Below, one piece after another: positions 1 to 25,496 of a stretch of DNA of 25,496 nucleotides. The position numbers were made by a program, and so were the translations under genes. Source of the DNA: a virus. Lineage: Duplodnaviria > Heunggongvirae > Uroviricota > Caudoviricetes. Under the pieces are notes generated by a model. That model made no database searches. It saw only the letters and a list, made by a program, of their open reading frames with translations, and was not told the origin of the DNA. The DNA lies in IMG/VR virus record IMGVR_UViG_2724679539_000001, positions 1 to 25,496 of that record; one strand, given 5' to 3'. Positions within the stretch are counted from its first letter, which is position 1. The number at the start of each line of letters is the position of its first letter.

Positions 1-458
1 TTTCTAACCTGTACGGTATGGTCACCGGGATGGCGGAAGATCTGCAGAGTCTGGTCGGTGGAACGGTGGTCCGGCGTAAGGTTTACGCCCGTTTTCTGGA
101 TGCGGTGAACTTCGTCAACGGAAACAGTGGCGCCGATCCGGAGCAGGAGGTGATCAGCCGCTGGCGCATTGAGCAGTGCAGCGAACTGAGCGCGGTGAGT
201 GCCTCTTTTGTACTGTCCACGCCGACGGAAACGGACGGTGCTGTTTTTCCGGGACGTATCATGCTGGCCAACACCTGCACCTGGACCTATCGCGGTGATG
301 AGTGCGGTTATCACGGTCCGGCAGTCGCGGATGAATATGACCAGCCAACGTCCGATATCACGAAGGATAAATGCAGCAAATGCCTGAGCGGTTGTAAGTT
401 CCGCAATAACGTCGGCAACTTTGGCGGCTTCCTTTCCATTAACAAACTTTCGCAGTAA
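1..458 (+). CDS. L: Tail tip protein L (lambda gpL-like), 5'-truncated by the window edge; reading frame begins at position 3
   Basis: Translation SNLYGMVTGMAEDLQSLVGG... to ...FLSINKLSQ matches the C-terminal ~150 aa of lambda L as recalled, including the Cys-rich region (CGYHG, CSKCLSGC). Gene order L-K-I-J follows. Confidence 0.88.
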   Translation, partial: SNLYGMVTGMAEDLQSLVGGTVVRRKVYARFLDAVNFVNGNSGADPEQEVISRWRIEQCSELSAVSASFVLSTPTETDGAVFPGRIMLANTCTWTYRGDECGYHGPAVADEYDQPTSDITKDKCSKCLSGCKFRNNVGNFGGFLSINKLSQ

Positions 459-463
459 ATCCC

Positions 464-1207
464 ATGACACAGACAGAATCAGCGATTCTGGCGCACGCCC
501 GGCGATGTGCGCCAGCGGAGTCGTGCGGCTTCGTGGTAAGCACGCCGGAGGGGGAAAGATATTTTCCCGGCGTGAATATTTCCGGTGAGCCGGAGGATTA
601 TTTCCGGATGGCTCCGGAGGACTGGCTGCAGGCAGAAATGCAGGGTGAGATTGTGGCGCTGGTCCACAGCCACCCCGGTGGTCTGCCCTGGCAGAGTGAG
701 GCTGACCGGCGGCTGCAGGTGCAGAGTGATTTGCCGTGGTGGCTGGTCTGCCGGGGGGCGATTCATAAGTTCCGCTGTGTGCCGCATCTCACCGGGCGGC
801 GCTTTGAGCACGGGGTGACGGACTGTTACACGCTGTTCCGGGATGCTTATCATCTGGCGGGGATTGAGATGCCGGATTTTCATCGCGGGGATGACTGGTG
901 GCGTCACGGTCAGAATCTCTATCTGGATAATCTGGAGGCCACAGGGCTGTATCAGGTGCCGTTGTCAGCGGCGCAGCCGGGCGATGTGCTGCTGTGCTGT
1001 TTTGGTTCATCGGTGCCGAATCATGCCGCCATTTACTGTGGTGACGGTGAGCTGCTGCACCATATTCCTGAACAACTGAGCAAACGAGAGAGGTACACCG
1101 ACAAATGGCAGCGACGCACACACTCCCTCTGGCGTCACCGGGCATGGCGCGCATCTGCCTTTACGGGGATTTACAACGATTTGGTCGCCGCATCGACCTT
1201 CGTGTGA
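464..1207 (+). CDS. K: Tail tip assembly protein K (lambda gpK-like; MPN/JAMM plus NlpC/P60 domains)
   Basis: 247-aa ORF with JAMM motif HSHPGGLPWQSEAD and an NlpC/P60-like Cys/His region (DCYTLFRDAYHLAG ... HAAIY). Overlaps I by 103 bp as in lambda. Classic lambda annotation starts at the internal ATG at 608 (199 aa). Confidence 0.88.
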   Translation: MTQTESAILAHARRCAPAESCGFVVSTPEGERYFPGVNISGEPEDYFRMAPEDWLQAEMQGEIVALVHSHPGGLPWQSEADRRLQVQSDLPWWLVCRGAIHKFRCVPHLTGRRFEHGVTDCYTLFRDAYHLAGIEMPDFHRGDDWWRHGQNLYLDNLEATGLYQVPLSAAQPGDVLLCCFGSSVPNHAAIYCGDGELLHHIPEQLSKRERYTDKWQRRTHSLWRHRAWRASAFTGIYNDLVAASTFV

Positions 1208-1776
1208 AAACGGGGGCTGAAGCCATCCGGGCACTGGCCACACAGCTCCCGGCGTTTCGTCAGAAACTGAGCGACGGCTGGTATCAGGTACGGATTGCCG
1301 GGCGGGACGTCAGCACGTCCGGGTTAACGGCGCAGTTACATGAGACTCTGCCTGATGGCGCTGTGATTCATATTGTTCCCAGAGTCGCCGGGGCCAAGTC
1401 AGGTGGCGTATTCCAGATTGTCCTGGGGGCTGCCGCCATTGCCGGATCATTCTTTACCGCCGGAGCCACCCTTGCAGCATGGGGGGCAGCCATTGGGGCC
1501 GGTGGTATGACCGGCATCCTGTTTTCTCTCGGTGCCAGTATGGTCCTCGGTGGTGTGGCGCAGATGCTGGCACCGAAAGCCAGAACTCCCCGTACACAGA
1601 CAACGGATAACGGTAAGCAGAACACCTATTTCTCCTCACTGGATAACATGGTTGCCCAGGGCAATGTTCTGCCTGTTCTGTACGGGGAAATGCGCGTGGG
1701 GTCACGCGTGGTTTCTCAGGAGATCAGCACGGCAGACGAAGGGGACGGTGGTCAGGTTGTGGTGATTGGTCGCTGA
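1105..1776 (+). CDS. I: Tail tip assembly protein I (lambda gpI-like)
   Basis: 223-aa ORF beginning MAATHTLPLASPGMARICLYGDLQRF, with a Gly/Ala-rich hydrophobic C-terminal half. Position between K and J and the 60-bp gap to J match my recollection of lambda. Confidence 0.88.
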   Translation: MAATHTLPLASPGMARICLYGDLQRFGRRIDLRVKTGAEAIRALATQLPAFRQKLSDGWYQVRIAGRDVSTSGLTAQLHETLPDGAVIHIVPRVAGAKSGGVFQIVLGAAAIAGSFFTAGATLAAWGAAIGAGGMTGILFSLGASMVLGGVAQMLAPKARTPRTQTTDNGKQNTYFSSLDNMVAQGNVLPVLYGEMRVGSRVVSQEISTADEGDGGQVVVIGR

Positions 1777-1794
1777 TGCAAAATGTTTTATGTG

Positions 1795-1816
1795 AAACCG
1801 CCTGCGGGCGGTTTTG
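1795..1816 (+). terminator. Stem-loop between I and J (AAACCGCC-tgcg-GGCGGTTT, then TGTCATTT)
   Basis: 8-bp inverted repeat with 4-nt loop and a T-rich tail in the I-J gap; could be an attenuator or RNA structure. Mirror copy at 23681-23702 on the minus strand. Confidence 0.35.
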
Positions 1817-1836
1817 TCATTTATGGAGCGTGAGGA

Positions 1837-4800
1837 ATGAGTAAAGGAAGCAGTAAGGGGCATACCCCGCGCGAAGCGAAGGACAACCTGAAGTCCACGC
1901 AGTTGCTGAGTGTGATCGATGCCATCAGCGAAGGGCCGGTTGAAGGTCCGGTGGATGGATTAAAAAGCGTGCTGCTGAACAGTACGCCGGTGCTGGACAC
2001 TGAGGGGAATACCAACATCTCCGGTGTCACGGTGGTGTTCCGTGCCGGTGAGCAGGAGCAGACACCGCCGGAGGGGTTTGAATCCTCCGGCTCCGAGACG
2101 GTGTTGGGTACGGAAGTGAAATACGACACGCCGATCACCCGCGCCATCACGTCGGCAAACATCGACCGACTGCGCTTTACCTTCGGTGTGCAGGCACTGG
2201 TGGAAACCACCTCAAAGGGGGACCGGAATCCGTCGGAAGTTCGCCTGCTGGTTCAGATACAGCGTAATGGTGGCTGGGTGACGGAAAAAGATATCACCAT
2301 TAAGGGCAAAACCACCTCGCAGTATCTGGCCTCGGTGGTGGTGGATAACCTGCCGCCGCGCCCGTTTAATATCCGGATGCGCAGAATGACGCCGGACAGC
2401 ACCACAGACCAGCTGCAGAACAAAACGCTCTGGTCGTCATACACCGAAATCATCGATGTGAAACAGTGCTACCCGAACACGGCACTGGTCGGCGTGCAGG
2501 TGGATTCGGAGCAGTTCGGCAGCCAGCAGGTGAGCCGTAATTATCATCTTCGCGGGCGCATTCTGCAGGTGCCGTCGAATTATAACCCGCAGACGCGGCA
2601 ATACAGCGGTATCTGGGACGGAACGTTTAAGCCAGCATACAGCAACAACATGGCCTGGTGTCTGTGGGATATGCTGACCCATCCGCGCTACGGCATGGGG
2701 AAACGTCTTGGTGCGGCGGATGTGGACAAATGGGCGCTGTATGTCATCGGCCAGTACTGCGACCAGTCAGTGCCGGACGGCTTTGGCGGCACGGAGCCGC
2801 GCATCACCTGTAATGCGTACCTGACCACACAGCGCAAGGCGTGGGACGTTCTCAGTGATTTCTGCTCGGCGATGCGCTGTATGCCGGTATGGAACGGGCA
2901 GACGCTGACGTTCGTGCAGGACCGACCGTCGGATAAGGCGTGGACCTATAACCGCAGTAATGTGGTGATGCCGGATGATGGCGCGCCGTTCCGCTACAGC
3001 TTCAGCGCCCTGAAAGACCGCCATAATGCCGTTGAGGTGAACTGGATTGACCCGAACAACGGCTGGGAGACGGCGACAGAGCTTGTTGAAGATACGCAGG
3101 CCATTGCCCGTTACGGTCGTAATGTTACGAAGATGGATGCCTTTGGCTGTACCAGCCGGGGGCAGGCACACCGCGCCGGGCTGTGGCTGATTAAAACGGA
3201 GCTGCTGGAGACGCAGACCGTGGATTTCAGCGTCGGCGCAGAAGGGCTTCGCCATGTACCGGGCGATGTTATTGAAATCTGCGATGATGACTATGCCGGT
3301 ATCAGCACCGGTGGTCGTGTGCTGGCGGTGAACAGCCAGACCCGGACGCTGACGCTCGACCGTGAAATCACGCTGCCATCCTCCGGTACCACGCTGATAA
3401 GCCTGGTTGACGGAAGTGGCAATCCGGTCAGCGTGGAGGTTCAGTCCGTCAACGACGGCGTGAAGGTAAAAGTGAGCCGTGTTCCTGAGGGTGTTGCTGA
3501 ATACAGCGTATGGGGGCTGAAGCTGCCGACGCTGCGCCAGCGCCTGTTCCGCTGCGTGAGTATCCGTGAGAACGACGACGGCACGTATGCCATCACCGCC
3601 GTGCAGCATGTGCCGGAAAAAGAGGCCATCGTGGATAACGGGGCGCACTTTGACGGCGAACAGAGTGGCACGGTGAATGGTGTCACGCCGCCAGCGGTGC
3701 AGCACCTGACCGCAGAAGTCACTGCAGACAGCGGGGAATATCAGGTGCTGGCGCGATGGGACACACCGAAGGTGGTGAAGGGCGTGAGCTTCCTGCTCCG
3801 TCTGACCGTAACAGCGGACGACGGCAGTGAGCGGCTGGTCAGCACGGCCCGGACGACGGAAACCACATACCGCTTCACGCAACTGGCGCTGGGGAACTAC
3901 AGGCTGACAGTCCGGGCGGTAAATGCGTGGGGGCAGCAGGGCGATGCGGCGTCGGTATCGTTCCGGATTGCCGCACCGGCAGCACCGTCGAGGATTGAGC
4001 TGACGCCGGGCTATTTTCAGATAACCGCCACGCCGCATCTTGCCATTTATGACCCGACGGTACAGTTTGAGTTCTGGTTCTCGGAAAAGCGGATTACCGA
4101 TATCAGGCAGGTTGAAACCACAGCCCGCTATCTTGGCACGGCGCTGTACTGGATAGCCGCCAGTATCAATATCAAACCGGGCCATGATTATTATTTTTAC
4201 ATCCGCAGTGTGAACACCGTTGGCAAATCGGCATTTGTGGAGGCTGTTGGCCAGCCGAGTGATGATGCATCCGGCTATCTGGATTTTTTCAAAGGAGAGA
4301 TAGGGAAAAGCCATCTGGCTCAGGAGCTGTGGACGCAGATTGATAACGGTCAGCTTGCGCCTGACCTGGCTGAAATCAGGACGTCCATTACGGATGTCAG
4401 CAATGAAATCACGCAGACCGTCAATAAGAAACTGGAAGACCAGAGTGCGGCAATTCAGCAGATACAGAAGGTTCAGGTTGATACAAATAATAACCTGAAC
4501 AGCATGTGGGCTGTGAAGCTGCAGCAGATGCAGGACGGACGCCTTTATATCGCGGGTATTGGTGCCGGTATTGAGAATACCCCTGACGGTATGCAGAGTC
4601 AGGTGCTGCTGGCGGCGGACAGGATTGCGATGATTAATCCTGCGAATGGCAACACAAAGCCGATGTTTGTTGGTCAGGGCGATCAGATATTTATGAATGA
4701 AGTGTTCCTGAAATATCTGACGGCTCCCACCATTACCAGCGGCGGTAATCCTCCGGCATTTTCCCTGACACCGGACGGGCGGCTGACGGCAAAAAATGCC

Positions 4801-5316
4801 GATATCAGCGGTAACGTGAATGCGAACTCCGGGACGCTCAACAACGTCACGATTAACGAGAACTGCCGGGTTCTGGGAAAACTGTCCGCGAACCAGATTG
4901 AAGGCGATCTCGTTAAAACAGTGGGCAAAGCTTTCCCCCGTGACTCCCGTGCACCGGAACGGTGGCCATCAGGGACCATTACCGTCAGGGTTTATGACGA
5001 TCAGCCGTTTGACCGGCAGATTGTTATTCCAGCGGTGGCTTTCAGCGGTGCCAGACATGAACGGGAGAATAGCGATACTTATTCGTCATGCCGCCTGATA
5101 GTGAAGAAAAACGGGGCTGAAATTTATAACCGAACGGCTCTGGATAATACTCTGATTTACACGGGTGTTATTGATATGCCTGCAGGCAGTGGCGTAATGA
5201 CACTGGAGTTTTCGGTATCAGCATGGTGGGTAAATGGCTGGTATCCCACAGCAAGTATCAGCGATTTGCTGGTTGTGGTGATGAAGAAAGCCACCGCAGG
5301 CATCAGTATCAGCTGA
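1837..5316 (+). CDS. J: Tail tip attachment / host specificity protein J (lambda gpJ-like)
   Basis: 1159-aa ORF starting [34 protein letters not shown], near-identical to the lambda J N-terminus as recalled. Preceded by GAGG RBS. Fibronectin-like central repeats and a C-terminal receptor-binding region. Confidence 0.95.
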
Positions 5317-5335
5317 ATTTTATAACCCCAATACG

Positions 5336-5359
5336 GGCGTCAGAAATGACGCCTTTTTT
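5336..5359 (+). terminator. Rho-independent terminator downstream of J
   Basis: GGCGTCA-gaaa-TGACGCC followed by TTTTTT. Mirror copy at 20138-20161 on the minus strand. Confidence 0.65.
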
Positions 5360-5383
5360 ATTGCAGAAAAGCGAGAGGTAATT

Positions 5384-5983
5384 ATGCGTAAATTATGTGC
5401 TGTTATTCTGTCCGCAGTAGTCTGGCTGGTTGCCGCTGGTACGCCAGCGAGCGCAGCAGAGCATCAGTCCACACTAAGCGCCGGGTATCTTCAGGCCCAT
5501 ACTGATATGCCAGGCAGTGATGACCTGAAGGGCATTAACGTGAAATACCGTTATGAATTTACGGACACGCTGGGGCTGGTGACGTCATTCAGTTATGCCA
5601 ATGCCAAAGATGAGCAAAAAACGCATTACAGCGATACCCGCTGGCATGAAGATTCCGTGCGTAACCGCTGGTTCAGCATGATGGCGGGGCCATCTGTACG
5701 CGTGAATGAATGGTTCAGTGCTTATGCGATGGCAGGTGTGGCTTACAGCCGTGTTTCGACGTTCTCCGGGGATTATCTCCGCGTAACTGACAACAAGGGG
5801 AAAACGCACGATGTGCTGACCGGAAGTGATGACGATCGCCACAGCAACACGTCTCTGGCGTGGGGAGCTGGCGTGCAGTTTAACCCGACCGAATCCGTGG
5901 CCATTGATATTGCTTATGAAGGCTCCGGCAGTGGCGACTGGCGCACTGACGGTTTCATCGTGGGTGTCGGTTATAAGTTCTGA
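5384..5983 (+). CDS. lom: Lom-like outer membrane protein (Ail/Lom/PagC beta-barrel family)
   Basis: 199-aa ORF with signal peptide MRKLCAVILSAVVWLVAAGTPASA and a C-terminal aromatic residue (…VGYKF) typical of OMP barrels. Closely resembles lambda Lom; sits directly after J as in lambda. Confidence 0.9.
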   Translation: MRKLCAVILSAVVWLVAAGTPASAAEHQSTLSAGYLQAHTDMPGSDDLKGINVKYRYEFTDTLGLVTSFSYANAKDEQKTHYSDTRWHEDSVRNRWFSMMAGPSVRVNEWFSAYAMAGVAYSRVSTFSGDYLRVTDNKGKTHDVLTGSDDDRHSNTSLAWGAGVQFNPTESVAIDIAYEGSGSGDWRTDGFIVGVGYKF

Positions 5984-6009
5984 TTAGCCAGGTAACACAG
6001 TGTTATGAC

Positions 6010-6036
6010 AGCCCGCCGGTTCAGGCGGGCTTTTTT
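6010..6036 (+). terminator. Rho-independent terminator downstream of lom
   Basis: AGCCCGCC-ggttca-GGCGGGCT followed by TTTTTT. Mirror copy at 19461-19487 on the minus strand. Confidence 0.7.
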
Positions 6037-6047
6037 GTGGAGTGGAT

Positions 6048-8429
6048 ATGGCAGCAGTAAAAATCTCAGGTGTGCTGAAAGATGGTGCGGGAAAACCAAT
6101 ACAGAACTGCACTATTCAACTGAAGGCAAAGCGTAACAGCACCACGGTACTGGTGAACACGGTGGCCTCTGAAAATCCGGATGAAGCCGGGCGTTACAGC
6201 ATGGATGTTGAGTATGGTCAGTACAGCGTCACCCTGCTGGTTGAAGGTTTTCCGCCTTCACATGCCGGGACCATTACCGTCTATGAAGGTTCCAGACCAG
6301 GTACGCTGAATGATTTTCTCGGTGCCATGACGGAAGATGATGTCATGCCGGAGGCATTGCGTCGTTTTGAGGAAATGGTGGAAGAAGCGGCACGCAACGC
6401 TGAAGCCGCCTCTCAGAGCGCAGCGGCGGCAAAGAAATCCGAAACTGCAGCGGCATCATCGAAGAACGCGGCGAAAACCTCAGAAACGAATGCAGCTAAC
6501 AGCGCACAGGCGGCAGCGGCCTCGCAGACTGCATCGGCAAACTCCGCAACAGCAGCTAAAAAATCAGAAACCAACGCGAAAAATAGCGAGACAGCCGCAA
6601 AGACGAGCGAAACCAACGCAAAGTCCAGCCAGACGGCAGCGAAGACCAGCGAAACGAATGCCAAAGCCAGTGAAACTGCGGCAAAAAACAGCCAGGTTGC
6701 AGCAGCCCAAAGCGAGAGCGCGGCAGCCGGTTCTGCGACTTCAGCAGCTGGATCAGCAACTGCTACGGCTAACAGCCAGAAAGCTGCGAAGACGAGTGAA
6801 ACTAACGCAAAGTCCAGCCAGACGGCAGCGAAGACCAGCGAAACGAATGCCAAAGCCAGTGAAACTGCGGCGAAAAGCAGTCAGGATGCAGCGGCTCAAA
6901 GCGAGAGTGCCGCAGCCAGTTCTGCAAGCGCGGCGGCTGCTTCTGCCACTGCATCAGCCAACAGTCAAAAAGCAGCAAAAACCAGTGAAACCAATGCAAA
7001 GGCGAGCGAGACTGCGGCGGCTAACTCGGCGAAAGCATCCGCAGCAAGCCAGACGGCTGCAAAAGCAAGTGAAGACGCAGCCAGAGAGTATGCAAGCCAG
7101 GCTGCGGAGCCGTATAAACAAGTTTTGCAGCCGCTTCCCGATGTGTGGATACCATTTAACGATTCGCTGGATATGATTACGGGCTTTTCGCCGTCATATA
7201 AAAAGATTGTTATTGGTGATGATGAAATAACGATGCCTGGCGATAAGGTTGTAAAGTTTAAACGCGCATCAAAAGCAACTTACATTAATAAATCTGGTGT
7301 GCTGACAGAGGCTGCCATTGACGAGCCACGGTTTGAACGTGATGGCCTGCTTATTGAGGGGCAAAGAACTAATCTTCTGCTTAATTCAACAAATCCATCT
7401 AAATGGAATAAGTCAGGCAATCTGGAACTCACAGAAATATCCACGGATTCATTTAATTTTACTTATGGGAGATTTACTGTAAAAGATACTCTTATTGATC
7501 AGACAAGTGCGATTAATATCGCAACGGTTTCTGGCAGTAAAGGATTTGATGTCACAGGTGATGAAAAATATGTGACCATTTCATGCCGTGTCAGAAGTGA
7601 TGTTGAAAATATAAGGTGTCGTTTAAGATTTGAACATCATGATGGTTCTACTTACACTTTTTTGGGAGATGCTTACCTCAATTTATCAACACTTGTAATT
7701 GATAAGACTGGTGGTGCAGCAAATCGTATTATTGCAAAAGCTGTAAAAGATGAGGCTACTGGTTGGATTTTCTATCAGGCTACAATTAATGCACTAGATA
7801 CAGAGAGCATGATTGGTGCGATGGTTCAATATGCTCCAGTAAAAGGTTCAGGCACAGCATCTGGAGACTATCTGGATATCGCAACTCCACAAGTGGAAGG
7901 TGGATCAAGTGCTTCGTCATTTATTGTAACTGATATAACTGCAAGCACTCGCGCAAGCGATATGGTGACAGTCCCAATCAAGAATAACCTTTATAATCTT
8001 CCTTTTACGGTTCTTTGTGAGGTACATAAGAACTGGTATAAAACGCCAAATGCAGCACCGCGTGTTTTTGATACCGGCGGTCATCAAACCGGAGCGGCTA
8101 TTATTCTTGGCTTCGGTCGTTCAACAGATTACGACGGATTTCCTTATTGTGATATAGGTTTGGCTAACAGACGGGTAAACGAAAACGCATCGCTTGAAAA
8201 AATGGTTATGGGGATGCGTGTAAAGTCAGATCAGTCTACGTGCTCAGTAAGTAACGGGCGTATATCCAGCGAAACAAAAACCACATGGTCTTATATTCAG
8301 AACACCGCAATTATCCGTATTGGAGGCCAGACTACAGCCGGGTTACGTCATTTGTTTGGACACATCAGGAATTTCAGAATATGGCATAAAGAATTAACTG
8401 ATGCGCAAATGGGGGAGAGTATTAAATGA
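6048..8429 (+). CDS. stf: Side tail fibre protein with Stf-like N-terminal domain, Ala/Ser/Thr-rich repeat shaft and divergent AT-rich C-terminal domain
   Basis: N-terminus MAAVKISGVLKDGAGKPIQNCTIQLKAKRNSTTVLVNTVASENPDEAGRYSMDVEYGQYSV matches lambda Stf as recalled. The ORF track starts at GTG 6042; ATG at 6048 with GGAG 5 nt upstream is the more likely start. Confidence 0.85.
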   Translation: MAAVKISGVLKDGAGKPIQNCTIQLKAKRNSTTVLVNTVASENPDEAGRYSMDVEYGQYSVTLLVEGFPPSHAGTITVYEGSRPGTLNDFLGAMTEDDVMPEALRRFEEMVEEAARNAEAASQSAAAAKKSETAAASSKNAAKTSETNAANSAQAAAASQTASANSATAAKKSETNAKNSETAAKTSETNAKSSQTAAKTSETNAKASETAAKNSQVAAAQSESAAAGSATSAAGSATATANSQKAAKTSETNAKSSQTAAKTSETNAKASETAAKSSQDAAAQSESAAASSASAAAASATASANSQKAAKTSETNAKASETAAANSAKASAASQTAAKASEDAAREYASQAAEPYKQVLQPLPDVWIPFNDSLDMITGFSPSYKKIVIGDDEITMPGDKVVKFKRASKATYINKSGVLTEAAIDEPRFERDGLLIEGQRTNLLLNSTNPSKWNKSGNLELTEISTDSFNFTYGRFTVKDTLIDQTSAINIATVSGSKGFDVTGDEKYVTISCRVRSDVENIRCRLRFEHHDGSTYTFLGDAYLNLSTLVIDKTGGAANRIIAKAVKDEATGWIFYQATINALDTESMIGAMVQYAPVKGSGTASGDYLDIATPQVEGGSSASSFIVTDITASTRASDMVTVPIKNNLYNLPFTVLCEVHKNWYKTPNAAPRVFDTGGHQTGAAIILGFGRSTDYDGFPYCDIGLANRRVNENASLEKMVMGMRVKSDQSTCSVSNGRISSETKTTWSYIQNTAIIRIGGQTTAGLRHLFGHIRNFRIWHKELTDAQMGESIK
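6596..6929 (+). repeat. Internal tandem direct repeat inside stf (period 189 bp = 63 aa; two near-identical units with a 63-bp perfect core)
   Basis: 6621-6683 is identical to 6810-6872 (aagtccagccagacggcagcgaagaccagcgaaacgaatgccaaagccagtgaaactgcggc); flanks are ~85% identical. Encodes repeating KTSETNAK(A/S)S(E/Q)TAAK motifs. Confidence 0.85.
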
Positions 8430-8707
8430 AAGATTTAACACTCAAATTTGCAGACAGGGCCGACTTTTCGGCCTTTATGGAGAGTGCTGGCTATTATGAT
8501 GACGAGTCGATGCAGGATGATATTCTTATTGACGTGATAGGTAACGTGTACAAAGAAACCGGAGAACTTACTGAAGATGGCGAGCCGGTATGTGTTAAGG
8601 AAGACGGATATTTTGTAAACGTGCGCATCATTAATGATGTGAAAACACCGTCAATATTCGATGAATACGTGGTTGCTGTTGAGCATCAACTTCGTGGCTG
8701 GATGTGA
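8426..8707 (+). CDS. Hypothetical protein (93 aa), acidic, translationally coupled to stf (ATGA overlap)
   Basis: ORF with ATG overlapping the stf stop; AT-rich codon usage like its neighbours; no recognisable motif. Confidence 0.55.
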   Translation: MKDLTLKFADRADFSAFMESAGYYDDESMQDDILIDVIGNVYKETGELTEDGEPVCVKEDGYFVNVRIINDVKTPSIFDEYVVAVEHQLRGWM

Positions 8708-8716
8708 GGAAGAATA

Positions 8717-9757
8717 ATGGCTACATCGACAGTAATTCCTGATGACATCAAAACGCTAAAATCCGATGTTAGCAAATTAAAAAACGATCAAGGAAGCTAC
8801 GTAACAAAATCATATGTAGACAGCAAAAATGAAACCGTTAATGACTGGTCTGCTGCATGGTATCAGCAGGTACTGCCAACTAGCGGAGCTATATTTGGGC
8901 GAAAACTTCGCTCAACTCACAGGACGGCAGGTGTTGAGGATGCGTATTGCGAACTATACCTTAAAAAATGGATAGACAGCCCAGGGAACGCAATGGCGCG
9001 CCTTAACCTGAACGATAACGGTGAAAATATTTGCTGGGATTTTACCAACCTTTACGGCGGAACAATGATCTTCCCTGGTACTTCAGGCTATCTGAAAATG
9101 GGGAACTGTCTCATGTCGTATAGTGTGCGGGGAAGTAACGCGCTTATTAAGTTTGATTACACCGACACATTACAGATCAAATATGCTAATCATGGGTCAA
9201 CCATGACATTAACCACACAGGGATCCGCTCACGCTGGCGTAACAACTAGACTATGGGGTAATTCTAGCCGTCCGGTTGTTTATGAAGTTGGCGTAGATGA
9301 GGCTCTGTATATGTTCTACGCACAGAAAACTACCAGCAATACCTACGAATTAACGGTTAACGGCGCGTGCAATGCAAGTGCATTTAATCAAGGCTCTGAC
9401 CGGGATCTGAAAGACAATATTCAGGTGATCGATAATGCAACCGACCGCATTCGTAAAATGAACGGCTATACATACACGCTTAAAGAAAACGGTATGCCTT
9501 ACGCTGGTGTTATTGCACAAGAAACCCTGGAAGCCATCCCCGAAGCCGTAGGGTCTATGATGAAATATCCAGACGGCGGGAGTGGATTAGATGGAGAAGA
9601 AGGTGAACGGTATTACACAGTAGATTATTCTGGTGTTACTGGCTTGCTTGTTCAGGTAGCCAGAGAGTCGGACGACAGAATAACAGCACTGGAAGAAGAA
9701 AACGCAGAATTAAGACAAAGATTATCTGCAATTGAGGCGGCGCTTGCGTCTAAATAA
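8717..9757 (+). CDS. Tail fibre/tailspike-like protein with C-terminal peptidase S74 intramolecular chaperone (autoproteolytic) domain
   Basis: 346-aa ORF with GAGGA RBS. C-terminal region SDRDLKDNIQVIDNATDRIRKMNGYTYTLKENG...AGVIAQE followed by a coiled-coil tail (ITALEEENAELRQRLSAIEAALASK) fits the S74 chaperone signature with a Ser-x4-Lys dyad. Confidence 0.7.
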   Translation: MATSTVIPDDIKTLKSDVSKLKNDQGSYVTKSYVDSKNETVNDWSAAWYQQVLPTSGAIFGRKLRSTHRTAGVEDAYCELYLKKWIDSPGNAMARLNLNDNGENICWDFTNLYGGTMIFPGTSGYLKMGNCLMSYSVRGSNALIKFDYTDTLQIKYANHGSTMTLTTQGSAHAGVTTRLWGNSSRPVVYEVGVDEALYMFYAQKTTSNTYELTVNGACNASAFNQGSDRDLKDNIQVIDNATDRIRKMNGYTYTLKENGMPYAGVIAQETLEAIPEAVGSMMKYPDGGSGLDGEEGERYYTVDYSGVTGLLVQVARESDDRITALEEENAELRQRLSAIEAALASK

Positions 9758-9763
9758 TATTAA

Positions 9764-9786
9764 GGGGCCGAGCGCCCCGTTTTATT
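9764..9786 (+). terminator. Candidate terminator hairpin downstream of the S74-domain gene
   Basis: GGGGC-cgagc-GCCCC followed by GTTTTATT. Mirror copy at 15711-15733 on the minus strand. Confidence 0.45.
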
Positions 9787-9793
9787 GGGTAGG

Positions 9794-10087
9794 ATGAAAA
9801 TGGATATAACACCTTTCCTTCATGCACTTTGTGCTGTGGCTGCGCAGCTACTGATTGGTCTTTTTACCGGGAACTGGGCTTACGGTGCGATAGCCGGTTG
9901 TACGTTCTTCATCGCTCGTGAACATACCCAGGCAGAATATCGCTGGATTGAAATGTTCGGGCATGGCAAGCGTATGAATATGCCGTGGTGGGGCGGTTTT
10001 GATCCTCGCGCGTGGGATGTAGCAAGCCTGATGGATTTTGCTGTGCCGGTGGTGGCGTGTTTACTTGTATTTATATTTTTTGAATAA
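9794..10087 (+). CDS. Hypothetical small membrane protein (two predicted transmembrane segments)
   Basis: The ORF track begins at TTG 9785; ATG at 9794 or 9800 (GGTAGGA 5 nt upstream of 9800) is more plausible. Hydrophobic segments FLHALCAVAAQLLIGLF and VPVVACLLVFIFF. Confidence 0.55.
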   Translation: MKMDITPFLHALCAVAAQLLIGLFTGNWAYGAIAGCTFFIAREHTQAEYRWIEMFGHGKRMNMPWWGGFDPRAWDVASLMDFAVPVVACLLVFIFFE

Positions 10088-10092
10088 AATTA

Positions 10093-10119
10093 AGACCCCA
10101 TCTATAACTGATGGGGTCT
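10093..10119. terminator. Bidirectional terminator-like hairpin between the convergent membrane-protein gene and sopB
   Basis: Perfect 10-bp inverted repeat AGACCCCATC-tataact-GATGGGGTCT with A/T-rich flanks on both sides. Mirror copy at 15378-15404. Confidence 0.5.
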
Positions 10120-10135
10120 ATTCTATTTTCTGCTA

Positions 10136-11125
10136 TTAGTTATTTTTTACATCGGAAGAATTTCCAAACGCCTCCTCAAGAATAGATTCAATTTTACTCA
10201 TTAGGTGCGATGGTATTTTTCTGTTATCTAATTTTAATGTTGTGAAATTTTTCCCATATTTCGCCACAACACCGTCTCCATATTTCTTTTCCCTTTTCTC
10301 TCCATGTGAATTGTTTTTCTCAACAATAATGAAATCATGAAGAGCCTGTATTATTCTTTGCGCATCTAAACTTTCACCTGATTTTTTCATCCTCAGCAAC
10401 TGAGATGCAGCATTTTTCATGGCTGCTTCCTGTCCCTGATATGCTTTAAAAAGAGCGTCTCCTGCTCTGGCTGATAACTCACCAGGATGGTTAAATATTG
10501 CCAATATATCTTTAGGTAAACCGGCTGTATTAATACATCGGCTGATAATATTTCTATCCACGCCTTCGGCTTCAGCTAAAGATTTTACGTTACCGTCAAA
10601 TTCATGGAGCCTTCGCAGGTATCTTTTCCCCCTTTCATAGGCGCTGATAGGTCTATAGTCGTTGCCTATCTGCGATAACCATTGCATTTGTTCATCATCT
10701 AAATCGCCAATAAGAACACGATAATCGCATCCAGTTATAATGGCTGCTTTACGTCTTCGAGAACCATCAGCTACTTCAACAATACCTGACACTTTTCTTG
10801 CGAAAGCCGGATTTTGTTGCCCAGAAGTTAGAAAAGATGGAATTAAATCAGCTAGAGAAGATTCATTTAATAAATCTTGATCACGCTCATTACCTAGCCA
10901 TACCATTGTTGCCATTTCTACTTTATCTGCGGGGATCGTCTCTAACTTAAAGTTAACATTACGTCCGCATACTGGCAAAGTTATGCTATTACCGGTTAAT
11001 GAACTCAGTTGACGTTTTAAATCACCAACCATAGGTGATACCGGCTGATGTTCAGGTGCATGATGATTATTACTCATAATGCGATTAATATCCGGAGCAT
11101 TTTTTAGAAGAGAGCGTTGTTTCAT
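10136..11125 (-). CDS. sopB: Partition protein SopB (ParB family, type Ia)
   Basis: 329-aa ORF. N-terminal two-thirds resemble F-plasmid SopB (ITLPVCGR, WxGNERDQ, GQQ.PAF, DGSRRRKAA, NDYRP.SAYERG, FSHPGELSA-like motifs); the C-terminus is divergent. ATG overlaps the sopA stop. Confidence 0.9.
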   Translation of the reverse strand: MKQRSLLKNAPDINRIMSNNHHAPEHQPVSPMVGDLKRQLSSLTGNSITLPVCGRNVNFKLETIPADKVEMATMVWLGNERDQDLLNESSLADLIPSFLTSGQQNPAFARKVSGIVEVADGSRRRKAAIITGCDYRVLIGDLDDEQMQWLSQIGNDYRPISAYERGKRYLRRLHEFDGNVKSLAEAEGVDRNIISRCINTAGLPKDILAIFNHPGELSARAGDALFKAYQGQEAAMKNAASQLLRMKKSGESLDAQRIIQALHDFIIVEKNNSHGEKREKKYGDGVVAKYGKNFTTLKLDNRKIPSHLMSKIESILEEAFGNSSDVKNN

Positions 11126-12291
11126 TCTTCGTTCTCCCAGCGAGGTTTTATTAGATCATCAAAAATTTCTCGACAAACAGGGTCCCATATAGAGACGGCA
11201 TTTCTCCATGCATTAAGTGTTGAACGCTGGTTTGCCGCTTGTTCAAATACTGTTCGCATTTTTATCTGACCTTTACCTACTTCATCGGTAACGCGTACAA
11301 CCTGACGTAATACCATTGATCCCCATGTATTTCTTATTTGCTCTTCCATCCATCGTGATTGATTTCCTGTAGTGAGACTATATTTAGTCAGAAGCAAGCG
11401 AACGGTCGGCTCAAATCCGCCTAGGTCAACGCTTTCTAGGAGATCGAGAAGCATTGTGAAAAACTGTAGAACAGAGGCGTAATCAAATAATTCTGCAGGG
11501 GTAGCAACAACGATAACGTCAGCTGCGCAAACAACGTTAATGGTTCCTGTACCGAGGTTTGGAGCACTATCTATAACGATAACATCGTAGTTATCCCAAA
11601 CTGATTCTATAGCTGCGCGTAGCATCAGGTGAGGAGGGTGAGGCAATTTACCCTGAGCATGATATTGCATGAGATCTGTTTCTATACGGTGTAAAGCTAG
11701 GCAGCTAGGAATAATGTCCAGTCCAGGCCAGCATGTTGGTTTTATAGCATATTCAGCGTTATCGCGTTCGCCCAAGTAAAATGGCAGTAAAGTATCCTCG
11801 GCATGTATATGTAAATCAGGTACATAACCGTGATACATGGAGGCTGTTCCCTGAGGATCGTTACCTTCAACTAAAAGAACACGATGACCTTGTAATGCTA
11901 GCCATTGTGCCTGATGTACTGCAGACGATGTTTTATAAACTCCGCCTTTGTGTGACATAACAGCAAGCACAACTGGGTTTTTATCTTGTGGCCGTTGGTT
12001 TGGGTTGCCAAAAACAGCTCGCATACTATTGATTTGATCTATGGTATAACCGGCACGACGTTCAACTCTTCCTCTCATTTCAAAGTCAGGTGCAGGTAAA
12101 CGCCCGTTCTTCTCAGCATCTCTTATTGCTTGAGGAGTTACACCAATTAAATCTGCTACTTCAGTTATCCCCCATCTACGCGTGATACGCCGAGCTTCAG
12201 GACTATCATCACCGAATTGAGCTATAGCAATTGCTTGGGTCATTTCTTGACCGCGCGTAACACAATCTTGTAATAACTTTTTCAAAGACAT
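11122..12291 (-). CDS. sopA: Partition ATPase SopA (ParA family, type Ia with N-terminal HTH extension)
   Basis: 389-aa ORF with deviant Walker A KGGVYKTS and a long N-terminal extension. High similarity to F/N15 SopA as recalled (LLVEGNDPQGTASMYHG, IDSAPNLG, KGQIRMRTVFEQA-like blocks). GGAG RBS. Confidence 0.95.
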   Translation of the reverse strand: MSLKKLLQDCVTRGQEMTQAIAIAQFGDDSPEARRITRRWGITEVADLIGVTPQAIRDAEKNGRLPAPDFEMRGRVERRAGYTIDQINSMRAVFGNPNQRPQDKNPVVLAVMSHKGGVYKTSSAVHQAQWLALQGHRVLLVEGNDPQGTASMYHGYVPDLHIHAEDTLLPFYLGERDNAEYAIKPTCWPGLDIIPSCLALHRIETDLMQYHAQGKLPHPPHLMLRAAIESVWDNYDVIVIDSAPNLGTGTINVVCAADVIVVATPAELFDYASVLQFFTMLLDLLESVDLGGFEPTVRLLLTKYSLTTGNQSRWMEEQIRNTWGSMVLRQVVRVTDEVGKGQIKMRTVFEQAANQRSTLNAWRNAVSIWDPVCREIFDDLIKPRWENEE

Positions 12292-12312
12292 ACTGTCATC
12301 TCCAGCTTATAA

Positions 12313-12390
12313 CTTTGCTTAATAATTATTGCTTTGCATATTTCTAGCAAATTGACATAGAAAAAGCAAAGTAAAACAAAAAAGGCAAAG
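12313..12390 (-). promoter_or_regulatory. Putative sopAB promoter/operator region with four CTTTGC/GCAAAG hexamers
   Basis: Hexamers at 12313-12318, 12332-12337, 12366-12371 and 12385-12390, immediately upstream of sopA. F SopA is known to autoregulate via CTTTGC repeats overlapping its promoter. Exact -35/-10 not resolved. Confidence 0.45.
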
Positions 12391-12570
12391 ACGAAGATTT
12401 GAACAAAATCATCTTTTGTTTTATCCCTTAAATGCAAAAAAAAACAACGGCAAGATCATAACAAATTGATAATAAAGGATTTTTTAAAAGAAAGGAAATC
12501 GTATAAAACTAGTGAAACATGATGAAAATCATCAATGAGATACGTTTCCTCTATTTATTCTCCTAATCCT

Positions 12571-12720
12571 CACCAACAAAAGAACACAATCAAAGATCGT
12601 AAAACAACAATAATAATTCACACAAAATAAAGAACACAAATACAGAAAACAACAACACAATAAAAACAAGAGAACACAAGCTATAAATATTACACCAATA
12701 GAGAACACTAATCAAGAACA
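12571..12720. repeat. Array of AGAACACA(A) direct repeats flanking the telomere palindrome (left arm)
   Basis: AGAACACAAT at 12581-12590, AGAACACAAA at 12631-12640, AACAACACAA at 12651-12660, AGAACACAAG at 12671-12680, GAGAACACTA at 12701-12710, and GAACA at 12716-12720 abutting the palindrome. Confidence 0.6.
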
Positions 12721-12776
12721 TATCAGCACATAATTTCCCATTATACGCGCGTATAATGGGAAATTATGTGCTGATA
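12721..12776. other. 56-bp perfect palindrome at the symmetry axis; putative protelomerase target / hairpin telomere (telRL/telO-like)
   Basis: Sequence TATCAGCACATAATTTCCCATTATACGCGCGTATAATGGGAAATTATGTGCTGATA. The central 22 bp match the N15 telO core as I recall it; the flanking arms differ from N15 at a few positions. Sits immediately beyond sopA, as telL does in N15. Confidence 0.75.
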
Positions 12777-12926
12777 TGTTCTTGATTAGTGTTCTCTATT
12801 GGTGTAATATTTATAGCTTGTGTTCTCTTGTTTTTATTGTGTTGTTGTTTTCTGTATTTGTGTTCTTTATTTTGTGTGAATTATTATTGTTGTTTTACGA
12901 TCTTTGATTGTGTTCTTTTGTTGGTG
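12777..12926. repeat. Mirror copy of the AGAACACA repeat array (right arm, opposite orientation)
   Basis: Reverse complement of 12571-12720 (TGTGTTCT motifs). Confidence 0.6.
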
Positions 12927-13106
12927 AGGATTAGGAGAATAAATAGAGGAAACGTATCTCATTGATGATTTTCATCATGTTTCACTAGTTTTATACGATT
13001 TCCTTTCTTTTAAAAAATCCTTTATTATCAATTTGTTATGATCTTGCCGTTGTTTTTTTTTGCATTTAAGGGATAAAACAAAAGATGATTTTGTTCAAAT
13101 CTTCGT

Positions 13107-13184
13107 CTTTGCCTTTTTTGTTTTACTTTGCTTTTTCTATGTCAATTTGCTAGAAATATGCAAAGCAATAATTATTAAGCAAAG
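13107..13184 (+). promoter_or_regulatory. Putative sopAB promoter/operator region (mirror copy)
   Basis: Mirror of 12313-12390; CTTTGC/GCAAAG hexamers upstream of the second sopA copy. Confidence 0.45.
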
Positions 13185-13205
13185 TTATAAGCTGGAGATG
13201 ACAGT

Positions 13206-14375
13206 ATGTCTTTGAAAAAGTTATTACAAGATTGTGTTACGCGCGGTCAAGAAATGACCCAAGCAATTGCTATAGCTCAATTCGGTGATGATAGTCCTGA
13301 AGCTCGGCGTATCACGCGTAGATGGGGGATAACTGAAGTAGCAGATTTAATTGGTGTAACTCCTCAAGCAATAAGAGATGCTGAGAAGAACGGGCGTTTA
13401 CCTGCACCTGACTTTGAAATGAGAGGAAGAGTTGAACGTCGTGCCGGTTATACCATAGATCAAATCAATAGTATGCGAGCTGTTTTTGGCAACCCAAACC
13501 AACGGCCACAAGATAAAAACCCAGTTGTGCTTGCTGTTATGTCACACAAAGGCGGAGTTTATAAAACATCGTCTGCAGTACATCAGGCACAATGGCTAGC
13601 ATTACAAGGTCATCGTGTTCTTTTAGTTGAAGGTAACGATCCTCAGGGAACAGCCTCCATGTATCACGGTTATGTACCTGATTTACATATACATGCCGAG
13701 GATACTTTACTGCCATTTTACTTGGGCGAACGCGATAACGCTGAATATGCTATAAAACCAACATGCTGGCCTGGACTGGACATTATTCCTAGCTGCCTAG
13801 CTTTACACCGTATAGAAACAGATCTCATGCAATATCATGCTCAGGGTAAATTGCCTCACCCTCCTCACCTGATGCTACGCGCAGCTATAGAATCAGTTTG
13901 GGATAACTACGATGTTATCGTTATAGATAGTGCTCCAAACCTCGGTACAGGAACCATTAACGTTGTTTGCGCAGCTGACGTTATCGTTGTTGCTACCCCT
14001 GCAGAATTATTTGATTACGCCTCTGTTCTACAGTTTTTCACAATGCTTCTCGATCTCCTAGAAAGCGTTGACCTAGGCGGATTTGAGCCGACCGTTCGCT
14101 TGCTTCTGACTAAATATAGTCTCACTACAGGAAATCAATCACGATGGATGGAAGAGCAAATAAGAAATACATGGGGATCAATGGTATTACGTCAGGTTGT
14201 ACGCGTTACCGATGAAGTAGGTAAAGGTCAGATAAAAATGCGAACAGTATTTGAACAAGCGGCAAACCAGCGTTCAACACTTAATGCATGGAGAAATGCC
14301 GTCTCTATATGGGACCCTGTTTGTCGAGAAATTTTTGATGATCTAATAAAACCTCGCTGGGAGAACGAAGAATGA
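13206..14375 (+). CDS. sopA: Partition ATPase SopA (mirror copy)
   Basis: Protein identical to the 11122-12291 ORF. Confidence 0.95.
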   Translation: MSLKKLLQDCVTRGQEMTQAIAIAQFGDDSPEARRITRRWGITEVADLIGVTPQAIRDAEKNGRLPAPDFEMRGRVERRAGYTIDQINSMRAVFGNPNQRPQDKNPVVLAVMSHKGGVYKTSSAVHQAQWLALQGHRVLLVEGNDPQGTASMYHGYVPDLHIHAEDTLLPFYLGERDNAEYAIKPTCWPGLDIIPSCLALHRIETDLMQYHAQGKLPHPPHLMLRAAIESVWDNYDVIVIDSAPNLGTGTINVVCAADVIVVATPAELFDYASVLQFFTMLLDLLESVDLGGFEPTVRLLLTKYSLTTGNQSRWMEEQIRNTWGSMVLRQVVRVTDEVGKGQIKMRTVFEQAANQRSTLNAWRNAVSIWDPVCREIFDDLIKPRWENEE

Positions 14376-15361
14376 AACAACGCTCTCTTCTAAAAAATGC
14401 TCCGGATATTAATCGCATTATGAGTAATAATCATCATGCACCTGAACATCAGCCGGTATCACCTATGGTTGGTGATTTAAAACGTCAACTGAGTTCATTA
14501 ACCGGTAATAGCATAACTTTGCCAGTATGCGGACGTAATGTTAACTTTAAGTTAGAGACGATCCCCGCAGATAAAGTAGAAATGGCAACAATGGTATGGC
14601 TAGGTAATGAGCGTGATCAAGATTTATTAAATGAATCTTCTCTAGCTGATTTAATTCCATCTTTTCTAACTTCTGGGCAACAAAATCCGGCTTTCGCAAG
14701 AAAAGTGTCAGGTATTGTTGAAGTAGCTGATGGTTCTCGAAGACGTAAAGCAGCCATTATAACTGGATGCGATTATCGTGTTCTTATTGGCGATTTAGAT
14801 GATGAACAAATGCAATGGTTATCGCAGATAGGCAACGACTATAGACCTATCAGCGCCTATGAAAGGGGGAAAAGATACCTGCGAAGGCTCCATGAATTTG
14901 ACGGTAACGTAAAATCTTTAGCTGAAGCCGAAGGCGTGGATAGAAATATTATCAGCCGATGTATTAATACAGCCGGTTTACCTAAAGATATATTGGCAAT
15001 ATTTAACCATCCTGGTGAGTTATCAGCCAGAGCAGGAGACGCTCTTTTTAAAGCATATCAGGGACAGGAAGCAGCCATGAAAAATGCTGCATCTCAGTTG
15101 CTGAGGATGAAAAAATCAGGTGAAAGTTTAGATGCGCAAAGAATAATACAGGCTCTTCATGATTTCATTATTGTTGAGAAAAACAATTCACATGGAGAGA
15201 AAAGGGAAAAGAAATATGGAGACGGTGTTGTGGCGAAATATGGGAAAAATTTCACAACATTAAAATTAGATAACAGAAAAATACCATCGCACCTAATGAG
15301 TAAAATTGAATCTATTCTTGAGGAGGCGTTTGGAAATTCTTCCGATGTAAAAAATAACTAA
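14372..15361 (+). CDS. sopB: Partition protein SopB (mirror copy)
   Basis: Protein identical to the 10136-11125 ORF. Confidence 0.9.
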   Translation: MKQRSLLKNAPDINRIMSNNHHAPEHQPVSPMVGDLKRQLSSLTGNSITLPVCGRNVNFKLETIPADKVEMATMVWLGNERDQDLLNESSLADLIPSFLTSGQQNPAFARKVSGIVEVADGSRRRKAAIITGCDYRVLIGDLDDEQMQWLSQIGNDYRPISAYERGKRYLRRLHEFDGNVKSLAEAEGVDRNIISRCINTAGLPKDILAIFNHPGELSARAGDALFKAYQGQEAAMKNAASQLLRMKKSGESLDAQRIIQALHDFIIVEKNNSHGEKREKKYGDGVVAKYGKNFTTLKLDNRKIPSHLMSKIESILEEAFGNSSDVKNN

Positions 15362-15409
15362 TAGCAGAAAATAGAATAGACCCCATCAGTTATAGATGGG
15401 GTCTTAATT

Positions 15410-15703
15410 TTATTCAAAAAATATAAATACAAGTAAACACGCCACCACCGGCACAGCAAAATCCATCAGGCTTGCTACATCCCACGCGCGAGGATCAAAA
15501 CCGCCCCACCACGGCATATTCATACGCTTGCCATGCCCGAACATTTCAATCCAGCGATATTCTGCCTGGGTATGTTCACGAGCGATGAAGAACGTACAAC
15601 CGGCTATCGCACCGTAAGCCCAGTTCCCGGTAAAAAGACCAATCAGTAGCTGCGCAGCCACAGCACAAAGTGCATGAAGGAAAGGTGTTATATCCATTTT
15701 CAT
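15410..15703 (-). CDS. Hypothetical small membrane protein (mirror copy)
   Basis: Mirror of 9794-10087. Confidence 0.55.
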   Translation of the reverse strand: MKMDITPFLHALCAVAAQLLIGLFTGNWAYGAIAGCTFFIAREHTQAEYRWIEMFGHGKRMNMPWWGGFDPRAWDVASLMDFAVPVVACLLVFIFFE

Positions 15704-15739
15704 CCTACCCAATAAAACGGGGCGCTCGGCCCCTTAATA

Positions 15740-16780
15740 TTATTTAGACGCAAGCGCCGCCTCAATTGCAGATAATCTTTGTCTTAATTCTGCGTTTTCT
15801 TCTTCCAGTGCTGTTATTCTGTCGTCCGACTCTCTGGCTACCTGAACAAGCAAGCCAGTAACACCAGAATAATCTACTGTGTAATACCGTTCACCTTCTT
15901 CTCCATCTAATCCACTCCCGCCGTCTGGATATTTCATCATAGACCCTACGGCTTCGGGGATGGCTTCCAGGGTTTCTTGTGCAATAACACCAGCGTAAGG
16001 CATACCGTTTTCTTTAAGCGTGTATGTATAGCCGTTCATTTTACGAATGCGGTCGGTTGCATTATCGATCACCTGAATATTGTCTTTCAGATCCCGGTCA
16101 GAGCCTTGATTAAATGCACTTGCATTGCACGCGCCGTTAACCGTTAATTCGTAGGTATTGCTGGTAGTTTTCTGTGCGTAGAACATATACAGAGCCTCAT
16201 CTACGCCAACTTCATAAACAACCGGACGGCTAGAATTACCCCATAGTCTAGTTGTTACGCCAGCGTGAGCGGATCCCTGTGTGGTTAATGTCATGGTTGA
16301 CCCATGATTAGCATATTTGATCTGTAATGTGTCGGTGTAATCAAACTTAATAAGCGCGTTACTTCCCCGCACACTATACGACATGAGACAGTTCCCCATT
16401 TTCAGATAGCCTGAAGTACCAGGGAAGATCATTGTTCCGCCGTAAAGGTTGGTAAAATCCCAGCAAATATTTTCACCGTTATCGTTCAGGTTAAGGCGCG
16501 CCATTGCGTTCCCTGGGCTGTCTATCCATTTTTTAAGGTATAGTTCGCAATACGCATCCTCAACACCTGCCGTCCTGTGAGTTGAGCGAAGTTTTCGCCC
16601 AAATATAGCTCCGCTAGTTGGCAGTACCTGCTGATACCATGCAGCAGACCAGTCATTAACGGTTTCATTTTTGCTGTCTACATATGATTTTGTTACGTAG
16701 CTTCCTTGATCGTTTTTTAATTTGCTAACATCGGATTTTAGCGTTTTGATGTCATCAGGAATTACTGTCGATGTAGCCAT
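15740..16780 (-). CDS. Tail fibre-like protein with S74 intramolecular chaperone domain (mirror copy)
   Basis: Protein identical to the 8717-9757 ORF. Confidence 0.7.
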   Translation of the reverse strand: MATSTVIPDDIKTLKSDVSKLKNDQGSYVTKSYVDSKNETVNDWSAAWYQQVLPTSGAIFGRKLRSTHRTAGVEDAYCELYLKKWIDSPGNAMARLNLNDNGENICWDFTNLYGGTMIFPGTSGYLKMGNCLMSYSVRGSNALIKFDYTDTLQIKYANHGSTMTLTTQGSAHAGVTTRLWGNSSRPVVYEVGVDEALYMFYAQKTTSNTYELTVNGACNASAFNQGSDRDLKDNIQVIDNATDRIRKMNGYTYTLKENGMPYAGVIAQETLEAIPEAVGSMMKYPDGGSGLDGEEGERYYTVDYSGVTGLLVQVARESDDRITALEEENAELRQRLSAIEAALASK

Positions 16781-16789
16781 TATTCTTCC

Positions 16790-17071
16790 TCACATCCAGC
16801 CACGAAGTTGATGCTCAACAGCAACCACGTATTCATCGAATATTGACGGTGTTTTCACATCATTAATGATGCGCACGTTTACAAAATATCCGTCTTCCTT
16901 AACACATACCGGCTCGCCATCTTCAGTAAGTTCTCCGGTTTCTTTGTACACGTTACCTATCACGTCAATAAGAATATCATCCTGCATCGACTCGTCATCA
17001 TAATAGCCAGCACTCTCCATAAAGGCCGAAAAGTCGGCCCTGTCTGCAAATTTGAGTGTTAAATCTTTCAT
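16790..17071 (-). CDS. Hypothetical protein, 93 aa (mirror copy)
   Basis: Protein identical to the 8426-8707 ORF. Confidence 0.55.
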   Translation of the reverse strand: MKDLTLKFADRADFSAFMESAGYYDDESMQDDILIDVIGNVYKETGELTEDGEPVCVKEDGYFVNVRIINDVKTPSIFDEYVVAVEHQLRGWM

Positions 17072-19449
17072 TTAATACTCTCCCCCATTTGCGCATCAGT
17101 TAATTCTTTATGCCATATTCTGAAATTCCTGATGTGTCCAAACAAATGACGTAACCCGGCTGTAGTCTGGCCTCCAATACGGATAATTGCGGTGTTCTGA
17201 ATATAAGACCATGTGGTTTTTGTTTCGCTGGATATACGCCCGTTACTTACTGAGCACGTAGACTGATCTGACTTTACACGCATCCCCATAACCATTTTTT
17301 CAAGCGATGCGTTTTCGTTTACCCGTCTGTTAGCCAAACCTATATCACAATAAGGAAATCCGTCGTAATCTGTTGAACGACCGAAGCCAAGAATAATAGC
17401 CGCTCCGGTTTGATGACCGCCGGTATCAAAAACACGCGGTGCTGCATTTGGCGTTTTATACCAGTTCTTATGTACCTCACAAAGAACCGTAAAAGGAAGA
17501 TTATAAAGGTTATTCTTGATTGGGACTGTCACCATATCGCTTGCGCGAGTGCTTGCAGTTATATCAGTTACAATAAATGACGAAGCACTTGATCCACCTT
17601 CCACTTGTGGAGTTGCGATATCCAGATAGTCTCCAGATGCTGTGCCTGAACCTTTTACTGGAGCATATTGAACCATCGCACCAATCATGCTCTCTGTATC
17701 TAGTGCATTAATTGTAGCCTGATAGAAAATCCAACCAGTAGCCTCATCTTTTACAGCTTTTGCAATAATACGATTTGCTGCACCACCAGTCTTATCAATT
17801 ACAAGTGTTGATAAATTGAGGTAAGCATCTCCCAAAAAAGTGTAAGTAGAACCATCATGATGTTCAAATCTTAAACGACACCTTATATTTTCAACATCAC
17901 TTCTGACACGGCATGAAATGGTCACATATTTTTCATCACCTGTGACATCAAATCCTTTACTGCCAGAAACCGTTGCGATATTAATCGCACTTGTCTGATC
18001 AATAAGAGTATCTTTTACAGTAAATCTCCCATAAGTAAAATTAAATGAATCCGTGGATATTTCTGTGAGTTCCAGATTGCCTGACTTATTCCATTTAGAT
18101 GGATTTGTTGAATTAAGCAGAAGATTAGTTCTTTGCCCCTCAATAAGCAGGCCATCACGTTCAAACCGTGGCTCGTCAATGGCAGCCTCTGTCAGCACAC
18201 CAGATTTATTAATGTAAGTTGCTTTTGATGCGCGTTTAAACTTTACAACCTTATCGCCAGGCATCGTTATTTCATCATCACCAATAACAATCTTTTTATA
18301 TGACGGCGAAAAGCCCGTAATCATATCCAGCGAATCGTTAAATGGTATCCACACATCGGGAAGCGGCTGCAAAACTTGTTTATACGGCTCCGCAGCCTGG
18401 CTTGCATACTCTCTGGCTGCGTCTTCACTTGCTTTTGCAGCCGTCTGGCTTGCTGCGGATGCTTTCGCCGAGTTAGCCGCCGCAGTCTCGCTCGCCTTTG
18501 CATTGGTTTCACTGGTTTTTGCTGCTTTTTGACTGTTGGCTGATGCAGTGGCAGAAGCAGCCGCCGCGCTTGCAGAACTGGCTGCGGCACTCTCGCTTTG
18601 AGCCGCTGCATCCTGACTGCTTTTCGCCGCAGTTTCACTGGCTTTGGCATTCGTTTCGCTGGTCTTCGCTGCCGTCTGGCTGGACTTTGCGTTAGTTTCA
18701 CTCGTCTTCGCAGCTTTCTGGCTGTTAGCCGTAGCAGTTGCTGATCCAGCTGCTGAAGTCGCAGAACCGGCTGCCGCGCTCTCGCTTTGGGCTGCTGCAA
18801 CCTGGCTGTTTTTTGCCGCAGTTTCACTGGCTTTGGCATTCGTTTCGCTGGTCTTCGCTGCCGTCTGGCTGGACTTTGCGTTGGTTTCGCTCGTCTTTGC
18901 GGCTGTCTCGCTATTTTTCGCGTTGGTTTCTGATTTTTTAGCTGCTGTTGCGGAGTTTGCCGATGCAGTCTGCGAGGCCGCTGCCGCCTGTGCGCTGTTA
19001 GCTGCATTCGTTTCTGAGGTTTTCGCCGCGTTCTTCGATGATGCCGCTGCAGTTTCGGATTTCTTTGCCGCCGCTGCGCTCTGAGAGGCGGCTTCAGCGT
19101 TGCGTGCCGCTTCTTCCACCATTTCCTCAAAACGACGCAATGCCTCCGGCATGACATCATCTTCCGTCATGGCACCGAGAAAATCATTCAGCGTACCTGG
19201 TCTGGAACCTTCATAGACGGTAATGGTCCCGGCATGTGAAGGCGGAAAACCTTCAACCAGCAGGGTGACGCTGTACTGACCATACTCAACATCCATGCTG
19301 TAACGCCCGGCTTCATCCGGATTTTCAGAGGCCACCGTGTTCACCAGTACCGTGGTGCTGTTACGCTTTGCCTTCAGTTGAATAGTGCAGTTCTGTATTG
19401 GTTTTCCCGCACCATCTTTCAGCACACCTGAGATTTTTACTGCTGCCAT
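17068..19449 (-). CDS. stf: Stf-like side tail fibre protein (mirror copy)
   Basis: Protein identical to the 6048-8429 ORF. Confidence 0.85.
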   Translation of the reverse strand: MAAVKISGVLKDGAGKPIQNCTIQLKAKRNSTTVLVNTVASENPDEAGRYSMDVEYGQYSVTLLVEGFPPSHAGTITVYEGSRPGTLNDFLGAMTEDDVMPEALRRFEEMVEEAARNAEAASQSAAAAKKSETAAASSKNAAKTSETNAANSAQAAAASQTASANSATAAKKSETNAKNSETAAKTSETNAKSSQTAAKTSETNAKASETAAKNSQVAAAQSESAAAGSATSAAGSATATANSQKAAKTSETNAKSSQTAAKTSETNAKASETAAKSSQDAAAQSESAAASSASAAAASATASANSQKAAKTSETNAKASETAAANSAKASAASQTAAKASEDAAREYASQAAEPYKQVLQPLPDVWIPFNDSLDMITGFSPSYKKIVIGDDEITMPGDKVVKFKRASKATYINKSGVLTEAAIDEPRFERDGLLIEGQRTNLLLNSTNPSKWNKSGNLELTEISTDSFNFTYGRFTVKDTLIDQTSAINIATVSGSKGFDVTGDEKYVTISCRVRSDVENIRCRLRFEHHDGSTYTFLGDAYLNLSTLVIDKTGGAANRIIAKAVKDEATGWIFYQATINALDTESMIGAMVQYAPVKGSGTASGDYLDIATPQVEGGSSASSFIVTDITASTRASDMVTVPIKNNLYNLPFTVLCEVHKNWYKTPNAAPRVFDTGGHQTGAAIILGFGRSTDYDGFPYCDIGLANRRVNENASLEKMVMGMRVKSDQSTCSVSNGRISSETKTTWSYIQNTAIIRIGGQTTAGLRHLFGHIRNFRIWHKELTDAQMGESIK
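18568..18901 (-). repeat. Internal 189-bp tandem repeat inside stf (mirror copy)
   Basis: Mirror of 6596-6929. Confidence 0.85.
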
Positions 19450-19513
19450 ATCCACTCCACAAAAAAGCCCGCCTGAACCGGCGGGCTGTCATAACACTGT
19501 GTTACCTGGCTAA

Positions 19514-20113
19514 TCAGAACTTATAACCGACACCCACGATGAAACCGTCAGTGCGCCAGTCGCCACTGCCGGAGCCTTCATAAGCAATATCAATGGCCAC
19601 GGATTCGGTCGGGTTAAACTGCACGCCAGCTCCCCACGCCAGAGACGTGTTGCTGTGGCGATCGTCATCACTTCCGGTCAGCACATCGTGCGTTTTCCCC
19701 TTGTTGTCAGTTACGCGGAGATAATCCCCGGAGAACGTCGAAACACGGCTGTAAGCCACACCTGCCATCGCATAAGCACTGAACCATTCATTCACGCGTA
19801 CAGATGGCCCCGCCATCATGCTGAACCAGCGGTTACGCACGGAATCTTCATGCCAGCGGGTATCGCTGTAATGCGTTTTTTGCTCATCTTTGGCATTGGC
19901 ATAACTGAATGACGTCACCAGCCCCAGCGTGTCCGTAAATTCATAACGGTATTTCACGTTAATGCCCTTCAGGTCATCACTGCCTGGCATATCAGTATGG
20001 GCCTGAAGATACCCGGCGCTTAGTGTGGACTGATGCTCTGCTGCGCTCGCTGGCGTACCAGCGGCAACCAGCCAGACTACTGCGGACAGAATAACAGCAC
20101 ATAATTTACGCAT
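19514..20113 (-). CDS. lom: Lom-like outer membrane protein (mirror copy)
   Basis: Protein identical to the 5384-5983 ORF. Confidence 0.9.
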   Translation of the reverse strand: MRKLCAVILSAVVWLVAAGTPASAAEHQSTLSAGYLQAHTDMPGSDDLKGINVKYRYEFTDTLGLVTSFSYANAKDEQKTHYSDTRWHEDSVRNRWFSMMAGPSVRVNEWFSAYAMAGVAYSRVSTFSGDYLRVTDNKGKTHDVLTGSDDDRHSNTSLAWGAGVQFNPTESVAIDIAYEGSGSGDWRTDGFIVGVGYKF

Positions 20114-20180
20114 AATTACCTCTCGCTTTTCTGCAATAAAAAAGGCGTCATTTCTGACGCCCGTATTGGGGTTATAAAAT

Positions 20181-23100
20181 TCAGCTGATACTGATGCCTG
20201 CGGTGGCTTTCTTCATCACCACAACCAGCAAATCGCTGATACTTGCTGTGGGATACCAGCCATTTACCCACCATGCTGATACCGAAAACTCCAGTGTCAT
20301 TACGCCACTGCCTGCAGGCATATCAATAACACCCGTGTAAATCAGAGTATTATCCAGAGCCGTTCGGTTATAAATTTCAGCCCCGTTTTTCTTCACTATC
20401 AGGCGGCATGACGAATAAGTATCGCTATTCTCCCGTTCATGTCTGGCACCGCTGAAAGCCACCGCTGGAATAACAATCTGCCGGTCAAACGGCTGATCGT
20501 CATAAACCCTGACGGTAATGGTCCCTGATGGCCACCGTTCCGGTGCACGGGAGTCACGGGGGAAAGCTTTGCCCACTGTTTTAACGAGATCGCCTTCAAT
20601 CTGGTTCGCGGACAGTTTTCCCAGAACCCGGCAGTTCTCGTTAATCGTGACGTTGTTGAGCGTCCCGGAGTTCGCATTCACGTTACCGCTGATATCGGCA
20701 TTTTTTGCCGTCAGCCGCCCGTCCGGTGTCAGGGAAAATGCCGGAGGATTACCGCCGCTGGTAATGGTGGGAGCCGTCAGATATTTCAGGAACACTTCAT
20801 TCATAAATATCTGATCGCCCTGACCAACAAACATCGGCTTTGTGTTGCCATTCGCAGGATTAATCATCGCAATCCTGTCCGCCGCCAGCAGCACCTGACT
20901 CTGCATACCGTCAGGGGTATTCTCAATACCGGCACCAATACCCGCGATATAAAGGCGTCCGTCCTGCATCTGCTGCAGCTTCACAGCCCACATGCTGTTC
21001 AGGTTATTATTTGTATCAACCTGAACCTTCTGTATCTGCTGAATTGCCGCACTCTGGTCTTCCAGTTTCTTATTGACGGTCTGCGTGATTTCATTGCTGA
21101 CATCCGTAATGGACGTCCTGATTTCAGCCAGGTCAGGCGCAAGCTGACCGTTATCAATCTGCGTCCACAGCTCCTGAGCCAGATGGCTTTTCCCTATCTC
21201 TCCTTTGAAAAAATCCAGATAGCCGGATGCATCATCACTCGGCTGGCCAACAGCCTCCACAAATGCCGATTTGCCAACGGTGTTCACACTGCGGATGTAA
21301 AAATAATAATCATGGCCCGGTTTGATATTGATACTGGCGGCTATCCAGTACAGCGCCGTGCCAAGATAGCGGGCTGTGGTTTCAACCTGCCTGATATCGG
21401 TAATCCGCTTTTCCGAGAACCAGAACTCAAACTGTACCGTCGGGTCATAAATGGCAAGATGCGGCGTGGCGGTTATCTGAAAATAGCCCGGCGTCAGCTC
21501 AATCCTCGACGGTGCTGCCGGTGCGGCAATCCGGAACGATACCGACGCCGCATCGCCCTGCTGCCCCCACGCATTTACCGCCCGGACTGTCAGCCTGTAG
21601 TTCCCCAGCGCCAGTTGCGTGAAGCGGTATGTGGTTTCCGTCGTCCGGGCCGTGCTGACCAGCCGCTCACTGCCGTCGTCCGCTGTTACGGTCAGACGGA
21701 GCAGGAAGCTCACGCCCTTCACCACCTTCGGTGTGTCCCATCGCGCCAGCACCTGATATTCCCCGCTGTCTGCAGTGACTTCTGCGGTCAGGTGCTGCAC
21801 CGCTGGCGGCGTGACACCATTCACCGTGCCACTCTGTTCGCCGTCAAAGTGCGCCCCGTTATCCACGATGGCCTCTTTTTCCGGCACATGCTGCACGGCG
21901 GTGATGGCATACGTGCCGTCGTCGTTCTCACGGATACTCACGCAGCGGAACAGGCGCTGGCGCAGCGTCGGCAGCTTCAGCCCCCATACGCTGTATTCAG
22001 CAACACCCTCAGGAACACGGCTCACTTTTACCTTCACGCCGTCGTTGACGGACTGAACCTCCACGCTGACCGGATTGCCACTTCCGTCAACCAGGCTTAT
22101 CAGCGTGGTACCGGAGGATGGCAGCGTGATTTCACGGTCGAGCGTCAGCGTCCGGGTCTGGCTGTTCACCGCCAGCACACGACCACCGGTGCTGATACCG
22201 GCATAGTCATCATCGCAGATTTCAATAACATCGCCCGGTACATGGCGAAGCCCTTCTGCGCCGACGCTGAAATCCACGGTCTGCGTCTCCAGCAGCTCCG
22301 TTTTAATCAGCCACAGCCCGGCGCGGTGTGCCTGCCCCCGGCTGGTACAGCCAAAGGCATCCATCTTCGTAACATTACGACCGTAACGGGCAATGGCCTG
22401 CGTATCTTCAACAAGCTCTGTCGCCGTCTCCCAGCCGTTGTTCGGGTCAATCCAGTTCACCTCAACGGCATTATGGCGGTCTTTCAGGGCGCTGAAGCTG
22501 TAGCGGAACGGCGCGCCATCATCCGGCATCACCACATTACTGCGGTTATAGGTCCACGCCTTATCCGACGGTCGGTCCTGCACGAACGTCAGCGTCTGCC
22601 CGTTCCATACCGGCATACAGCGCATCGCCGAGCAGAAATCACTGAGAACGTCCCACGCCTTGCGCTGTGTGGTCAGGTACGCATTACAGGTGATGCGCGG
22701 CTCCGTGCCGCCAAAGCCGTCCGGCACTGACTGGTCGCAGTACTGGCCGATGACATACAGCGCCCATTTGTCCACATCCGCCGCACCAAGACGTTTCCCC
22801 ATGCCGTAGCGCGGATGGGTCAGCATATCCCACAGACACCAGGCCATGTTGTTGCTGTATGCTGGCTTAAACGTTCCGTCCCAGATACCGCTGTATTGCC
22901 GCGTCTGCGGGTTATAATTCGACGGCACCTGCAGAATGCGCCCGCGAAGATGATAATTACGGCTCACCTGCTGGCTGCCGAACTGCTCCGAATCCACCTG
23001 CACGCCGACCAGTGCCGTGTTCGGGTAGCACTGTTTCACATCGATGATTTCGGTGTATGACGACCAGAGCGTTTTGTTCTGCAGCTGGTCTGTGGTGCTG

Positions 23101-23660
23101 TCCGGCGTCATTCTGCGCATCCGGATATTAAACGGGCGCGGCGGCAGGTTATCCACCACCACCGAGGCCAGATACTGCGAGGTGGTTTTGCCCTTAATGG
23201 TGATATCTTTTTCCGTCACCCAGCCACCATTACGCTGTATCTGAACCAGCAGGCGAACTTCCGACGGATTCCGGTCCCCCTTTGAGGTGGTTTCCACCAG
23301 TGCCTGCACACCGAAGGTAAAGCGCAGTCGGTCGATGTTTGCCGACGTGATGGCGCGGGTGATCGGCGTGTCGTATTTCACTTCCGTACCCAACACCGTC
23401 TCGGAGCCGGAGGATTCAAACCCCTCCGGCGGTGTCTGCTCCTGCTCACCGGCACGGAACACCACCGTGACACCGGAGATGTTGGTATTCCCCTCAGTGT
23501 CCAGCACCGGCGTACTGTTCAGCAGCACGCTTTTTAATCCATCCACCGGACCTTCAACCGGCCCTTCGCTGATGGCATCGATCACACTCAGCAACTGCGT
23601 GGACTTCAGGTTGTCCTTCGCTTCGCGCGGGGTATGCCCCTTACTGCTTCCTTTACTCAT
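20181..23660 (-). CDS. J: Host specificity protein J (mirror copy)
   Basis: Protein identical to the 1837-5316 ORF. Confidence 0.95.
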
Positions 23661-23720
23661 TCCTCACGCTCCATAAATGACAAAACCGCCCGCAGGCGGT
23701 TTCACATAAAACATTTTGCA

Positions 23721-24392
23721 TCAGCGACCAATCACCACAACCTGACCACCGTCCCCTTCGTCTGCCGTGCTGATCTCCTGAGAAACCACGCGTGACCCCA
23801 CGCGCATTTCCCCGTACAGAACAGGCAGAACATTGCCCTGGGCAACCATGTTATCCAGTGAGGAGAAATAGGTGTTCTGCTTACCGTTATCCGTTGTCTG
23901 TGTACGGGGAGTTCTGGCTTTCGGTGCCAGCATCTGCGCCACACCACCGAGGACCATACTGGCACCGAGAGAAAACAGGATGCCGGTCATACCACCGGCC
24001 CCAATGGCTGCCCCCCATGCTGCAAGGGTGGCTCCGGCGGTAAAGAATGATCCGGCAATGGCGGCAGCCCCCAGGACAATCTGGAATACGCCACCTGACT
24101 TGGCCCCGGCGACTCTGGGAACAATATGAATCACAGCGCCATCAGGCAGAGTCTCATGTAACTGCGCCGTTAACCCGGACGTGCTGACGTCCCGCCCGGC
24201 AATCCGTACCTGATACCAGCCGTCGCTCAGTTTCTGACGAAACGCCGGGAGCTGTGTGGCCAGTGCCCGGATGGCTTCAGCCCCCGTTTTCACACGAAGG
24301 TCGATGCGGCGACCAAATCGTTGTAAATCCCCGTAAAGGCAGATGCGCGCCATGCCCGGTGACGCCAGAGGGAGTGTGTGCGTCGCTGCCAT
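23721..24392 (-). CDS. I: Tail tip assembly protein I (mirror copy)
   Basis: Protein identical to the 1105-1776 ORF. Confidence 0.88.
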   Translation of the reverse strand: MAATHTLPLASPGMARICLYGDLQRFGRRIDLRVKTGAEAIRALATQLPAFRQKLSDGWYQVRIAGRDVSTSGLTAQLHETLPDGAVIHIVPRVAGAKSGGVFQIVLGAAAIAGSFFTAGATLAAWGAAIGAGGMTGILFSLGASMVLGGVAQMLAPKARTPRTQTTDNGKQNTYFSSLDNMVAQGNVLPVLYGEMRVGSRVVSQEISTADEGDGGQVVVIGR

Positions 24393-25033
24393 TTGTCGGT
24401 GTACCTCTCTCGTTTGCTCAGTTGTTCAGGAATATGGTGCAGCAGCTCACCGTCACCACAGTAAATGGCGGCATGATTCGGCACCGATGAACCAAAACAG
24501 CACAGCAGCACATCGCCCGGCTGCGCCGCTGACAACGGCACCTGATACAGCCCTGTGGCCTCCAGATTATCCAGATAGAGATTCTGACCGTGACGCCACC
24601 AGTCATCCCCGCGATGAAAATCCGGCATCTCAATCCCCGCCAGATGATAAGCATCCCGGAACAGCGTGTAACAGTCCGTCACCCCGTGCTCAAAGCGCCG
24701 CCCGGTGAGATGCGGCACACAGCGGAACTTATGAATCGCCCCCCGGCAGACCAGCCACCACGGCAAATCACTCTGCACCTGCAGCCGCCGGTCAGCCTCA
24801 CTCTGCCAGGGCAGACCACCGGGGTGGCTGTGGACCAGCGCCACAATCTCACCCTGCATTTCTGCCTGCAGCCAGTCCTCCGGAGCCATCCGGAAATAAT
24901 CCTCCGGCTCACCGGAAATATTCACGCCGGGAAAATATCTTTCCCCCTCCGGCGTGCTTACCACGAAGCCGCACGACTCCGCTGGCGCACATCGCCGGGC
25001 GTGCGCCAGAATCGCTGATTCTGTCTGTGTCAT
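24290..25033 (-). CDS. K: Tail tip assembly protein K (mirror copy)
   Basis: Protein identical to the 464-1207 ORF. Confidence 0.88.
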   Translation of the reverse strand: MTQTESAILAHARRCAPAESCGFVVSTPEGERYFPGVNISGEPEDYFRMAPEDWLQAEMQGEIVALVHSHPGGLPWQSEADRRLQVQSDLPWWLVCRGAIHKFRCVPHLTGRRFEHGVTDCYTLFRDAYHLAGIEMPDFHRGDDWWRHGQNLYLDNLEATGLYQVPLSAAQPGDVLLCCFGSSVPNHAAIYCGDGELLHHIPEQLSKRERYTDKWQRRTHSLWRHRAWRASAFTGIYNDLVAASTFV

Positions 25034-25038
25034 GGGAT

Positions 25039-25496
25039 TTACTGCGAAAGTTTGTTAATGGAAAGGAAGCCGCCAAAGTTGCCGACGTTATTGCGGAACT
25101 TACAACCGCTCAGGCATTTGCTGCATTTATCCTTCGTGATATCGGACGTTGGCTGGTCATATTCATCCGCGACTGCCGGACCGTGATAACCGCACTCATC
25201 ACCGCGATAGGTCCAGGTGCAGGTGTTGGCCAGCATGATACGTCCCGGAAAAACAGCACCGTCCGTTTCCGTCGGCGTGGACAGTACAAAAGAGGCACTC
25301 ACCGCGCTCAGTTCGCTGCACTGCTCAATGCGCCAGCGGCTGATCACCTCCTGCTCCGGATCGGCGCCACTGTTTCCGTTGACGAAGTTCACCGCATCCA
25401 GAAAACGGGCGTAAACCTTACGCCGGACCACCGTTCCACCGACCAGACTCTGCAGATCTTCCGCCATCCCGGTGACCATAATGTATAAGTGTGTAA
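25039..25496 (-). CDS. L: Tail tip protein L, 5'-truncated by the window edge (mirror copy); the last 17 nt diverge from the left-end copy
   Basis: 25039-25479 encodes a protein identical to 18-458. The codons in 25480-25494 would read THLYI instead of the lambda-like SNLYG. Confidence 0.8.
   Translation of the reverse strand, partial: THLYIMVTGMAEDLQSLVGGTVVRRKVYARFLDAVNFVNGNSGADPEQEVISRWRIEQCSELSAVSASFVLSTPTETDGAVFPGRIMLANTCTWTYRGDECGYHGPAVADEYDQPTSDITKDKCSKCLSGCKFRNNVGNFGGFLSINKLSQ

Follow-up and report, generated by a model that had tools for sequence, protein, structure and literature searches.

How does a contig come to read almost identically on both strands, and does such a sequence describe a molecule in the cell or an assembly of it? 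The window analysed here, the whole stretch of 25,496 bp, is the entire contig JZWQ02000009.1 of assembly GCA_000968905.2, an Illumina draft of Escherichia fergusonii GTA-EF02. The first version of that assembly was built from Nextera XT libraries and MiSeq 2x300 reads with SPAdes 3.5 (PMC4832150); the present contig belongs to version 2. The contig is palindromic as a whole, both arms halt at the same point, unique flanks are absent and the axis lies at the exact centre. Because the window is a complete draft-assembly contig, it is no evidence for a 25-kb duplex palindrome: arm sequence farther from the axis than the read or insert length is the same graph path, re-used by the assembler.

Set against its reverse complement, the window showed zero mismatches across positions 17-25480, with an axis between 12748 and 12749, arms of 12,732 nt each and no spacer; the mirror is beyond the reach of chance. 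All 14 mismatching positions are confined to the two terminal segments (Table 1), with seven differences per end. The open reading frames are likewise mirror-symmetric, with ten complete genes per arm encoding identical proteins in both arms, and the eleventh, tail gene L, is truncated by the contig end; its first five codons are unlike between the arms because the terminal 16 nt are not mirrored. The initial annotation had described a perfect palindrome of 25.5 kb with this axis and eleven mirrored genes of identical protein sequence, and had suggested a self-alignment as a check. The axis falls where it was placed; the palindrome stands up to the point, 16 nt short of each contig end, at which identity stops, and the identity of proteins holds for ten genes, the exception being L.

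The two ends differ in character. The left one continues gene L as in related loci, and the point at which the arms stop within that gene would be the boundary of an inter-prophage repeat. Searches of IMG/VR and of 185,579 species genomes gave no exact match to the right-end 16 nt, and none (0/4,377) of the E. coli records containing that part of gene L aligned through it; the idea that it is a natural gene L allele of another prophage was dropped on these grounds. Inspected visually against the Nextera mosaic end, it has only an 8-mer in common, and it is probably contig-end noise.

Table 1. Features of the window, with the position and strand of the mirror copy where there is one.
Feature	Position	Strand	Mirror position	Mirror strand	Basis
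Left non-mirrored end, genuine continuation of tail gene L	1..16	+			Identical upstream sequence in three related loci
Tail tip protein L, C-terminal 151 aa, truncated by contig end	3..458	+	25039-25494	-	Pfam Phage_tail_L, E=9e-70, profile positions 54-206 of 206
Tail tip protein K, JAB and NlpC/P60 domains	464..1207	+	24290-25033	-	Pfam Prok-JAB, NLPC_P60
Tail assembly protein I	1204..1776	+	23721-24293	-	Pfam Lambda_tail_I
Host-specificity tail tip protein J, 1159 aa	1837..5316	+	20181-23660	-	Six GpJ domain families
Lom outer-membrane protein	5384..5983	+	19514-20113	-	Pfam Ail_Lom, E=2e-127
Side tail fibre Stf	6048..8429	+	17068-19449	-	Pfam phage_tail_N; gene call
93-aa protein	8426..8707	+	16790-17071	-	No Pfam match; gene kept at same position in relatives
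346-aa tail fibre domain protein, C-terminal S74 chaperone domain	8717..9757	+	15740-16780	-	Pfam Peptidase_S74
95-aa protein	9800..10087	+	15410-15697	-	No Pfam match; gene call
SopB/ParB partition protein	10136..11125	-	14372-15361	+	Pfam SoPB_HTH
SopA/ParA partition ATPase	11122..12291	-	13206-14375	+	Pfam AAA_31, CbiA; identical to WP_001555445.1, annotated SopA
AT-rich subtelomeric spacer, 28% GC	12292..12720	+	12777-13205		Five same-orientation AGAACAYW repeats, last 12715-12722
Protelomerase target core, 56 bp, perfect palindrome here	12721..12776	.			Alignment to N15 telRL repeat_region and annotated cut site
telO centre, 22 bp	12738-12759	.			Annotated as telR/telL site in PV340565.1
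Right non-mirrored end, natural counterpart absent	25481..25496	+			Self-comparison and database searches

Read from its outer end inwards, each arm carries the lambda-type tail genes L (partial)-K-I-J-lom-stf, then sopBA, then the AT-rich subtelomeric spacer, an order that matches N15, PhiR46_1 and pEC21Z151-46K; a sopAB-type partition operon beside the telR end, with a lambda-type tail module ahead of it, is the layout of an N15-like telomere phage. The motif AGAACAYW occurs 14 times in the window against 3.0 expected, and ten of the 14 copies lie within 170 bp of the axis. The best whole-arm identity to phage, plasmid and E. coli collections is 97%, and the exact J protein is carried by only three public contigs. 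The contig holds tail genes and sopBA only, with no replication gene or origin; the protelomerase (TelN/TelK) and the RepA primase-helicase both lie outside the window, that is, outside the whole contig. Both are present in the closest full-length relatives, and at two loci they adjoin sopA in the uncut form; the GTA-EF02 protelomerase is presumably on another contig.

What lies at the axis is a close counterpart of the N15 telomere site. On the sop side, 31 of the inner 33 bases match N15 telRL, and the axis coincides with the annotated N15 cut site at 24802/3, which supports the earlier proposal that the axis sits within a protelomerase-type palindrome. The arrangement, a telO palindrome with flanking inverted repeats and a cut at its centre, is that of N15-like telomere phages, and from the sequence 12748|12749 is the predicted point at which TelN would cut and rejoin.

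The junction had been described as telLL-type. In the nomenclature of N15 and the annotation of PhiR46_1 the sopA-proximal end is telR (PMC12624138), so the junction is telRR instead. A natural, uncut telRL site is perfectly palindromic over only 27+27 bp in this lineage (11+11 bp in N15) and then leads into telN; the window must therefore be an R-R junction, with two R arms head-to-head exactly at the cut site and 12,732 nt mirrored on each side. Since the native site runs into the telN side, the mirrored continuation is not that of a phage or circular form. IMG/VR contained one uncut R-L junction, in which the window's arm (99.0%) is joined to the telN side (99.0%), and a search of the same collection for an R-R junction returned none.

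Two characterized elements frame this assignment. N15 (Ravinvirus N15; telRL, TelN, linear plasmid prophage) has the same layout of lambda-type tail genes, sopBA and tel site, an identical 22-bp telO centre and AGAACAYW-type repeats flanking the site. Its sopBA DNA (genes 27-28) is, however, just 73% identical, the perfect palindrome of its native telRL is shorter (11+11 bp, against 27+27 bp in this lineage), and it has telRL where the window has an R-R junction. PhiR46_1 (PV340565.1) is nearer: positions 10100-12748 of the window (2,649 bp) are 100% identical to it, up to its annotated "telR site", and gene order is the same along the entire arm, whereas the tail module is only 95.8% identical. 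Its 46,290-bp linear record begins with the "telL site", followed by the protelomerase gene and then a RepA-type primase, and the protelomerase is of TelK type with four domains (TelK_N, muzzle, catalytic and stirrup). Unlike the window, PhiR46_1 was correctly deposited as linear, ending 11 nt past the axis and without a mirrored arm. A more distant parallel is offered by the linear replicons of Borrelia (ResT) and Agrobacterium (TelA), for which PMC12624138 and further abstracts describe a tyrosine-recombinase-like resolvase and the same progression from hairpin telomere to inverted-repeat junction to cutting and resealing; those replicons have other hosts and unrelated telomere sequences, and lack the phage genes.

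The same fold-back is seen in no fewer than ten further public records or contigs. Those of the same element family mirror about the same telR axis as the window and differ from it in arm length, from 5.9 to 45 kb. The "plasmid" NZ_CP101203.1 is a 14,498-bp, 100% perfect palindrome, the whole contig being centred on the axis, and from the same strain the complete 46,173-bp pEC21Z151-46K (NZ_CP101200.1) was also deposited; a fold-back thus arose where the single-copy replicon was present as well. In CP088430.1 (91,525 bp), entered as "circular", an inverted dimer has its axes at 22,682 and 68,112, and the chromosome record of YDC107 (NZ_CP025707.1) includes a 32.6-kb palindrome of this kind. 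Among the eight distinct longest public contigs with the exact SopA, seven pass the axis into a mirror copy. These public sequences include the SPAdes-named ERZ24774947 NODE_130_length_90054 (90,054 bp, axis at 45,027.5, its exact centre), another contig with the exact SopA and a fold-back of 12,856 nt, nearly the length of the window's arm, and contigs of 52-59 kb that correspond to a genome of ~46.3 kb plus 5.9-12.9 kb of fold-back. In the long-read fold-backs one arm is rich in errors (97.7-99.7% identity), whereas the window contig is error-free. Near-identical elements have also been assembled in single copy, in contigs or records of 45-47 kb whose sequence breaks off 23-313 nt before it would reach the axis, as is expected at a physical end.

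We therefore favour, at a probability of about 0.88, the explanation that what the contig shows is the telR-proximal 12.7 kb of an N15-like linear plasmid-prophage of ~46 kb, folded back on itself by an assembler that re-used one arm. The GTA-EF02 molecule would be linear and hairpin-ended; the stable form in the cell would have a single copy of the arm (L-K-I-J-lom-stf, sopBA and the subtelomeric spacer), with its two strands covalently sealed to each other at the axis through a TelN/TelK-family protelomerase. Crossing of the axis would have been limited to a small number of sequenced fragments with R-side sequence on each side, derived either from replicated, still unresolved telRR junctions or from a polymerase that ran round the hairpin while the library was being prepared; the assembler would then have followed them and retraced the same graph edge in reverse until both arms reached the stop in gene L. 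The initial annotation had offered both hairpin read-through and an unresolved replication junction, and the N15-type cut site at the axis and the identity to PhiR46_1 at telR lend support to that pair; taken alone, the contig sequence would fit either. By the logic of the library chemistry, a terminal hairpin that has been tagmented would bear one adaptor type only and should escape sequencing; this would favour real duplex telRR junctions as the source of the crossing reads, in which case the junction as such may owe more to biology than to artefact. Such junctions have a known origin: N15 replication passes through circular head-to-head dimers and yields the sites ntelRR and ntelLL, which TelN then resolves to give hairpins (PMC12624138). 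Overall this is a well-known element and a common outcome of assembly, each of them frequent in public data, and a new genome arrangement is not indicated.

That these junctions formed a substantial, long-lived population of head-to-head dimers in this strain, for instance through slow telomere resolution or an impaired TelN, is the best of the alternatives and still an unlikely one. It draws on the occurrence of telRR/telLL junctions and circular head-to-head dimers in N15 replication (PMC12624138) and on a short-read assembly having crossed the axis, from which, given tagmentation chemistry, duplex R-R fragments were probably in the library; a few crossing reads nevertheless suffice for a graph assembler, the fold-back is common to many unrelated assemblies of the element family and makes a strain peculiarity unnecessary, and SbcCD acts on long perfect palindromes in enterobacteria, according to literature cited in PMC12624138. 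We consider it more improbable again that in GTA-EF02 the telRR junction is not rare at all, with dimers or a palindromic derivative kept at a high level, for example by impaired telomere resolution. Were dimers persistent, an enterobacterial host with SbcCD would be naturally tolerating a giant perfect palindrome.

A genuine, stably inherited inverted duplication of 25.5 kb, whether as a separate mini-replicon or as a chromosomal insertion, is very improbable. The deposited sequence is palindromic and one public chromosome record, that of YDC107 (NZ_CP025707.1), has a similar structure, a 32.6-kb palindrome at bases 1-32,633; but one arm of the latter is full of frameshifts and lies at the start of the record, a pattern typical of long-read misassembly. 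The window itself has no means of replication among its genes, its arms stop at the same base with no unique flanks, and zero divergence across 12.7 kb is the expectation for two strands of one duplex. A random inverted chimera of library preparation or amplification, with no connection to a telomere, is scarcely credible: fold-back chimeras are a known technical artefact, but the axis here coincides to the base with the middle of the telO palindrome, the position at which independent records of the element end, and it recurs in many independent assemblies. Least probable is an ordinary uncut telRL of the phage or circular form, the symmetry being merely the site's own palindrome; the 56-bp core does resemble N15 telRL, but natural palindromes of 11 bp (N15) or 27 bp (this lineage) per side cannot account for 12,732 bp per side, and we rejected this reading because the native site leads to telN after 27 bp.

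The fold-back matters chiefly for data hygiene, and new biology is not implied. The contig counts 12.7 kb of a phage-plasmid twice, adds eleven duplicates to the gene count and could pass for an inverted-repeat element or for a viral genome that is "ITR-complete"; in public collections, several fold-backs of the family have been deposited as "circular complete plasmids" or inside a chromosome record. Conversely, a palindrome that fills a contig and has a tel site at its centre offers an inexpensive computational sign of a hairpin-ended replicon and locates the telomere to the base; in this E. fergusonii food isolate it marks the presence of an N15-like telomere phage. A literature search for an explicit account of palindromic contigs assembled from phages of the N15 type yielded no more than general remarks, on inverted-repeat screening in Borrelia and on long-read fold-back artefacts; those who assemble Borrelia genomes routinely check contigs for long terminal inverted repeats (PMC6945570).

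Comparison of the window with its own reverse complement, the check proposed in the initial annotation, gave 14 mismatches confined to positions 1-16 and 25481-25496, identity ceasing 16 nt before either end. The perfect palindrome claimed there for the whole window therefore stands, with zero mismatches, for positions 17-25480 (12,732 nt per arm, no spacer, axis between 12748 and 12749; the ORF table is likewise mirror-symmetric), but not for the outermost 16 nt at each end. The left 16 nt are a true continuation of tail gene L, the same in three related loci. At the right end (ATGTATAAGTGTGTAA) the mirror is broken while the overall length is still exactly symmetric; nine of the 16 positions carry the base that the mirror predicts, and the stretch is in frame with gene L, giving THLYI in place of SNLYG. 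We could not find an exact match to it in IMG/VR or among 185,579 species-representative genomes, and 0 of 4,377 E. coli records with that part of gene L align through these 16 nt; contig-end noise or error is suspected.

The window is identical to the 25,496-bp contig JZWQ02000009.1 (assembly GCA_000968905.2) and is therefore the whole of it; the exact J protein sequence is present on this and two other public contigs. JZWQ is Escherichia fergusonii GTA-EF02, isolated from beef trim. The contig belongs to assembly version 2; the published description, with Nextera XT libraries, MiSeq 2x300 reads and SPAdes 3.5, is that of version 1 (PMC4832150).

The record of phage N15 (NC_001901), whose linear plasmid-prophage is processed by the protelomerase TelN, has between its ParA-like gene 28 and its protelomerase gene 29 an inverted repeat of 56 bp (24775-24830), annotated as "containing cut site for prophage formation; cut at 24802/3". 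The window axis aligns with this cut; the two sequences share the central 22 bp, CCATTATACGCGCGTATAATGG, and the innermost bases on the sop side match at 31 of 33 positions, confirming that the axis lies inside a protelomerase-type palindrome. Escherichia phage PhiR46_1 (PV340565.1; linear, 46,290 bp) has its initial 22 bp annotated as "telL site" and its final 22 bp as "telR site"; its first gene carries all four TelK/ResT protelomerase domains, and after it comes a protein of 1,331 aa (Toprim and origin-binding matches) at the position of N15 RepA. Relative to PhiR46_1 the element is mosaic, the sopBA-telomere module at the right end (window 10100-12748) being 100% identical and the tail module (1-7303) only 95.8%. 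N15 ntelL and ntelR result from processing of ntelLL and ntelRR, and by this usage (PMC12624138) and the PhiR46_1 annotation the sopA-proximal end is telR; the label telLL, given initially, has to be abandoned.

Joining both PhiR46_1 ends to reconstruct telRL, the uncut site, for this lineage gives a perfect palindrome with half-sites of 27 bp; the corresponding length is 11 bp in N15 and 12,732 bp in the window. In IMG/VR a single contig (IMGVR_UViG_3300045988_145448; axis at 6560 once the locus is reverse-complemented) carries this lineage's telRL uncut and exact, with the sopA side joined to the telN side: it follows the window arm at 99.0% identity up to the axis and at once thereafter the telL/telN side of PhiR46_1, also at 99.0%, so that in continuous natural duplex the axis leads into telN. 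This contig can serve as a reference sequence for the phage or circular form. An ordinary telRL at the window centre is ruled out by the 27-bp natural palindrome and by this telN continuation; the window, unlike natural telRL, joins R to R.

Near-identical elements are found in single copy, on contigs or in records of 45-47 kb that have telN and sopA at opposite ends. ABYWDZ010000037.1 (6 nt differences from the arm in 12,435) ends 313 nt before the axis, and ABQIWM010000035.1, a near-perfect match until ~7150 that diverges thereafter within stf, ends 23 nt before it; both pEC21Z151-46K (NZ_CP101200.1, 46,173 bp, 97.1% identical) and a 47,010-bp E. fergusonii plasmid record end 47 nt before it. 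On sequence grounds, this is the pattern a physical end gives.

Fold-backs at the same axis are common in public records. NZ_CP101203.1, from the same strain as pEC21Z151-46K, is deposited as a circular complete plasmid, yet its 14,498 bp are perfectly (100%) palindromic, and the "circular" CP088430.1 (91,525 bp) is an inverted dimer of the entire element, its axes lying at 22,682 and 68,112. The longest public contigs encoding the exact SopA, among the matches listed, occupy ten places and represent eight distinct contigs: seven continue past the axis into a mirrored copy and one has telN adjoining sopA, a sample biased in that contigs >46 kb are enriched for fold-backs. In this sample, the axis of a SPAdes-named contig (90,054 bp) is at 45,027.5, and contigs of 52,287, 53,885 and 58,730 bp correspond to the ~46.3-kb genome extended by fold-backs of 5.9, 7.6 and 12.9 kb; the 12.9-kb arm is close to the window arm in length. 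The YDC107 chromosome record (NZ_CP025707.1) starts with a 32.6-kb palindrome (1-32,633) at the same site, with many frameshifts in one arm; fusion of this fold-back to the chromosomal prophage genes cspI, ydfO and gnsB points to a chimeric assembly. Head-to-head sopA pairs on the same axis also occur within very long contigs from isolate assemblies, CASDMQ010000024.1 (2.72 Mb) and CASDMG010000043.1 (293 kb), suggesting a phage-plasmid fold-back chimerically joined to chromosomal sequence.

When such elements replicate, telRR and telLL junctions form, or else a head-to-head dimer that is circular; TelN cuts and reseals these into hairpins (PMC12624138). On the most probable reading, GTA-EF02 carries an N15-like element, some sequenced fragments crossed an R-R junction, and the graph assembler passed through it and walked the arm edge backwards to a common stop in gene L. 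This stop is plausibly a repeat boundary; many E. coli prophages share the adjoining stretch of gene L with 100% identity (median three matching places per genome). The initial interpretation as hairpin read-through or an unresolved junction is supported, the R-R arms meeting exactly at the tel centre. As a tagmented terminal hairpin fragment would carry one adaptor type only and hence form no clusters, this reasoning favours genuine duplex telRR intermediates over direct hairpin read-through as the source of crossing fragments. From either source, arm sequence farther from the axis than read or insert length adds no independent support for a duplex palindrome of 25 kb. Dimers persisting through impaired resolution are conceivable but improbable, and nothing calls for them. 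It is also unlikely that the palindrome is a stable replicon: the contig lacks any replication function and has no unique flanks, divergence between the arms is zero, and SbcCD is reported to act on long palindromes (literature cited in PMC12624138). An axis that is the tel centre to the base and recurs across assemblies in practice excludes a random chimera.

The palindrome is a true feature of the sequence as deposited, and known biology together with assembler behaviour explains it. The element belongs to the N15-like telomere phages, with PhiR46_1 and several plasmid records near-identical, and a palindromic contig is an already known assembly outcome for hairpin-ended replicons; Borrelia assemblers check for long terminal inverted repeats (PMC6945570). 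Such contigs serve as a marker for hairpin telomeres, and call for caution, since public databases contain duplicated genes and "circular plasmids" that are mislabelled.

Features of one arm, in arm order (window coordinates)
Feature	Position	Placement	Remark
L (partial), K, I, J		first in arm	tail tip genes
lom, then stf		after J	stf, side tail fibre gene
93-aa ORF	8426-8707	after stf	no Pfam match
346-aa fibre protein		after 93-aa ORF	S74 chaperone domain
95-aa ORF	9800-10087	after 346-aa fibre gene	no Pfam match
sopB, sopA		strand opposite to tail genes	
Subtelomeric spacer	12292-12748		non-coding
Nested inverted repeats	12312-12372	directly upstream of sopA	
Five AGAACAYW motifs	12581-12722 (mirror 12775-12916)	<170 bp from axis	single orientation, toward telomere

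The position of the 93-aa and 95-aa ORFs among stf, the S74-domain fibre gene and sopB is kept in all relatives examined. The spacer has 28% GC against 50% in the coding part. AGAACAYW occurs 14 times in the window (3.0 expected), 10 of the 14 copies flanking the axis; in N15 the motif recurs at -108, +31 and +94 relative to the cut site, and the repeats are probably accessory protelomerase-binding (tos-type) sites. The nested inverted repeats comprise a perfect 9-nt pair, ACTTTGCTT / AAGCAAAGT, and a 16-nt pair with 75% complementarity, and may function in the sop operon as its operator or as a partition site.

Follow-up and report, generated by a model that had tools for sequence, protein, structure and literature searches.

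The J gene in the 25,496-nucleotide stretch of DNA analysed here (the window) is best explained, at a probability of roughly three in four, as a modular lambda-type tail-tip gene that joins a long shaft to a receptor-binding domain (RBD) of the 1A2 class, which is OmpC-type, and that sits on an N15-like replicon. The reading frame at 1837–5316 on the + strand (ATG start, 1159 codons, then a TGA stop) is a real lambda-type J, and an ordinary, already catalogued variant of it: NCBI holds the exact protein from Escherichia fergusonii; Pfam reports FNIII-A_GpJ, Phage-tail_3, Ig_J, Phage_Tail_Tip and Ig_GpJ_C on that identical protein, the last of these at the C-terminal Ig-like RBD; and the J proteins of PhiR55_1 (PV340571; 98% over all 1159 aa) and p19KM1803_4 are 97–98% identical to it as a whole. 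The gene position and domain order are those of lambda gpJ (P03749; PDB 8IYK, 8XCG-8XCK), with which the protein is collinear and shares 966 of its 1159 residues (83%) over the whole length. Lambda J (NC_001416) has 1132 aa, so the 27-residue excess given in the initial annotation is correct. The parts of the gene are as follows.

1837..5316, + strand: J, tail tip / central tail fibre protein, 1159 aa, copy 1 (ORF and translation)
1837..4251, + strand: J aa 1-805, lambda-like hub and FNIII domains (789/805 residues identical to lambda, gapless)
4252..4716, + strand: J aa 806-960, variable shaft module (alpha-helical shaft and upper beta-prism fibre), "long" allele
4342..4425, + strand: J aa 836-863, 28-residue insertion relative to lambda J, four heptads (alignment gaps)
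4717..4866, + strand: J aa 961-1010, conserved shaft–RBD junction (92% identical to lambda)
4867..5316, + strand: J aa 1011-1159 and stop, Ig-like RBD of the 1A2 class, putatively OmpC-type (sequence identity, PDB matches)

The N-terminal and central parts are lambda-like, as had been proposed, with 98% identity over aa 1-805. Identity drops from aa 806 (nt ~4252), which bears out the earlier impression that the distal third (~4300–5316) is unlike lambda; the divergence is not uniform, however: aa 806-960 are about 45% identical (about 34% over aa 806-900 and 63% over aa 901-960), the next 50 residues return to lambda-like sequence, and aa 1011-1159 fall to 41%. The domain order that we assign to the shaft module is taken from lambda gpJ, which runs from hub through FNIII-1/2, alpha-helical shaft and beta-prism fibre to an Ig-like RBD with loops L1-L4, residues 841-861 belonging to the shaft (PMC11101478). 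Phage 21 J matches aa 806-960 at 97–98% identity and shares the "long" shaft allele. The junction at aa 961-1010 is 88–100% identical across all eight lambda-type alleles compared, includes the equivalent of lambda aa 964, the fusion site of gpJ chimeras, and is likely a recombination joint; engineers retarget lambda particles at the same conserved shaft/RBD boundary.

The extra length, which the initial annotation had tied to the receptor-binding region, lies instead in the shaft: the 27 additional residues are the sum of 28 gained at aa 836-863, a gap whose exact position can shift by a few residues, and one lost in the RBD at a single 1-residue gap, which makes the RBD shorter than that of lambda by one residue. 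The length difference is thus located elsewhere than at the C-terminus, but the C-terminus is not lambda-identical either. Core-hydrophobic residues occupy 75% of the a/d heptad positions of the insertion and 5% of the others, a pattern equalled in 16 of 5000 shuffles; a single-sequence AlphaFold2 model of aa 780-1159, of low confidence (mean pLDDT 42) and used just as weak secondary-structure support, also renders the insertion helical. We infer that the 28 extra residues would add four heptads to a trimeric alpha-helical shaft.

In natural J proteins, shaft length and RBD class vary independently of each other. PhiR47_1 (PV340566) and 2G7b (LR595866) carry the RBD class of the window on the short lambda shaft, giving a J of 1131 aa; phage 21 (OL657228) joins the long shaft to an A8-like RBD in 1160 aa; and lambda h434 has the short shaft with the 434 RBD in 1137 aa. 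Because the same RBD occurs at 1131 aa and the long shaft with another RBD at 1160 aa, length is uninformative on specificity and a poor guide to receptor use; shaft and RBD are separate exchangeable modules.

The RBD itself has a homologous Ig-like fold of nearly equal length in lambda gpJ, to which its match extends to the last residue (phmmer against PDB, E about 1e-104; A8 gpJ, 9wca, E about 1e-126). Over aa 1011-1159 it is 41% identical to lambda, 39% to the 434 type, 58–62% to the A8/phage 21 type, and 93–98% to PhiR55_1, 2G7b and PhiR47_1 (98% for PhiR47_1). The phage 21/A8 RBD, whose A8 member (gpJ-A8, PDB 9wca/9wcb) is an OmpC user, is a sister class, separated by a 9-column indel difference as well. 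The class of the window is that of the RBD that follows the conserved junction in gpJ-1A2 (Brodel et al., Nature 2024, PMC11338833): in a frameshift-tolerant alignment to the published machine-read DNA, an error-prone text extracted from a PDF, 125 of the 141 readable codons of aa 1011-1159 and 61 of the 66 readable codons of aa 942-1010 are identical. Some of the 16 differing RBD codons are machine-reading errors, and the two RBDs differ at roughly 11–16 positions. Plain tblastn against the same text is misleading owing to its frameshifts, and native DNA words from the window found just A8 in the Nature 2024 supplement because the 1A2 tail is recoded. Whereas gpJ-1A2 is an engineered fusion to the short lambda shaft with a recoded 3' end, the window allele is natural and has the long shaft. 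It also belongs to a different sub-allele, "PAGSGV...WWVNG", shared with PhiR47_1; 1A2, PhiR55_1 and 2G7b have "PAGHGH...WLVN". About 56 phage records contain this RBD at >90% identity, the class is present in thousands of E. coli genomes, and its carriers include the J proteins of long-tailed Stx1a/Stx2a-converting phages. These phages, like PhiR55_1, PhiR47_1 and 2G7b, are integrating lambdoid phages, whereas the element of the window is a linear plasmid-prophage.

Lambda particles bearing gpJ-1A2 or gpJ-A8, both fused at lambda aa 964, recognise OmpC and not LamB, as established with lamB/ompC deletion strains complemented with OmpC alleles; 1A2 worked on the OmpC of EDL933 and not on that of MG1655 (K-12) (PMC11338833; bioRxiv 10.1101/2025.02.28.640725). 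Judging from about 89–93% identity to this tested RBD, the window RBD most likely uses OmpC in place of LamB and discriminates among OmpC alleles. The earlier suggestion of a different host specificity thus holds in so far as the C-terminal RBD is unlike that of lambda and falls in a class for which OmpC use has been demonstrated; its example of FhuA, as in N15/phi80-type phages, is not supported. By sequence class, "OmpC-type (1A2-like)" would be the appropriate annotation, in place of "lambda/LamB-like" or "N15/FhuA-like". In the literature on natural carriers (PhiR phages, 2G7b, vB_EcoS-640R1, ECOR13 lambdoids) we found neither adsorption data nor a receptor assignment, and for the receptor of phage 21 just an att-site mention. 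The subject of the sole paper found to name PhiR47.1 and PhiR55.1 is a nuclease defence system and ManYZ, and a 2026 preprint on receptor prediction deals with the GpJ of Drexlerviridae and not with lambda-type RBDs.

Three other receptor assignments deserve consideration. If the RBD used LamB as lambda does, 41% identity would represent drift within a LamB-binding domain, and the fold, the length and the retained framework motifs (FDRQIV, DMPAG, KK..GIS) fit that view; yet the stretches between these motifs are completely unlike those of lambda, and the ~89%-identical 1A2 RBD delivered DNA to lamB-deleted cells in a manner dependent on the OmpC allele supplied, so we regard LamB use as very improbable. 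An N15/phi80-type tip that uses FhuA, to which we give a negligible chance and which we reject, would agree with the N15-type sopAB and telomere site on the element, but the J proteins argue otherwise: similarity to N15 J (30% identity) is confined to aa 4-959, and similarity to phi80 J to aa 4-717 and 843-959; neither N15 gp21 nor phi80 J has any similarity to aa 961-1159 (E > 1). Moreover, the gene downstream of J is lom, as in lambda, where N15 has gp22/gp23/cor, and a tblastn search of the window arm with N15 gp22, gp23 and cor produced chance matches only (E > 0.5).

More serious, though still unlikely, is a porin binder whose specificity departs from that of 1A2, directed at other OmpC alleles (e.g. 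of E. fergusonii) or at a different porin such as OmpF or PhoE. The sub-allele substitutions concerned are R1073, NSDT 1078-1081, K1090, T1108, S1117, V1119, W1130 and G1133. Differences within the class are grouped in a small number of short segments; the OmpC-allele ranges of 1A2 and A8 are already unlike; and PhiR47_1, with an RBD 98% identical to that of the window, was propagated on ECOR13 instead of K-12. The sub-allele changes may lie in receptor-contact loops and could in that case alter the OmpC-allele range, or even the porin used, although 89–98% identity within a class usually preserves receptor identity. A combined version, in which the SGV/WWVNG sub-allele serves other OmpC alleles or another porin than HGH/WLVN and the shaft extension is an adaptive spacer, appears doubtful to us. 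Were the four-heptad spacer real, it could change how far the tail tip reaches, or how it is triggered, on hosts covered by thick O-antigen or capsule; were both parts true, an N15-type plasmid-prophage would have a host range not predicted by its replicon type.

Under our preferred reading, a modular J with an OmpC-type RBD, a functional lambda-type J would be put together from interchangeable modules: a lambda-like hub with FNIII domains (aa 1-805), a "long" shaft common to phage 21 (aa 806-960), a conserved junction acting as recombination joint (aa 961-1010), and an Ig-like RBD of the class of the engineered chimera gpJ-1A2 (aa 1011-1159). By analogy with lambda, the distal loops of the trimeric RBD would enter a porin trimer of the outer membrane, and porin binding would be signalled upward along the fibre and so cause the tail to open.

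The genes around J, in Pfam order L (partial), K, I, J, Lom and Stf-N, form a lambda-like tail module, and beyond it lie partition genes and a telomere site. The remaining features of the window are as follows.

5336..5359, + strand: terminator-like hairpin after J, GGCGTCA-GAAA-TGACGCC then T6 (read from sequence)
5384..5983, + strand: lom, Ail/Lom outer-membrane protein, 199 aa (Pfam Ail_Lom, E = 2e-127)
6042..8429, + strand: side tail fibre (Stf-like), 793-795 aa (Pfam phage_tail_N, E = 7e-67)
8717..9757, + strand: second tail-fibre-domain protein, 346 aa, with intramolecular chaperone domain (Pfam Peptidase_S74, E = 9e-14)
10136..12291, − strand: plasmid partition genes sopB (10136-11125) and sopA (11122-12291) (Pfam SoPB_HTH, AAA_31/CbiA)
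12721..12776, no strand: telomere site, telL joined to its own complement (palindrome centre 12748/12749)
20181..23660, − strand: J copy 2, mirror of copy 1 (palindrome of the window, fold-back)

A terminator is annotated in phage 21 at the position equivalent to the hairpin after J. Gene calling on the same contig puts the start of the Stf-like gene at 6048.

The window is its own reverse complement save 7 bases at each end, and the second J ORF is present because of this palindrome. At its centre, 50 of the 56 bases of 12721-12776 are identical to N15 telRL, centred on the annotated cut site of N15; here a relative runs on into the protelomerase gene, and the window folds back. The sopAB genes, annotated ParB/SopA in plasmids 99.6–99.7% identical, adjoin the telomere in the order of N15 genes 27/28, and sopBA likewise lies beside a telRL-type palindrome in N15 (NC_001901) and in N15-like phage-plasmids of Escherichia and Shigella. 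Relatives carry protelomerase and N15-type RepA; p19KM1803_4, whose sop-tel region is 99.6% identical, has both, and neither lies within the window, which is confined to the telL arm. We conclude that the element is an N15-like linear plasmid-prophage of Escherichia fergusonii, with a lambda-type tail tip on an N15-type replicon, and that the window is its hairpin telomere (telL) end, read around the hairpin. Published surveys describe N15-like elements with lambda-like structural genes that differ mainly in their tail genes; N15's own J lacks the RBD of the window.

A genuine inverted duplication of 12.7 kb in the genome, which would make the 25-kb palindrome and the doubling of J real, has one point in its favour: the head-to-head telL-telL junction is a genuine transient intermediate in the replication of N15-type plasmids. 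Protelomerase would resolve such a junction, however, and the palindrome centre coincides with the telomere-resolution site. Two other contigs with the identical J, of 47,008 and 45,442 bp, end 23 and 313 nt before that centre. We consider the duplication highly improbable and reject it in favour of a fold-back at a hairpin telomere. Two RefSeq plasmid records also stop at the match end, and these ends indicate a linear replicon bounded by the telomere site. Hairpin-ended N15-like plasmid-prophages yield fold-back contigs in which every gene is doubled, and these can pass for inverted duplications; RefSeq contains a further perfect fold-back of this end, deposited as a "circular 14-kb plasmid".

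The J open reading frame encodes 1159 residues and lambda J 1132 (NC_001416), which confirms the initial annotation that J is 27 residues longer than its lambda counterpart. BLASTP finds 966/1159 identities between the two proteins, and identities per segment, counted on a MAFFT alignment, are as follows.

J and its segments (residues numbered from the ATG), with identity to lambda J
1837-5316, plus strand: J, ORF with ATG start, 1159 codons
aa 1-805: 98%, gap-free
aa 806-835: 60%
aa 836-863: missing in lambda J (28 gap columns)
aa 864-960: 52%
aa 961-1010 (junction): 92%
aa 1011-1159 (receptor-binding domain, RBD): 41%, one 1-residue gap only

The N-terminal and central parts are lambda-like, as had been proposed, over the gap-free aa 1-805. 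The distal third, said to differ from ~4300, does diverge, from about nt 4252, but the conserved junction breaks up this divergence. The entire length excess lies in aa 836-863, and the C-terminal 149 residues fall one short of lambda's. The suggestion of a tip with different specificity is partly borne out: the RBD is divergent and a different receptor is likely, but the extra length has nothing to do with the tip. J also contains an antisense ORF of 515 aa (2767-4314, minus strand), which most likely arises by chance from the codon bias of so long and GC-rich a gene.

The insertion comes after lambda residue 835, and as the helical shaft includes lambda J residues 841-861 (PMC11101478), it lies in the shaft. 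Its 28 residues make exactly four heptads, with 75% core-hydrophobic residues at a/d positions vs. 5% at other positions, a contrast matched in 16 of 5000 shuffles; a low-confidence AlphaFold2 single-sequence model of aa 780-1159 (pLDDT 42) is helical at aa ~812-876 and all-beta at aa ~1045-1150. We infer that the insertion adds four heptads, or roughly 4 nm, to the trimeric helical shaft and keeps the register.

Comparison of eight natural J alleles and the PDB A8 fragment shows that the shaft (aa 806-960) and RBD modules assort independently.

Shaft and RBD modules in natural J alleles, relative to window J
PhiR55_1 and plasmid p19KM1803_4: long shaft; RBD as window (93-94%); 1159 aa
2G7b and PhiR47_1: short, lambda-like shaft; RBD as window (93-98%); 1131 aa
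Phage 21: long shaft (97-98%); different RBD (62%); 1160 aa
Lambda h434: short shaft; RBD of 434 type (39%); 1137 aa

As the same RBD occurs with a long or a short shaft, and the long shaft with another RBD, J length follows the shaft module and is uninformative on the RBD. The junction, common to every compared allele at 88-100% identity, is the probable natural crossover point.

By tblastn with the last 151 residues of J, the window RBD occurs at >90% identity in ~56 phage records, including long-tailed Stx1a/Stx2a-converting phages, PPompW, JLK-2012, PhiR47_1 and 2G7b; a sister class at ~58-63% comprises phage 21, mEp460 and “Lambda_ev” phages, and identity is 42% to lambda and ~40% to the 434 type. 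PDB “A8 gpJ 713” (9wca/9wcb) falls in the sister class. One group assayed lambda particles carrying gpJ-A8 or gpJ-1A2 (chimeric lambda J proteins fused at lambda aa 964) in lamB/ompC deletion strains complemented with OmpC alleles: both recognised OmpC in place of LamB; gpJ-A8 was active on MG1655 and EDL933 OmpC, gpJ-1A2 efficient on the EDL933 allele only; and together they covered 21 of 23 OmpC variants (PMC11338833; 10.1101/2025.02.28.640725). The 1A2 DNA printed in the supplement is recoded and carries machine-reading errors, so we used a frameshift-tolerant protein-to-DNA alignment; against this error-bearing text, 125 of 141 readable codons are identical for aa 1011-1159 and 61 of 66 for aa 942-1010, which places the window RBD in the 1A2 class. 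OmpC is therefore the best-supported candidate receptor, judged by ~89-93% identity to 1A2. The class holds two sub-alleles, window and PhiR47_1 (…PAGSGV…WWVNG…) vs. 1A2, PhiR55_1 and 2G7b (…PAGHGH…WLVN…), and these differences could shift the OmpC-allele range.

The FhuA-type tip of N15 and phi80, also raised in the initial annotation, is not supported. Alignment is confined to aa 4-959 (30% identity) for N15 J (1061 aa) and to aa 4-717 and 843-959 for phi80 J (1192 aa), and aa 961-1159 of window J show no similarity to either (E > 1). Homologues of gp22, gp23 and cor, the genes 3′ of J in N15 and phi80, were sought in the window and none was found; lom comes after J, as in lambda.

Window J is an already catalogued, known mosaic allele whose RBD is of the OmpC class. 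NCBI lists the identical 1159-aa protein under Escherichia fergusonii, apparently the element's host, as [quoted passage not shown]; the 90% cluster to which it belongs counts 34,633 members. The RBD DNA occurs at at least 90% identity in ~2,300 complete-genome E. coli records (at least 99% in 26; 99.8% in 14 top-listed records); the best identity for the whole J gene is 99.4%.

The window, which is the complete contig JZWQ02000009.1 of GCA_000968905.2, equals its own reverse complement save 7 bases per end (mismatches at 3-16 and 25481-25494; centre 12748/12749), and every gene is therefore present twice, in mirror image.

20181-23660, minus strand: J copy 2, mirror image of copy 1
12721-12776, palindrome centre: telomere-resolution site, 50/56 bases as in N15 telRL
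10136-12291, minus strand, and 13206-15361, plus strand: sopB/sopA (plasmid partition), nearest genes to the centre

The site, with core CCCATTATACGCGCGTATAATGGG, is centred on the annotated N15 cut site; its six differences from telRL fall at symmetric positions and make it perfectly palindromic, which telRL of N15 itself is not; this is expected of a telL-telL fold-back. Past the centre, a relative runs on into the protelomerase gene; the window folds back. The contig is most simply explained as one end of an N15-like linear plasmid-prophage, its covalently closed telL hairpin, around which reading or assembly continued. The same sequence would be expected from a telL-telL replication junction, though such a junction should be transient. 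Two further assemblies have an identical J; their contigs, 47,008 and 45,442 bp long, end 23 and 313 nt before the centre, respectively. In RefSeq, the “circular” plasmid pEC21Z151-14K (NZ_CP101203.1, 14,498 bp) has an identical centre and, over positions 1-14498, forms a palindrome of the same lom-stf-sopBA-telL arm without a single mismatch; almost certainly, this record is an artefact of assembling the hairpin end of NZ_CP101200, a 46-kb plasmid in the same strain.

The top matches to the element are E. coli plasmids of ~46 kb, among which p19KM1803_4 encodes a protelomerase and an N15-type RepA along with lambda-like head and tail genes, a J of 1159 aa, lom, stf and sopBA. The element is an N15-like phage-plasmid with a lambda-type, not N15-type, tail tip; published surveys of such phage-plasmids in Escherichia and Shigella describe lambda-like structural genes, with tail genes the main difference. 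In the window, sopB/sopA directly adjoin lambda-type tail-fibre genes: 3′ of lom, 6042-10087 encodes a 795-aa Stf-like fibre (phage_tail_N), a 93-aa ORF, a 346-aa protein with a tail-fibre domain and a Peptidase_S74 intramolecular chaperone domain, and a 95-100-aa ORF. Within stf lies a direct repeat of ~249 bp (83% identity, 6582-6830 and 6771-7019), and L010, another compared sequence, diverges from the window in this region (7388-7946 unaligned, then 97.9% identity). Gene I has two start candidates, ATG 1105 (1105-1776, 223 aa, overlapping K) vs. 1204 (1204-1776, 190 aa), and is 210 aa in another gene call; lambda K and I overlap as well.

Follow-up and report, generated by a model that had tools for sequence, protein, structure and literature searches.

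Mosaic structure of a side tail fibre gene in an N15-like plasmid-prophage: a lambda-type anchor and repeat shaft joined to an exchangeable module of predicted lectin fold

The DNA analysed here (the window) comprises 25,496 nucleotides, positions 1 to 25,496 of the IMG/VR virus record IMGVR_UViG_2724679539_000001. It is a perfect palindrome with arms at 7–12748 and 12749–25490, which are 100% complementary and separated by a spacer of 0 nt. The centre aligns with telRL of N15, the N15 cut site (24802/3) falling at 12748/12749, and the palindrome is read as a hairpin-telomere read-through at an N15 telRL-like site. The gene for the protelomerase TelN would be situated past the other telomere arm, outside the window. 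The sopA and sopB partition genes adjoin the telomere; they carry SopB_HTH and ParA domains (Pfam) and show 73% nucleotide identity to N15 genes 27 and 28. The element is an N15-like linear plasmid-prophage (telomere phage) with a lambda-type tail tip.

The side tail fibre gene occupies 6048..8429 on the + strand and, from the ORF list and its translation, specifies a protein of 793 amino acids starting at ATG 6048. The frame is open from a GTG at 6042, and the ATG start agrees with the RefSeq annotation of a plasmid which is 97% identical. A mirror copy in the second arm of the palindrome (17068..19449, − strand) is the opposite strand read through the hairpin telomere, there being one physical gene. 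The gene lies in the late tail operon, 3' of J (domains at 1837–5316) and lom (Ail/Lom, 5384–5983) as located by the ORF list and Pfam, and is followed by orf93, orf346 and orf100. None of these four genes has a homolog in N15 itself (N15 positions 15–27 kb), and the tail-tip region is lambda-like rather than N15-like. A consensus scan located terminator-like hairpins on the + strand between lom and the fibre gene (6010..6031; an 8-bp stem with 7 GC pairs, and a T-run) and 3' of orf346 (9764..9778), the latter closing a stf-orf93-orf346 unit. Sigma-70-like sites were fewer in the promoter scan than in shuffled sequence (7 versus 15.7), and no internal promoter is therefore claimed. The core allele of the fibre was found in 176 of 5426 complete E. 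coli genomes.

In lambda PaPa the side tail fibre gene stf is split as orf-401 and orf-314, while it is intact in Ur-lambda; the tip encoded by orf-314 is T4 gp37-like. The N-terminal tail-attachment domain of the protein described here (residues 1–134; 6048..6449, + strand) is plainly of the same kind. PF08400 matches residues 5–134 (E 7e-67), scoring 223.9 bits where 26.6 would suffice, and residues 5–97 match a 94-amino acid PDB chain named "Tail fiber protein" (9e7m/9mgh). The earlier note had recognized an Stf-like beginning of about 100 residues. This was confirmed, but 100 residues is not the limit: in a tblastn search against lambda, residues 3–329 align with orf-401 (58% identity, E 2.5e-71), so the shaft is Stf-like too.

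The shaft (residues 135–360; 6450..7127, + strand), delimited by 7-residue periodicity, composition and indel classes, consists of 37% Ala, 19% Ser and 11% Thr arranged in heptads of the form KTSETNA/KSSQTAA, and would form a trimeric coiled coil. A PDB sequence search with the 793-amino acid protein returned matches to the N-terminal domain and to this low-complexity shaft only. Tandem Repeats Finder placed a 189-bp (63-amino acid) tandem repeat within the shaft at 6585..7019 on the + strand (2.3 copies, 82% matches, score 583), with periods of 42 and 21 bp nested inside it; the Ala/Ser/Thr-rich shaft of 189-bp repeats described before is thus found as proposed. The accompanying suggestion, that these repeats are a source of length change, was borne out by homologs which, within the array, are short of exactly one (63 amino acids, 189 bp) or two (126 amino acids) units; the shaft length classes of 277, 214 and 151 are steps of 63 amino acids inside the repeat array. 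Since homologs differ by whole 63-residue units, the comparison supports variation of fibre length by repeat recombination. Five of the eight indel classes among close homologs are multiples of 7 amino acids, the exceptions being 16, 34 and 72 amino acids.

The base composition changes sharply near position 7126. The G+C content is 0.55–0.57 across 6250–7149 and 0.35–0.43 across 7150–8000, while GC3 declines from 0.50 over the N-terminal domain and shaft to 0.375 for the neck and 0.229 for the middle domain, before rising again to 0.373 for the C-terminal domain; a drop at about 7100–7150 had been noted previously and is evident in both profiles. The description of the shaft as GC-rich holds for its overall content, but this richness lies mostly in codon position 2 (GC2 0.68, from Ala, Ser and Thr codons), its GC3 of 0.50 being lower than that of J (0.67). 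Low G+C was said to continue through the next three genes. It does, and it persists beyond them through sopB (0.38) and sopA (0.43) into telomere-proximal DNA of 27–30% GC as far as 12748, for which reason composition alone sets no limits to a cassette. With a GC3 of 0.23–0.37, against 0.18–0.33 for T5-like structural genes and 0.67 for J, the distal module resembles low-GC virulent phages in base composition, a likeness which the data support. We infer the direction of transfer, from a virulent low-GC phage to this element, from composition alone, and AT-richness also marks the N15-like backbone on the gene's right.

One might account for the break by amino acid content and local selection within a single, vertically inherited gene. 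The codon-position-2 origin of the shaft's high G+C and the AT-richness of the whole right side of the arm are in keeping with this, but GC3 falls too, from 0.50 to 0.23, and two sequence comparisons are hard to reconcile with vertical descent. In a Salmonella T5-like phage, homology to the window is restricted to 7126–8401, at 92.4% nucleotide identity and 96–100% over the 600 bp between 7326 and 7925; the two share nothing else. Conversely the sibling Escherichia phage PhiR46_1 (PV340565.1; N15-like) resembles the window at 1–7372 and 8346–12748, including orf93, orf346, orf100, sopBA and an annotated tel site, being 95.5% identical up to 7372 and 98.4% from 8346, but has nothing detectable in between. 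Its replacement core, at exactly 7373–8345, shows approximately 30% protein identity to the window's domains D1 and D2. (Nothing useful was found in the literature on the PhiR phage series.) Vertical inheritance is already contradicted by these alignments and scarcely deserves credence.

The gene is instead best regarded as a mosaic, a reading which these comparisons support, in which a lambda-type anchor and shaft give way near 7126 to a separate distal module. The closest distal allele among isolated phages is the "tail protein" of the Tequintavirus vB_Si_CECAV_FGS017 (Salmonella; PP429239.1), with 93% protein identity; unlike the element described here, that phage is virulent, has a genome of 110 kb and a T5-type anchor, and its downstream ORF and second fibre are without detectable nucleotide similarity. 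The earlier note had envisaged a horizontally acquired cassette composed of the C-terminal domain plus the three downstream genes. In that form the proposal is not supported, since the exchanges span 7126–8401 or 7373–8345, inside the fibre gene; orf93, orf346 and orf100 are 98% identical between the window and PhiR46_1, in none of them can nucleotide similarity to the T5-like locus be detected, and the T5-like and Seuratvirus versions lack orf100. On present alignments the three downstream genes are outside these recent swaps, and the mosaic is finer than had been proposed, with exchange boundaries falling inside the fibre gene.

The distal region occurs in 220 phage records, 201 of them at ≥80% coverage, and its family comprises 2171 representative clusters. 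Besides the arrangement seen here it is carried by T5-like, Seuratvirus, Dhillonvirus, rV5-like and P2-gpH-type fibres, being joined to at least six other N-terminal anchor types in siphoviruses and myoviruses; among the anchors which carry it are PF08400 and PF12571+PF03406. Full-length homology to a single family does exist, residues 4–794 matching positions 1–793 of the 793-position profile of phrog_1419 ("tail protein") with 1484 bits. Taken at face value this is the homology that a non-mosaic gene would show, but phrog_1419 is itself the same mosaic, so the match shows that the architecture has been catalogued and not that the gene is non-mosaic. The architecture is indeed already known, from phrog_1419, the RefSeq annotation, the phage 21 Stf and a published structure prediction.

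The distal module has four parts. A conserved β-strand neck (residues 361–442; 7128..7373, + strand), delimited by homology breakpoints and with predicted strands of pLDDT about 80–97, precedes the most variable β-sandwich, D1 (residues 443–636; 7374..7955, + strand), and a second one, D2 (residues 637–766; 7956..8345, + strand; strands 283–429 of the AF2 model). The protein ends in a conserved C-terminal tail (residues 767–793, ...GGQTTAGLRHLFGHIRNFRIWHKELTDAQMGESIK, plus stop; 8346..8429, + strand), whose left boundary is the point at which PhiR46_1 homology resumes and whose G, H, R, W, L and Q positions are nearly invariant among homologs of 25–35% identity. The variable core lies between neck and tail, at which the observed breakpoints of recombination also fall; this suggests that the two serve as left and right homology arms, respectively. 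Between phages which are otherwise near-identical, D1 and D2 are hypervariable (30–99% identity), and the variation of D2 among loci (30–98%) is uncoupled from that of D1.

As had been noted before, the C-terminal 430 or so residues lack an Stf/gp37-type tip: residues 135–793 have no Pfam match, including to any fibre-tip family, and in tblastn residues 330–793 match neither orf-314 nor Tfa of lambda at E≤1. A domain of the phage head spike fibre type (NCBIfam NF048003, GTA_spike_fiber) was matched at residues 437–638 with 59.4 bits against a cutoff of 36. An AlphaFold model of the distal 430 residues (pLDDT 93), built on a 51-sequence alignment reaching down to 25–35% identity, predicts the β-strand neck followed by β-sandwich domains of the concanavalin-A-like lectin fold, and the jelly roll superposes on known lectin and carbohydrate-binding module (CBM) domains. 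It is a monomer model and carries no information on trimer or partner contacts. An earlier run with 37 close homologs (75–98% identity) gave a mean pLDDT of 51.7, the middle domain alone being confident, and its Foldseek search was set aside. Judged by its modelled fold the distal tip would be of the sugar-binding type, and D1 is likely to be a glycan-binding receptor domain. That the distal domain is instead an enzyme, a GH16-type glycanase of the concanavalin-A-like fold or an O-antigen-modifying activity which degrades surface polysaccharide in the manner of a tailspike, appears very improbable; a GH16-type catalytic motif was looked for in the protein and was not found.

Among the downstream genes orf93 (8426..8707, + strand) overlaps the fibre stop codon with its start (ATGA) and belongs to phrog_1361 (E 1e-45). 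In 81 of 82 loci it lies immediately 3' of the distal domain, and a six-way alignment of N15-like, lambdoid, T5-like and Seuratvirus copies contains 22 invariant positions. It matched nothing in Pfam, NCBIfam or PDB, so its assignment as a putative assembly factor or adaptor is drawn entirely from this linkage. The second, optional fibre protein is encoded by orf346 (8717..9757, + strand), which matches phrog_4563 over its full length. Its N-terminal MATSTVIPDDI motif is common to the second fibres of T5-like phages, Seuratvirus and other lambdoid phages (five phage groups) while the remainder diverges, and its C-terminus is an S74 intramolecular chaperone (PF13884 at residues 227–278, E 9e-14); a weak match was obtained to a long-tail-fibre distal subunit (PDB 6f45_A, E 0.003). 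A small putative membrane protein is specified by orf100 (phrog_1443; 9785..10087, + strand), the phage 21 homolog of which is annotated with two transmembrane segments. It is present in 38 of 43 loci and missing from the T5-like and Seuratvirus ones; it is confined to the lambdoid versions, and probably forms no part of the fibre. None of the three proteins matches lambda orf-194 (Tfa) or a Pfam Tfa family.

A second fibre is found in 29 of the 43 loci, and wherever it is present the neck identity is 82–100%, against 73–76% where it is absent. That its presence tracks the neck allele suggests a branched fibre, with the neck as a candidate docking site for the second one. The association could also reflect lineage inheritance: the loci without a second fibre belong mostly to a single group resembling phage 21, and in one locus (L055) a neck of 100% identity occurs with no detected second fibre. 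D2 was considered as the docking site and rejected, PhiR46_1 having kept its 98% identical orf346 despite approximately 30% identity in both D1 and D2. It might be argued that the distal module is merely structural, providing the second fibre with a docking platform and a trimerisation knob, with receptor recognition residing in orf346. The strong conservation of neck and C-terminal tail across distant phages, the classical S74-chaperone architecture of receptor-binding fibres in orf346, and the fact that DT57C LtfA serves on some hosts purely as an attachment site for LtfB (PMC4728585) would fit such a role. On the other hand the 14 loci (phage 21 among them) which have the module and orf93 and no second fibre indicate that the module works alone, the hypervariability of D1 and D2 is expected of a receptor-binding surface and not of a hub, and the fold is that of carbohydrate-binding modules. 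A purely structural role is accordingly regarded as unlikely, and a receptor-binding module is preferred.

Comparison with described systems shows what is shared and what is not. Like lambda Stf/Tfa, the fibre follows J and lom and possesses the PF08400 domain and an Ala/Ser-rich shaft; it differs in having a concanavalin-A-like lectin module as its tip and orf93 in the place of Tfa. The phage 21 side tail fibre (CPT_21_22, OL657228.1) and other lambdoid Stf proteins of phrog_1419 share the Stf N-terminus, shaft and distal module, and in phage 21 these are also followed by a 92-amino acid ORF and a small membrane protein. Its distal region, however, is 54% identical, its neck allele 76%, its shaft shorter (the whole protein has 686 amino acids), and a second S74 fibre is lacking. 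In the Tequintavirus IrisVonRoten (Bas32), a phage of the BASEL collection, the distal region of Gp22 shows 66.7% protein identity over 98% of the region, and the gene order in the lateral tail fibre set (Gp22/Gp23/Gp24) is the same: fibre, 92-amino acid ORF, and a second fibre with an MxTxTVIPxDI N-terminus. Gp22 has been described as a proximal fibre with a predicted galectin-like C-terminal domain to which the distal fibre is predicted to attach (PMC11990801). The anchor of IrisVonRoten is of the T5 type (collar/LtfC-dependent) and not of the Stf type, and its second fibre is a T-shaped protein of 574 amino acids with two receptor-binding domains (Gp12-like and T5-like), to which the 346-residue orf346 product is 26% identical. 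The tandem LtfA and LtfB genes of DT57C and DT571/2 are comparable in arrangement, the second fibre lacking a tail-attachment domain and being proposed to hang on the first. The proximal shaft of LtfA in these phages is a coiled coil containing tandem repeats, the fibres show O-antigen specificity (PMC4728585, PMC10713586), and the branched arrangement has genetic evidence behind it (PMC4728585). DT57C LtfA ends in its own S74 chaperone domain, whereas the 793-residue protein is without PF13884 and has a lectin-fold module at its end, so that it parallels only in part the one branched fibre that has been tested genetically.

We consider it probable that the gene specifies the proximal subunit of a side (lateral) tail fibre, composed of an Stf anchor, a variable shaft and an exchangeable lectin-fold module, within a branched-fibre scheme which is inferred. 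The number of repeats in the coiled-coil shaft would set the reach of the fibre, and D1, possibly with D2, would bind surface glycans such as O-antigen as the primary, reversible receptor-binding domain. The translationally coupled orf93 product may be a dedicated assembly factor or adaptor which replaces lambda Tfa. The orf346 protein would trimerise via its self-cleaving S74 chaperone and attach to the neck region through its conserved N-terminal peptide, and the branched fibre so formed would combine two specificities of receptor binding, an arrangement already proposed for T5-like phages. Virulent phages of low G+C may have been the source of the distal module, itself low in G+C, with homologous recombination taking place at the conserved arms.

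Mosaicism of tail fibres is textbook phage biology, and this gene, though ordinary, illustrates a modular tail fibre clearly and opens no new question. Its value lies in nested recombination modules with mapped breakpoints, in near-identical DNA common to a temperate plasmid-prophage of E. coli and a T5-like Salmonella phage that is virulent, and in clean repeat copy-number variants of the shaft. That the distal domain is almost always accompanied by the 93-residue ORF, and that neck allele and presence of a second fibre are associated, are patterns in the compared loci which may aid phage engineers and those predicting host range. More tentatively, and with rather less confidence than in the proximal-subunit reading, the lectin-fold module and the 93-residue protein might constitute a self-contained, Tfa-independent plug-in tip, with the neck as a socket for an optional second fibre whose presence the neck allele sets, and with the number of 63-residue repeats tuning reach to the thickness of the host glycan layer. 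If this were true, simple and portable rules would exist for engineering branched fibres on lambda-type, T5-type and P2-type tails.

The side tail fibre gene (stf, 6048–8429 (+), 793 aa) is divided by megablast into two parts. The 5' part (6048–7387) matches lambdoid and N15-like phages at 94–97% identity, and the 3' part (7126–8418) matches fibres of T5-like phages, Seuratvirus and Dhillonvirus. Pairwise BLAST revealed that Salmonella Tequintavirus vB_Si_CECAV_FGS017 has only 7126–8401 in common with the window (92.4% identity; 96–100% across 7326–7925). The N15-like sibling phage PhiR46_1, compared in the same way, is 95.5% identical over 1–7372 and 98.4% over 8346–12748, with no detectable nucleotide similarity over 7373–8345, where the proteins are ~30% identical. 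Among 88 loci, domains D1 (residues 443–636; 31–99% identity) and D2 (637–766; 30–98%) vary independently, and the neck (361–442) and C-terminal tail (767–793) are conserved. The gene is therefore a nested mosaic of anchor, shaft, neck, D1, D2 and tail, in which the neck and tail serve as homology arms. The features described in the earlier note, made from the sequence alone, were all recovered, and the note was right in substance in calling the fibre a mosaic; it had also included the three downstream genes in the exchanged block, which has to be corrected, as the units exchanged recently are confined to the fibre gene and exclude those genes.

At least six different N-termini, one of them of P2 gpH type (PF12571+PF03406), carry the distal module. 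It is represented in 220 phage records; examples are the side tail fibre of phage 21 and rV5-like myoviruses. Of 5426 complete E. coli genomes, 176 carry the D1–D2 allele of the window (coverage ≥80%, identity up to 99%), mostly in chromosomal prophages. Database entries labelled "Campylobacter phage" (~135–140 kb) and "Listeria phage" (1.5 kb) contain this E. coli-type fibre domain (45–74% identity); their resemblance to rV5-like or T5-like coliphage sequence suggests mislabelled or contaminated records.

Pfam places PF08400 over residues 5–134 (E 7e-67), and a solved 94-aa tail fibre chain (PDB 9e7m) matches residues 5–97. The N-terminus is Stf-like, as had been recognized, and the lambda likeness reaches further: homology to lambda orf-401 extends to residue 329 (58% identity), and the shaft is therefore likewise of Stf type. 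The 189-bp tandem repeats and Ala/Ser/Thr-rich shaft of the earlier description were recovered by TRF at 6585–7019 (2.3 copies, 82% matches, score 583; nested 42- and 21-bp periods) and in the protein as a seven-residue repeat with 67% Ala + Ser + Thr. Shaft length, taken as the distance from the GTLNDF to the PLPDVW motif in Stf-type homologues, falls into ten classes (151, 172, 205, 214, 228, 243, 261, 263, 270 and 277), of which 214 is the commonest and 277 is that of the window. Class 172, with a divergent shaft sequence, was left out of the indel comparison. In alignment, class 214 lacks exactly one 63-aa unit of the repeat array and class 151 lacks two; three further classes are offset from the window fibre by 7, 14 or 49 aa, and three more by 16, 34 and 72 aa, which are not multiples of seven. 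The heptad register is kept in most of the length changes. The exact 63-aa-unit variants, found by the comparison of copy number among relatives which had been proposed, support the view that fibre length changes by way of the repeats. Two alternative-frame ORFs in the shaft, 6337–7176 (+) (279 aa, Arg/Gln/Pro-rich) and 6413–6853 (−) (146 aa, Ala/Phe/Val-rich), are most likely incidental to the low-complexity repeat; in lambda, a similarly placed orf206b is annotated on the strand opposite to orf-401.

The base composition is not uniform across the gene, and its drop lies where it had been predicted (~7100–7150): GC falls from 0.55–0.57 to 0.35–0.43 at ~7150. The GC-richness of the shaft stems from codon position 2 (0.68). 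GC3 also falls, from 0.50 in the N-terminus and shaft to 0.375, 0.229 and 0.373 in three distal segments; that of J is 0.67. The AT-richness ascribed to the next three genes is borne out by their GC of 0.43–0.48, but it does not end with them, since low GC runs on across sopBA to the telomere. The composition of the distal module matches that of T5-like structural genes (GC3 0.18–0.33), which points to, and does not prove, import from low-GC virulent phages.

Neither lambda orf-314 nor Tfa resembles the distal 430 residues, which belong to no Pfam family, in agreement with the reported lack of an Stf/gp37-like tip. Residues 437–638 fall in the NCBIfam "phage head spike fiber" domain (59.4 bits; cutoff 36), and phrog_1419 matches the protein end to end; phage tail fibres of this kind are well catalogued. 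A first AlphaFold run on close homologues was confident for the middle domain only. An exhaustive representative search returned 2171 clusters at E ≤ 1e-3, many aligning full length at 30–35% identity, and the model from an alignment including these distant sequences had a mean pLDDT of 93.2 and a pTM of 0.89.

The order fibre, ~92-aa ORF, second fibre recurs in a Tequintavirus, a Seuratvirus, the BASEL Tequintavirus IrisVonRoten and other lambdoid phages. The start codon of the small ORF (orf93, 8426–8707; phrog_1361) overlaps the stop codon of the fibre gene. In the orf93 product, 22 positions are invariant across N15-like, Tequintavirus, Seuratvirus, IrisVonRoten and lambdoid groups; in 81 of the 82 loci with room for it, the ORF directly follows the distal domain. 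The second fibre gene (orf346, 8717–9757) ends in an S74 intramolecular chaperone; its N-terminal peptide MATSTVIPDDI is kept across phage groups and the remainder diverges. It is optional (29/43 loci) and missing from phage 21. The neck is 82–100% identical to that of the window in every locus with a second fibre and 73–76% in those without, L055 being the single exception; common ancestry may account for part of this association. The third gene, orf100 (9785–10087 (+); phrog_1443), specifies a small putative two-TM membrane protein and follows the fibre genes in 38 of 43 loci. Since it is kept only in lambdoid and N15-like versions and is absent from T5-like and Seuratvirus modules, it is a candidate moron or exclusion gene. 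Terminator-like hairpins at 6010–6031 and 9764–9778 bracket stf-orf93-orf346, and a bidirectional one (10093–10119) lies between orf100 and the convergent sopB.

In IrisVonRoten the proximal lateral fibre Gp22 has a predicted galectin-like C-terminal end, a possible additional receptor-binding domain, and a distal fibre that carries an intramolecular chaperone is predicted to attach to it (PMC11990801, the BASEL completion paper). The distal region of Gp22 is 66.7% identical to the window fibre. Genetic evidence in DT57C supports branched LtfA/LtfB fibres with O-antigen specificity (PMC4728585); LtfA has its own S74 domain, whereas the window fibre has none. We infer that the distal module binds glycans, that the fibre is branched and that orf93 has a role in it.

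The ORF list of the window is mirror-symmetric, and a repeat finder showed 7–25490 to be a single perfect palindrome (arms 7–12748 and 12749–25490, 12742 nt each, 100% complementary and directly abutting). At its centre (…CCCATTATACGCG/CGTATAATGGG…) the palindrome aligns with N15 telRL, the N15 protelomerase cut falling exactly at 12748/12749, and sopBA shares 73% identity with N15 genes 27 and 28. The best matches are ~46 kb E. coli "plasmids" which terminate at the palindrome centre; PhiR46_1, also a match, has its annotated tel site there. The window is therefore the end of an N15-like linear plasmid-prophage, a covalently closed hairpin telomere that was sequenced through, and each gene, shown twice, exists once; the fibre gene copy at 17068–19449 (−) is physically that at 6048–8429. 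An arm comprises lambda-type tail-tip genes, J (1837–5316), Ail/Lom (5384–5983), the fibre gene with orf93, orf346 and orf100, then the oppositely oriented sopB and sopA, and ~450 bp of 27–30% GC before the centre.

Repeats of AGAACACAA type are clustered at 12581–12710 (mirrored at 12787–12916), ≤170 bp from the hairpin tip; each arm has four copies of ≤1 mismatch and two degenerate ones. The window contains 20 such matches against 6.4 expected, a number reached in 0/100 shuffles. They may be binding sites for protelomerase or other binding sites near the telomere, presumably like the repeats on either side of N15 telRL. Several PLSDB records exceed the ~46-kb unit (CP088430.1, 91525 bp; CP088810.1, 81175 bp; NZ_CP019258.1, 75007 bp; NZ_CP126957.1, 68426 bp), and such over-length "plasmids" have the arm at two to four places. 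NZ_CP101200.1 (46173 bp, unit length) is listed as circular and stops 47 nt before the hairpin tip. All of these records appear to be linear plasmid-prophages that were assembled through the hairpin or wrongly closed into circles.

N15 genes 21–26 (NC_001901.1 15000–27000, compared with window 1837–10087) encode nothing homologous to the Stf, orf93, orf346 or orf100 proteins. The element shares the partition and telomere functions of N15, whereas its J-lom-stf tail-tip region is lambda-type; in this arm, E. coli "N15-like" phages of this type are thus hybrids of lambda and N15.

What the first reader, a model, noticed from the sequence alone, without database searches (positions are those of the whole stretch)
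8717..9757. Short fibre or spike protein with a self-cleaving S74 chaperone domain downstream of stf
The C-terminal ~120 residues show the intramolecular chaperone signature (Ser-Asp-x-x-x-Lys dyad at SDRDLK, then a coiled coil). Only ~225 residues precede the predicted cleavage site, which is short for a fibre, so this may be a small receptor-binding tip or depolymerase-like adaptor. It may give the phage a second receptor specificity alongside J and Stf.
Basis: partly seen in the sequence, partly recalled or inferred. Interest (0 to 1): 0.5.

Follow-up and report, generated by a model that had tools for sequence, protein, structure and literature searches.

The report
Self-cleaving tip protein of side fibre
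This gene encodes a small, common phage tail-fibre protein with a built-in folding domain that most likely cuts itself off; it is an ordinary, already catalogued part of a three-gene side-fibre cassette that many E. coli phages share.

Summary
The ORF at 8717-9757 (+), 346 aa, is real and intact. Ser227, Asp228 and Lys232 (SDRDLK) are invariant in 46 homologues, and a C-terminal helix is predicted. Predicted cleavage at Gly226|Ser227 would give a 24.9 kDa mature part and a 13.2 kDa chaperone fragment.

The protein is not novel. Identical copies are annotated in RefSeq, PHROG 4563 matches over its full length, and 772 of 5426 complete E. coli genomes carry a match.

It is always the third gene of a cassette: fibre gene, 89-93 aa ORF, then this gene. 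The cassette occurs in lambdoid, N15-like, Nonagvirus and T1-like phages. The first 20 residues are conserved in all of them. The fibre protein's tail-attachment domain is not: lambdoid and Nonagvirus fibres share a phage_tail_N domain that the T1-like fibre lacks.

The protein is therefore most likely a facultative distal or branch subunit that docks on the Stf-like fibre and adds a second receptor-binding module. This would resemble LtfB on LtfA in phage DT57C. Docking, cleavage and the receptor remain untested. No depolymerase domain was found.

In passing: the whole window is a palindrome around an N15-type telomere.

The parts
8717..9757 (+). Gene for the 346-aa tail-fibre protein with a C-terminal S74 intramolecular chaperone (the finding)
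   Evidence: ORF. Pfam PF13884 at 52 bits against a cut-off of 22. PHROG 4563 over the full length, E 3e-210. 100% identical copies are annotated 'tail fiber domain-containing protein' in RefSeq.
8717..8806 (+). aa 1-30: conserved N-terminal anchor motif (M-A/V-T-x-T-V/I-I-P-x-D-I-x-T-L-K-x-D-V-S) followed by the start of a helical stalk
   Evidence: Conservation is 0.78-0.82 over aa 1-20 in 12 non-redundant homologues that go down to about 40% identity. The motif is present in lambdoid, N15-like, Nonagvirus and Drexlerviridae homologues. A helix is predicted at aa 9-30. Stalk length varies between homologues: P0016 and P0024 carry extra repeats.
8837..9226 (+). aa 41-170: the most variable region, and the candidate receptor-binding part
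   Evidence: Conservation is 0.38-0.53 over aa 41-110 and 0.5-0.65 over aa 111-170. Beta strands at aa 58-118 have pLDDT of about 80. No fold match was found.
9239..9394 (+). aa 175-226: pre-cleavage fibre module (LWGNSSRPVVYEVG...YMFYAQK...NGAC), homologous to a motif in T4 gp34
   Evidence: The family profile against PDB hits 4uxe, 5nxf and 5nxh (T4 gp34) at E 9.5e-9 to 1e-6. Foldseek gives gp34 probability 0.91. W180, G181, R185, V188, E190 and F200 are invariant.
9395..9412 (+). SDRDLK: the predicted catalytic Ser227/Lys232 dyad. The predicted scissile bond is Gly226|Ser227.
   Evidence: Codons were read directly from the sequence. S227, D228 and K232 are invariant in 46 sequences. The motif aligns with SSDRRIK of phage S16 gp37 (6f45). 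The cleavage position is inferred from T5 pb1 Ser1264/Lys1269 (PMC4690869).
9395..9754 (+). aa 227-346: S74 intramolecular chaperone domain (13.2 kDa), ending in the helix at aa 304-345 (nt 9626-9751)
   Evidence: Pfam match. Conservation is 0.75-0.9 over aa 231-320. The helix has pLDDT of about 90. Molecular weight.
6042..8429 (+). Stf-like side tail fibre protein (795 aa), the proposed proximal partner. It has a phage_tail_N domain, an Ala/Ser/Thr/Lys-rich shaft, and a C-terminal domain with its own GTA-spike-fibre module (aa 437-638, nt 7350-7955).
   Evidence: Pfam phage_tail_N, E 7e-67. NCBIfam GTA_spike_fiber NF048003 at 59 bits against a cut-off of 36. PDB 6tb9 head spike fibre, E 1.2e-4. 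A homologue of its C-terminal part lies upstream of the S74 gene in 80 of 80 loci.
8426..8707 (+). 93-aa ORF of unknown function. It overlaps the stf stop (ATGA) and is a constant companion of the fibre gene.
   Evidence: It is present in all 87 cassettes examined. It is also present in ev207-type cassettes that lack the S74 gene. It has no Pfam or NCBIfam match. PHROG 1361 has unknown function.
9764..9778 (+). Terminator-like GC hairpin followed by a T run, just after the S74 stop codon
15740..16780 (-). Mirror copy of the same gene in the other arm of the palindromic window

Best explanation
The gene encodes a homotrimeric tail-fibre subunit. Its C-terminal 120 residues are an S74 intramolecular chaperone. 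This domain is expected to nucleate trimer folding of the preceding beta-structured fibre module and then remove itself, using the Ser227/Lys232 dyad to cut at Gly226|Ser227. That would leave a mature protein of 226 residues (24.9 kDa) with an exposed tip.

The mature protein has four parts: a conserved 20-residue N-terminal anchor, a short helical stalk of variable length, a variable region, and a gp34-like module. It has no tail-attachment domain of its own. It most likely docks through the N-terminal anchor onto a partner encoded in the same cassette: the distal part of the Stf-like fibre, the 93-aa protein, or both.

The result would be a two-component, probably branched, side fibre. Its second receptor-binding module, probably specific for a surface glycan, would work alongside the Stf's own GTA-spike-like domain and the J tip.

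Shown here: domain membership, the conserved dyad, strict synteny, facultative presence, and sharing of the cassette across phage lineages. Inferred: trimerisation, cleavage, docking, fibre geometry and the receptor.
For: S74 domain:
- Pfam scores 52 bits against a cut-off of 22.
- S227, D228 and K232 are invariant in 46 homologues.
- The family profile hits the chaperone region of S16 gp37 (6f45, E 1.2e-9) and the T4 gp34 fibre module (E 9.5e-9).
- BFVD matches are lateral or long tail fibres, including DT57C LtfA.

The protein belongs to the fibre locus:
- In 80 of 80 IMG/VR loci it lies directly after a homologous Stf C-terminal domain and the small ORF.
- The block of Stf C-terminal 430 aa, the 93-aa protein (98% identical) and the S74 protein (94% identical) is shared with virulent Nonagvirus ESCO3, whose fibre N-terminus and shaft differ.
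- The same three-gene cassette occurs in T1-like phages. In PeterMerian the lateral fibre has a different N-terminal domain. The homologues P0042 and P0046, about 40% identical, also sit in T1-like genomes.
- Lambdoid and Nonagvirus fibres share a phage_tail_N domain that the T1-like fibre lacks, yet the anchor motif is conserved in all these lineages. Its partner should therefore be internal to the cassette.

Facultative accessory with its own specificity:
- ev207-type cassettes have an identical Stf N-terminus and shaft, but 0 of 46 carry the gene.
- Two alleles, of 346 aa and about 234 aa, share the anchor.
- Identity of the Stf C-terminus (40-98%) and of the S74 protein vary independently.
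- Fused versions exist in which the same tip ends a fibre of 1200-1560 aa (PHROGs 6578 and 5668; phiHS1).

Precedents:
- In DT57C, LtfB attaches via LtfA (PMC10713586).
- In BASEL phages, distal chaperone-bearing fibres sit on proximal fibres.
- In T5 pb1, cleavage unmasks the receptor site.
Against: - There is no direct evidence of cleavage, trimerisation, presence in the virion, or binding to Stf or the 93-aa protein.
- The AlphaFold2 monomer model is poor (pLDDT 62, pTM 0.31). It gave no significant PDB fold match beyond gp34.
- No docking site could be pinpointed. The conserved Stf segments do not clearly separate cassettes with the gene from those without it.
- The most variable region (aa 41-110) lies near the stalk, not at the tip next to the cleavage site. 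This differs from T5 pb1.
- Adjacent genes can stay linked without any physical interaction between their products.
- About one copy in ten in public data is truncated. The protein is therefore dispensable, and its contribution may be small.
Confidence: 0.6

Rival explanations
1. It is an independent short fibre or spike that attaches directly to the tail tip (J, K, L or I proteins, or the tube). It would be separate from Stf and give a third, autonomous receptor-binding organelle.
For: It is a separate polypeptide with its own Shine-Dalgarno sequence. It has a conserved N-terminus that could be a tail-binding peptide. It is absent from otherwise similar phages, as an add-on spike would be.
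Against: The N-terminal motif is conserved in lambdoid, N15-like, Nonagvirus and T1-like phages. Among these, the T1-like lateral fibre lacks the phage_tail_N attachment domain that the lambdoid and Nonagvirus fibres share. Tail-tip proteins themselves were not compared here. The gene is never found apart from the fibre gene and small-ORF pair (80 of 80 and 73 of 73 loci). The protein has no phage_tail_N or other attachment domain.
Confidence: 0.15
2. It is a trans-acting assembly chaperone for the Stf-like fibre and is not a virion component. Some records annotate it this way ('endosialidase chaperone', 'putative lateral tail fiber chaperone').
For: ESCO3 and PeterMerian carry these annotations. 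The gene sits roughly where tfa-type chaperones sit, downstream of a fibre gene. The 231-234-aa allele would leave a mature part of only 105-115 residues, which is small for a receptor-binding protein.
Against: Known S74 domains act in cis on their own polypeptide and are then released (PMC4690869). ev207-type phages keep a homologous Stf and small ORF without this gene, so Stf folding does not require it. The region before the cleavage site is a fibre module homologous to T4 gp34 and to the distal ends of long fibres. The pattern of conserved ends and a variable middle is typical of receptor-binding proteins.
Confidence: 0.1
3. It is a decaying, non-functional remnant: the tip of a once longer fibre that was split off by rearrangement and is now carried along passively.
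For: Fused long versions exist. Truncated or split copies are fairly common (PhiR47_1 as 294 + 37 aa; L089, L094, L096, L111, L161).
Against: The copy in the window is intact, with all invariant residues. The 346-aa form is conserved in length across hundreds of genomes and in virulent phages. A dedicated and conserved N-terminal motif and start context argue for selection on the split form.
Confidence: 0.05

Closest known systems
Phage T5 L-shaped tail fibre pb1, C-terminal receptor-binding domain plus intramolecular chaperone (PDB 4UW7/4UW8; PMC4690869)
   Same: Both have a C-terminal S74 chaperone with a Ser-x4-Lys dyad (pb1 Ser1264/Lys1269; here Ser227/Lys232). In both the chaperone ends in a helical coiled coil. 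In pb1, cleavage unmasks the distal receptor site. Both are lateral fibres of an E. coli siphovirus.
   Different: pb1 is a single polypeptide of 1396 aa that attaches to the tail through its own N-terminus. Here only 226 residues precede the cleavage site, and there is no tail-attachment domain. No sequence similarity to the pb1 bullet domain was detected. pb1 did not appear in the PDB sequence searches.
Branched lateral tail fibres of T5-like phage DT57C: LtfA plus LtfB (PMC4728585, PMC10713586)
   Same: Both are lateral fibres built from two proteins. In DT57C the second protein reaches the virion only through the first, which gives two receptor specificities. The model also matches DT57C LtfA in BFVD (E 1.5e-7).
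   Different: LtfB is much larger. No 93-aa ORF is known to lie between ltfA and ltfB. Attachment of the present protein to Stf is inferred from comparative genomics only.
Endosialidase (K1F endoNF) C-terminal intramolecular chaperone domain, the founding member of Pfam PF13884 Peptidase_S74
   Same: The domain family and the catalytic motif are the same.
   Different: This protein has no sialidase or other enzymatic domain, and no long triple beta-helix stalk.
Salmonella phage S16 gp37 distal long tail fibre (PDB 6F45) and T4 gp34 C-terminal region (PDB 4UXE/5NXF)
   Same: These are the best solved relatives by sequence. The gp37 chaperone segment aligns with aa 214-331 (E 1.2e-9 with the profile). 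A gp34 motif aligns with aa ~175-218 (E 9.5e-9).
   Different: Both are parts of myovirus long fibres of 750-1290 aa. The similarity covers only these modules.
Third gene of the lateral-tail-fibre locus of small E. coli siphoviruses, e.g. bas05_0029 of PeterMerian ('putative lateral tail fiber chaperone'), ESCO3_00080 and JenP1 AKA60891
   Same: The cassette is the same: fibre, an ORF of about 92 aa, then a protein with the anchor motif and an S74 domain. ESCO3 is 94% identical. PeterMerian shares the first 24 residues at 62.5% identity (15 of 24) and the S74 domain.
   Different: Those phages are virulent, whereas the window is an N15-like plasmid prophage. PeterMerian carries the short (231 aa) allele. 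None of these proteins has been characterised experimentally, as far as the searches here show.
Phage lambda Stf plus Tfa
   Same: The position is the same, downstream of J and lom, and the Stf N-terminal domain (phage_tail_N) is the same.
   Different: Lambda Stf is folded by a separate Tfa chaperone and has no S74 protein. Here the Stf C-terminus is a GTA-spike-like domain, no tfa gene is present, and there is an extra self-processing subunit.

Membership tests
Peptidase_S74 / intramolecular chaperone auto-processing domain (Pfam PF13884) | Significant match to the family profile, above the curated threshold | tested here: met
   E 8.8e-14 and 52 bits against a cut-off of 22. The match covers aa 227-278 and profile positions 1-57 of 58.
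Peptidase_S74 / intramolecular chaperone auto-processing domain (Pfam PF13884) | Catalytic Ser and Lys five residues apart (S-x4-K) at the start of the domain, conserved in relatives | tested here: met
   S227-D-R-D-L-K232. S227, D228 and K232 are invariant in 46 homologues. The motif aligns with SDRRIK of S16 gp37.
Peptidase_S74 / intramolecular chaperone auto-processing domain (Pfam PF13884) | The domain sits at the extreme C-terminus and ends in a helix able to form a trimeric coiled coil | tested here: met
   The domain spans aa 227-346, the end of the protein. A helix is predicted at aa 304-345 with pLDDT of about 90. Trimer formation itself was not tested.
Peptidase_S74 / intramolecular chaperone auto-processing domain (Pfam PF13884) | Autoproteolytic release of the C-terminal domain after trimer folding | not testable with these tools
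   This needs expression and SDS-PAGE or mass spectrometry. The predicted fragments are 24.9 and 13.2 kDa.
Peptidase_S74 / intramolecular chaperone auto-processing domain (Pfam PF13884) | A trimeric beta-structured fibre or spike module lies immediately upstream, and its folding depends on the chaperone | tested here: inconclusive
   The upstream segment (aa ~175-218) is homologous to a T4 gp34 fibre motif (E 9.5e-9) and is predicted as beta strands. The monomer model is of low confidence, and no trimer could be modelled.
Two-component (branched) lateral tail fibre, DT57C LtfA/LtfB type | Two adjacent fibre genes, of which only the first carries the tail-attachment domain | tested here: met
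   phage_tail_N is found only in the 795-aa Stf. The 346-aa protein has none. In PeterMerian the first gene has a different N-terminus, yet the third gene keeps the same anchor.
Two-component (branched) lateral tail fibre, DT57C LtfA/LtfB type | Each protein carries its own receptor-binding module | tested here: inconclusive
   Stf has a GTA_spike_fiber domain. The S74 protein has a variable region. The two assort independently. No binding was tested.
Two-component (branched) lateral tail fibre, DT57C LtfA/LtfB type | The second protein is incorporated into virions only through the first | not testable with these tools
   This needs genetics and virion proteomics. The indirect support is strict synteny and conservation of the anchor across phage lineages.
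Tailspike or capsule depolymerase | A catalytic glycosidase or lyase domain (beta-helix or beta-propeller) before the chaperone | tested here: not met

The most novel reading that the evidence does not exclude
The conserved 20-residue N-terminus is a universal docking peptide. It would plug interchangeable, self-processing tip proteins (the 346-aa and ~234-aa alleles) onto a conserved site of the fibre cassette, possibly through the uncharacterised 93-aa protein acting as an adaptor. This would create branched fibres with two receptor-binding modules. It would also let temperate lambdoid phages, telomere phage-plasmids and virulent T1-like and Queuovirinae phages trade host-range modules as one mobile three-gene unit.
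Probability: 0.35. Interest if true: 0.45.

Novelty: already known. Interest (0 to 1): 0.2.

Why it matters
For the window itself this is routine annotation: a tail-fibre gene with a self-cleaving chaperone domain. Database names for this gene are inconsistent. It appears as 'hypothetical protein', 'endosialidase chaperone', 'lateral tail fiber chaperone' and 'tail fiber protein'.

The comparative result argues that it is a structural and facultative subunit of the side fibre, not a trans-acting chaperone. The three-gene cassette, with its constant N-terminal anchor, is shared by temperate, plasmid-prophage and virulent E. coli siphoviruses. If docking were confirmed, it would give a simple handle for swapping receptor-binding tips when engineering host range. 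It would also explain part of the host-range variation among closely related prophages.

Tried and rejected

2. The 93-aa protein. It has no Pfam or NCBIfam match. The homologues listed from the large database (best 120 of 227) were all at least 85% identical. The AlphaFold2 model had pLDDT 49 and was unusable.

3. Stop-codon readthrough fusing the 93-aa ORF to the S74 ORF. The two are in frame in the window. I rejected the idea because other cassettes have TAA stops or 10-nt spacers.

4. Depolymerase or adaptor idea. No enzymatic domain was found.

5. A docking signature in Stf. The conserved junction segment (QPLPDVWIPFNDSLDMITG...) does not cleanly separate cassettes with the gene from those without it. 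The cassettes lacking the gene are too uniform for a fair test.

6. Literature. I found no paper on the PhiR phages. I found no experimental work on this protein family.

7. Phage N15 itself carries a different fibre region, gp25, and no such cassette.

Full report
**Observation.** The ORF at 8717-9757 (+) is present exactly as described. It encodes 346 aa, starts at an ATG preceded by GAGGAAG, and has SDRDLK at aa 227-232 (nt 9395-9412). This is far beyond chance. Pfam Peptidase_S74 matches aa 227-278 with E 8.8e-14 and 52 bits against a gathering cut-off of 22. PHROG 4563 'tail fiber protein' matches end to end (E 3e-210). In an alignment of 46 homologues, Ser227, Asp228 and Lys232 are invariant. 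AlphaFold2 predicts a confident C-terminal helix at aa 304-345. Two corrections apply. A 93-aa ORF (8426-8707) separates the gene from stf. An identical mirror copy lies at 15740-16780 (-), because the window is a palindrome.

**Anatomy.** Conservation across 12 non-redundant relatives, down to about 40% identity, shows four parts.
- aa 1-20 are conserved (0.8). The motif is M-A/V-T-x-T-V/I-I-P-x-D-I-x-T-L-K-x-D-V-S.
- A helical stalk follows. Its length varies between homologues: P0016 and P0024 carry extra repeats.
- aa 41-110 are the most variable part (0.4-0.5).
- The chaperone domain is conserved (0.75-0.9).

A family profile searched against PDB sequences hits the chaperone part of Salmonella phage S16 gp37 (6f45, E 1.2e-9). 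For aa ~175-218 it hits a fibre motif of T4 gp34 (4uxe, E 9.5e-9). PHROG matches place aa ~92-342 at the extreme C-termini of fibres of 1200-1560 aa. BFVD matches are lateral or long tail fibres, including DT57C LtfA. No enzymatic domain was found. By analogy with T5 pb1, cleavage should occur at Gly226|Ser227. In pb1, Ser1264/Lys1269 form the dyad, the serine leaves with the chaperone, and cleavage unmasks the receptor site (PMC4690869). Here cleavage would give fragments of 24.9 and 13.2 kDa. This step is inferred.

**Context.** The gene order in the window is J, lom, a 795-aa Stf-like fibre, the 93-aa ORF, this gene, a terminator-like hairpin, and a small membrane ORF. ParB and ParA follow on the other strand, and then a telomere site. 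The closest phage is the N15-like PhiR46_1 (96.7% identical). The Stf-like protein has a phage_tail_N domain. It also has its own C-terminal GTA-spike-fibre domain (NCBIfam NF048003, 59 bits against a cut-off of 36; RcGTA head spike fibre 6tb9, E 1.2e-4).

**Comparative genomics.**
- In 80 of 80 IMG/VR loci that carry a homologue, the gene directly follows a homologous Stf C-terminal domain (40-98% identity) and an ORF of 89-93 aa.
- The virulent Nonagvirus ESCO3 shares the Stf C-terminal 430 aa, the 93-aa protein (98%) and this protein (94%). Its fibre N-terminus and shaft are divergent. JenP1 has the same layout.
- T1-like Drexlerviridae carry the same three-gene cassette. In PeterMerian the lateral fibre has a different N-terminal domain with no Pfam match. 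The distant homologues P0042 and P0046 also sit in T1-like genomes.
- Cassettes with the window-type small ORF always have an anchor-bearing gene next (73 of 73). That gene is either the 346-aa allele or an allele of 227-234 aa with its own S74 domain.
- ev207-type lambdoids have an Stf N-terminus and shaft virtually identical to the window's, plus a homologous small ORF. In 0 of 46 informative ev207-type loci is an anchor-bearing gene present; the membrane ORF follows the small ORF directly in nearly all of them.
- Several copies are truncated, for example PhiR47_1 as 294 + 37 aa.

**Interpretation.** The gene is a facultative module of the side-fibre cassette. Its N-terminal anchor is conserved across phage lineages. 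The fibre protein's tail-attachment domain is not uniform: lambdoid and Nonagvirus fibres share a phage_tail_N domain that the T1-like fibre lacks. The anchor's binding partner is therefore most likely encoded inside the cassette: the distal part of the fibre protein, the 93-aa protein, or both. The mature protein would then form a distal or branch subunit with a second receptor-binding module. There are precedents:
- In DT57C, LtfB attaches through LtfA (PMC4728585; PMC10713586).
- The BASEL studies describe chaperone-bearing distal fibres attached to proximal fibres.
- They also note that lateral fibres can consist of one polypeptide or of several.
- Fused versions exist in which the same kind of tip ends the lateral fibre protein itself.

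I put this explanation at 0.6. The rivals are direct attachment to the tail (0.15), a trans-acting chaperone as some records annotate it (0.1), and a decaying remnant (0.05). The arguments against the chaperone idea are that S74 domains act in cis, that ev207-type phages do without the gene, and that the pre-cleavage segment is a fibre module.

**Limits.** The AlphaFold2 monomer model is weak (pLDDT 62) and gave no useful fold match. The model of the 93-aa protein failed (pLDDT 49). No multimer modelling was possible. I could not identify a docking site. The idea of a readthrough fusion between the small ORF and this gene was rejected.

**Novelty.** The protein is common and already catalogued. 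Copies 100% identical at the nucleotide level are annotated 'tail fiber domain-containing protein' in RefSeq, and 772 of 5426 complete E. coli genomes carry a match. One 90%-identity cluster alone has 2132 members. The kind of protein, a fibre with an S74 intramolecular chaperone, is well characterised in T5, K1F, GA-1 and S16. What is not settled experimentally is how this short split form is mounted on the virion and what it binds. I score interest at 0.2.

**In passing.** The 25,496-base window equals its own reverse complement except for 14 positions at the extreme ends. Its centre (12721-12776) is identical to the N15 telRL site at 50 of 56 positions and is perfectly palindromic. This is the signature of an unfolded hairpin telomere of a linear plasmid prophage. 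It could come from reads passing through the hairpin during assembly, or from a head-to-head replication intermediate. The same junction occurs in a few RefSeq records, whereas proper linear records of about 46 kb end at the centre.

Noticed in passing
window 1-25496; centre 12748/12749; site 12721-12776: The whole window is a near-perfect palindrome, with only 14 mismatches, all at the extreme ends. It is centred on a 56-bp site that is 50/56 identical to the N15 telRL telomere-resolution site and is itself perfectly palindromic. This looks like the unfolded hairpin telomere (telR joined to its own complement) of an N15-like linear plasmid prophage. It is either an assembly read-through of the hairpin or a head-to-head replication intermediate. 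Every gene in the window is therefore present twice. The same junction occurs in RefSeq NZ_CP101203.1, NZ_CP025707.1 and NZ_CP019258.1, whereas linear records of about 46 kb end at the centre.
   Followed up: partly
window 8426-8707 (+); mirror copy 16790-17071 (-): A 93-aa ORF overlaps the stf stop codon. It is present in every cassette examined (87 of 87) and also in cassettes that lack the S74 gene. It occurs in lambdoid, Nonagvirus and T1-like phages at 33-53% identity, with 18 invariant residues. It has no Pfam or NCBIfam match, and the AlphaFold2 model was unusable (pLDDT 49). Its function is unknown. It may be an assembly factor or adaptor for the fibre.
   Followed up: partly
window 9764-9778 and 9785-10087 (likely start ATG 9794 or 9800): A terminator-like hairpin is followed by a small hydrophobic ORF of about 97-100 aa (PHROG 1443, unknown function). 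The ORF is conserved at this position in lambdoid cassettes with and without the S74 gene. It looks like a moron-type membrane protein.
   Followed up: no
window 7350-7955 (Stf aa 437-638): The Stf-like fibre ends in a GTA_spike_fiber domain (NCBIfam NF048003, E 6.5e-16). It is related to the Rhodobacter gene-transfer-agent head spike fibre Rcc01080 (PDB 6tb9, E 1.2e-4). It does not have a lambda-type Stf tip, and no tfa gene is present.
   Followed up: partly
L004:4318-5022 (PhiR49_1); also L095, L099 and others; L213:5001-5696 (PeterMerian): An alternative allele of 227-234 aa sits at the same locus. It has the same N-terminal ~20 residues and a longer coiled coil, with only 105-115 residues before its own S74 domain (dyad SSIRYK in PhiR49_1; Pfam 27.3 bits for PhiR49_1 and 22.6 bits for PeterMerian). 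About 28 of 73 cassettes with the window-type small ORF carry it.
   Followed up: partly
L005:4020-5060 (PhiR47_1); L089, L094, L096, L111, L161: Copies of the gene are often truncated or split. PhiR47_1 has pieces of 294 and 37 aa, and other copies are 90, 194, 299, 227 and 189 aa. This suggests the protein is dispensable in prophages, or that some records contain sequencing errors.
   Followed up: no
window 6337-7176 (+) and 6413-6853 (-): Long ORFs in alternative frames and on the antisense strand lie inside the stf shaft region. They arise from the repetitive Ala/Ser/Thr/Lys-rich coding sequence (repeats such as AAKTSETNAKSSQTAAKTSETNAKASETAAK) and are very likely not genes.
   Followed up: no
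window 10136-12291 (-); mirror copy 13206-15361 (+): ParB-like (329 aa) and ParA/SopA-like (389 aa) partition genes lie between the fibre cassette and the telomere, as in N15. This fits a plasmid-prophage lifestyle.
   Followed up: no
L087:5397-8846 (phage ev207): In the related lambdoid phage ev207, a sitABCD iron/manganese transporter operon lies just downstream of the fibre cassette as cargo.
   Followed up: no

Follow-up and report, generated by a model that had tools for sequence, protein, structure and literature searches.

A conserved small membrane protein of the PHROG 1443 family, encoded beside phage tail-fibre genes: a possible envelope factor

The gene at positions 9800 to 10087 of the window, the whole 25,496-nucleotide stretch of tailed-virus DNA analysed here (record IMGVR_UViG_2724679539_000001), is predicted to encode an integral inner-membrane protein consisting of a TM1-TM2 hairpin, an interfacial loop of ~35 residues and TM3. 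Its relatives adjoin receptor-binding genes in unrelated phages and also reside in bacterial chromosomes. We tentatively propose an inner-membrane factor which acts on a conserved envelope component, alters the surface that phages meet and is made together with the late fibre genes; we consider this role possible rather than probable.

The window forms, over its whole length, a perfect palindrome centred on a hairpin telomere, with an inverted repeat 7-12748 / 12749-25490 that is 100% complementary. The gene and its surroundings comprise the following features.

6042 to 8429, plus strand: side tail fibre gene (795 aa), head of the fibre cassette; Stf in PhiR46_1
8426 to 8707, plus strand: 93-aa gene, PHROG 1361 (unknown function) by PHROG match
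8717 to 9757, plus strand: 346-aa tail fibre gene; Peptidase_S74 PF13884 (E 8.8e-14), PHROG 4563 'tail fiber protein' (E 3e-210)
9764 to 9778, plus strand: terminator-like GC hairpin GGGGCCGAGCGCCCC, then TTTTATT (consensus scan)
9791 to 9794, plus strand: Shine-Dalgarno-like AGGA, 5 nt 5' of ATG 9800 (from sequence)
9800 to 10087, plus strand: membrane protein gene, 95 codons plus stop (MDITPF...FIFFE, stop), PHROG 1443 member
10093 to 10119, both strands: two-way terminator-like hairpin with a 10-bp stem, between the gene and sopB (consensus scan, both strands)
10136 to 11125, minus strand: sopB (Pfam SoPB_HTH); ParB in PhiR46_1
11122 to 12291, minus strand: sopA (Pfam AAA_31/CbiA); ParA in PhiR46_1
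15410 to 15697, minus strand: mirror copy of the membrane protein gene in the second palindrome arm, translation identical

The 346-aa fibre gene, which contains an intramolecular chaperone domain, is the immediate 5' neighbour, and a 189-nt tandem repeat (6585-7019) lies inside the side tail fibre gene. The ORF list and the Pfam matches place sopB next to the gene, in agreement with the original prediction of a last gene before a convergent sopB, at the junction of the tail and partition modules. This region had furthermore been described as an AT-rich block. The description holds for 7000-12748 as such, with a GC content of 0.41 compared to 0.56 upstream, but within this block the ORF is lowest in AT (GC 0.486 as compared to 0.38-0.44 in the adjoining genes).

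The plus-strand ORF ends at 10087 and offers the candidate starts TTG 9785, ATG 9794 and ATG 9800 (ORF list), between which the original prediction had not decided. The translation start is now assigned to ATG 9800, and not to 9785 or 9794, because the PHROG 1443 profile aligns from residue 3 of the 97-aa form, because homologues begin at or near MD(I/L)(T/S)P, and because the DNA 5' of this ATG is unrelated in the copies of phage 21, E. ruysiae and others. Some homologues carry a few additional residues before the MD(I/L)(T/S)P N-terminus. The AGGA at 9791-9794 points to the same start; in other copies AGGAGG was found directly 5' of the equivalent ATG by DNA alignment, and the phage 21 record has a ribosome-binding site annotated at the equivalent place.

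Judged from homology and substitution pattern, 9800-10087 is a genuine protein-coding gene under purifying selection; a spurious ORF was ruled out by homology and dN/dS. The protein is 100% identical to XSB42799.1 ('hypothetical protein') of Escherichia phage PhiR46_1, an N15-like telomere phage with a 46-kb linear genome, the ParA-proximal end of which is annotated 'telR site'. The two genes differ at synonymous positions only (pS 0.064, pN 0). Values of dN/dS were 0.15-0.23 in comparison with the copies of E. coli, E. ruysiae, Escherichia sp. and phage 21, and 0.17 with the copy of the P22-like phage JEP4. The phage 21 protein CPT_21_24, annotated as 'putative membrane protein', is 90.5% identical. 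Within this window the gene is thus an ordinary one, being an exact copy of a deposited phage protein and falling into a PHROG that already exists but is uncharacterised.

The match to PHROG 1443 (unknown function) covers the full length of the protein (E 5.8e-57, 190.8 bits), with residues 3-95 of the 97-aa form aligned to profile positions 1-93 of 97. The earlier statement that the protein has no recognisable family was correct for Pfam, NCBIfam and PADLOC, in which no family scored above the cut-off, but not for PHROG 1443. A search of a 90%-identity collection yielded 573 homologues at E ≤ 0.001, and 447 clusters were obtained at 50% identity. Every homologue forms a protein by itself, with a length of about 60-145 aa and mostly 90-120; larger proteins containing it as a domain were not seen. 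Furthermore, the ORF DNA was found at ≥90% identity in 1903 of the 5426 complete E. coli genomes (35%), with a median of two near-identical copies per carrying genome (range 1-6). These copies occupy 3707 chromosomal places and 57 on plasmids, and the annotation is always 'hypothetical protein'.

The closest known relatives are PHROG 1443 itself, phage 21 CPT_21_24 and PhiR46_1 XSB42799.1, which share the place 3' of side tail fibre genes; in comparison with the PhiR46_1/phage 21 relatives, only the last ~seven codons differ, replaced at the joint to the partition module. DNA alignment showed divergence from the lambdoid copies from about nt 10061 (codon 88), and the megablast match to chromosomal prophages stops at query position 3061, corresponding to window position 10060. 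According to these alignments, recombination with the partition module took place within the last seven codons. Identity between copies runs from the start codon to ~codon 88 irrespective of the flanks; being bounded by the gene ends, it indicates that the gene moves as a unit.

More distant relationships were sought by several methods. The sole Pfam signal of the protein was a sub-threshold one to PhoR (PF11808; 13.3 bits, gathering cut-off 27.1), and among 130 diverse relatives scanned against Pfam sub-threshold matches to the PhoR N-terminus appeared in 10 (best E 0.0032). The N-terminal hairpin of PhoR likewise has two close TM helices and, after them, a cytoplasmic stretch at the interface that is rich in Trp and Arg, whereas the kinase domain is absent here; the resemblance is most likely topological or compositional and not due to homology. 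No Pfam match to the GtrA, GT2/glycosyltransferase or acyltransferase families was obtained at E ≤ 1, either for the protein or for the 130 relatives. Foldseek comparison of the AlphaFold2 model with PDB and BFVD gave no match at E ≤ 0.001; its best PDB matches, at E about 4, were three-helix subunits of the PsaL type. When HMM profiles of 34 and 130 sequences were run against PDB sequences, no match fell below E 0.39. SecE was considered because AREHTQAEYRWI loosely resembles the SecE segment FAREARTEVRKVIW, and it was rejected at an hhalign probability of 0.3% against E. coli SecE. A literature search returned no mention of the protein.

The AlphaFold2 model, based on an alignment of 34 sequences, has a pLDDT of 91.9 and a pTM of 0.72 and contains three helices. 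The helices and the most conserved segment are located as follows.

9809 to 9868, plus strand: helix 1, aa 4-23 (AlphaFold2), with H8, a conserved i+4 face A12/Q16/G20/G24 and G20xxxG24
9875 to 9958, plus strand: helix 2, aa 26-53 (AlphaFold2), with membrane part aa 26-39 and G29xxxG33
9917 to 10015, plus strand: near-invariant segment, aa 40-72, REhTQAEYRWI..FG.G.R.NMPWWGGFD.R.W (116-130 diverse members)
10019 to 10081, plus strand: helix 3, aa 74-94 (AlphaFold2), with D79 and P83 conserved

In the model, the first hydrophobic stretch of ~35 residues forms a helical hairpin with its turn at the conserved G24-N25-W26. Beyond aa 39, helix 2 continues as an amphipathic extension bearing R40, E41, Q44, A45, E46, Y47, R48 and I50. 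A crude Hessa-scale sum rated helices 1 and 3 as hydrophobic and helix 2 as marginal. The original prediction of a small membrane protein was borne out, but its two helices became three in the model, and the two-helix reading is less likely. Both this count and that of TMHMM can be explained by the only marginal hydrophobicity of helix 2: for phage 21 the record gives two TMDs called by TMHMM in N-in/C-in orientation, a reading in which the loop is periplasmic. The K+R count was 6.6 for the N-terminus plus the 40-78 loop and 0.87 for the hairpin turn plus the C-terminus. By the positive-inside rule, the topology is therefore probably N-in/C-out with the invariant loop in the cytoplasm, although the C-terminal tails of some homologues bear K/R, TM2 is marginal, and the two-TMD reading of phage 21 puts the loop into the periplasm. 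On the non-loop side of the model, only the turn of 2-4 residues and the last residue or two extend beyond the membrane.

R40 is invariant across the 116-130 diverse members; H8 (96%), E41, Q44, A45, E46, W72 and P83 are conserved in ≥90% and Y47, R48, I50, R58 and D79 in ≥80% of them. The polar residue Q16 in the middle of the membrane is also strongly conserved. The motifs QAEYRWI and NMPWWGGFD can be recognised from E. coli phages to Sphingomonas, Desulfovibrio and a Dehalococcoidia MAG; the cross-class loci were found with these two motifs as search patterns and form a biased set, whereas a separate profile search was unbiased. A loop that is near-invariant from E. coli phages to Aeromonas and sphingomonads implies a precise and ancient molecular target. 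The conserved cluster of H, E, D and R residues could be a salt-bridge network that holds the three helices together; a role in binding or catalysis is equally conceivable.

It is common for receptor-modifying or exclusion genes to adjoin receptor-binding genes. The position of the membrane protein gene in phages and prophages is as follows.

PhiR46_1 (N15-like) and this window: J, lom, stf, 93-aa gene, 346-aa fibre, then the membrane protein gene
Phage 21 (lambdoid): stf, 92-aa gene, 12-nt gap, then the membrane protein gene
JEP4 (P22-like): membrane protein gene overlapping the tailspike stop, int next
Halomonas phiHAP-1 (telomere myophage): gene between tail-fibre assembly and sheath genes
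Leclercia and Aeromonas salmonicida P2/HP1-like prophages: gene abutting or overlapping the tail-fibre gene, co-oriented genes downstream, one with an HP1_ORF34 domain
P1-like plasmid prophage: gene after two fibre genes, just upstream of lydB
Comamonas prophage: gene after a 2520-aa gpJ-like gene and a 72-aa gene
Desulfovibrio, Chelativorans and Halomonas prophages: gene adjoining tailspike, tail or fibre genes
Aeromonas jumbo phage ACP1: gene just before a putative tail fibre gene
Kuttervirus (Salmonella): unannotated fragment of the gene among tailspike genes

Linkage to receptor-binding genes was thus found in at least nine different phage types. It is much stronger than could be foreseen from the window, with fibre or tailspike neighbours in lambdoid, N15-, P22-, P2/HP1- and P1-like as well as gpJ-type phages. 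In phage 21 the gene directly between stf and the membrane protein gene belongs to PHROG 1361, as does the 93-aa gene here. The upstream ORF was co-oriented at 44 of 61 genome loci, and in 24 of these 44 the gap measured -35 to +27 nt. Pooled unrelated neighbour proteins were compared with PHROGs and Pfam; in this census, which provides top families only and no clean per-locus fraction, tail-fibre and tail families dominated the PHROG matches of the -1 and -2 upstream genes, and housekeeping genes also turned up. A stricter check gave tail matches for five of ten large upstream genes, a proportion partly explained by two Aeromonas loci (L008, L013), which are chromosomal.

A sigma-70 consensus scan of 9757-9800 found no promoter-like site. 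The nearest one, a weak 9/12 match at 9407-9436 (consensus scan), lies 5' of the 9764 hairpin, which also occurs in the E. ruysiae copy with the same upstream gene. In some phages the gene is flanked by late genes on both sides. The lack of a promoter-like site of its own, together with overlap or abutment with a late gene in many phages, suggests late rather than prophage expression, and hence co-transcription with the tail-fibre genes instead of transcription from a promoter of its own.

Unexpectedly, many of the loci lie outside prophages. A chromosomal block of Aeromonas consists of a pirin gene, the membrane protein gene and, on the opposite strand, a RIO1 kinase gene and two lipid A acyltransferase paralogues; it is the same in five genomes, namely those of A. 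aquatica, A. media (two), A. taiwanensis and A. rivipollensis. The Sphingomonadales copies lie amid housekeeping genes in varying contexts: adjoining an AI-2E transporter gene, after an aspartate-oxidase-like gene, or between rmuC and a DsbA-family gene which is overlapped by 4 nt. In three further loci, the upstream gene encodes a NAD-dependent DNA ligase. A search with a sphingomonad member yielded 664 further proteins, mostly from metagenome sources. Judged by these gene orders, the Aeromonas orthologues are vertically inherited and the Sphingomonadales copies are standalone chromosomal genes.

The proposed envelope factor would be produced as follows. Transcription would start in the late operon that includes the tail-fibre genes and read through the 9764 hairpin under late antitermination, by analogy with lambdoid and N15 late transcription. 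The protein would bind or act on an inner-membrane component conserved across Proteobacteria, the most attractive candidate being a step, lipid-linked or protein, in the assembly of surface polysaccharide or of the envelope. Its production would alter the cell surface or envelope offered to phages that use the neighbouring fibres; infected or lysogenic cells could thereby be protected and progeny spared futile adsorption. Direct masking of an outer-membrane receptor would not be involved.

A precedent for such an arrangement is P22 with gtrABC next to the tailspike gene (PMC2629481). P22 gtrABC, Sf6 oac, CUS-3 neuO and epsilon15 21/22 are likewise membrane-associated and directly follow the receptor-binding gene, have cellular homologues and alter a surface structure recognised by phages (partly after PMC2629481). 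In JEP4 the membrane protein gene fills exactly the interval from tailspike to int. In contrast, the 95-aa protein is far smaller than any known modifying enzyme, and P22 gtr runs opposite to the tailspike gene whereas the 9800-10087 gene shares the orientation of the fibre gene, to which it is coupled. The envelope factor faces further objections. The protein has no homology to a characterised protein, and both its target and its effect on phages are pure inference. Chromosomal orthologues and one to six copies per E. coli genome would fit general physiology equally well. The protein is conserved but the adjacent fibres are very diverse, so that it cannot be tuned to the receptor of each fibre. 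A form specific for LPS is limited by the sphingomonads, which to our knowledge lack classical LPS. Finally, the end of the fibre cluster could merely be a site that tolerates cargo.

The exclusion and receptor-masking functions named in the original prediction were considered separately. The latter, a direct masking of an outer-membrane receptor as by Cor or Llp, would suit a gene that adjoins receptor-binding genes, and N15 cor is located among tail genes. Cor (N15 gene 24, phi80, T1, HK022), a superinfection exclusion protein which blocks FhuA, resembles the 9800-10087 product in its small size and in the location of its gene among the tail genes of temperate siphophages, N15-like ones included. 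It is a lipoprotein of the outer membrane, whereas a polytopic inner-membrane protein without a lipobox is predicted here; C11, the single Cys near the N-terminus, follows H-A-L and is replaced by I, V or L in most homologues. The map position in N15 differs as well, and the analogy with this phage did not hold: N15 has the UmuD-like gene 26 before sopB, and its cor gene is unrelated and elsewhere in the map. An hhalign comparison with N15 gp24 gave a probability of 0.2% with 10 columns aligned. Because almost no periplasmic mass is present in the model, which offers a short turn and the C-terminal end at most, and with the protein conserved while the neighbouring fibres and hence the receptors differ, the masking suggestion is considerably weakened and we regard it as extremely improbable.

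Superinfection exclusion at the inner membrane, where the protein would block entry of the incoming genome as HK97 gp15, P22 SieA and T4 Imm do, needs no periplasmic domain; this we regard as unlikely. Temperate phages encode gp15 and SieA, which like the 9800-10087 product are small and integral to the inner membrane, within or beside the virion gene cluster, and the gp15 gene, described as a moron, lies likewise among tail genes. As to other features expected of a moron, the gene is variably present in related phages (N15 has the UmuD-like gene instead), it is followed by a terminator-like hairpin, its GC content is 0.486 against 0.38-0.44 in the neighbours, and the consensus scan found no promoter of its own. 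However, hhalign probabilities were 0.3% for HK97 gp15 and 0.3% for P22 SieA, and N15 gp22 was likewise rejected (below 1%). Furthermore, the gp15 and sieA genes are expressed in the prophage, each from a promoter of its own and with its own terminator, the sieA promoter being annotated in P22, whereas a gene lacking a promoter-like site and tightly coupled to late genes may not be made in lysogens. PHROG 1443 additionally has conserved cellular orthologues, and near-invariance across classes with vertical inheritance in cells is atypical of fast-evolving exclusion proteins. Several near-identical copies per genome also argue against exclusion, as may the presence of the gene in the jumbo phage ACP1.

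Alternatively, the product could be a general inner-membrane protein carried by phages as cargo and fitness factor, such as a small channel, a transporter subunit, a stress factor or a regulator of a membrane machine, that has no anti-phage role. The conserved synteny in Aeromonas, the location among housekeeping genes in Sphingomonadales, the strongly conserved polar residues including Q16, and the occurrence in 35% of complete E. coli genomes with a median of two copies are all in favour of it. Such cargo would leave unexplained why phage copies lie almost without exception within or at the end of fibre and tailspike clusters in unrelated phages, and a lysogen fitness factor would be expected to have its own promoter, which the scan did not find; this function, too, appears unlikely. 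The coupling to late structural genes, with which the gene is co-oriented and tightly packed, would be accounted for by a helper of late lytic growth, either a holin- or antiholin-like regulator of lysis timing or a membrane anchor for tail or tail-fibre assembly or virion release. Three helices in about 95 aa approach the size of a class I holin, and in the P1-like plasmid prophage lydB follows immediately. Class I holins have short loops and a charged C-terminal tail, whereas here 35 conserved residues separate helix 2 from helix 3 and the chain ends one residue past helix 3, without such a tail; its neighbours are fibre and partition genes instead of a lysis cassette, and most of the phages have no endolysin neighbour. 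A weak holin match was seen in only one of the 130 members (E 0.0036), PHROG 1443 is not annotated as a lysis family, cellular orthologues are hard to explain by such a function, and close relatives such as N15 do without the gene. A late lytic helper is accordingly very unlikely.

A more specific idea about the family is that it constitutes an unusually small membrane-embedded catalytic or ligand-binding module of about 95 aa, in which the invariant interfacial residues H8, R40, E41, Q44, E46, R58, W72 and D79 would form a site for a metal or a phosphorylated lipid carrier. The substrate would be a universal precursor of the envelope, in cells such as Aeromonas and sphingomonads and likewise, where the gene is carried beside tail-fibre genes, in phage-infected cells. 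We consider this quite unlikely; if true, the module would represent a new class of phage-borne envelope-remodelling factors.

Few accessory genes of tail-fibre modules are shared as widely as this one, which occurs in lambda-, N15-, P22-, P2-, P1-like and other phages, and every database labels it 'hypothetical' although ~35% of the complete E. coli genomes carry one to six copies. Its prevalence, strong conservation and cellular orthologues make it a reasonable, not a surprising, target for experiments. If the family modifies the envelope or excludes phages, it would be a non-homologous addition to the known accessory functions of phages. Once the target is identified, it would become clear whether the protein serves phages to manage their own receptor or the envelope in late infection, and thousands of prophage annotations would gain a functional label.

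As a whole, the sequence analyzed forms a perfect palindrome:

arms 7-12748 and 12749-25490, centre 12748/12749: palindrome with arms of 12,742 nt, 100% complementary, spacer 0

At its centre the palindrome reads ...ATATCAGCACATAATTTCCCATTATACGCG|CGTATAATGGGAAATTATGTGCTGATAT..., and sequence comparison revealed that this centre agrees with the core of telRL from N15. The cut site of N15 telRL is annotated at the central CGCG, and the same CGCG is found in the centre of the window. Furthermore, the end nearest sopA is annotated as telR in PhiR46_1, an N15-like telomere phage carrying an identical membrane protein. Taken together, the perfect palindrome, its telRL-like centre and the telR annotation give the window the appearance of sequence that runs through, or folds back across, a covalently closed hairpin telomere belonging to a linear plasmid prophage of the N15 type. 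The window could have arisen as an artefact of assembly, or it could represent a replication intermediate joined head to head; each feature is present in two copies. The 14.5 kb RefSeq record NZ_CP101203.1 of E. coli EC21Z-151 was matched at two places; this record may be a similar fold-back contig.

Two features were located in the region from the start of sopA to the hairpin tip:

12282-12437 (-): hydrophobic 51-aa ORF overlapping the sopA start, annotated as hypothetical protein in PhiR46_1
within 12570-12720: GAACACAA-like motif present several times in the stretch from sopA to the hairpin tip, which is very AT-rich

The GC content of this stretch is 0.29, and the motif occurs in the variants AAGAACACAATC, AAGAACACAAAT, GAGAACACAAGC and AGAGAACACTAAT. 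Its copies may represent repeats flanking the protelomerase site or centromere-like repeats.

On the other side of the sop module, the last ~7 codons of the membrane protein gene (10061-10087) are unlike those of every lambdoid copy. Up to the stop codon, the C-terminal tail reads VFIFFE in the window, whereas lambdoid copies end in VWLLVNRG or similar. The recombination joint between the tail-fibre and sop modules thus lies inside the 3' end of the membrane protein gene, and replacement is tolerated in the C-terminal tail of the protein. In phage 21 (L002, 5386-8835), a convergent cargo operon, sitABCD, encoding an iron/manganese ABC transporter, follows the membrane protein gene and occupies the place held by sopBA in the window; hence, very different cargo is found at the same joint.

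The fibre region upstream contains a repeat and a small gene, the latter similar in size to genes of a P1-like Leclercia plasmid prophage (L085):

6585-7019, part of the side tail fibre gene (6042-8429): tandem repeat, 189-nt (63-codon) unit, 2.3 copies, 82% identity
8426-8707 (+): gene of a ~93-aa PHROG 1361 protein, after the side tail fibre gene
L085 5994-6278 and 7601-7888: unnamed genes of 94-95 aa, one behind each of two fibre genes

It is this repeat, with 42-nt and 21-nt periodicities nested inside, that gives 6585-7019 its extreme AT skew (0.58) and that underlies inverted-repeat pairs I2 and I3. The ~93-aa protein gave no Pfam match; phage 21 likewise carries a PHROG 1361 gene of this size directly after its side tail fibre gene. 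The protein may serve the fibre as a small chaperone or adaptor.

Additionally, an orthologue of the membrane protein gene resides in a conserved chromosomal block of Aeromonas (L081, 8001-11645; also L008, L010, L012 and L013), where its neighbours are the RIO1 kinase gene and two paralogues encoding lipid A late acyltransferases. This gene neighbourhood is a possible hint that the membrane protein family may be linked to lipid A or LPS.

What the first reader, a model, noticed from the sequence alone, without database searches (positions are those of the whole stretch)
10136..12291. Plasmid partition operon embedded in a phage tail region implies a plasmid-prophage lifestyle
A type Ia sopA-sopB pair sits next to lambda-like tail genes and a hairpin telomere site, and no integrase or att site is visible. 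That combination is diagnostic of an extrachromosomal (N15/phiKO2/PY54-like) prophage rather than an integrated lambdoid one. The tail module looks highly lambda-like at protein level, suggesting a lambda/N15 mosaic.
Basis: inference. Interest (0 to 1): 0.65.

Follow-up and report, generated by a model that had tools for sequence, protein, structure and literature searches.

The report
Partition genes of N15-like linear prophage
The two genes are the plasmid-partition operon of an already catalogued kind of E. coli phage that lives as a linear plasmid with hairpin ends, and the whole window is that plasmid's end read around the hairpin and back, so the finding is correct but ordinary.

Summary
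ORFs 11122-12291(-) and 10136-11125(-) are SopA (NCBIfam SopA equivalog, 734 bits) and SopB (ParB/SopB_HTH). Their amino-acid sequences are 100% identical to those of Escherichia phage PhiR46_1 and plasmid pEC21Z151-46K. They are 93% and 74% identical to N15 gp28 and gp27.

The whole 25,496-nt window is a perfect palindrome about 12748/12749, with mismatches only in the terminal 16 nt. Only 12.7 kb is unique, and the sop operon appears twice as mirror images.

The dyad lies in an N15-type telomere site (26 of 28 bases of the N15 telRL half-site). In relatives the native telRL is palindromic for only 54 bp. The window is therefore a telR-telR' junction, meaning a covalently closed hairpin end read around its tip. 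The same fold-back recurs in many independent assemblies.

Complete relatives (about 46 kb) carry telN, repA, cI/cro/Q and dispersed N15-type centromeres, and no integrase. Their head and tail genes are about 97% identical in nucleotide sequence to phage lambda.

The N15-like plasmid-prophage and lambda/N15 mosaic reading is supported, but it is already known. Interest is low.

The parts
1..458 (+). 3' part of lambda-type minor tail gene L (runs off the window start)
   Evidence: Relatives annotate 'phage minor tail protein L' here. The stretch is 97% identical in nucleotide sequence to lambda.
464..1207 (+). Tail tip assembly gene K (JAB + NlpC/P60)
   Evidence: Pfam Prok-JAB and NLPC_P60. 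Annotated as K / C40 peptidase in relatives.
1105..1776 (+). Tail assembly gene I (relatives annotate a 190-aa product starting near 1204)
   Evidence: Pfam Lambda_tail_I 1.1e-28.
1837..5316 (+). Host-specificity / tip attachment gene J
   Evidence: Six GpJ Pfam domains. The N-terminal two thirds are 97% identical in nucleotide sequence to lambda J. Only 30% amino-acid identity to N15 gp21.
5384..5983 (+). lom (Ail/Lom outer-membrane protein)
   Evidence: Pfam Ail_Lom 2e-127.
6042..8429 (+). Side tail fibre gene (stf-like)
   Evidence: Pfam phage_tail_N 7e-67. Annotated as side tail fibre in PhiR46_1.
8426..8707 (+). 93-aa ORF of unknown function between the tail-fibre genes
   Evidence: phrog_1361, unknown function. 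Conserved in relatives.
8717..9757 (+). Tail-fibre protein with C-terminal intramolecular chaperone domain
   Evidence: Pfam Peptidase_S74; phrog_4563 tail fibre 3e-210.
9785..10087 (+). About 95-100-aa ORF of unknown function in the variable slot before sopB
   Evidence: phrog_1443, unknown function. No Pfam or NCBIfam hit.
10093..10119 (.). Bidirectional intrinsic-terminator-like hairpin separating the late (tail) operon from the convergent sop operon
   Evidence: 10-bp stem with 6 G-C pairs and T-runs on both strands.
10136..11125 (-). sopB (ParB-family centromere-binding protein)
   Evidence: NCBIfam PRK13698 405.5 bits; Pfam SoPB_HTH; F SopB structure 3mky 5.8e-39; 74% identical to N15 gp27; identical to PhiR46_1 ParB.
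11122..12291 (-). sopA (type Ia ParA ATPase with N-terminal HTH)
   Evidence: NCBIfam SopA equivalog 734 bits; Walker A KGGVYKT at residue 115; 93% identical to N15 gp28; identical to PhiR46_1 ParA.
12313..12390 (-). sopAB promoter-operator: five CTTTGC-type SopA-binding hexamers
   Evidence: Direct hexamers at 12385-90, 12366-71 and 12347-52 (ATTTGC). Inverted hexamers at 12332-37 and 12313-18. The 19-nt and 34-nt spacings equal those described for F, N15 and phiKO2. Four perfect copies fall within 78 nt, against 14 in the whole 12.7-kb arm.
12582..12721 (+). AT-rich subtelomeric region with five direct GAACA(C/T) repeats
   Evidence: Repeats at 12582, 12632, 12672, 12703 and 12716. N15 has GAACAT repeats flanking telRL. 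GC is about 0.33. A role as accessory TelN binding sites is inferred.
12721..12776 (.). Telomere site: two mirrored telR half-sites, with the hairpin tip (dyad) between 12748 and 12749
   Evidence: The half-site matches 26 of 28 bases of the N15 telRL half. The 22-bp telO core CCATTATACGCGCGTATAATGG is identical to N15. The record of PhiR46_1 ends here and annotates 'telR site'.
12749..25496 (.). Mirror-image (reverse-complement) copy of 1-12748, including a second sopA (13206-14375, +) and sopB (14372-15361, +)
   Evidence: Zero mismatches between the arms except at 7 positions within the terminal 16 nt. The divergent bases are on the 3' end.

Best explanation
The window is the telR arm of an N15-type linear plasmid prophage of E. 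coli. This is a 'telomere phage' or phage-plasmid whose head and tail module is that of phage lambda. The arm has been read up to the covalently closed hairpin tip and back down the complementary strand, so 12,748 bp of real sequence appear as a 25,496-bp palindrome.

The flagged genes are its type Ia partition operon. SopA is a Walker-type ParA ATPase with an N-terminal winged HTH. It probably represses its own promoter by binding the CTTTGC hexamer array at 12313-12390. SopB is a ParB-family protein that binds 16-bp palindromic centromeres (TGCGACCNNGGTCGCA). As in N15, these centromeres are not next to the operon. They are scattered over the other arm of the replicon and none lies in the window. 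SopB-centromere complexes stimulate nucleoid-bound SopA, which positions the low-copy linear plasmids on either side of the division plane.

The telomere beside sopA is made and maintained by a protelomerase (TelN) encoded at the opposite end of the prophage.

Shown here: gene identities, operator layout, tel-site identity, palindrome geometry, and the gene content of complete relatives. Inferred from the F and N15 literature: the repression, centromere binding and partition mechanism, and the idea that the fold-back arose during sequencing or assembly rather than in the cell.
For: Palindrome: there are 14 mismatching positions out of 25,496, all within 16 nt of the ends. The central 120 nt fold as a perfect hairpin, z = -22.

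Tel site: the half-site matches 26 of 28 bases of N15 telRL and the telO core is identical. In PhiR46_1 and in contig BGWN01000032.1 the native telRL is palindromic for only 54 bp and then diverges into a telN-side arm. The window's junction is therefore R-R', not telRL.

The same R-R' fold-back occurs in independent assemblies. In NODE_130_length_90054 and a 94,358-nt scaffold the tel dyad is exactly mid-contig. It also occurs in NZ_CP101203.1 (14,498 = 2 x 7,249) and at the start of the YDC107 'chromosome' record. Terminal inverse duplications are the accepted signature of hairpin telomeres in Borrelia assemblies.

SopA and SopB: family scores are, and solved F SopB. They are 93% and 74% identical to N15 and 100% identical to PhiR46_1 and pEC21Z151-46K.

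Operator: the hexamer layout equals that described for F, N15 and phiKO2 (PMC8465637).

Centromeres: there are 5 perfect TGCGACCNNGGTCGCA sites in PhiR46_1 and 4 in N15, against 0.2 expected. There are none in the window. The motif equals N15 IR1-3 in PMC7205306.

Complete relatives carry telN, repA, cI/cro/Q and no integrase. The lambda module is 97.0% identical over window 1-4333 and 96.7% over 18 kb of PhiR46_1.
Against: The window itself contains no telN, repA, immunity genes or centromere sites. The replicon-level claim therefore rests on relatives. Those relatives are identical in SopA and SopB protein sequence and 99.8% identical in nucleotide sequence over 9700-12748, but only about 96-97% identical elsewhere.

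No read-level data were available. Sequence alone cannot separate a read-through of a hairpin from a genuine replicated-telomere junction.

The consensus scan found no sigma-70 promoter upstream of sopA. No experiment on this element's SopA, SopB or tel site was found in the searched literature.
Confidence: 0.9

Rival explanations
1. The palindrome is a real double-stranded molecule. It would be the replicated telomere junction (telR-telR') of a head-to-head dimer, the normal replication intermediate of N15-type plasmids before protelomerase resolves it. Alternatively it could be a stable unresolved inverted dimer. The biology of the sop operon would be the same, but the window would then report an in-cell DNA form rather than a read-through.
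For: N15 replication passes through a dimeric circular intermediate that TelN cuts at two telomeric junctions (PMC12624138). Such a junction has exactly the sequence seen at 12721-12776. Sequence alone cannot exclude it.
Against: Replicated junctions are transient substrates of TelN and should be a small minority of molecules. The same fold-back appears in many unrelated isolate and metagenome assemblies, including whole-replicon fold-backs with the dyad exactly mid-contig. One long-read case has an arm riddled with frameshifts. This points to a systematic read-through or assembly-graph effect. The exactly equal arm lengths and a junk 16-nt end also look like an assembly-graph product.
Confidence: 0.07
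2. An integrated lambdoid prophage that merely carries sop genes. This is the refutation scenario named by the first reader.
For: The tail genes are 97% identical to lambda, which integrates. Two public records place this sop/tel region inside chromosome-sized contigs.
Against: The window has no integrase, att site, tRNA or chromosomal gene. Complete relatives lack an integrase and have telN, repA and annotated telomeres. Both 'chromosomal' cases contain the same tel-centred palindrome. They are joined through repeated tail-fibre or tail genes, or lie at the very start of the record with a frameshift-ridden arm, so they are chimeric assemblies.
Confidence: 0.01
3. A circular plasmid with a genuine 12.7-kb inverted duplication unrelated to telomeres.
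For: Several relatives are deposited as 'circular' plasmids.
Against: The dyad falls exactly at the centre of a telO core identical to that of N15. The arms are 100% identical, which is not expected for an old duplication. A long perfect palindrome is not expected to be stable in E. coli (established knowledge, not tested here). Pfeifer et al. note that circular annotation of N15-group replicons is probably erroneous (PMC7969092).
Confidence: 0.01

Closest known systems
Escherichia phage PhiR46_1 (PV340565.1) and plasmid pEC21Z151-46K (NZ_CP101200.1)
   Same: SopA and SopB are identical in amino-acid sequence. Nucleotide identity is 99.8% over window 9700-12748 for PhiR46_1 and 97.1% over the whole arm for pEC21Z151-46K. 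Gene order L-K-I-J-lom-stf-...-sopB-sopA-telR is the same. The PhiR46_1 record ends at the same telO core, annotated 'telR site'.
   Different: There are about 3-4% nucleotide differences in the tail genes, and a different segment in the tail-fibre region around 7300-8380 relative to PhiR46_1. Those records show the arm once, whereas the window shows it folded back.
Phage N15 (NC_001901), the prototype linear plasmid prophage
   Same: The layout tail fibre - sopB - sopA - tel - (telN) is the same. SopA is 93% and SopB 74% identical. The telO core is identical and 26 of 28 bases of the half-site match. The centromere motif and CTTTGC operator layout are the same. TelN of the relative is 77% identical.
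   Different: Nucleotide identity is only 73%, and only over sopBA. N15's tail genes are distant (gpJ 30% amino-acid identity), whereas here they are lambda's own. The subtelomeric 330 bp is not alignable. N15 has a UmuD-like gene where this element has a 100-aa ORF of unknown function.
phiKO2 (Klebsiella) and PY54 (Yersinia) telomere phages
   Same: The sopBA/parAB module lies next to the telomere. Nucleotide identity is 75% to phiKO2 and 64-65% to PY54.
   Different: The hosts, structural modules and telomere sequences are different. These were not compared in detail here.
F plasmid sopABC (type Ia ParABS)
   Same: SopA passes the SopA equivalog model. The SopB DNA-binding domain matches solved F SopB. 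The hexamer operator motif and spacing are the same.
   Different: There is no tandem sopC array downstream of sopB. The F-type site TGGGACCNNGGTCCCA is absent. Centromeres are single 16-bp palindromes with a different sequence, dispersed elsewhere on the replicon.
Phage lambda (NC_001416)
   Same: Window 1-4333 (L, K, I and most of J) is 97.0% identical. In PhiR46_1 the whole Nu1-to-J block is 96.7% identical.
   Different: Lambda integrates through int/attP and has no sop, tel, telN or repA. Similarity ends inside J and in the tail-fibre genes.

Membership tests
N15-like telomere phage / linear plasmid prophage | Palindromic tel site recognised by a protelomerase | tested here: met
   The telO core CCATTATACGCGCGTATAATGG is identical to N15, and 26 of 28 bases of the 28-nt half-site match.
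N15-like telomere phage / linear plasmid prophage | Covalently closed hairpin ends | tested here: inconclusive
   A 12.7-kb perfect fold-back is centred on the tel dyad. The same fold-back occurs in other assemblies. This is the expected sequence signature, but physical proof (snap-back, alkaline gel) is not possible with these tools.
N15-like telomere phage / linear plasmid prophage | Protelomerase gene (telN/telK) | not testable with these tools
   The gene is not in the window, because it lies at the other telomere. It is present in replicons with identical SopA and SopB. It is also linked to the exact SopB across telRL in BGWN01000032.1. The other contigs of this sample are not available.
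N15-like telomere phage / linear plasmid prophage | RepA-type primase/replication gene and cB/cro/Q immunity region | not testable with these tools
   These are outside the window. They are present in PhiR46_1 and pEC21Z151-46K.
N15-like telomere phage / linear plasmid prophage | No integrase or attachment site | tested here: met
   None is in the window. None is annotated in the complete relatives.
Type Ia ParABS (SopABC-like) partition system | Large ParA with Walker A motif and N-terminal HTH extension | tested here: met
   The protein is 389 aa with KGGVYKT at residue 115 and about 105 residues before the ATPase core. It has a weak MerR-type HTH at 42-68 and passes the SopA equivalog at 734 bits against a cut-off of 725.
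Type Ia ParABS (SopABC-like) partition system | ParB-family centromere-binding protein encoded downstream in the same operon | tested here: met
   The 329-aa SopB overlaps sopA by 4 nt. It passes PRK13698 and parB_part, has SoPB_HTH and matches F SopB structures.
Type Ia ParABS (SopABC-like) partition system | ParA operator (CTTTGC hexamers) in the promoter region | tested here: met
   Five hexamers (four perfect) have the 19-nt and 34-nt spacing of F, N15 and phiKO2. Binding itself was not tested.
Type Ia ParABS (SopABC-like) partition system | Cis-acting centromere adjacent to the operon (as sopC in F, parS in P1) | tested here: not met
   No F-type or N15-type site lies within the window at up to 2 mismatches. 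As in N15, the sites are dispersed on the other arm of relatives. The system is therefore the N15 variant of type Ia, not the F layout.
Integrated lambdoid prophage | Integrase/excisionase and att junctions with chromosomal flanks | tested here: not met
   There is no such gene or flank in the window or in the complete relatives.

The most novel reading that the evidence does not exclude
The 25.5-kb palindrome is not a read-through. It would be an abundant, physically real telR-telR' head-to-head junction, meaning that in the sampled cells a sizeable fraction of this lambda/N15 hybrid persists as unresolved inverted dimers. That would imply limiting or regulated protelomerase resolution in natural hosts.
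Probability: 0.05. Interest if true: 0.35.

Novelty: already known. Interest (0 to 1): 0.15.

Why it matters
Biologically it adds little. N15-type telomere phages and their sopAB operon have long been characterised in the literature. A phage with identical SopA and SopB and annotated telomeres is already in GenBank.

Two practical points are worth keeping. First, a contig that is a perfect palindrome centred on a tel site is direct sequence-level evidence for a hairpin-ended linear replicon. Half of such a contig should be discarded before annotation, otherwise genes are counted twice and replicon sizes are doubled. Several public 'plasmid' and even 'chromosome' records of this family carry this artefact. 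Second, this lineage shows cleanly how a lambda virion module (97% nucleotide identity) has been joined to an N15-type maintenance module. That is a useful example of modular exchange between integrating and plasmid prophages.

Tried and rejected
- The F-type sopC motif (TGGGACCNNGGTCCCA and shorter versions) is absent from the window, PhiR46_1, pEC21Z151-46K and N15.
- The N15-type centromere is absent from the window, even with 2 mismatches allowed. The partition system is therefore incomplete within the window.
- The sigma-70 consensus scan found no promoter upstream of sopA. I did not assign -35/-10 boxes by eye.
- Rfam at gathering thresholds and tRNA scans found nothing.
- I tested whether the divergent 16 nt at the 3' end belong to another lambdoid prophage allele. 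No complete E. coli genome continues the match past query base 89 of 100, so I treat those bases as a junk contig end.
- I looked for the exact source record. No plasmid, phage or E. coli record, and none of the 10 contigs read with the identical SopB, is identical over the whole arm.
- Literature searches for a paper describing PhiR46_1 or the ECOR-derived phages found none in the held library.
- The integrated-prophage reading was considered because two records place the region in chromosome-sized contigs. Both turned out to contain the same tel-centred palindrome and look chimeric.
Full report
**1. What is in the sequence**

The ORF table and the composition profile are mirror-symmetric. 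A direct test shows that the 25,496-nt window equals its own reverse complement. The exceptions are 14 positions, all within 16 nt of the two ends. The symmetry centre lies between 12748 and 12749.

Only 1-12748 is therefore unique sequence. The flagged genes at 10136-12291(-) reappear as a mirror copy at 13206-15361(+). At the ends, nt 1-16 agree with related replicons, while the mirrored 3' end carries seven differences. No complete E. coli genome continues a match into that variant 16-mer, so it is most simply a poor contig end.

**2. The flagged genes**

- The ORF at 11122-12291(-) encodes a 389-aa protein. It passes NCBI's SopA equivalog model (734.2 bits, cut-off 725). It has the ParA-type AAA_31/CbiA domain, a Walker A KGGVYKT at residue 115, and about 105 N-terminal residues with a weak HTH signal. 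That is the type Ia ParA architecture.
- The ORF at 10136-11125(-) encodes a 329-aa protein and overlaps sopA by 4 nt. It passes PRK13698 (405.5 bits, cut-off 274) and has the SopB_HTH domain. It matches solved F SopB (3mky, 5.8e-39) and has the ParB arginine patch GSRRRK.
- Against N15, SopA is 93% and SopB 74% identical in amino-acid sequence. The DNA is only 73% identical.
- Both proteins are 100% identical to those of Escherichia phage PhiR46_1 and plasmid pEC21Z151-46K.

**3. Control region**

Upstream of sopA there are five CTTTGC-type hexamers.
- Three are direct: 12385-90, 12366-71 and 12347-52 (the last reads ATTTGC). Their spacing is 19 nt.
- Two are inverted: 12332-37 and 12313-18. 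Each lies 34 nt from a direct partner.
- Four perfect copies fall within 78 nt, against 14 copies in the whole 12.7-kb arm.

This is the layout reported for the ParA/SopA operators of F, pLVPK, N15 and phiKO2 (PMC8465637). I infer SopA autorepression. The consensus promoter scan did not find a promoter there. A strong bidirectional terminator-like hairpin at 10093-10119 separates the convergent tail and sop transcription units.

**4. Centromeres**

The F-type sopC motif is absent. The N15 centromere palindrome TGCGACCNNGGTCGCA corresponds to IR1-3 in PMC7205306.
- It occurs four times in N15.
- It occurs five times in PhiR46_1, at 7932, 10375, 14754, 17794 and 18014, all on the other arm.
- About 0.2 occurrences are expected by chance.
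- It does not occur in the window, even with two mismatches allowed.

The window thus holds only the trans-acting half of the partition system. This is the N15 arrangement, not the F arrangement.

**5. The telomere and the palindrome**

The centre reads ...GAACATATCAGCACATAATTTCCCATTATACGC|GCGTATAATGGG.... The 22-bp telO core is identical to that of N15, and 26 of 28 bases of the half-site match N15 telRL.

The native telRL can be seen in two places. It can be rebuilt from the two ends of PhiR46_1, and it is read directly in contig BGWN01000032.1, where a gene with TelK/ResT domains lies across the site from sopA. There it is palindromic for only 54 bp, and the two flanks then differ.

In the window the palindrome continues for 12.7 kb. 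It is therefore a telR-telR' junction, the sequence obtained when a covalently closed hairpin is unfolded. The central 120 nt fold as a perfect hairpin.

The same fold-back occurs in many independent assemblies that encode the identical SopB.
- It extends to the edge of the retrieved locus in five of ten places read.
- In a SPAdes-named 90,054-nt contig and a 94,358-nt scaffold the dyad lies exactly mid-contig, so the whole replicon is folded back.
- It also occurs in the 14,498-nt 'plasmid' NZ_CP101203.1 (2 x 7,249).
- It occurs at the start of the YDC107 'chromosome' record, where one arm is full of frameshifts.

Terminal inverse duplications are used as the signature of hairpin telomeres in Borrelia assemblies. 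I conclude that the mirror half of the window is a read-through or assembly-graph product of a hairpin end. I cannot exclude from sequence alone that it is the transient replicated junction of the dimeric replication intermediate described for N15.

Next to the tel site is a 33% GC region with five direct GAACA(C/T) repeats. N15 has GAACAT repeats in the same place, and flanking repeats are reported there. Their role as accessory TelN sites is inferred.

**6. What replicon this is**

The whole arm is 97.1% identical to the end of pEC21Z151-46K (46,173 bp). The sop/tel part is 99.8% identical to the end of PhiR46_1 (46,290 bp, linear, annotated telL and telR).

Both replicons encode the following:
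- a protelomerase, 77% identical to N15 TelN;
- a 1,331-aa RepA-type protein;
- cI/cro/Q and a RelE/ParE toxin-antitoxin pair;
- lysis genes and a complete head and tail module;
- no integrase.

The structural module is lambda's own. Window 1-4333 is 97.0% identical to lambda 13670-18002. PhiR46_1 19858-37846 is 96.7% identical to lambda. N15 matches the window only over sopBA, at 73%, and J is only 30% identical to N15 gp21.

The refutation scenario, chromosomal flanks with integrase and att, is not met. The two records that place this region in chromosome-sized contigs contain the same tel-centred palindrome and look chimeric.

**7. Comparison with what is known, and novelty**

N15, phiKO2 and PY54 are the classical telomere phages. 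N15-group phage-plasmids all carry telN and are often wrongly deposited as circular (PMC7969092). Telomere phages with SopA and SopB are now known to be widespread (PMC12042878).

A phage with identical SopA and SopB and annotated telomeres is already public, and the exact SopB occurs in over two thousand blocks of the assembly collection. This is an already known kind of element and essentially an already known lineage. The window differs only by a few per cent and a tail-fibre segment.

**8. Verdict**

That palindrome is the best evidence for its own hypothesis, and it is also an artefact that duplicates every gene. Interest is low (0.15). The residual novel reading, a real and abundant unresolved dimer junction, has a probability of about 0.05.

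Noticed in passing
window 1-25496 (centre 12748/12749): The entire window is a perfect palindrome, and every gene is present twice as a mirror image. Any gene count or size estimate from this contig is doubled.
   Followed up: yes
window 25481-25496: The last 16 nt differ at 7 positions from the mirror of nt 1-16. Nt 1-16 agree with relatives. The variant is not continued in any of 5,426 complete E. coli genomes, so it is probably a junk contig end. The adjacent gene L segment occurs in 4,113 of those genomes, making it a repeat at which assemblies break.
   Followed up: yes
window 9785-10087 (and mirror 15410-15712): A 95-100-aa ORF of unknown function (phrog_1443) sits in a variable slot between the tail-fibre genes and sopB. 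Relatives carry other genes in this region, such as a macro-domain protein or EspS. N15 has a UmuD-like gene just before sopB. This looks like a cargo or moron hot-spot.
   Followed up: partly
window 10093-10119: A strong bidirectional terminator-like hairpin (10-bp stem, T-runs on both strands) lies between the convergent tail and sop operons.
   Followed up: partly
window 11122-12291 versus N15 23152-24315: SopA is 93% identical to N15 gp28 in protein but only about 73% identical in DNA. That suggests synonymous sites are heavily diverged and the protein is under strong purifying selection. SopB is much less conserved (74%).
   Followed up: partly
window 6000-7500 (stf gene): There is an unusually strong AT skew (0.31-0.36), with several antisense ORFs inside the side tail-fibre gene. 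Over the same stretch GC falls from about 0.6 (tail genes) to about 0.42. The cause was not examined.
   Followed up: no
NZ_CP101203.1; NZ_CP025707.1 1-37358 (L014); L006, L012 (contigs of 90,054 and 94,358 nt); CP088430.1 (91,525 nt): Several public 'plasmid' records and one 'chromosome' record of this family appear to be hairpin fold-backs, with doubled or partly doubled replicons. Others are deposited as circular although the family is linear. For CP088430.1 this is judged only from its size and its multiple matching places.
   Followed up: partly
L007/L008 (CASDMQ010000024.1, 2.7 Mb) and L009 (CASDMG010000043.1, 293 kb): The tel-centred sop palindrome is joined on one side to chromosomal genes (AraC-family regulators, omptin and nfrA in L008; prfC-like and BON-domain genes in L009). 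L009 also has a reverse-transcriptase gene next to a SLATT_5 gene near the sop genes. These are probably chimeric joins through repeated phage genes, but this was not resolved.
   Followed up: partly

Follow-up and report, generated by a model that had tools for sequence, protein, structure and literature searches.

A putative SopA operator of the F type upstream of the sopAB partition operon in an N15-like linear phage-plasmid

Two kinds of short repeated sequence lie in front of the partition gene sopA in the viral DNA considered here (the window, a stretch of 25,496 bases). Copies of the hexamer CTTTGC are clustered close to the gene, and a perfect 15-bp palindrome lies further toward the telomere. 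A previous interpretation made from the letters alone (the sequence-only reading) took the hexamers to be an operator through which the partition operon is likely autoregulated as in F, and the palindrome to be a separate candidate binding site. The question is whether either proposal survives comparison with related replicons and with what has been established for F, and what else in this intergenic region is maintained.

The structure of the window has to be dealt with before its features can be counted. The window equals its own reverse complement at every position except 14 within the outer 16 nt of each end; it is a head-to-head duplication of one 12,748-bp arm, with its centre at 12748/12749. 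Every feature of the first arm therefore recurs mirrored, with coordinate x becoming 25497-x, and the operator pattern described below was matched at both 12313 and 13107 (mirror copy 13107-13184, plus strand). Judged by its sequence, the window comes from an N15-like linear phage-plasmid, of which it is the sop-side arm, folded back at the hairpin telomere. The core at the window's centre, CCATTATACGCGCGTATAATGG, is the core of N15 telRL, and the features that mark an N15-like hairpin telomere (telRL/tos) were all found: the palindromic core, the TATCAGCAC arms (12721-12776) and a set of GAACAY repeats (12580-12716). In its replicated, palindromic form the telomere resolution site occupies 12721-12776 and reads TATCAGCACATAATTTCCCATTATACGCGCGTATAATGGGAAATTATGTGCTGATA, with the hairpin tip at 12748/12749. 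The repeats are direct copies of RAGAACAC at 12580, 12630, 12670 and 12701, followed by GAACATATCAGCAC, which adjoins the telomere core. A GAACAY series likewise borders N15 telRL, and inverted copies (TGTGTT) of the RAGAACAC series are found on the telN side of PhiR46_1 (L010, 80-175); the series presumably consists of accessory repeats of the telomere region.

A close relative is Escherichia phage PhiR46_1 (PV340565.1, from E. coli ECOR13), the end of which is 100% identical to 10100-12748. Within that stretch PV340565.1 annotates ParB, ParA and a 'telR site', the last label being given to the corresponding end. Most of the remaining arm is 96-99% identical to PhiR46_1, about 1 kb (7304-8376) has no alignment to it, and the window corresponds to 33.5-46.3 kb of that genome. 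The best database matches show 96-97% identity over the whole arm and 100% in the sop-telomere part. As for the fold-back of 2 x 12,748 bp, it is probably a long-read assembly artefact produced by read-through of the hairpin, because this arrangement, in which a sopA gene flanks the telomere on either side, is also seen in several RefSeq/GenBank records labelled 'plasmid' (NZ_CP101203.1, 14,498 bp; CP088558.1, 11,214 bp; NZ_LT906558.1; NZ_CP014491.1; NZ_CP126957.1) and in one labelled 'chromosome' (NZ_CP025707.1). The alternative is that a replicated-telomere intermediate or junction was the biological source of the fold-back.

The proteins encoded next to the hexamers are orthologous to the partition proteins of F and N15. 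The sopA gene (11122-12291, minus strand, with its ATG at 12291-12289) specifies a 389-aa type Ia ParA ATPase with an N-terminal winged helix-turn-helix (wHTH), and scores 734.2 bits against the NCBIfam equivalog NF010259 'plasmid-partitioning protein SopA' (cut-off 725). It is 74% identical to F SopA, with which it has the same HTH, and 93% identical to N15 SopA. Its N-terminal 105 residues align with those of both proteins; the wHTH-bearing extension is present and the HTH conserved, and the segment QAIRDAEK-GRLP and R75 are invariant. A Shine-Dalgarno sequence, GGAG (12300-12303, minus strand), lies 8 nt before the sopA ATG and is invariant in relatives. Downstream, sopB (10136-11125, minus strand) encodes a 329-aa ParB-type centromere-binding protein, the presumed co-repressor, which was identified from its open reading frame and from a score of 405.5 bits against NF010252 (cut-off 274); its sequence identity is 49% with F SopB and 74% with N15 SopB.

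The sequence-only reading had counted four CTTTGC/GCAAAG hexamers in about 80 bp upstream of sopA. Four perfect copies are present, at 12313, 12332, 12366 and 12385; the count is right for perfect copies, and yet there are five motifs in all once GCAAAT at 12347 is included, and their regular spacing had been overlooked. The putative SopA operator they form is 78 bp long (12313-12390, minus strand) and lies 22-99 bp upstream of the sopA ATG. On the sop strand (minus), motif #1 (CTTTGC, 12390 to 12385) is separated by 13 nt from motif #2 (CTTTGC, 12371 to 12366), which is followed after another 13 nt by motif #3 (ATTTGC, 12352 to 12347, that is, GCAAAT at 12347-12352, with one mismatch). After 9 nt comes motif #2' (GCAAAG, 12337 to 12332) and after a further 13 nt motif #4 (GCAAAG, 12318 to 12313), both of which read CTTTGC on the plus strand, and 21 nt then remain to the ATG. 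There are, in other words, three direct repeats (#1, #2 and #3) with a 19-bp period and two inverted partners, and the inverted spacers are exactly 28 bp for both #2/#2' and #3/#4.

Such hexamers might simply reflect chance or the base composition of an AT-rich spacer and have no binding partner, and it is true that the region is only 28% G+C and that ten further copies are scattered over the 12.7-kb arm (5/10 of them at 6429-6996, within or beside a repeat stretch at 6567-7019). Against this, when the 457-bp intergenic region was shuffled 20,000 times with its dinucleotide content preserved, the mean expectation was 0.24 perfect hexamers, compared with the four observed (P(>=4) = 5e-5 for the count alone). 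Moreover, the spacing fits the F template to the base, the motif columns are invariant while the spacers drift, and the layout recurs in nearly all operators that we retrieved. We regard a chance origin as effectively refuted and give it next to no credence.

The operator also shows signs of constraint. The alignment comprised nine sequences in two clades, namely the window, a relative at 97% identity, five E. coli plasmids of the sister clade and a plasmid each from E. albertii and E. fergusonii. The sister clade is ~79% identical over the sopA-telomere intergenic region, and the nine sequences range from ~79 to 100% overall. Within the operator, 0/30 motif columns are variable as opposed to 17/48 spacer columns (Fisher P = 6.8e-5), a distribution that points to purifying selection on the motif positions and not on the spacer positions. 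In PV340565.1 the operator is overlaid by an annotated 51-aa 'hypothetical protein' (12282-12437, minus strand), which we rejected as a gene on finding an in-frame stop in the relative L007; this frame appears to be conserved only through conservation of the operator underneath and is most likely not a gene.

The same layout is found well beyond these nine sequences. When we scored operators against a template taken from the layout published for F (Boudsocq et al. 2021, PMC8465637), the window reached 29/30, F and N15 28/30 each, and phiKO2 26/30. Besides F, N15 and phiKO2, the layout is present in MStein-2023a and in 2/3 bacterial genome contigs. Among viral contigs that bear SopA we collected 30 distinct operators; all but two of them score 26-30/30, the inverted partners are always at 28 bp, and two contigs have all five motifs perfect. 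The model of three dimers on overlapping inverted repeats was built on 16 promoters, and the window's lineage is not among them (PMC8465637). The supplement to that study reports having found no close relative of the N15 promoter, and these lineages are therefore independent of the model's own promoter set. Taken together, the operators of the window's lineage and of the viral contigs offer independent comparative support for #2' as a genuine binding motif.

There is precedent for an operator of this kind. The layout was derived for F and pointed out in pLVPK, N15 and phiKO2 (PMC8465637), and the window shares with F sopAB (parAB-F) the hexamer CTTTGC, a set of three direct copies separated by 13 bp, an inverted copy 28 bp past #3, a #2' partner, the position of the array just upstream of sopA and a distance of 21-22 nt from motif #4 to the ATG. 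In the published F layout, one inverted copy follows 28 bp downstream and #2', which is degenerate, is 27 bp from #2 (PMC8465637). The window differs in that its #2' is perfect and at 28 bp, whereas that of F is GCAAGA at 27 bp, and in that its #3 reads ATTTGC, whereas #3 of F is perfect. The perfect inverted pair is consequently 2-2' in the window and 3-4 in F, which is the one peculiarity of the window's operator. N15 has the same operator layout, and like the window's replicon it is a linear plasmid prophage with a hairpin telomere beside sopA and the same telomere core. In contrast to the window, however, N15 combines three perfect direct repeats with degenerate inverted partners (GTAAAG and ACAAAG), and its intergenic region beyond the operator is barely alignable. 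We also noted that N15-type intergenic regions contain a conserved segment with a GAAGCT-ATTT-AGCTTC stem-loop (N15; L002, ~3728-3775), which is absent in the window's lineage.

The sop promoter of the Klebsiella phage-plasmid phiKO2, which was analysed together with those of F and N15 (PMC8465637), likewise has the five-motif layout and the 28-bp spacers. Both of its inverted partners are ATAAAG, unlike those of the window, and the DNA is ~75% identical within genes, with an unrelated intergenic region. More distantly, the parA operators of P1 and P7 illustrate the same principle of type Ia ParA autoregulation, in that overlapping inverted motifs, spaced by 26-28 bp, allow the operon's own ParA, which has an N-terminal wHTH, to repress it (PMC8465637). 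Here the recognition motifs and the proteins differ, so the likeness is one of functional analogy only.

Given the above, we consider it very probable that 12313-12390 is the operator of the sopAB partition operon in an N15-like linear phage-plasmid and that it is autorepressed by SopA/SopB. The sequences compared here themselves show the motifs and how they are spaced, the selective conservation of those motifs, protein orthology and, in a close relative, dispersed centromere sites, while SopA binding, its stoichiometry, the position of the promoter and repression itself are carried over from F and N15. In F, ParA protects 87 bp from DNase I, from #1 to #4; three ParA dimers bind the operator, ParB enhances their binding, and the centromere raises repression even in trans (PMC8465637). 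By analogy, a plausible scenario for the window is that SopA in its apo or ADP form would sit as dimers on CTTTGC-type hexamers set as overlapping inverted pairs, namely #2/#2' (perfect) and #3/#4 (one mismatch in #3), with their 28-bp spacers, and that a third dimer would touch the lone motif #1 with one of its subunits. Such a complex would lie over a proposed weak sigma-70 promoter and the transcription start and so shut off sopAB. SopB would assist as co-repressor, with a greater effect once it is loaded on centromere sites. The suggestion that the operon is autoregulated as in F is supported in silico by the identity of the motifs, their spacing, the constraint on motif positions only and the assignment of SopA to an equivalog with a wHTH. 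That SopA works through CTTTGC repeats is upheld as far as the identity of the operator goes; as to the manner of binding, the current evidence in F is for dimers on overlapping inverted pairs and not for monomers on simple repeats (PMC8465637).

The promoter is the weakest link of the autorepression reading. A scan of 12200-12760 found no site at 9/12 or better, and the promoter is therefore placed by analogy only. The best candidate that we could read from the sequence pairs a putative -35 TTGCTA (12345-12350, minus strand), which overlaps motif #3, with a putative -10 AATTAT (12322-12327, minus strand), which falls between #2' and #4. With its 17-nt spacer this pair has 8/12 consensus positions, below the threshold of the scan. 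It may be noted that the -35 of F likewise abuts motif #3, and that both halves of the candidate fall in stretches that are invariant among relatives, including the stretch TAATTATTAA at the putative -10, which is invariant in all nine sequences. On the other hand, where the window aligns to the -35/-10 pairs that we read in F (TTGCTT-17-TTTAAT) and in N15 (TTGCTT-18-TATGAT), its sequence is degenerate. If the promoter exists at all, it must be shifted by a few bases relative to those of F and N15. Apart from this 8/12 candidate, what counts against the operator reading is the mismatch in motif #3 (ATTTGC) and the fact that the centromere sites were seen in a relative.

With regard to the centromere, it had been proposed that the window holds no sopC-like array of 43-bp tandem repeats and that the centromere may be dispersed, as in N15. 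Tandem Repeats Finder bears out the first part, in that it showed no sopC-like array in the arm and sizeable tandem repeats only at 6567-7019, far from the sop operon. No 43-bp tandem repeats with TGGGACCNNGGTCCCA occur downstream of sopB in the window, as they would in F, and PhiR46_1 is without an F-type site at 0-1 mismatch. The repeats at 6567-7019 consist of a 189-bp unit (2.3 copies) and a 42-bp unit and are rich in GCAAAG; the segment 7304-8376 that does not align to PhiR46_1 is close by. The centromere repeats of N15 have the form GTGCGACC-NN-GGTCGCAC (oligonucleotide table, PMC7205306), one of them sits in repA (PMC2847241), and the four (IR1-IR4) are at 33479, 35930, 41124 and 45561. 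The N15-type repeat GTGCGACCNNGGTCGCAC was found 0 times in the window with up to 3 mismatches allowed. The full genome of PhiR46_1, by comparison, has five GTGCGACCNNGGTCGCAC sites, at 7931, 10374, 14753, 17793 and 18013, against four in N15, and all five are outside the 33.5-46.3 kb counterpart of the window, on the other arm. The site at 7931 has one mismatch and is inside the replication gene, so that here too one copy lies within a replication gene and the rest are scattered on the same arm, as in N15. The sites at 17793 and 18013 both fall between the lysis genes and the gene that comes next, just 220 bp from each other. Dispersion of the centromere is thereby borne out in a close relative and is right for this kind of replicon. 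SopB sites in such replicons would be individual copies of the 18-bp inverted repeat GTGCGACCNNGGTCGCAC, dispersed over the other arm, with no sopC array.

The 15-bp palindrome TGATGA-AAA-TCATCA, or TGATGAAAATCATCA, is at 12520-12534 exactly as reported, with no strand assigned. It is not part of the sopA operator. The proposal that it is a separate candidate binding site holds only to the extent that the palindrome is there; its occurrence is at chance level, and its dyad, which is specific to this lineage, is broken in the sister clade. The more elaborate form of the proposal is that the palindrome is a dyad-symmetric site for a separate regulator such as Fur, another host factor or a phage repressor. 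In its favor, the inverted repeat is perfect (6+3+6), the block around it is invariant or nearly so in nine relatives, and it matches the Fur consensus, GATAATGATAATCATTATC, at 13/19 positions. However, perfect inverted repeats with 6-bp arms and loops of 0-6 nt turned up in 49% of shuffles of 12391-12700, where two such repeats are seen (P(>=2) = 0.22), and 20% of shuffles reach at least 13/19 for Fur, such that a Fur box was rejected as a chance-level match. The sister clade reads TGATAAGAATCATCA or TGATAAAAATCATCA at this place, which leaves 5/6 arm pairs. Since both the sister clade and E. fergusonii have A in place of G12524, which is needed for perfect arms, the symmetry is not what is conserved. 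The N15-type relatives examined keep the flanks (ACATG ... ATAC) and have no palindrome at the counterpart position, and the exact 15-mer is without a second copy in PhiR46_1. We consider a site for a separate regulator very unlikely; the palindrome is probably not a dyad-symmetric binding site, and we conclude that as such it is incidental.

Several other readings of this part of the region were tried. An intrinsic terminator was rejected for the palindrome after a scan of 12200-12760 found no terminator-like site. An Rfam search of 12200-12800 returned only spurious microRNA-hairpin matches from the giant palindrome, and at the operator and the 15-bp palindrome nothing of note, there being two matches far below the family thresholds (E 0.2-0.6). 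Immediately upstream of the operator lies a second palindrome, ACAAAATCATCTTTTGT (6+5+6, 12403-12419), whose symmetry is likewise interrupted in the sister clade. One octamer, AAATCATC, occurs at 12406-12413 and again, 120 bp away, at 12526-12533, and is invariant in both places.

What is conserved around the palindrome is a longer intergenic block (12488-12548, no strand assigned), in which invariant runs are found at 12488-98, 12504-11, 12527-35 and 12540-47 in the nine sequences (~79-100% identical overall). The conserved pattern is ACATGAT.A.AATCATCAA.GA.ATACGTTT and not the dyad. A frame of ACATG-N18-ATAC is common to the window's lineage, N15 and three relatives (L045, L050 and L051); N15-type regions possess a positional counterpart of the block, and in that set it is at a similar place, ~225-255 bp from both sopA and the telomere core. 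A mini-ORF of 15 codons, MMKIINEIRFLYLFS*, was also noted at 12519-12566 (plus strand); it starts inside the palindrome and reads toward the telomere. Its counterpart in the sister clade is MI(R/K)IINEIRFLY* and that in E. fergusonii is MIKIINDIRFLYSFSLSLLILELN*, and, read by eye, about 5 of 6 differing positions in the first 12 codons are third codon positions. In N15-type relatives an ATG or GTG is present at the aligned place, followed by a different peptide.

One way to account for the block is as a cis-element tied to the telomere, either the outermost member of the GAACAY series, bound by protelomerase, or a promoter or leader that includes the mini-ORF, which in the uncut circular form would read toward telN. 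The constant distance from sopA and the telomere core, together with the ACATG-N18-ATAC frame, would fit with this, as would the RAGAACAC repeats that fill 12580-12716 and the predominance of third-position changes in the mini-ORF. Yet the block resembles a telomere half-site over ~11 bases only, N15-type peptides have unrelated N-termini, the frame of the mini-ORF was picked after the fact, no consensus promoter was found on either strand in the promoter scan, and a promoter-like TTATCA-16-TATGAT in the sister clade is within chance expectation. On balance we think such a telomere-tied element unlikely. That the ~60-bp block is an undescribed cis-element of N15-like phage-plasmids, in the form of an outermost site for protelomerase or a host factor or of a short translated leader, seems to us a shade more unlikely. 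If it were true, the block would couple the state of the telomere (uncut circle or hairpin end) to expression of sop or telN. The block is best described as a conserved element, for which a telomere-related binding site or a leader are offered only as guesses, with low confidence. IHF-type and sigma-70 readings of the block, made by eye, gave weak matches only, at positions that are not conserved between the clades, and were rejected, as was a 58-aa ORF (12532-12708), across which the sister clade has single-base indels.

To return to the sopA operator, it is an ordinary and already understood control element, in a phage with a public sequence. What its identification would mean is that this E. 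coli lineage of N15-like linear phage-plasmids retains the F/N15 circuit for autoregulation of partition, which has little import beyond annotation. As the HTH of SopA and the hexamer match those of F, it is plausible that these phage-plasmids engage in regulatory cross-talk with F-like plasmids in the same cell or are incompatible with them.

The sop operon of N15 is reportedly also served by a second promoter near telRL, repressed by protelomerase and described by Dorokhov, Lane and Ravin (2003). We observed a promoter-like TTGACT-18-CATAAT (10/12) on the telN side of PhiR46_1 (L010, 26-55, minus strand) and of L005 (1972-2001, minus strand), pointing toward sop across the telomere site. It falls outside the window, whose sequence excludes the telN arm. 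This sequence may correspond to the second N15 promoter and could drive sop only before the telomere is cut. Finally, a 52-kb contig of an assembly labelled Limoniibacter endophyticus (NZ_BMZO01000013.1, L013) carries a sopA 94% identical to that of the window together with a phiKO2-like operator; an enterobacterial phage-plasmid has apparently contaminated that assembly.

Follow-up and report, generated by a model that had tools for sequence, protein, structure and literature searches.

The protection of the hairpin telomeres of linear prophages is an active question, and only recently has the N15 protelomerase, TelN, been shown to remain on hairpins and to block Mre11-Rad50 (SbcCD) (PMC12624138, EMBO J 2025). 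TelN without its C-terminal domains (CTDs) protects the ends only if it is induced, whereas the wild type protects without induction; under induction, protection requires neither C-terminal domain, not even CTD1 (PMC12624138). The natural target of TelN is apparently about 310 bp compared with the 56-bp telRL, and the N15 repeats L1, L2, R1 and R2 are described as degenerate copies of the L3/R3 distal box of telRL (PMC12624138). CTD1 (stirrup) has been proposed as a possible binder of these flanking repeats that would build a protective assembly, and binding of the repeats by TelN in N15 is called only 'conceivable' (PMC12624138).

The 56-bp telRL alone is reported to be sufficient for processing, both in vitro and in vivo. 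Among the related enzymes, TelK slides along DNA as a monomer until it halts at its target, and as a dimer it condenses DNA. For the PY54-type pal, the flanking repeat was suggested to aid processing in vivo, and it was shown to be dispensable in P840. Hence, any role of such repeats is auxiliary, since the 56-bp telRL suffices, the CTDs are dispensable when TelN is induced, and the P840 flanking repeat is dispensable.

Accessory repeats of the tos type are therefore not new: they are already known in N15, and the array of the PhiR46_1 type described here is a further case. Together with its relatives, this locus provides a comparative argument, drawn from sequence, that the flanking repeats may be under selection and read by the protelomerase.

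The window is the telR end of phage PhiR46_1 seen twice

The window, by which we mean the whole 25,496-nt stretch of DNA that was analysed, is its own reverse complement except in the terminal 16 nt on either side (centre between 12748 and 12749), and its ORF list is mirror-symmetric. Because the whole window is palindromic, its two arms are a single arm read in both directions, and the limits of a distinct 56-bp palindrome cannot be drawn within it. The initial annotation described symmetric repeats on each arm; the second arm is the same DNA reversed, so this symmetry does not hold, and the real telN-side arm of PhiR46_1 is arranged differently.

We found that the arm matches the telR end of Escherichia phage PhiR46_1 (PV340565.1, host E. 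coli ECOR13) with 100% identity over 2.65 kb (as rounded by blastn, with at least one SNP). The record annotates both telL and telR, and it labels the present site telR. PhiR46_1 is an N15-like linear plasmid-prophage, and by this match the window represents its sop-side (telR) end. The element is rare, with 6 occurrences among 5,426 complete E. coli genomes.

The genes nearest to the centre, sopA and sopB (Table 1), are transcribed away from the telomere (mirror at 10136-12291, minus strand), and tail-fibre, lom and J-like tail genes lie beyond them on the arm. At the opposite end of PV340565.1, outside the window, telN adjoins telL and starts 191 nt from the apex; its 633-aa product has the full set of four TelK/ResT Pfam domains (TelK_N, muzzle, catalytic and stirrup). 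Hence, the matching genome supplies the cognate protelomerase that goes with tos repeats of the N15 type.

The centre of the window carries the core TACGCGCGTA (12744-12753), which is common to N15, phiKO2 and PY54, within a junction of two head-to-head telR half-sites. When the telL and telR flanks of PhiR46_1 are joined, they form a perfect palindrome of 54 bp (half-length 27), and two IMG/VR contigs with an intact site (L032 and L040) likewise give a 54-bp palindrome.

Table 1. Positions of the telomere junction, the repeat copies and the neighbouring features in the window; offsets are counted outward from the apex
Feature	Position	Strand	Remarks
telRR junction, two head-to-head telR half-sites	12721-12776	.	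hairpin apex of the real molecule between 12748 and 12749; telO core 12738-12759
Distal boxes of the telRR junction	12721-12734; 12763-12776		TATCAGCACATAAT; ATTATGTGCTGATA
Repeat copy 5 (outermost), AGAACACAA	12581-12589	+	mirror 12908-12916, outward TTGTGTTCT, offset +162; kept at +162/163 in 8/8 unique PhiR46-group arms
Repeat copy 4, AGAACACAA	12631-12639	+	mirror 12858-12866, offset +112; kept at +112/113 in 8/8 related arms
Repeat copy 3, AGAACACAA	12671-12679	+	mirror 12818-12826, offset +72; type-A arms only (3/8 unique); type-B copy at +59 instead
Repeat copy 2, AGAACACTA	12702-12710	+	mirror 12787-12795, offset +41; in 7/8 related arms
Repeat copy 1, AGAACATAT	12715-12723	+	mirror 12774-12782, offset +28; adjoins telR half-site
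Weak overlapping one-mismatch copies, AGAAAACAA and ACAACACAA	12644-12660	+	mirror 12837-12853; membership of the array doubtful
Mirror of the five-copy array	12774-12916	+	outward TGTTCT or TTGTGTTCT at 12774, 12787, 12818, 12858 and 12908; same DNA as 12581-12723
sopA	13206-14375	+	389 aa; AAA_31/CbiA; annotated ParA; context
sopB	14372-15361	+	329 aa; SoPB_HTH; annotated ParB; context
SopA (ParA) operator in the sop promoter	13107-13184	+	mirror 12313-12390; outside the repeat array

Five direct repeats lead from the telR half-site toward sopA

On the top strand of the left arm, three exact copies of AGAACACAA and the two variants AGAACACTA and AGAACATAT are all oriented toward the centre, with start-to-start intervals of 50, 40, 31 and 13 (Table 1). 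The initial annotation had reported direct copies like AGAACACAA that point to the centre with spacings of about 50, 40 and 31, and the copies were found as it described them. Its statement that the last copy abuts a 56-bp palindrome is correct in one part, since the innermost copy adjoins the distal box of the telomere half-site, TATCAGCACATAAT; the palindrome itself cannot be set apart from a window that is palindromic throughout. Read outward, the repeat is TT(R)TGTTCT, or TTGTGTTCT, and the five copies have apex offsets of +28, +41, +72, +112 and +162. The 8-mer AGAACACA has no further occurrence anywhere in the 12.7-kb arm. Two weak overlapping copies, AGAAAACAA and ACAACACAA, are doubtful members of the array because they are not kept as TGTTCY sites in relatives.

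The region is AT-rich, as had been noted (70% A+T at 12560-12748 compared with 50.5% over the whole window), and the repeat-bearing stretch is skewed and of low complexity (the top strand of the left arm is 53% A and 7% G there). AGAACA occurs five times compared with 0.71 expected in local dinucleotide shuffles, p≈1e-4 for this named motif, and the probability that any k-mer reaches the same count in this A-rich stretch is 0.03-0.18. A motif frequency no higher than composition predicts had been named beforehand as grounds for discarding the repeats; the named motif clearly exceeds that expectation, and the excess is marginal when any k-mer is allowed. Hence, the significance of the repeats rests on comparative evidence, since the any-k-mer probability is only 0.03-0.18.

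With helical phasing at a 10.5-bp period, the site positions gave a Rayleigh R of 0.13-0.61 (Monte-Carlo p 0.10-0.93), which is not significant. A search of Rfam at a permissive threshold returned two chance-level matches far below gathering scores and no known RNA family.

The telN side of PhiR46_1 differs from this sop side with its five TGTTCT sites. Going outward, the telN arm has inverted AGAACA at +31 and +44, and further out it has same-orientation copies (TGTTCC, TGTGTT and TGTGTTACGATA) at about +58, +70, +96 and +151. This sister array takes up the 190 bp that precede telN.

Repeat sites are conserved islands within diverged flanks

We aligned the unique sop-side arms of two groups and compared the site columns with the remaining flank columns. 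In the PhiR46 group (8 unique arms), the mean pairwise identity was 0.940 for site columns and 0.770 for the rest of the flank (permutation p = 5e-4), and in the N15 group (10 arms), it was 0.867 and 0.594, respectively (permutation p = 1e-4). The TGTTCY sites are thus conserved islands amid diverged flanks, and the site at +28 is invariant in both groups (8/8 PhiR46-group arms and 10/10 N15-group arms). The middle sites differ among close relatives: arms of type A, to which the window belongs, have a site at +72, and arms of type B have sites at +59 and +149. Hence, sites turn over between type A and type B (+72 versus +59). Kept sites, diverged spacers and occasional turnover are, at the level of sequence, the look of a binding-site array under selection.

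These results bear on whether the repeats are non-functional relics, that is, products of duplication or slippage of half-site sequence, or of biased composition near the hairpin, with no protein using the copies. The skew of the stretch, the any-k-mer probability, the turnover of the middle site in close relatives, and the finding in several assays that flanking repeats are dispensable for processing all lean in this direction. Against it stands the significantly higher conservation of site columns relative to the intervening sequence in two independent groups, and we consider relics unlikely.

The array corresponds to the accessory repeats of N15 tos

The sop arm of N15 has TGTTCC at +28 and +60, TGTGTTCT at +100, TGTTCT at +115 and +150, and TGTGTT at +161. 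N15, Enterobacter phage MStein-2023a and 8 further N15-group arms have TGTTCY at +28, +60, +102, +115 and +150, and the PhiR46 group has TGTTCY at +28, +41, +112 and +162. Hence, the resemblance to the accessory repeats of N15 tos that the initial annotation suspected is borne out by the same motif (TGTTCY, or TTGTGTTCT) on the homologous arm and by the shared +28 offset. The comparison with N15 and phiKO2 tos flanks that it proposed was also made, and distal-box-like arrays flank telRL in both.

The likeness to N15 covers the location of the array between telRL and sopA, the core motif, the orientation relative to the half-site, the abutting copy at +28, and the relation to the L3/R3 distal box. 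It extends to the telN-side sister array, where the offsets are nearly identical (-157, -100/-102, -75/-78, -50 and -37). The repeats lie within about 150-170 bp of the palindrome with the TACGCGCGTA core (offsets +28 to +170), and the 0.4 kb that carries the repeats is exactly what the tos primers for N15 vectors enclose (PMC2847241).

The two arrays differ in three respects. The outer sop-side sites of N15 are at +60, +102, +115 and +150 compared with +41, +72, +112 and +162 in the window; the distal box of the window phage has A where the repeats and the N15 box have G (TTATGTGCT compared with TTGTGTTCT and TTGTGTGCT); and the flanks cannot be aligned by blastn in 'distant' mode over the first 358 nt, the match starting at query position 359. 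That N15 and PhiR46_1 preserve offsets despite such unalignable flanks is again difficult for repeats that no protein uses. The decrease in spacing toward the telomere, which had been presented as a feature of the array, does not generalize, as the N15 intervals are 10, 32, 42, 13 and 35, and those of type-B relatives differ again.

From motif, orientation and position, the AGAACACAA repeats are real and are the counterpart of the accessory repeats that flank telRL in N15 tos. Judged by their published description, L1, L2, R1 and R2 within the approximately 310-bp tos are the repeats to which they probably correspond.

Each protelomerase lineage compared has copies of its own distal box

The distal box of the half-site occupies +14 to +27 and reads ATTATGTGCTGATA in the window and ATTGTGTGCTGATA in N15. 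The repeat TTGTGTTCT matches the distal box of its own phage, TTATGTGCT, at 7/9 positions and the N15 R3 core, TTGTGTGCT, at 8/9. All five sop-arm copies share the orientation of the adjacent half-site box, and there are no inverted matches at 10/14.

We scanned the box of each lineage against the flanks of all lineages (N15, PhiR46_1, phiKO2, PY54 and a further lineage, L045). With the 14-nt box in its own flanks at 10/14 or better, same-orientation and inverted matches numbered 7 and 0 for N15, 5 and 0 for PhiR46_1, 8 and 0 for phiKO2, and 6 and 1 for PY54. In the scan at 8/10, the PY54 box AATAGGTTAC had 6 matches and the L045 box ATGTGGTGACGATA had 2 matches in their own flanks, counts reached by none of 2000 shuffles. 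In N15-type flanks, the PY54 and L045 boxes had none or one match at 8/10; conversely, N15-type boxes matched the PY54 flanks no more than twice and the L045 flank not at all. For the PhiR46_1 flanks, this 10-mer scan gave 1 match for the own box (p=0.46, not significant) and 6 matches for the N15 box. At a fine scale within the N15/PhiR46/KO2 clade, co-variation of own box and own repeat fails, and co-variation is between clades only. In type-B relatives, the distal box on the sop side has diverged (TGTTTCGTTA), yet the TGTTCT repeats are retained.

In phiKO2 (TelK), degenerate distal-box arrays are likewise present on both arms, with ATTGTGTTATGATA matching the R3 box ATTGTGTGCTGATA at 12/14 (sequences compared by eye). 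What the copies retain of the box differs: the half away from the apex in phiKO2 (…TATGATA), and the half next to the apex in the window (TTGTGTTCT). In PY54 and vB_YenS_P840, copies of the outer box likewise flank the telomere palindrome, pal (AATGGGTTAC compared with box AATAGGTTAC); the motif is unrelated to that of the window, and the flanking inverted repeat of P840 is dispensable for processing. The marine phages extend this pattern with motifs unrelated to the N15 type. The outer part of their own telRL half-site is repeated in phiHAP-1 (GGGCYA..TATGTATG, 6 copies, one inside the half-site), in VP882 (GGGCAAGGTATGTATGTA, 4 copies) and in Vibrio phage K242 (GTTAYCC..TGCACAC).

Hence, arrays of the own distal box flank every protelomerase telomere compared (N15, PhiR46_1, phiKO2, PY54, L045, phiHAP-1, VP882 and K242 types), and by their motifs these arrays are lineage-specific and fast-evolving. 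The same architecture with unrelated motifs in at least six lineages further argues against relics.

The repeats are probably accessory protelomerase sites

Copies of the own distal box in each lineage compared are most simply explained if the protein that binds them is the protelomerase. A host factor is unlikely because the hosts are so different across lineages (E. coli, Yersinia, Halomonas and Vibrio). The candidacy of the repeats as protelomerase sites, raised by the initial annotation, thus gains support from their likeness to the distal box, their shared orientation and the own-box rule across lineages. We think that the AGAACACAA repeats are probably accessory protelomerase boxes, degenerate copies of the distal box in the same orientation, that would enlarge the stretch occupied by the enzyme beyond the 28-bp telR half-site to about 170 bp of sub-telomeric DNA on the sop side.

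Under this mechanism, extra TelN monomers would dock on the repeats, possibly via the stirrup (CTD1) domain, and the docked TelN would keep the local enzyme concentration high. Even at a low level of TelN, this would shield the hairpin from SbcCD, and it would allow quick resolution of the telRR junction that replication produces and whose sequence is precisely that of the window. More speculatively, occupancy by TelN might damp outward transcription from the telomere region, which is possible because the array lies upstream of sopAB and the sister array upstream of telN. We scanned 12749-13300 for consensus promoters and terminators and found nothing (no site of at least 9/12). Hence, the transcriptional part of the mechanism is unsupported here, since no promoter was found in 12749-13300; the scan is itself uninformative because it also missed the SopA-operator promoter upstream of sopA.

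The position of the arrays could also suit operator or promoter elements through which some regulator other than TelN, from the host or from the phage, controls transcription toward sopAB, with the likeness to the box being incidental or ancestral. The array is 290-430 bp upstream of sopA, and the sister array is in the 190 bp upstream of telN. By eye, a pair resembling -35 and -10 elements (TTGATT, 17 nt, TAATAT) is present at +33 to +61 (12782-12810), between and just past copies 1 and 2, and its -35 TTGATT is invariant in the PhiR46 group. Reportedly, N15 tos contains a second sop promoter, which Dorokhov, Lane and Ravin are said to have described in 2003, though the repressor named there is TelN itself. 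The own-distal-box rule is hard to explain by a host factor common to E. coli, Yersinia, Halomonas and Vibrio, and the orientation of the repeats is tied to the adjacent half-site; moreover, half of the relatives have TAATGT at the putative -10, and the promoter scan gave no site of at least 9/12. Another regulator is therefore improbable in our judgement.

Returning to accessory protelomerase sites, a broader role can be put forward tentatively: it is possible that the arrays are a conserved, necessary part of a multi-protelomerase cap that sets the TelN threshold for end protection and that could couple telN and sop expression to occupancy. If true, such a cap would be a bacterial counterpart of telomere caps with tandem sites and more than the dispensable decoration implied by in-vitro work with 56 bp. 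Yeast Rap1 arrays and shelterin provide a functional analogy (PMC12624138), as several tandem sites for an end-protection protein lie beside the chromosome end. The systems differ in that there is no homology, TelN also makes the end, and its sites are few and irregularly spaced.

The own-box rule across lineages makes the function of tos (about 310 bp compared with the 56-bp core) testable. Natural variants for such tests are provided by the type-A and type-B arms, the +59/+72 turnover and the diverged distal box.

The SopA operator is separate from the array

Direct repeats in an AT-rich stretch that adjoins sopAB could also be iterons or the unwinding element of a telomere-proximal origin, or SopB centromere sites. 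We regard either identity as very improbable. The arm has only tail, lom and sopAB genes and no replication gene, and the title of Ravin et al. 2003 (NAR 31:6552) gives bidirectional replication of N15 from an internal origin; the replication-initiation role suggested by the initial annotation is thus disfavoured. Its suggested link to SopB fares no better: a search of the window that allowed up to 3 mismatches gave 0 matches to the F-type sopC core, the arm lacks closely spaced inverted repeats of at least 12 nt, and the repeat motif does not have the symmetry of ParB boxes.

The SopA operator is located elsewhere (Table 1), about 190 bp away from the outermost repeat. It consists of CTTTGC at 13107-13112 and 13126-13131, aTTTGC at 13145-13150, and inverted GCAAAG at 13160-13165 and 13179-13184. 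Its intervals of 13 bp and spacers of 28 bp are those of plasmid F and N15, for whose SopA operators the CTTTGC motif and spacing rule have been described (PMC8465637). As this CTTTGC architecture is outside the AGAACACAA array, the SopA operator is ruled out as the identity of the array.

Contigs palindromic about telO are fold-backs of one telomere end

Scans with a telO pattern found 38 loci in IMG/VR and only 2 loci in genome contigs. Eight of the 38 IMG/VR loci with a telO core stay perfect palindromes beyond telRL, 5 of them for at least 600 nt and 3 for 143-328 nt or as far as the stored locus reaches. The fold-back may have originated from assembly read-through of the covalently closed hairpin or from capture of the replicated telRR junction, and both fit; the replicated junction is a real intermediate in the N15 model (PMC12624138).

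Contigs that are perfectly palindromic about telO, even RefSeq 'plasmids', are fold-backs of one telomere end, and therefore they are not to be read as symmetric loci. An example is the RefSeq 'plasmid' NZ_CP101203.1 (14,498 bp), in which the match to the telR flank has two placements and ends at exactly half the length. The strain from which it comes also carries a 46-kb linear plasmid.

Type B relatives differ in the distal box

In the type B relatives, six IMG/VR loci (L010, L022, L023, L038, L039 and L046), the TelN protelomerases are 97-99% identical to that of PhiR46_1. Because their sop-side distal box, the outer part of the telRL half-site, has diverged at offsets +21 to +27 from the telomere apex (ATTATGTTTCGTTA, versus ATTATGTGCTGATA in PhiR46_1), the palindromic half-length of type B telRL reaches just 21 or 12. 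Their middle repeat sites are also rearranged, to +59 and +149, versus +72.

Other protelomerase lineages repeat their own box

L045 (IMGVR_UViG_3300036778_000064) belongs to another protelomerase lineage, with a TelN that is 58% identical. This locus shares the telO core, but its distal box on the telN-side arm is different (GGTGACGATA), and it is this box that recurs, as GGTTACGATA, GGTTACTAT and TGTTACGAT, within the 177-nt stretch that precedes the tel gene. For the marine telomere phages, we inspected the region between parA and tel in phiHAP-1 (L048), VP882 (L049) and Vibrio phage K242 (L050) and found each telRL palindrome is flanked by 3-6 copies of its outer half-site box, with the motifs GGGCYA..TATGTATG, GGGCAAGGTATGTATGTA and GTTAYCC..TGCACAC, respectively.

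The sop promoter region

At the F-type SopA operator, the direct hexamers recur at 13-bp intervals and their inverted partners are spaced exactly 28 bp, which is the architecture described for the partition promoters of F, N15 and phiKO2. A 51-aa hypothetical CDS annotated in the PhiR46_1 record PV340565.1 (XSB42802.1, window 13060-13215) overlaps this operator and the start of sopA; it is probably a spurious call.

Closer to the apex, the TTGATT -35 of a sigma-70-like pair is unchanged across eight related arms, four of which carry TAATGT as the -10. Since the pair scores under the promoter-scan threshold, it is only a candidate for a telomere-proximal sop promoter.

A block located between the array and the sop promoter, strongly conserved across the PhiR46 group, contains a small near-perfect palindrome. 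This palindrome may be an operator for some dimeric protein. N15 has ATCAA-N-TTGAT at a similar location, which differs from the palindrome here.

Other features of the window
Feature	Position	Mirror position	Details
Candidate sigma-70-like pair	12782-12810		TTGATT, 17 nt, TAATAT; outward-facing; start between repeat copies 1 and 2
Small near-perfect palindrome	12963-12978	12519-12534	TGATGA-TTT-TCATCA
Degenerate second copy of palindrome	13084-13097		GATGATTTTGTTCA; 120 nt beyond first
SopA operator, F-type	13107-13184	12313-12390	CTTTGC, CTTTGC, aTTTGC and inverted GCAAAG partners
Ail/Lom-family outer-membrane protein gene	19514-20113	5384-5983	complete, 199 aa; Pfam E=2e-127

Extent of the fold-back

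The palindrome is perfect throughout the window (1-25496, centre 12748|12749) except for the outermost 16 nt per end, where 1-16 and 25481-25496 nevertheless match at 9 of the 16; these differing ends look as if the assembly had met two allelic variants. A perfect palindrome runs past telRL in 8 of the 38 IMG/VR telO loci, and the RefSeq record NZ_CP101203.1 (14,498 bp) looks like a fold-back of the same kind.

The Ail/Lom-family gene is placed amid tail genes, as is lom in lambda.

Follow-up and report, generated by a model that had tools for sequence, protein, structure and literature searches.

A linear DNA duplex whose ends are covalently closed hairpins is one continuous strand. In phage N15 (NC_001901), the telomere site telRL is a 56-bp inverted repeat, TATCAGCACACAATTGCCCATTATACGCGCGTATAATGGACTATTGTGTGCTGATA, with the cut at its centre; gene 28 (ParA-like) is on one side of it and gene 29 (protelomerase) on the other. 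A site of 56 bp is sufficient for the N15 protelomerase TelN (PMC3540006). Protelomerases cut the two strands 6 bp apart, with CGCGCG between the scissile positions in the target of TelK, and each strand is then resealed on itself, which leaves two hairpins (PMC3558466). For the tos ends of N15, a doubling of single-strand length has been shown (PMC13381899). Replication creates telRR and telLL sites, which TelN processes, the bound enzyme protects the end from SbcCD, Y425F is a catalytic mutant of TelN, and flanking repeats at the N15 tos region have been mentioned (PMC12624138). Phage phiKO2 (NC_005857) has the order sopA-telRL-protelomerase, with TelK as the enzyme, and the pal site of PY54 is the same kind of element, although it is a 42-bp palindrome with other arms (PMC3540006). 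N15-like phage-plasmids have been documented in Escherichia and Shigella (bioRxiv 10.1101/2025.09.12.675607), and one from Escherichia fergusonii has already been deposited (NZ_CP055678.1). In Borrelia, long reads wrap around the hairpins and leave terminal inverse duplications of 5-18 kb in assemblies, which are an accepted telomere signature (bioRxiv 10.1101/2025.07.18.665644).

A further relative, Escherichia phage PhiR46_1 (PV340565.1), is deposited as a linear record in which the ParA-side end is annotated as 'telR site' and the opposite end as 'telL site'; a literature search found no publication on it. Its telL end adjoins a RepA-type primase of 1,331 aa and a 633-aa 'hypothetical protein' in which the full set of four protelomerase Pfam domains is found and the HYKQF tyrosine motif is conserved; its identity to N15 TelN is 77%. 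The only solved relative of this protein is TelK of phiKO2 (2V6E), and the protein falls in a cluster of 682 sequence variants from E. coli and Shigella that is named protelomerase.

The palindromic contig

The window, by which we mean the whole stretch of 25,496 nt that was analysed, is the complete contig JZWQ02000009.1 of assembly GCA_000968905.2, from Escherichia fergusonii GTA-EF02 (beef trim). It is one perfect palindrome, and its axis, 12748|12749, is the exact midpoint of the sequence. A direct count outward from the axis gave 12,732 perfectly paired nucleotides per side, and a repeat search of the window returned a single inverted repeat with arms at 7-12748 and 12749-25490 that are 100% complementary and separated by 0 nt. 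The asymmetry of the window is confined to the outermost 16 nt, and GC skew is symmetrical about the axis, as a palindrome must give. The window is thus a spacer-free perfect inverted duplication, with 12,732 nt in each arm and with its axis at the predicted point of telomere resolution. The initial annotation had described a 56-bp perfect palindrome at 12721-12776; the symmetry at these positions is indeed perfect, but it is not a discrete element, as the pairing continues through both arms. The limit of 56 bp was taken over from N15, and the sequence of the window itself sets no such boundary. A perfect palindrome of 56 bp would arise by chance with a probability of about 4^-28 per position and is thus not a chance feature. 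As single-stranded DNA, the central 100 nt fold into a perfect hairpin with a 4-nt loop, which is trivial for any palindrome and was not used as evidence.

We consider it very likely (probability of roughly 0.9) that the window represents one arm of an N15-like linear phage-plasmid of GTA-EF02, the sopA-side (telR) arm, written forward and then as its reverse complement, with the two copies joined at the telomere. The contig would be palindromic because the assembly, on reaching the hairpin, went round it and returned along the DNA it had already covered. The features of the window, read in this way, are as follows.

1-12748, plus strand: unique sequence, the sopA-side (telR) arm of the N15-like linear phage-plasmid, from inside tail gene L to the telomere axis
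1-10087, plus strand: lambda-like tail module (92-96% DNA identity to lambdoid phages; Pfam), beginning with L (partial), K and I
1837-5316, plus strand: J
5384-5983, plus strand: lom
6048-8429, plus strand: stf (side tail fibre), followed by a 93-aa open reading frame
8717-9757, plus strand: tail-fibre protein with an S74 chaperone domain, followed by a 95-aa open reading frame
10093-10119, unstranded: bidirectional terminator-like hairpin at the boundary of the tail-fibre module and the sop operon (10-bp stem, T tracts on both strands)
10136-11125, minus strand: sopB/parB, centromere-binding protein (Pfam SoPB_HTH; annotated ParB in relatives)
11122-12291, minus strand: sopA/parA, partition ATPase (Pfam AAA_31, CbiA and ParA; SopA WP_001555445.1 in relatives)
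12581-12720, plus strand: five GAACA repeats in the same orientation beside the half-site, starting at 12582, 12632, 12672, 12703 and 12716
12721-12776: 56-bp palindrome, TATCAGCACATAATTTCCCATTATACGCGCGTATAATGGGAAATTATGTGCTGATA, the telR half-site and its own mirror image
12721-12748, plus strand: telR half-site of 28 nt, TATCAGCACATAATTTCCCATTATACGC, equal to the annotated telR end of PhiR46_1
12738-12759, unstranded: telO core of 22 bp, CCATTATACGCGCGTATAATGG, equal to the perfectly palindromic centre of N15 telRL
12746-12751, unstranded: central CGCGCG (6 bp), read from the sequence, which would lie between the two staggered cuts
12749-12776, plus strand: mirror image of the telR half-site and not a native telN-side half, from comparison of flanks with relatives
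12749-25496, minus strand: fold-back copy, the exact reverse complement of 1-12748, with independent sequence in the last 16 nt only
25481-25496, plus strand: asymmetric 16 nt at the end of the contig (reverse complement TTACACACTTATACAT), with no match in the opposite arm

The two ends of the contig do not match alike. The first 16 nt are true gene L sequence, with an exact match to gene L of PhiR46_1, which the 3' end lacks. No gene L allele in 5,426 complete E. coli genomes extends into the 16 nt at 25481-25496, which makes the gene L allele of another prophage an unlikely source for them. A Nextera adapter was also considered by a comparison by eye with the mosaic end, and this origin was not called because the two have just an 8-mer in common.

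The gene content of the arm combines a tail module with partition genes. G+C content is 51%-61% in the K-I-J-lom region (1-7000), 42%-46% in the distal fibre genes (7001-10000), 39%-43% in the sop region, and 33% adjoining the telomere, a gradient that fits a mosaic of lambdoid and N15-type modules. The stf gene carries tandem repeats of about 189 nt (6563-6830 versus 6752-7019, 81% identical). The mirrored half of the window gives false duplicate annotations, such as sopA at both 11122-12291 and 13206-14375. No RNA family was found in the arm with Rfam, and a promoter scan of the spacer between sopA and the tel site was uninformative, as it returned fewer consensus sites than shuffled sequences did. 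SopB centromere sites are scattered in N15. Palindromes of the form TGCGACC-NN-GGTCGCA number zero in the arm, and the window therefore holds partition genes without binding sites. In PhiR46_1, five dispersed copies of this palindrome occur at 7932, 10374, 14751, 17792, and 18012, including one within the primase gene; these candidate SopB centromere sites are located on the other arm.

The tel site and its relatives

The telO core was named correctly in the initial annotation, as CCATTATACGCGCGTATAATGG forms the central 22 bp of telRL in the N15 record, and a comparison with N15, phiKO2, and PY54 identifies it as the tel core of both N15 and phiKO2. The central CGCGCG at 12746-12751 is likewise identical to that of N15. 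The outer arms had been said to depart slightly from those of N15, and this is so: the half-site of the window is off at two of 28 positions from the sopA-side half of N15 and at four of 28 from the telN-side half, and the outer inverted repeat (TATCAGCACACAAT... in N15) is retained at 26/28 in the former comparison. N15 and the window further share the outer box TATCAGCACA-AAT and a site placed about 430-460 nt beyond sopA (429 nt of AT-rich DNA from the start of sopA in the window), but the sop genes (genes 27-28 in N15) are just about 73% identical in DNA and the native N15 site is perfectly palindromic for 22 bp only. From phiKO2, the half-site differs at three to five of 28 positions and the flank is different, whereas PY54 has the central TACGCGCGTA in common and a sop region of about 64% identity.

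The flanking sequence resembles that of N15 as well. In the 172 nt outside the half-site, GAACA occurs five times against 0.39 expected, and none of 20,000 shuffles reached five. Four of the five copies have the form AGAACAC. N15 has an equal number of these repeats in the same orientation, and one copy abuts the site at -33 in N15 and the window alike. The sequence AACACAAT-AAAGA at about -165 is common to N15, phiKO2, and the E. coli relatives. The GAACA repeats can probably be equated with the 'additional flanking repeats' described for the tos region of N15, and we infer their role from this likeness. Every testable sequence criterion places the site in the N15-type tel family.

Variation within the family was also observed. 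The CAGCAC box is kept in N15, phiKO2, and most relatives, and becomes CGAAAC on the sopA side of pRHBSTW-00124_4 and of pEA8_3 from E. albertii. In this group, which is about 88% identical, the sopA-side outer box reads ACGAAAC instead of TCAGCAC (tel sites at 4769-4802 and 4771-4804 of the two stretches compared), while the telN side retains TCAGCAC; the native tel site of the group is markedly asymmetric. Position 13 from the axis (12736 and 12761 in the window) is T, C, or A among relatives and can differ between the halves of one native telRL (T/C in pS142-3, C/T in pEC12401-3). Variation is thus tolerated at this position, which acts as a spacer separating the core from the outer box.

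Close relatives of the whole arm are already in the databases. PhiR46_1 and plasmid pS142-3 show 100% identity to the arm over its last 2,749 nt, a segment made up of sopB, sopA, the AT-rich repeat region, and the tel half-site. Over 12,435 nt the arm is 99.95% identical to a 45,442-bp contig of another assembly, and it is 97% identical to pEC21Z151-46K. PhiR46_1 also has a lambda-like tail module ahead of sopBA in the same gene order, but it departs from the window in the tail-fibre region (57% of the arm is covered, at 95.8% identity), and its record is a linear monomer that ends at the core, whereas the window continues into its own reverse complement. Judged from sequence, a deposited and annotated phage has the identical tel site, flanks, and partition genes, and the half-site occurs in many other E. 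coli plasmid records. The proposal of a related but distinct telomere thus does not hold: the telomere is already known and not new, because the same half-site has already been deposited and annotated.

The location of the site can be read from the same relatives. Its placement beyond sopA, at an end of a linear plasmid-prophage, agrees with the initial annotation, which however had taken this end for telL; by the annotation of PhiR46_1 it is telR, and the N15 order sopA-telRL-telN fits this assignment. On the N15 map, the sopA-side end is presumably telR too. In the arrangement sopBA-site-protelomerase, the sopA side is present and the telN side is absent from the window because the contig folds back. 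A tblastn search found no protelomerase gene encoded within the window, as had been expected, and the relatives whose sopA-side terminus is 100% identical have both sides, with genes for a TelN homologue and a RepA primase at the opposite end.

What lies to the right of the axis distinguishes the window from a native site. Five relatives that were deposited as circular records, pS142-3, pEC12401-3, pRHBSTW-00124_4, pEA8_3 (E. albertii), and p19KM1803_4, cross from the sopA side to the telN side. At these native junctions the perfect palindrome extends for merely 12-27 nt per arm, the upper value belonging to p19KM1803_4, whose native site is a 54-bp perfect palindrome. The telN-side half-site has the form …AAAATCAGCACATAATT[T/C]CCCATTATACGC, and the native right flank reads GCTGAT-TTTCAGAACAAAG in relatives and GCTGAT-TTTCAGAACAAAGTCAAG, leading to the protelomerase gene, in the five circular ones. 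In the window, by contrast, the sequence to the right is GCTGAT-ATGTTCTTGATTAG, which is the sopA side in reverse complement, and neither a telN-side half nor its flank follows the axis. The junction is therefore telR and its own complement (R|R') and not telRL, and the window is without an intact telRL because the whole contig is a fold-back. A sequence of the R|R' type arises by reading along the strand of a hairpin or by replication through the hairpin ('telRR').

Fold-backs in public records

The window is not the only record of this kind. Spacer-free inverted duplications with a telomere at the axis are found in Borrelia, pEC21Z151-14K, pF16EC0211-3, and IMG/VR 2703718687_000007, and some such assemblies are, like the window, whole contigs centred on the axis. 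The Borrelia duplications differ in that they are located at the ends of otherwise complete replicon contigs, whereas the window is a separate contig that stops inside gene L. In independent assemblies, we counted seven fold-backs at the sopA end and six at the telN end.

The 14,498-bp 'circular plasmid' pEC21Z151-14K (NZ_CP101203.1) consists of the same arm as a perfect palindrome of 2 x 7,249 nt, and for strain EC21Z-151 a second record, of 46,173 bp, spans the full element, telN and sopA being at its opposite ends. The plasmid p13TMH22-2 folds back at the same base as the window, and so does the YDC107 record described below. The 91,525-bp 'circular plasmid' pF16EC0211-3 (CP088430.1) contains both a sopA|sopA' and a telN|telN' junction, with axes at 22,682|3 (sopA end) and 68,112|3 (telN end). 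Its arms are about 98.5% alike, and its open reading frames are frameshifted. The record has twice the unit length and forms an inverted dimer, the structure to be expected from reading round both hairpins. In the 'complete chromosome' of E. coli YDC107 (NZ_CP025707.1), the sopA arm is folded back at 13811-21558 about an axis near 16,311. This fold-back is located within the first 20 kb or so of the record, with two mirrored sopA genes and gene L at 3586-3649, and is probably a linear phage-plasmid that was mis-joined into the chromosome assembly.

A wider view was obtained from IMG/VR, where the 22-bp core was present in 36 stretches. A sopA homologue, a telN homologue, or both adjoin the core in 35 of the 36, and the remaining stretch has no such homologue over 150 aa. 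Eight of the 36 are long fold-backs, three at the sopA end (one of these being a whole 13,664-bp contig centred on the axis) and five at the telN end. About 14 of the contigs stop 11-99 nt past the axis, and the rest are native junctions.

Origin and meaning of the palindrome

By analogy with N15 and phiKO2, we infer cleavage and rejoining at this site and a hairpin state of the telomere in GTA-EF02. The fold-back at the exact centre of the core, where the N15 record also places the cut, and linear records that stop at this point are indirect evidence for it. Reading along one strand, round the hairpin, and back would yield a perfect palindrome with the hairpin tip at its axis. A replicated telomere (telRR junction) would have the same sequence as a read-through of the hairpin. 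After replication through the hairpin, a dimer of a TelN-type protelomerase, encoded on the other arm, would bind the duplicated site and cut both strands 6 bp apart around the CGCGCG at 12746-12751 via 3'-phosphotyrosine links. The enzyme would then refold each strand and reseal it on itself, thereby regenerating two hairpin ends, and TelN bound at the end may also shield the telomere from SbcCD.

The reads that cross the axis could have come from either form of the DNA. The first version of the GTA-EF02 assembly was made with SPAdes from Nextera XT MiSeq reads (PMC4832150). As that library was tagmentation-based, the axis-crossing reads may stem from duplex replication intermediates and not from hairpins; if a tagmentation library was also used for version 2 of the assembly, the junction reads came more probably from duplex intermediates. 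The arms, which are error-free and of equal length, look like one edge of the assembly graph written together with its own complement.

These considerations bear on whether the palindrome might instead be a stable duplex in the cell, such as a circular head-to-head prophage dimer, or part of one, that stays unresolved, for example when TelN is defective or limiting. N15 does replicate via dimeric intermediates with telRR and telLL junctions (PMC12624138), a tagmentation library such as that of the first version sequences duplex junctions more readily than closed hairpins, and pF16EC0211-3 has been deposited as a complete inverted circle of twice the unit length. We nevertheless regard a stable duplex as unlikely. 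Its sequence would be identical to that of a hairpin read-through, and transient intermediates suffice to supply the junction reads; moreover, near-identical elements elsewhere are contigs of 45-47 kb that stop at the telomere, and the fold-back of EC21Z-151 coexists with a record of monomer length. Arms that are free of errors and exactly equal in length are also what is expected from an assembler that emits an edge and its complement. In the same vein, it is improbable that some or all of the prophage in GTA-EF02 stays in the form of an unresolved head-to-head inverted dimer, with telR|telR' as a stable duplex in vivo.

Two further readings of the junction carry still less weight. A chimeric inverted duplication that arose during library preparation or assembly and is unrelated to the telomere would accord with the known occurrence of inverted-repeat chimeras in sequencing libraries and with the 16 nt of unexplained sequence at one end of the contig, but its axis would then have to coincide, to the base, with the telO core centre as well as with the end annotated in PhiR46_1. 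A random chimera is not expected, because the base of the fold-back coincides with the core centre and recurs independently, other assemblies folding there too and also at the corresponding base of the opposite telomere; such an origin is thus highly improbable. The least credible reading is that of an intact, uncut telRL in circular or virion-form DNA that joins the sopA arm to the telN arm. It is true that the 56 bp resemble telRL of N15 and that among the closest relatives a native site can itself be a 54-bp perfect palindrome (p19KM1803_4). From position 28 outward, however, the right flank repeats the sopA side in reverse complement over 12.7 kb, unlike the five native junctions, and the window lacks telN; as the flank to the right of the axis mirrors the sopA side and not the telN side, an intact telRL was rejected.

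The preferred reading, an arm written forward and backward about its telomere, is therefore retained for the window. On this reading, the site is the hairpin end, already known, of a linear phage-plasmid of the N15 type, and the palindrome is an artefact of how this hairpin end is represented. The initial finding is real and right in kind, yet already known, and the N15 mechanism is well studied. Its practical value is the curation of this contig and of similar public records, with little biological novelty. The real sequence in JZWQ02000009.1 amounts to just 12,748 nt, so that the contig should be cut back to the axis, and the duplicated genes of the contig (two copies each of sopA, sopB, J, and others) are not real paralogues. 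The same fold-back is contained in public 'circular plasmids' of 14.5, 75, and 91.5 kb and in one 'chromosome' record.

If a persistent dimer were nevertheless to exist in GTA-EF02, it would point to a natural isolate in which TelN is limiting or defective, and short reads that span the junction would report intermediates of telomere resolution. GTA-EF02 carries a phage-plasmid with N15-like telomeres, on which the genome announcement (PMC4832150) is silent, and a whole-contig palindrome with the telO core at its axis offers a simple diagnostic for hairpin-ended replicons in assemblies.

Follow-up and report, generated by a model that had tools for sequence, protein, structure and literature searches.

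We sought to determine why a 25,496-nt stretch of DNA (the window, i.e. the whole stretch analysed), which over nearly its entire length reads as its own reverse complement, loses this symmetry in the outermost 17 nt, and whether the break reflects a real feature of the element or an error in its record. The window is the entire contig JZWQ02000009.1 (25,496 bp) from assembly GCA_000968905.2 of Escherichia fergusonii GTA-EF02, so that positions 1 and 25496 are true contig ends; the sequence-only reading of this DNA had proposed to extend both ends, for which no flanking sequence exists. GTA-EF02 was isolated from beef trim, and version 1 of its assembly was obtained from a Nextera XT library sequenced on a MiSeq instrument in the 2x300 format, with Quake correction and SPAdes 3.5 assembly (PMC4832150). 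The window belongs to assembly version 2, and the published method covers version 1 only.

Symmetry of the contig and sequence of its tips

Exhaustive base-by-base comparison of the window with its own reverse complement yielded 14 mismatching positions forming 7 pairs, located at 3, 5, 6, 9, 11, 15 and 16 and at their mirror partners within 25481-25494, all of them confined to the terminal 17 nt. From 17 to 25480 the mirroring is perfect, with zero mismatches, around a centre lying between 12748 and 12749. At the tips, positions 1-17 (TTTCTAACCTGTACGGT) and the reverse complement of 25480-25496 (TTACACACTTATACATT) agree at 10/17 positions, and their translations begin with SNLYGMVTG and THLYIMVTG, respectively. 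The exact mirror inside the tips, their 10/17 agreement and the contrast of SNLYG with THLYI, all of which were described in the sequence-only reading, are thus reproduced.

The right tip differs from the left one by 7 substitutions and no indels, which amounts to a substitution rate of 41% across the 17 nt; in one codon, CTG is replaced by TTA, two changes that retain leucine. Manual inspection of the 7 substitutions revealed no clear signature of phasing or channel cross-talk. The in-register agreement exceeds chance (binomial p=0.003, or p=0.004 when the boundary position is discounted), and empirically is attained by only 0.3% of the 17-mers in the window. Because the agreement is above chance and the differences are substitutions only, the right end appears to be a degraded copy of the authentic left sequence rather than unrelated DNA, and the same in-register similarity to gene L makes foreign, unrelated DNA an unlikely source.

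A telomere-like site at the mirror centre

The features of the window are listed in Table 1. Pfam searches on the source contig yielded CbiA/ParA, SopB_HTH, Phage_tail_L, NLPC_P60, Lambda_tail_I and GpJ domains, and sopAB-type partition genes adjacent to telL are accompanied by a lambda-like tail module, as is typical of N15-like telomere phages.

Table 1. Features of the window, with coordinates, strand and basis of assignment
Feature	Position	Strand	Basis or remarks
Left contig tip	1..17	+	Authentic gene L sequence, codons ..S N L Y G
Right contig tip	25480..25496	-	Aberrant 17 nt, reverse complement TTACACACTTATACATT, THLYI; judged to be a contig-end artefact
Putative telL arm of N15-like linear plasmid-prophage	17..12748	+	Gene calls, Pfam, collinearity with relatives
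L, partial	3-458	+	Phage_tail_L; C-terminal two-thirds of tail protein L
K	464-1207	+	Gene calls/Pfam of source contig
I	1204-1776	+	Gene calls/Pfam of source contig
J	1837-5316	+	Gene calls/Pfam of source contig; 1,159 aa, intact
Lom	5384-5983	+	Gene calls/Pfam of source contig
Tail-fibre genes	6048-8429, 8426-8707, 8717-9757, 9800-10087	+	Gene calls/Pfam
sopB	10136-11125	-	Gene calls/Pfam of source contig
sopA	11122-12291	-	Gene calls/Pfam of source contig; 389 aa
A+T-rich non-coding stretch between sopA and telomere	12292..12720	+	About 450 nt from sopA to centre
telO-like 56-bp palindrome	12721..12776		Apex between 12748 and 12749; perfect hairpin on folding
Second half	12749..25480	-	Exact reverse complement of 17-12748; interpreted as complementary strand, not second copy

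The central 56 nt of the window are identical to the annotated N15 telRL repeat at 50/56 positions, the left half at 26/28, and the telO core TATACGCGCGTATA is the same in both. The N15 annotation describes an inverted repeat containing the cut site for prophage formation, with the "cut at 24802/3", and the apex of the window falls at the same position. Beyond approximately 30 nt from the apex, the non-coding flank shows only about 50% ungapped identity to N15. In the E. albertii element pEA8_3, the sequence continues from this core into another arm (telR) and a protelomerase gene; the gene lies just beyond the core both in pEA8_3 and in N15.

The last 1.2 kb before the centre match E. coli "plasmids" of about 46 kb, and in two of them the match reaches the record end. 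The whole arm is collinear with the 46-kb pEC21Z151-46K at 97.1% identity, that record halting 47 nt before the centre, and is 99.95% identical to a 45-kb phage-plasmid contig (L004) ending 313 nt before the centre; overall, records of the 46-kb relatives stop 23-313 nt before the apex is reached. Retrieval by the core motif gave relatives in three states: unresolved telRL sites, palindromic for only 12-29 nt per side; contigs ending 18-99 nt past the apex; and long fold-backs, perfect for kilobases. The ten longest contigs with an identical SopA all display the sopA-to-sopA fold-back, and among these ten are a SPAdes-named 90,054-nt contig and a 94,358-nt scaffold, with the apex at the exact midpoint in each.

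Since the centre coincides with the N15 cut site, the relatives end near the apex, and the fold-back recurs independently, the window is best interpreted as a single telL arm of an N15-like linear plasmid-prophage whose two strands were read in succession through the hairpin. Apart from its tips, the contig shows both marks of an assembly fold-back, reading identically on either strand and inverting at a known telomere, and a kilobase-scale perfect fold-back centred on the cut site would be the sequence signature of a covalently closed hairpin. The mirror "duplication" would then correspond to both strands of one hairpin-capped arm and not to a repeat. A hairpin was not recognised in the sequence-only reading, whose idea of a duplicated stretch, possibly carrying two versions of L, is left unsupported.

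Comparison with known systems

The biology of N15-type elements, including the telomere phage itself, telRL, hairpin telL and sopAB next to the telomere, is already known, and the element described here is a common member of this family. As in N15 (Ravinvirus N15), it has a telO-like palindrome (50/56) with the apex at the cut site, sopA/sopB just inside telL, lambda-like tail genes, and relatives of about 46 kb with a protelomerase gene just past the site. It differs from N15 in the tail fibre/host-range region, in the non-coding flank of the telomere and in its host, E. fergusonii; furthermore, in contrast to full N15, the window comprises the telL arm only, and protelomerase, repA and telR would lie outside it.

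Fold-back contigs are already known to arise during assembly. At the hairpin telomeres of Borrelia, wrapping around by the assembler was termed "telomeric inverse duplication", and ligation-based Illumina libraries were reported to give no coverage at the hairpin turn-around (bioRxiv 10.1101/2025.07.18.665644). Tagmentation libraries may nevertheless give templates that span the hairpin. Both in Borrelia and in our case the reverse complement is appended past the closed hairpin and the inversion point marks the telomere; the Borrelia case, however, is based on long reads (bioRxiv 10.1101/2025.07.18.665644), while the present one is from Nextera/MiSeq/SPAdes, at least in version 1, and the whole contig is an inverted duplicate. 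Whole-contig palindromes were also documented as SPAdes (+Pilon) assembly errors (PMC9455707); there, too, the two strands of the entire contig read alike and each gene appears in the annotation once per orientation, but those palindromes come from M. bovis, which has no hairpin telomere, and are pure artefacts, whereas the fold-back in the window would rest on the telL hairpin.

The left tip is shared with relatives and the right tip is unique

Over bases 1-600, the window matches many E. coli chromosomes at 100% identity, and the left end is identical in more than 50 E. coli genomes. In 14 of the loci retrieved, ATGGTCACC follows this same left 17-mer; among these are two near-identical phage-plasmid contigs, L003 and L004, in both of which gene L continues upstream of position 1. 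The left tip, encoding SNLYG, thus represents the true gene L sequence.

The best matches to the right tip align from base 17 onward only. With a 50-nt blastn query over this tip, none of the 13,170 gene L places in 5,426 complete E. coli genomes was covered at 80% or more (0/13,170), and no match was obtained in PLSDB plasmids. Exact 24/26-mers spanning the tip and gene L (for the 26-mer, TTACACACTTATACATTATGGTCACC, with TTTCTAACCTGTACGGTATGGTCACC as its authentic counterpart) were not found in IMG/VR, in 185,579 GTDB species genomes or in JGI metagenomes, and a degenerate pattern for THLYIMVTGMA had no match either. The searched databases hold few E. fergusonii genomes, and a variant private to GTA-EF02 could escape them. 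Within the window, the aberrant 17-mer matches only itself at up to 3 mismatches; searched alone in IMG/VR, it yielded 11 matches in unrelated contexts, approximately at the chance rate, with three contexts recurring on two or three contigs. The 17-mer was accordingly not recognisable as the end of a mobile element, these matches being unrelated and close to chance.

At the protein level, each of the two partial L products of the contig is on record on one contig only, the THLYI protein as KWW02965.1 / WP_061115614.1. None of the 119 L homologues compared (cluster representatives with 67-99% identity to the query) departs from S, N or G of SNLYG (119/119 each), Y being variable, and THLYI alters exactly these three invariant residues. 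As a version of the lambda-family minor tail protein L (PF05100), the right-tip product therefore neither occurs elsewhere, with no match in any collection searched, nor retains the invariant residues, and a natural L allele was rejected on these grounds. The lack of a counterpart of the right tip in the collections searched, together with the invariance of these residues, makes a real coding allele very unlikely.

Gene L as a recurrent break point

The 90%-identity cluster of the partial L product comprises 4,064 members, mostly labelled "partial", which start within a few codons of this spot; authentic N-termini were present in all inspected members but the THLYI product (P0122). Gene L occupies a median of 2 places per Escherichia genome, and up to 13, and base 17, in the wobble position of the invariant Gly codon, varies naturally between T and C (GGT/GGC). 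In another sample, a Logan contig starts precisely at position 18, and in the terminal part of the E. coli IH5 record a piece with genes L and K, corresponding to window 17-758, begins at position 17, so that truncated L abuts a truncated IS3-family transposase between bases 16 and 17. Because of the partial-L cluster, the multiple copies of L, the wobble base at 17 and the start points of the Logan contig and the IH5 piece, we conclude that the outer limit of the symmetric block is a recurrent assembly-graph branch point and not a biological boundary.

The sequence-only reading had offered two options for the break, namely the boundary of a duplicated segment, e.g. a recombination or assembly junction inside gene L, or error-prone contig ends. 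The latter option is upheld by a right-end version that is found nowhere else and has lost three invariant residues, and the former is not supported; an assembly junction in gene L survives in the sense of a recurrent contig break point, while a recombination junction does not.

In the IH5 "complete chromosome" (L075; NZ_CP168269.1 4856500-4863500), the last ~13 kb are a patchwork of truncated fragments of VgrG, Tn3, IS1, tail genes L/K, IS3 and RHS, together with an intact IS26 transposase, which gives the impression of repeat contigs that could not be placed and were strung together. The IS3 junction was rejected as an insertion shared with GTA-EF02, since its flank resembles the aberrant tip at only 6/17 positions (manual count) and the region is a patchwork. 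The IH5 junction would rather support a recurrent contig or graph boundary.

Origin of the 17-nt asymmetry

The explanation that we prefer, with a probability of about 0.78, is that the 17 nt at the right tip are an assembly error on a hairpin fold-back contig of an N15-like phage-plasmid and are absent from the DNA, and the symmetry break is most likely not a real biological feature. Templates spanning the telL hairpin would follow one strand to the tip and return along its complement, from which a graph assembler would produce a self-reverse-complementary contig centred on the hairpin tip; its two arms would halt at one and the same point of tail gene L, which other lambdoid prophages also carry. 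Because a self-conjugate graph edge would by construction be symmetric to the last base, the outermost 16-17 nt would have to come from a later step. Two alternative tips, one derived from good read starts and the other from error-rich tails or low coverage, might have been attached to opposite ends; or else "correction" or polishing based on read mapping might have altered one end, the two halves being indistinguishable to the mapper. A pipeline step of this kind would be behind the errors, and the error itself is deduced from the contig sequence.

Other fully palindromic contigs (L002, described below, and L030) and seven asymmetric fold-backs have no terminal mismatches, so that the defect is peculiar to JZWQ02000009.1. 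In particular, pEC21Z151-14K (NZ_CP101203.1) from a strain which also has a 46-kb phage-plasmid is, like the window, a palindrome with an identical centre and a sopA-to-sopA pair, perfect over 14,498 bp; unlike those of the window, its ends, located in lom, are fully symmetric and show no terminal mismatches, and the 17-nt defect is therefore not general to fold-back contigs. Against an artefact speak the high figure of 41% substitutions and the need to assume an extra assembly step. The CTG to TTA replacement with leucine kept also hints, if faintly, at a real coding allele.

Alternatively, the right 17 nt could be real DNA. The L region would then occur a second time in the isolate, either in another lambdoid prophage or as a truncated L joined between bases 16 and 17 to foreign or mobile sequence, in which case the assembler would have put the phage-plasmid context on one end and the other context on the opposite end. 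We consider this unlikely. It would agree with the presence of several copies of gene L in most Escherichia genomes, with the junction of truncated L and the IS3-family transposase at the same base in IH5, with the contig from another sample that begins at position 18, and with survival of the Leu codon after a double change, but the sequence is found nowhere else, be it as nucleotides or as a peptide. As an L allele, it would have changed three invariant residues; as foreign sequence, it would not be expected to match gene L in register at 10/17 positions (p~0.003), and the 17-mer alone finds unrelated contexts at about the chance rate. Moreover, a true branch would normally extend past the same 17 nt on both sides. 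The more specific version, in which GTA-EF02 carries a second, rearranged or heavily mutated L region joined between bases 16 and 17, as in IH5, strikes us as highly improbable; if true, it would mark lambdoid gene L as a hot spot at which breakage or recombination recurs, beyond a graph branch caused by the wobble base.

There is even less reason to believe that the palindrome arose without a hairpin telomere, as a physical molecule or a library chimera, e.g. a head-to-head dimer replication intermediate or a fold-back chimera from library preparation, with the tips forming a real outer junction. N15-type replication passes through head-to-head dimer junctions, which would share their sequence with a hairpin that has been read round; having the same central sequence, however, such a junction is uninformative with respect to the tips. 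Palindromic SPAdes contigs have been reported in genomes without hairpins (PMC9455707), but a random chimera would not be expected to have its apex at the protelomerase cut site to the base, nor to recur in many independent assemblies. The outer ends of the window lie inside gene L, which continues normally in relatives, and the joined tips are not authentic in either orientation and thus provide no snap-back loop from genomic sequence. A snap-back loop at the outer end, i.e. a dumbbell molecule, was rejected for the reason that the right tip is authentic in neither orientation.

The least credible source of the 17 nt is an untrimmed library adapter or a remnant of the transposase mosaic end. 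The right tip has the 8-mer TGTATAAG in common with the Nextera mosaic end. Although a Nextera library was indeed used (PMC4832150), the orientation of TGTATAAG is wrong for read-through, the best ungapped match to Nextera, TruSeq, SMRTbell and ONT adapters amounts to 8-10/17, which is reached by 17-80% of shuffled 17-mers and about equally by the authentic 17-mer, and the in-register similarity to gene L would be left unexplained; adapter or vector contamination was rejected, as the matches are no better than those of shuffled sequence.

Fold-back records in public data

The deposited GTA-EF02 contig, taken as a single folded-back arm, has each of its 11 genes annotated twice, and KWW02965.1 / WP_061115614.1, which starts with THLYI, contains residues that are probably not real. 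Public databases commonly hold such fold-back records, which inflate gene and plasmid counts; at the same time, the inversion point would allow the telL hairpin of this phage-plasmid family to be read exactly from short-read data. The biological weight of these findings is small, and their main use is as a curation flag for the contig, the THLYI record and similar palindromic "plasmid" records.

The RefSeq "complete circular plasmid" pEC21Z151-14K (L002; NZ_CP101203.1 1-14498), the centre of which is identical to window 12704-12793, represents the folded-back telL arm of pEC21Z151-46K, an element of the same strain, with each gene annotated twice. The record of pEC21Z151-46K is itself labelled circular, though it ends 47 nt before the hairpin tip. 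Numerous public "plasmid" records of 61-91 kb hold 2-4 copies of the arm, e.g. CP088430.1 (91,525 bp), NZ_CP019258.1 (75,007), CP088810.1 (81,175), CP088738.1 (77,165), NZ_CP126957.1 (68,426) and NZ_LT906558.1 (61,544), and the inverted sopA-to-sopA pair is also found inside multi-megabase records, in the CP025707.1 chromosome (L025, 6767-27936) and in the 2.7-Mb draft contig CASDMQ010000024.1 (L020). Both the multi-copy-arm records and the megabase ones are probably fold-back or mis-joined linear phage-plasmids of ~46 kb.

The exact 389-aa SopA is present in 2,565 blocks of a public contig collection, mostly in contigs of 2-5 kb, indicating that the N15-like phage-plasmid lineage is very widespread. 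The telL-proximal region usually assembles as a short separate contig.

Other features of the arm

Between sopA and the telomere, the motif (A/G)AGAACACAA occurs in about four spaced copies, at 12579-12589, 12629-12639, 12669-12679 and 12699-12710, and AAGAACATATCAGCAC adjoins the telO core, the repeat-bearing stretch occupying 12564-12730 (mirror 12767-12933). The (A/G)AGAACACAA repeats and AAGAACATATCAGCAC could be putative protelomerase-flanking (tos-type) or partition-site repeats. In the tail-fibre gene at 6048-8429, two overlapping direct repeats of ~249 nt, 6582-6830 and 6771-7019, are ~83% identical and 189 nt apart, and would indicate a repetitive domain in the side tail fibre at 6582-7019; this region is skewed towards A over T, with an AT skew of 0.355 for 6001-7000. 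Downstream of ~7.4 kb, identity of the arm to L003 falls from 99.8% to 97.9%, which would be indicative of mosaic exchange in the tail-fibre region. Finally, gene J is intact in the window, yet in pEC21Z151-46K, the closest complete relative, it is annotated as frameshifted (NZ_CP101200.1 gpJ, L001 4288-7765).
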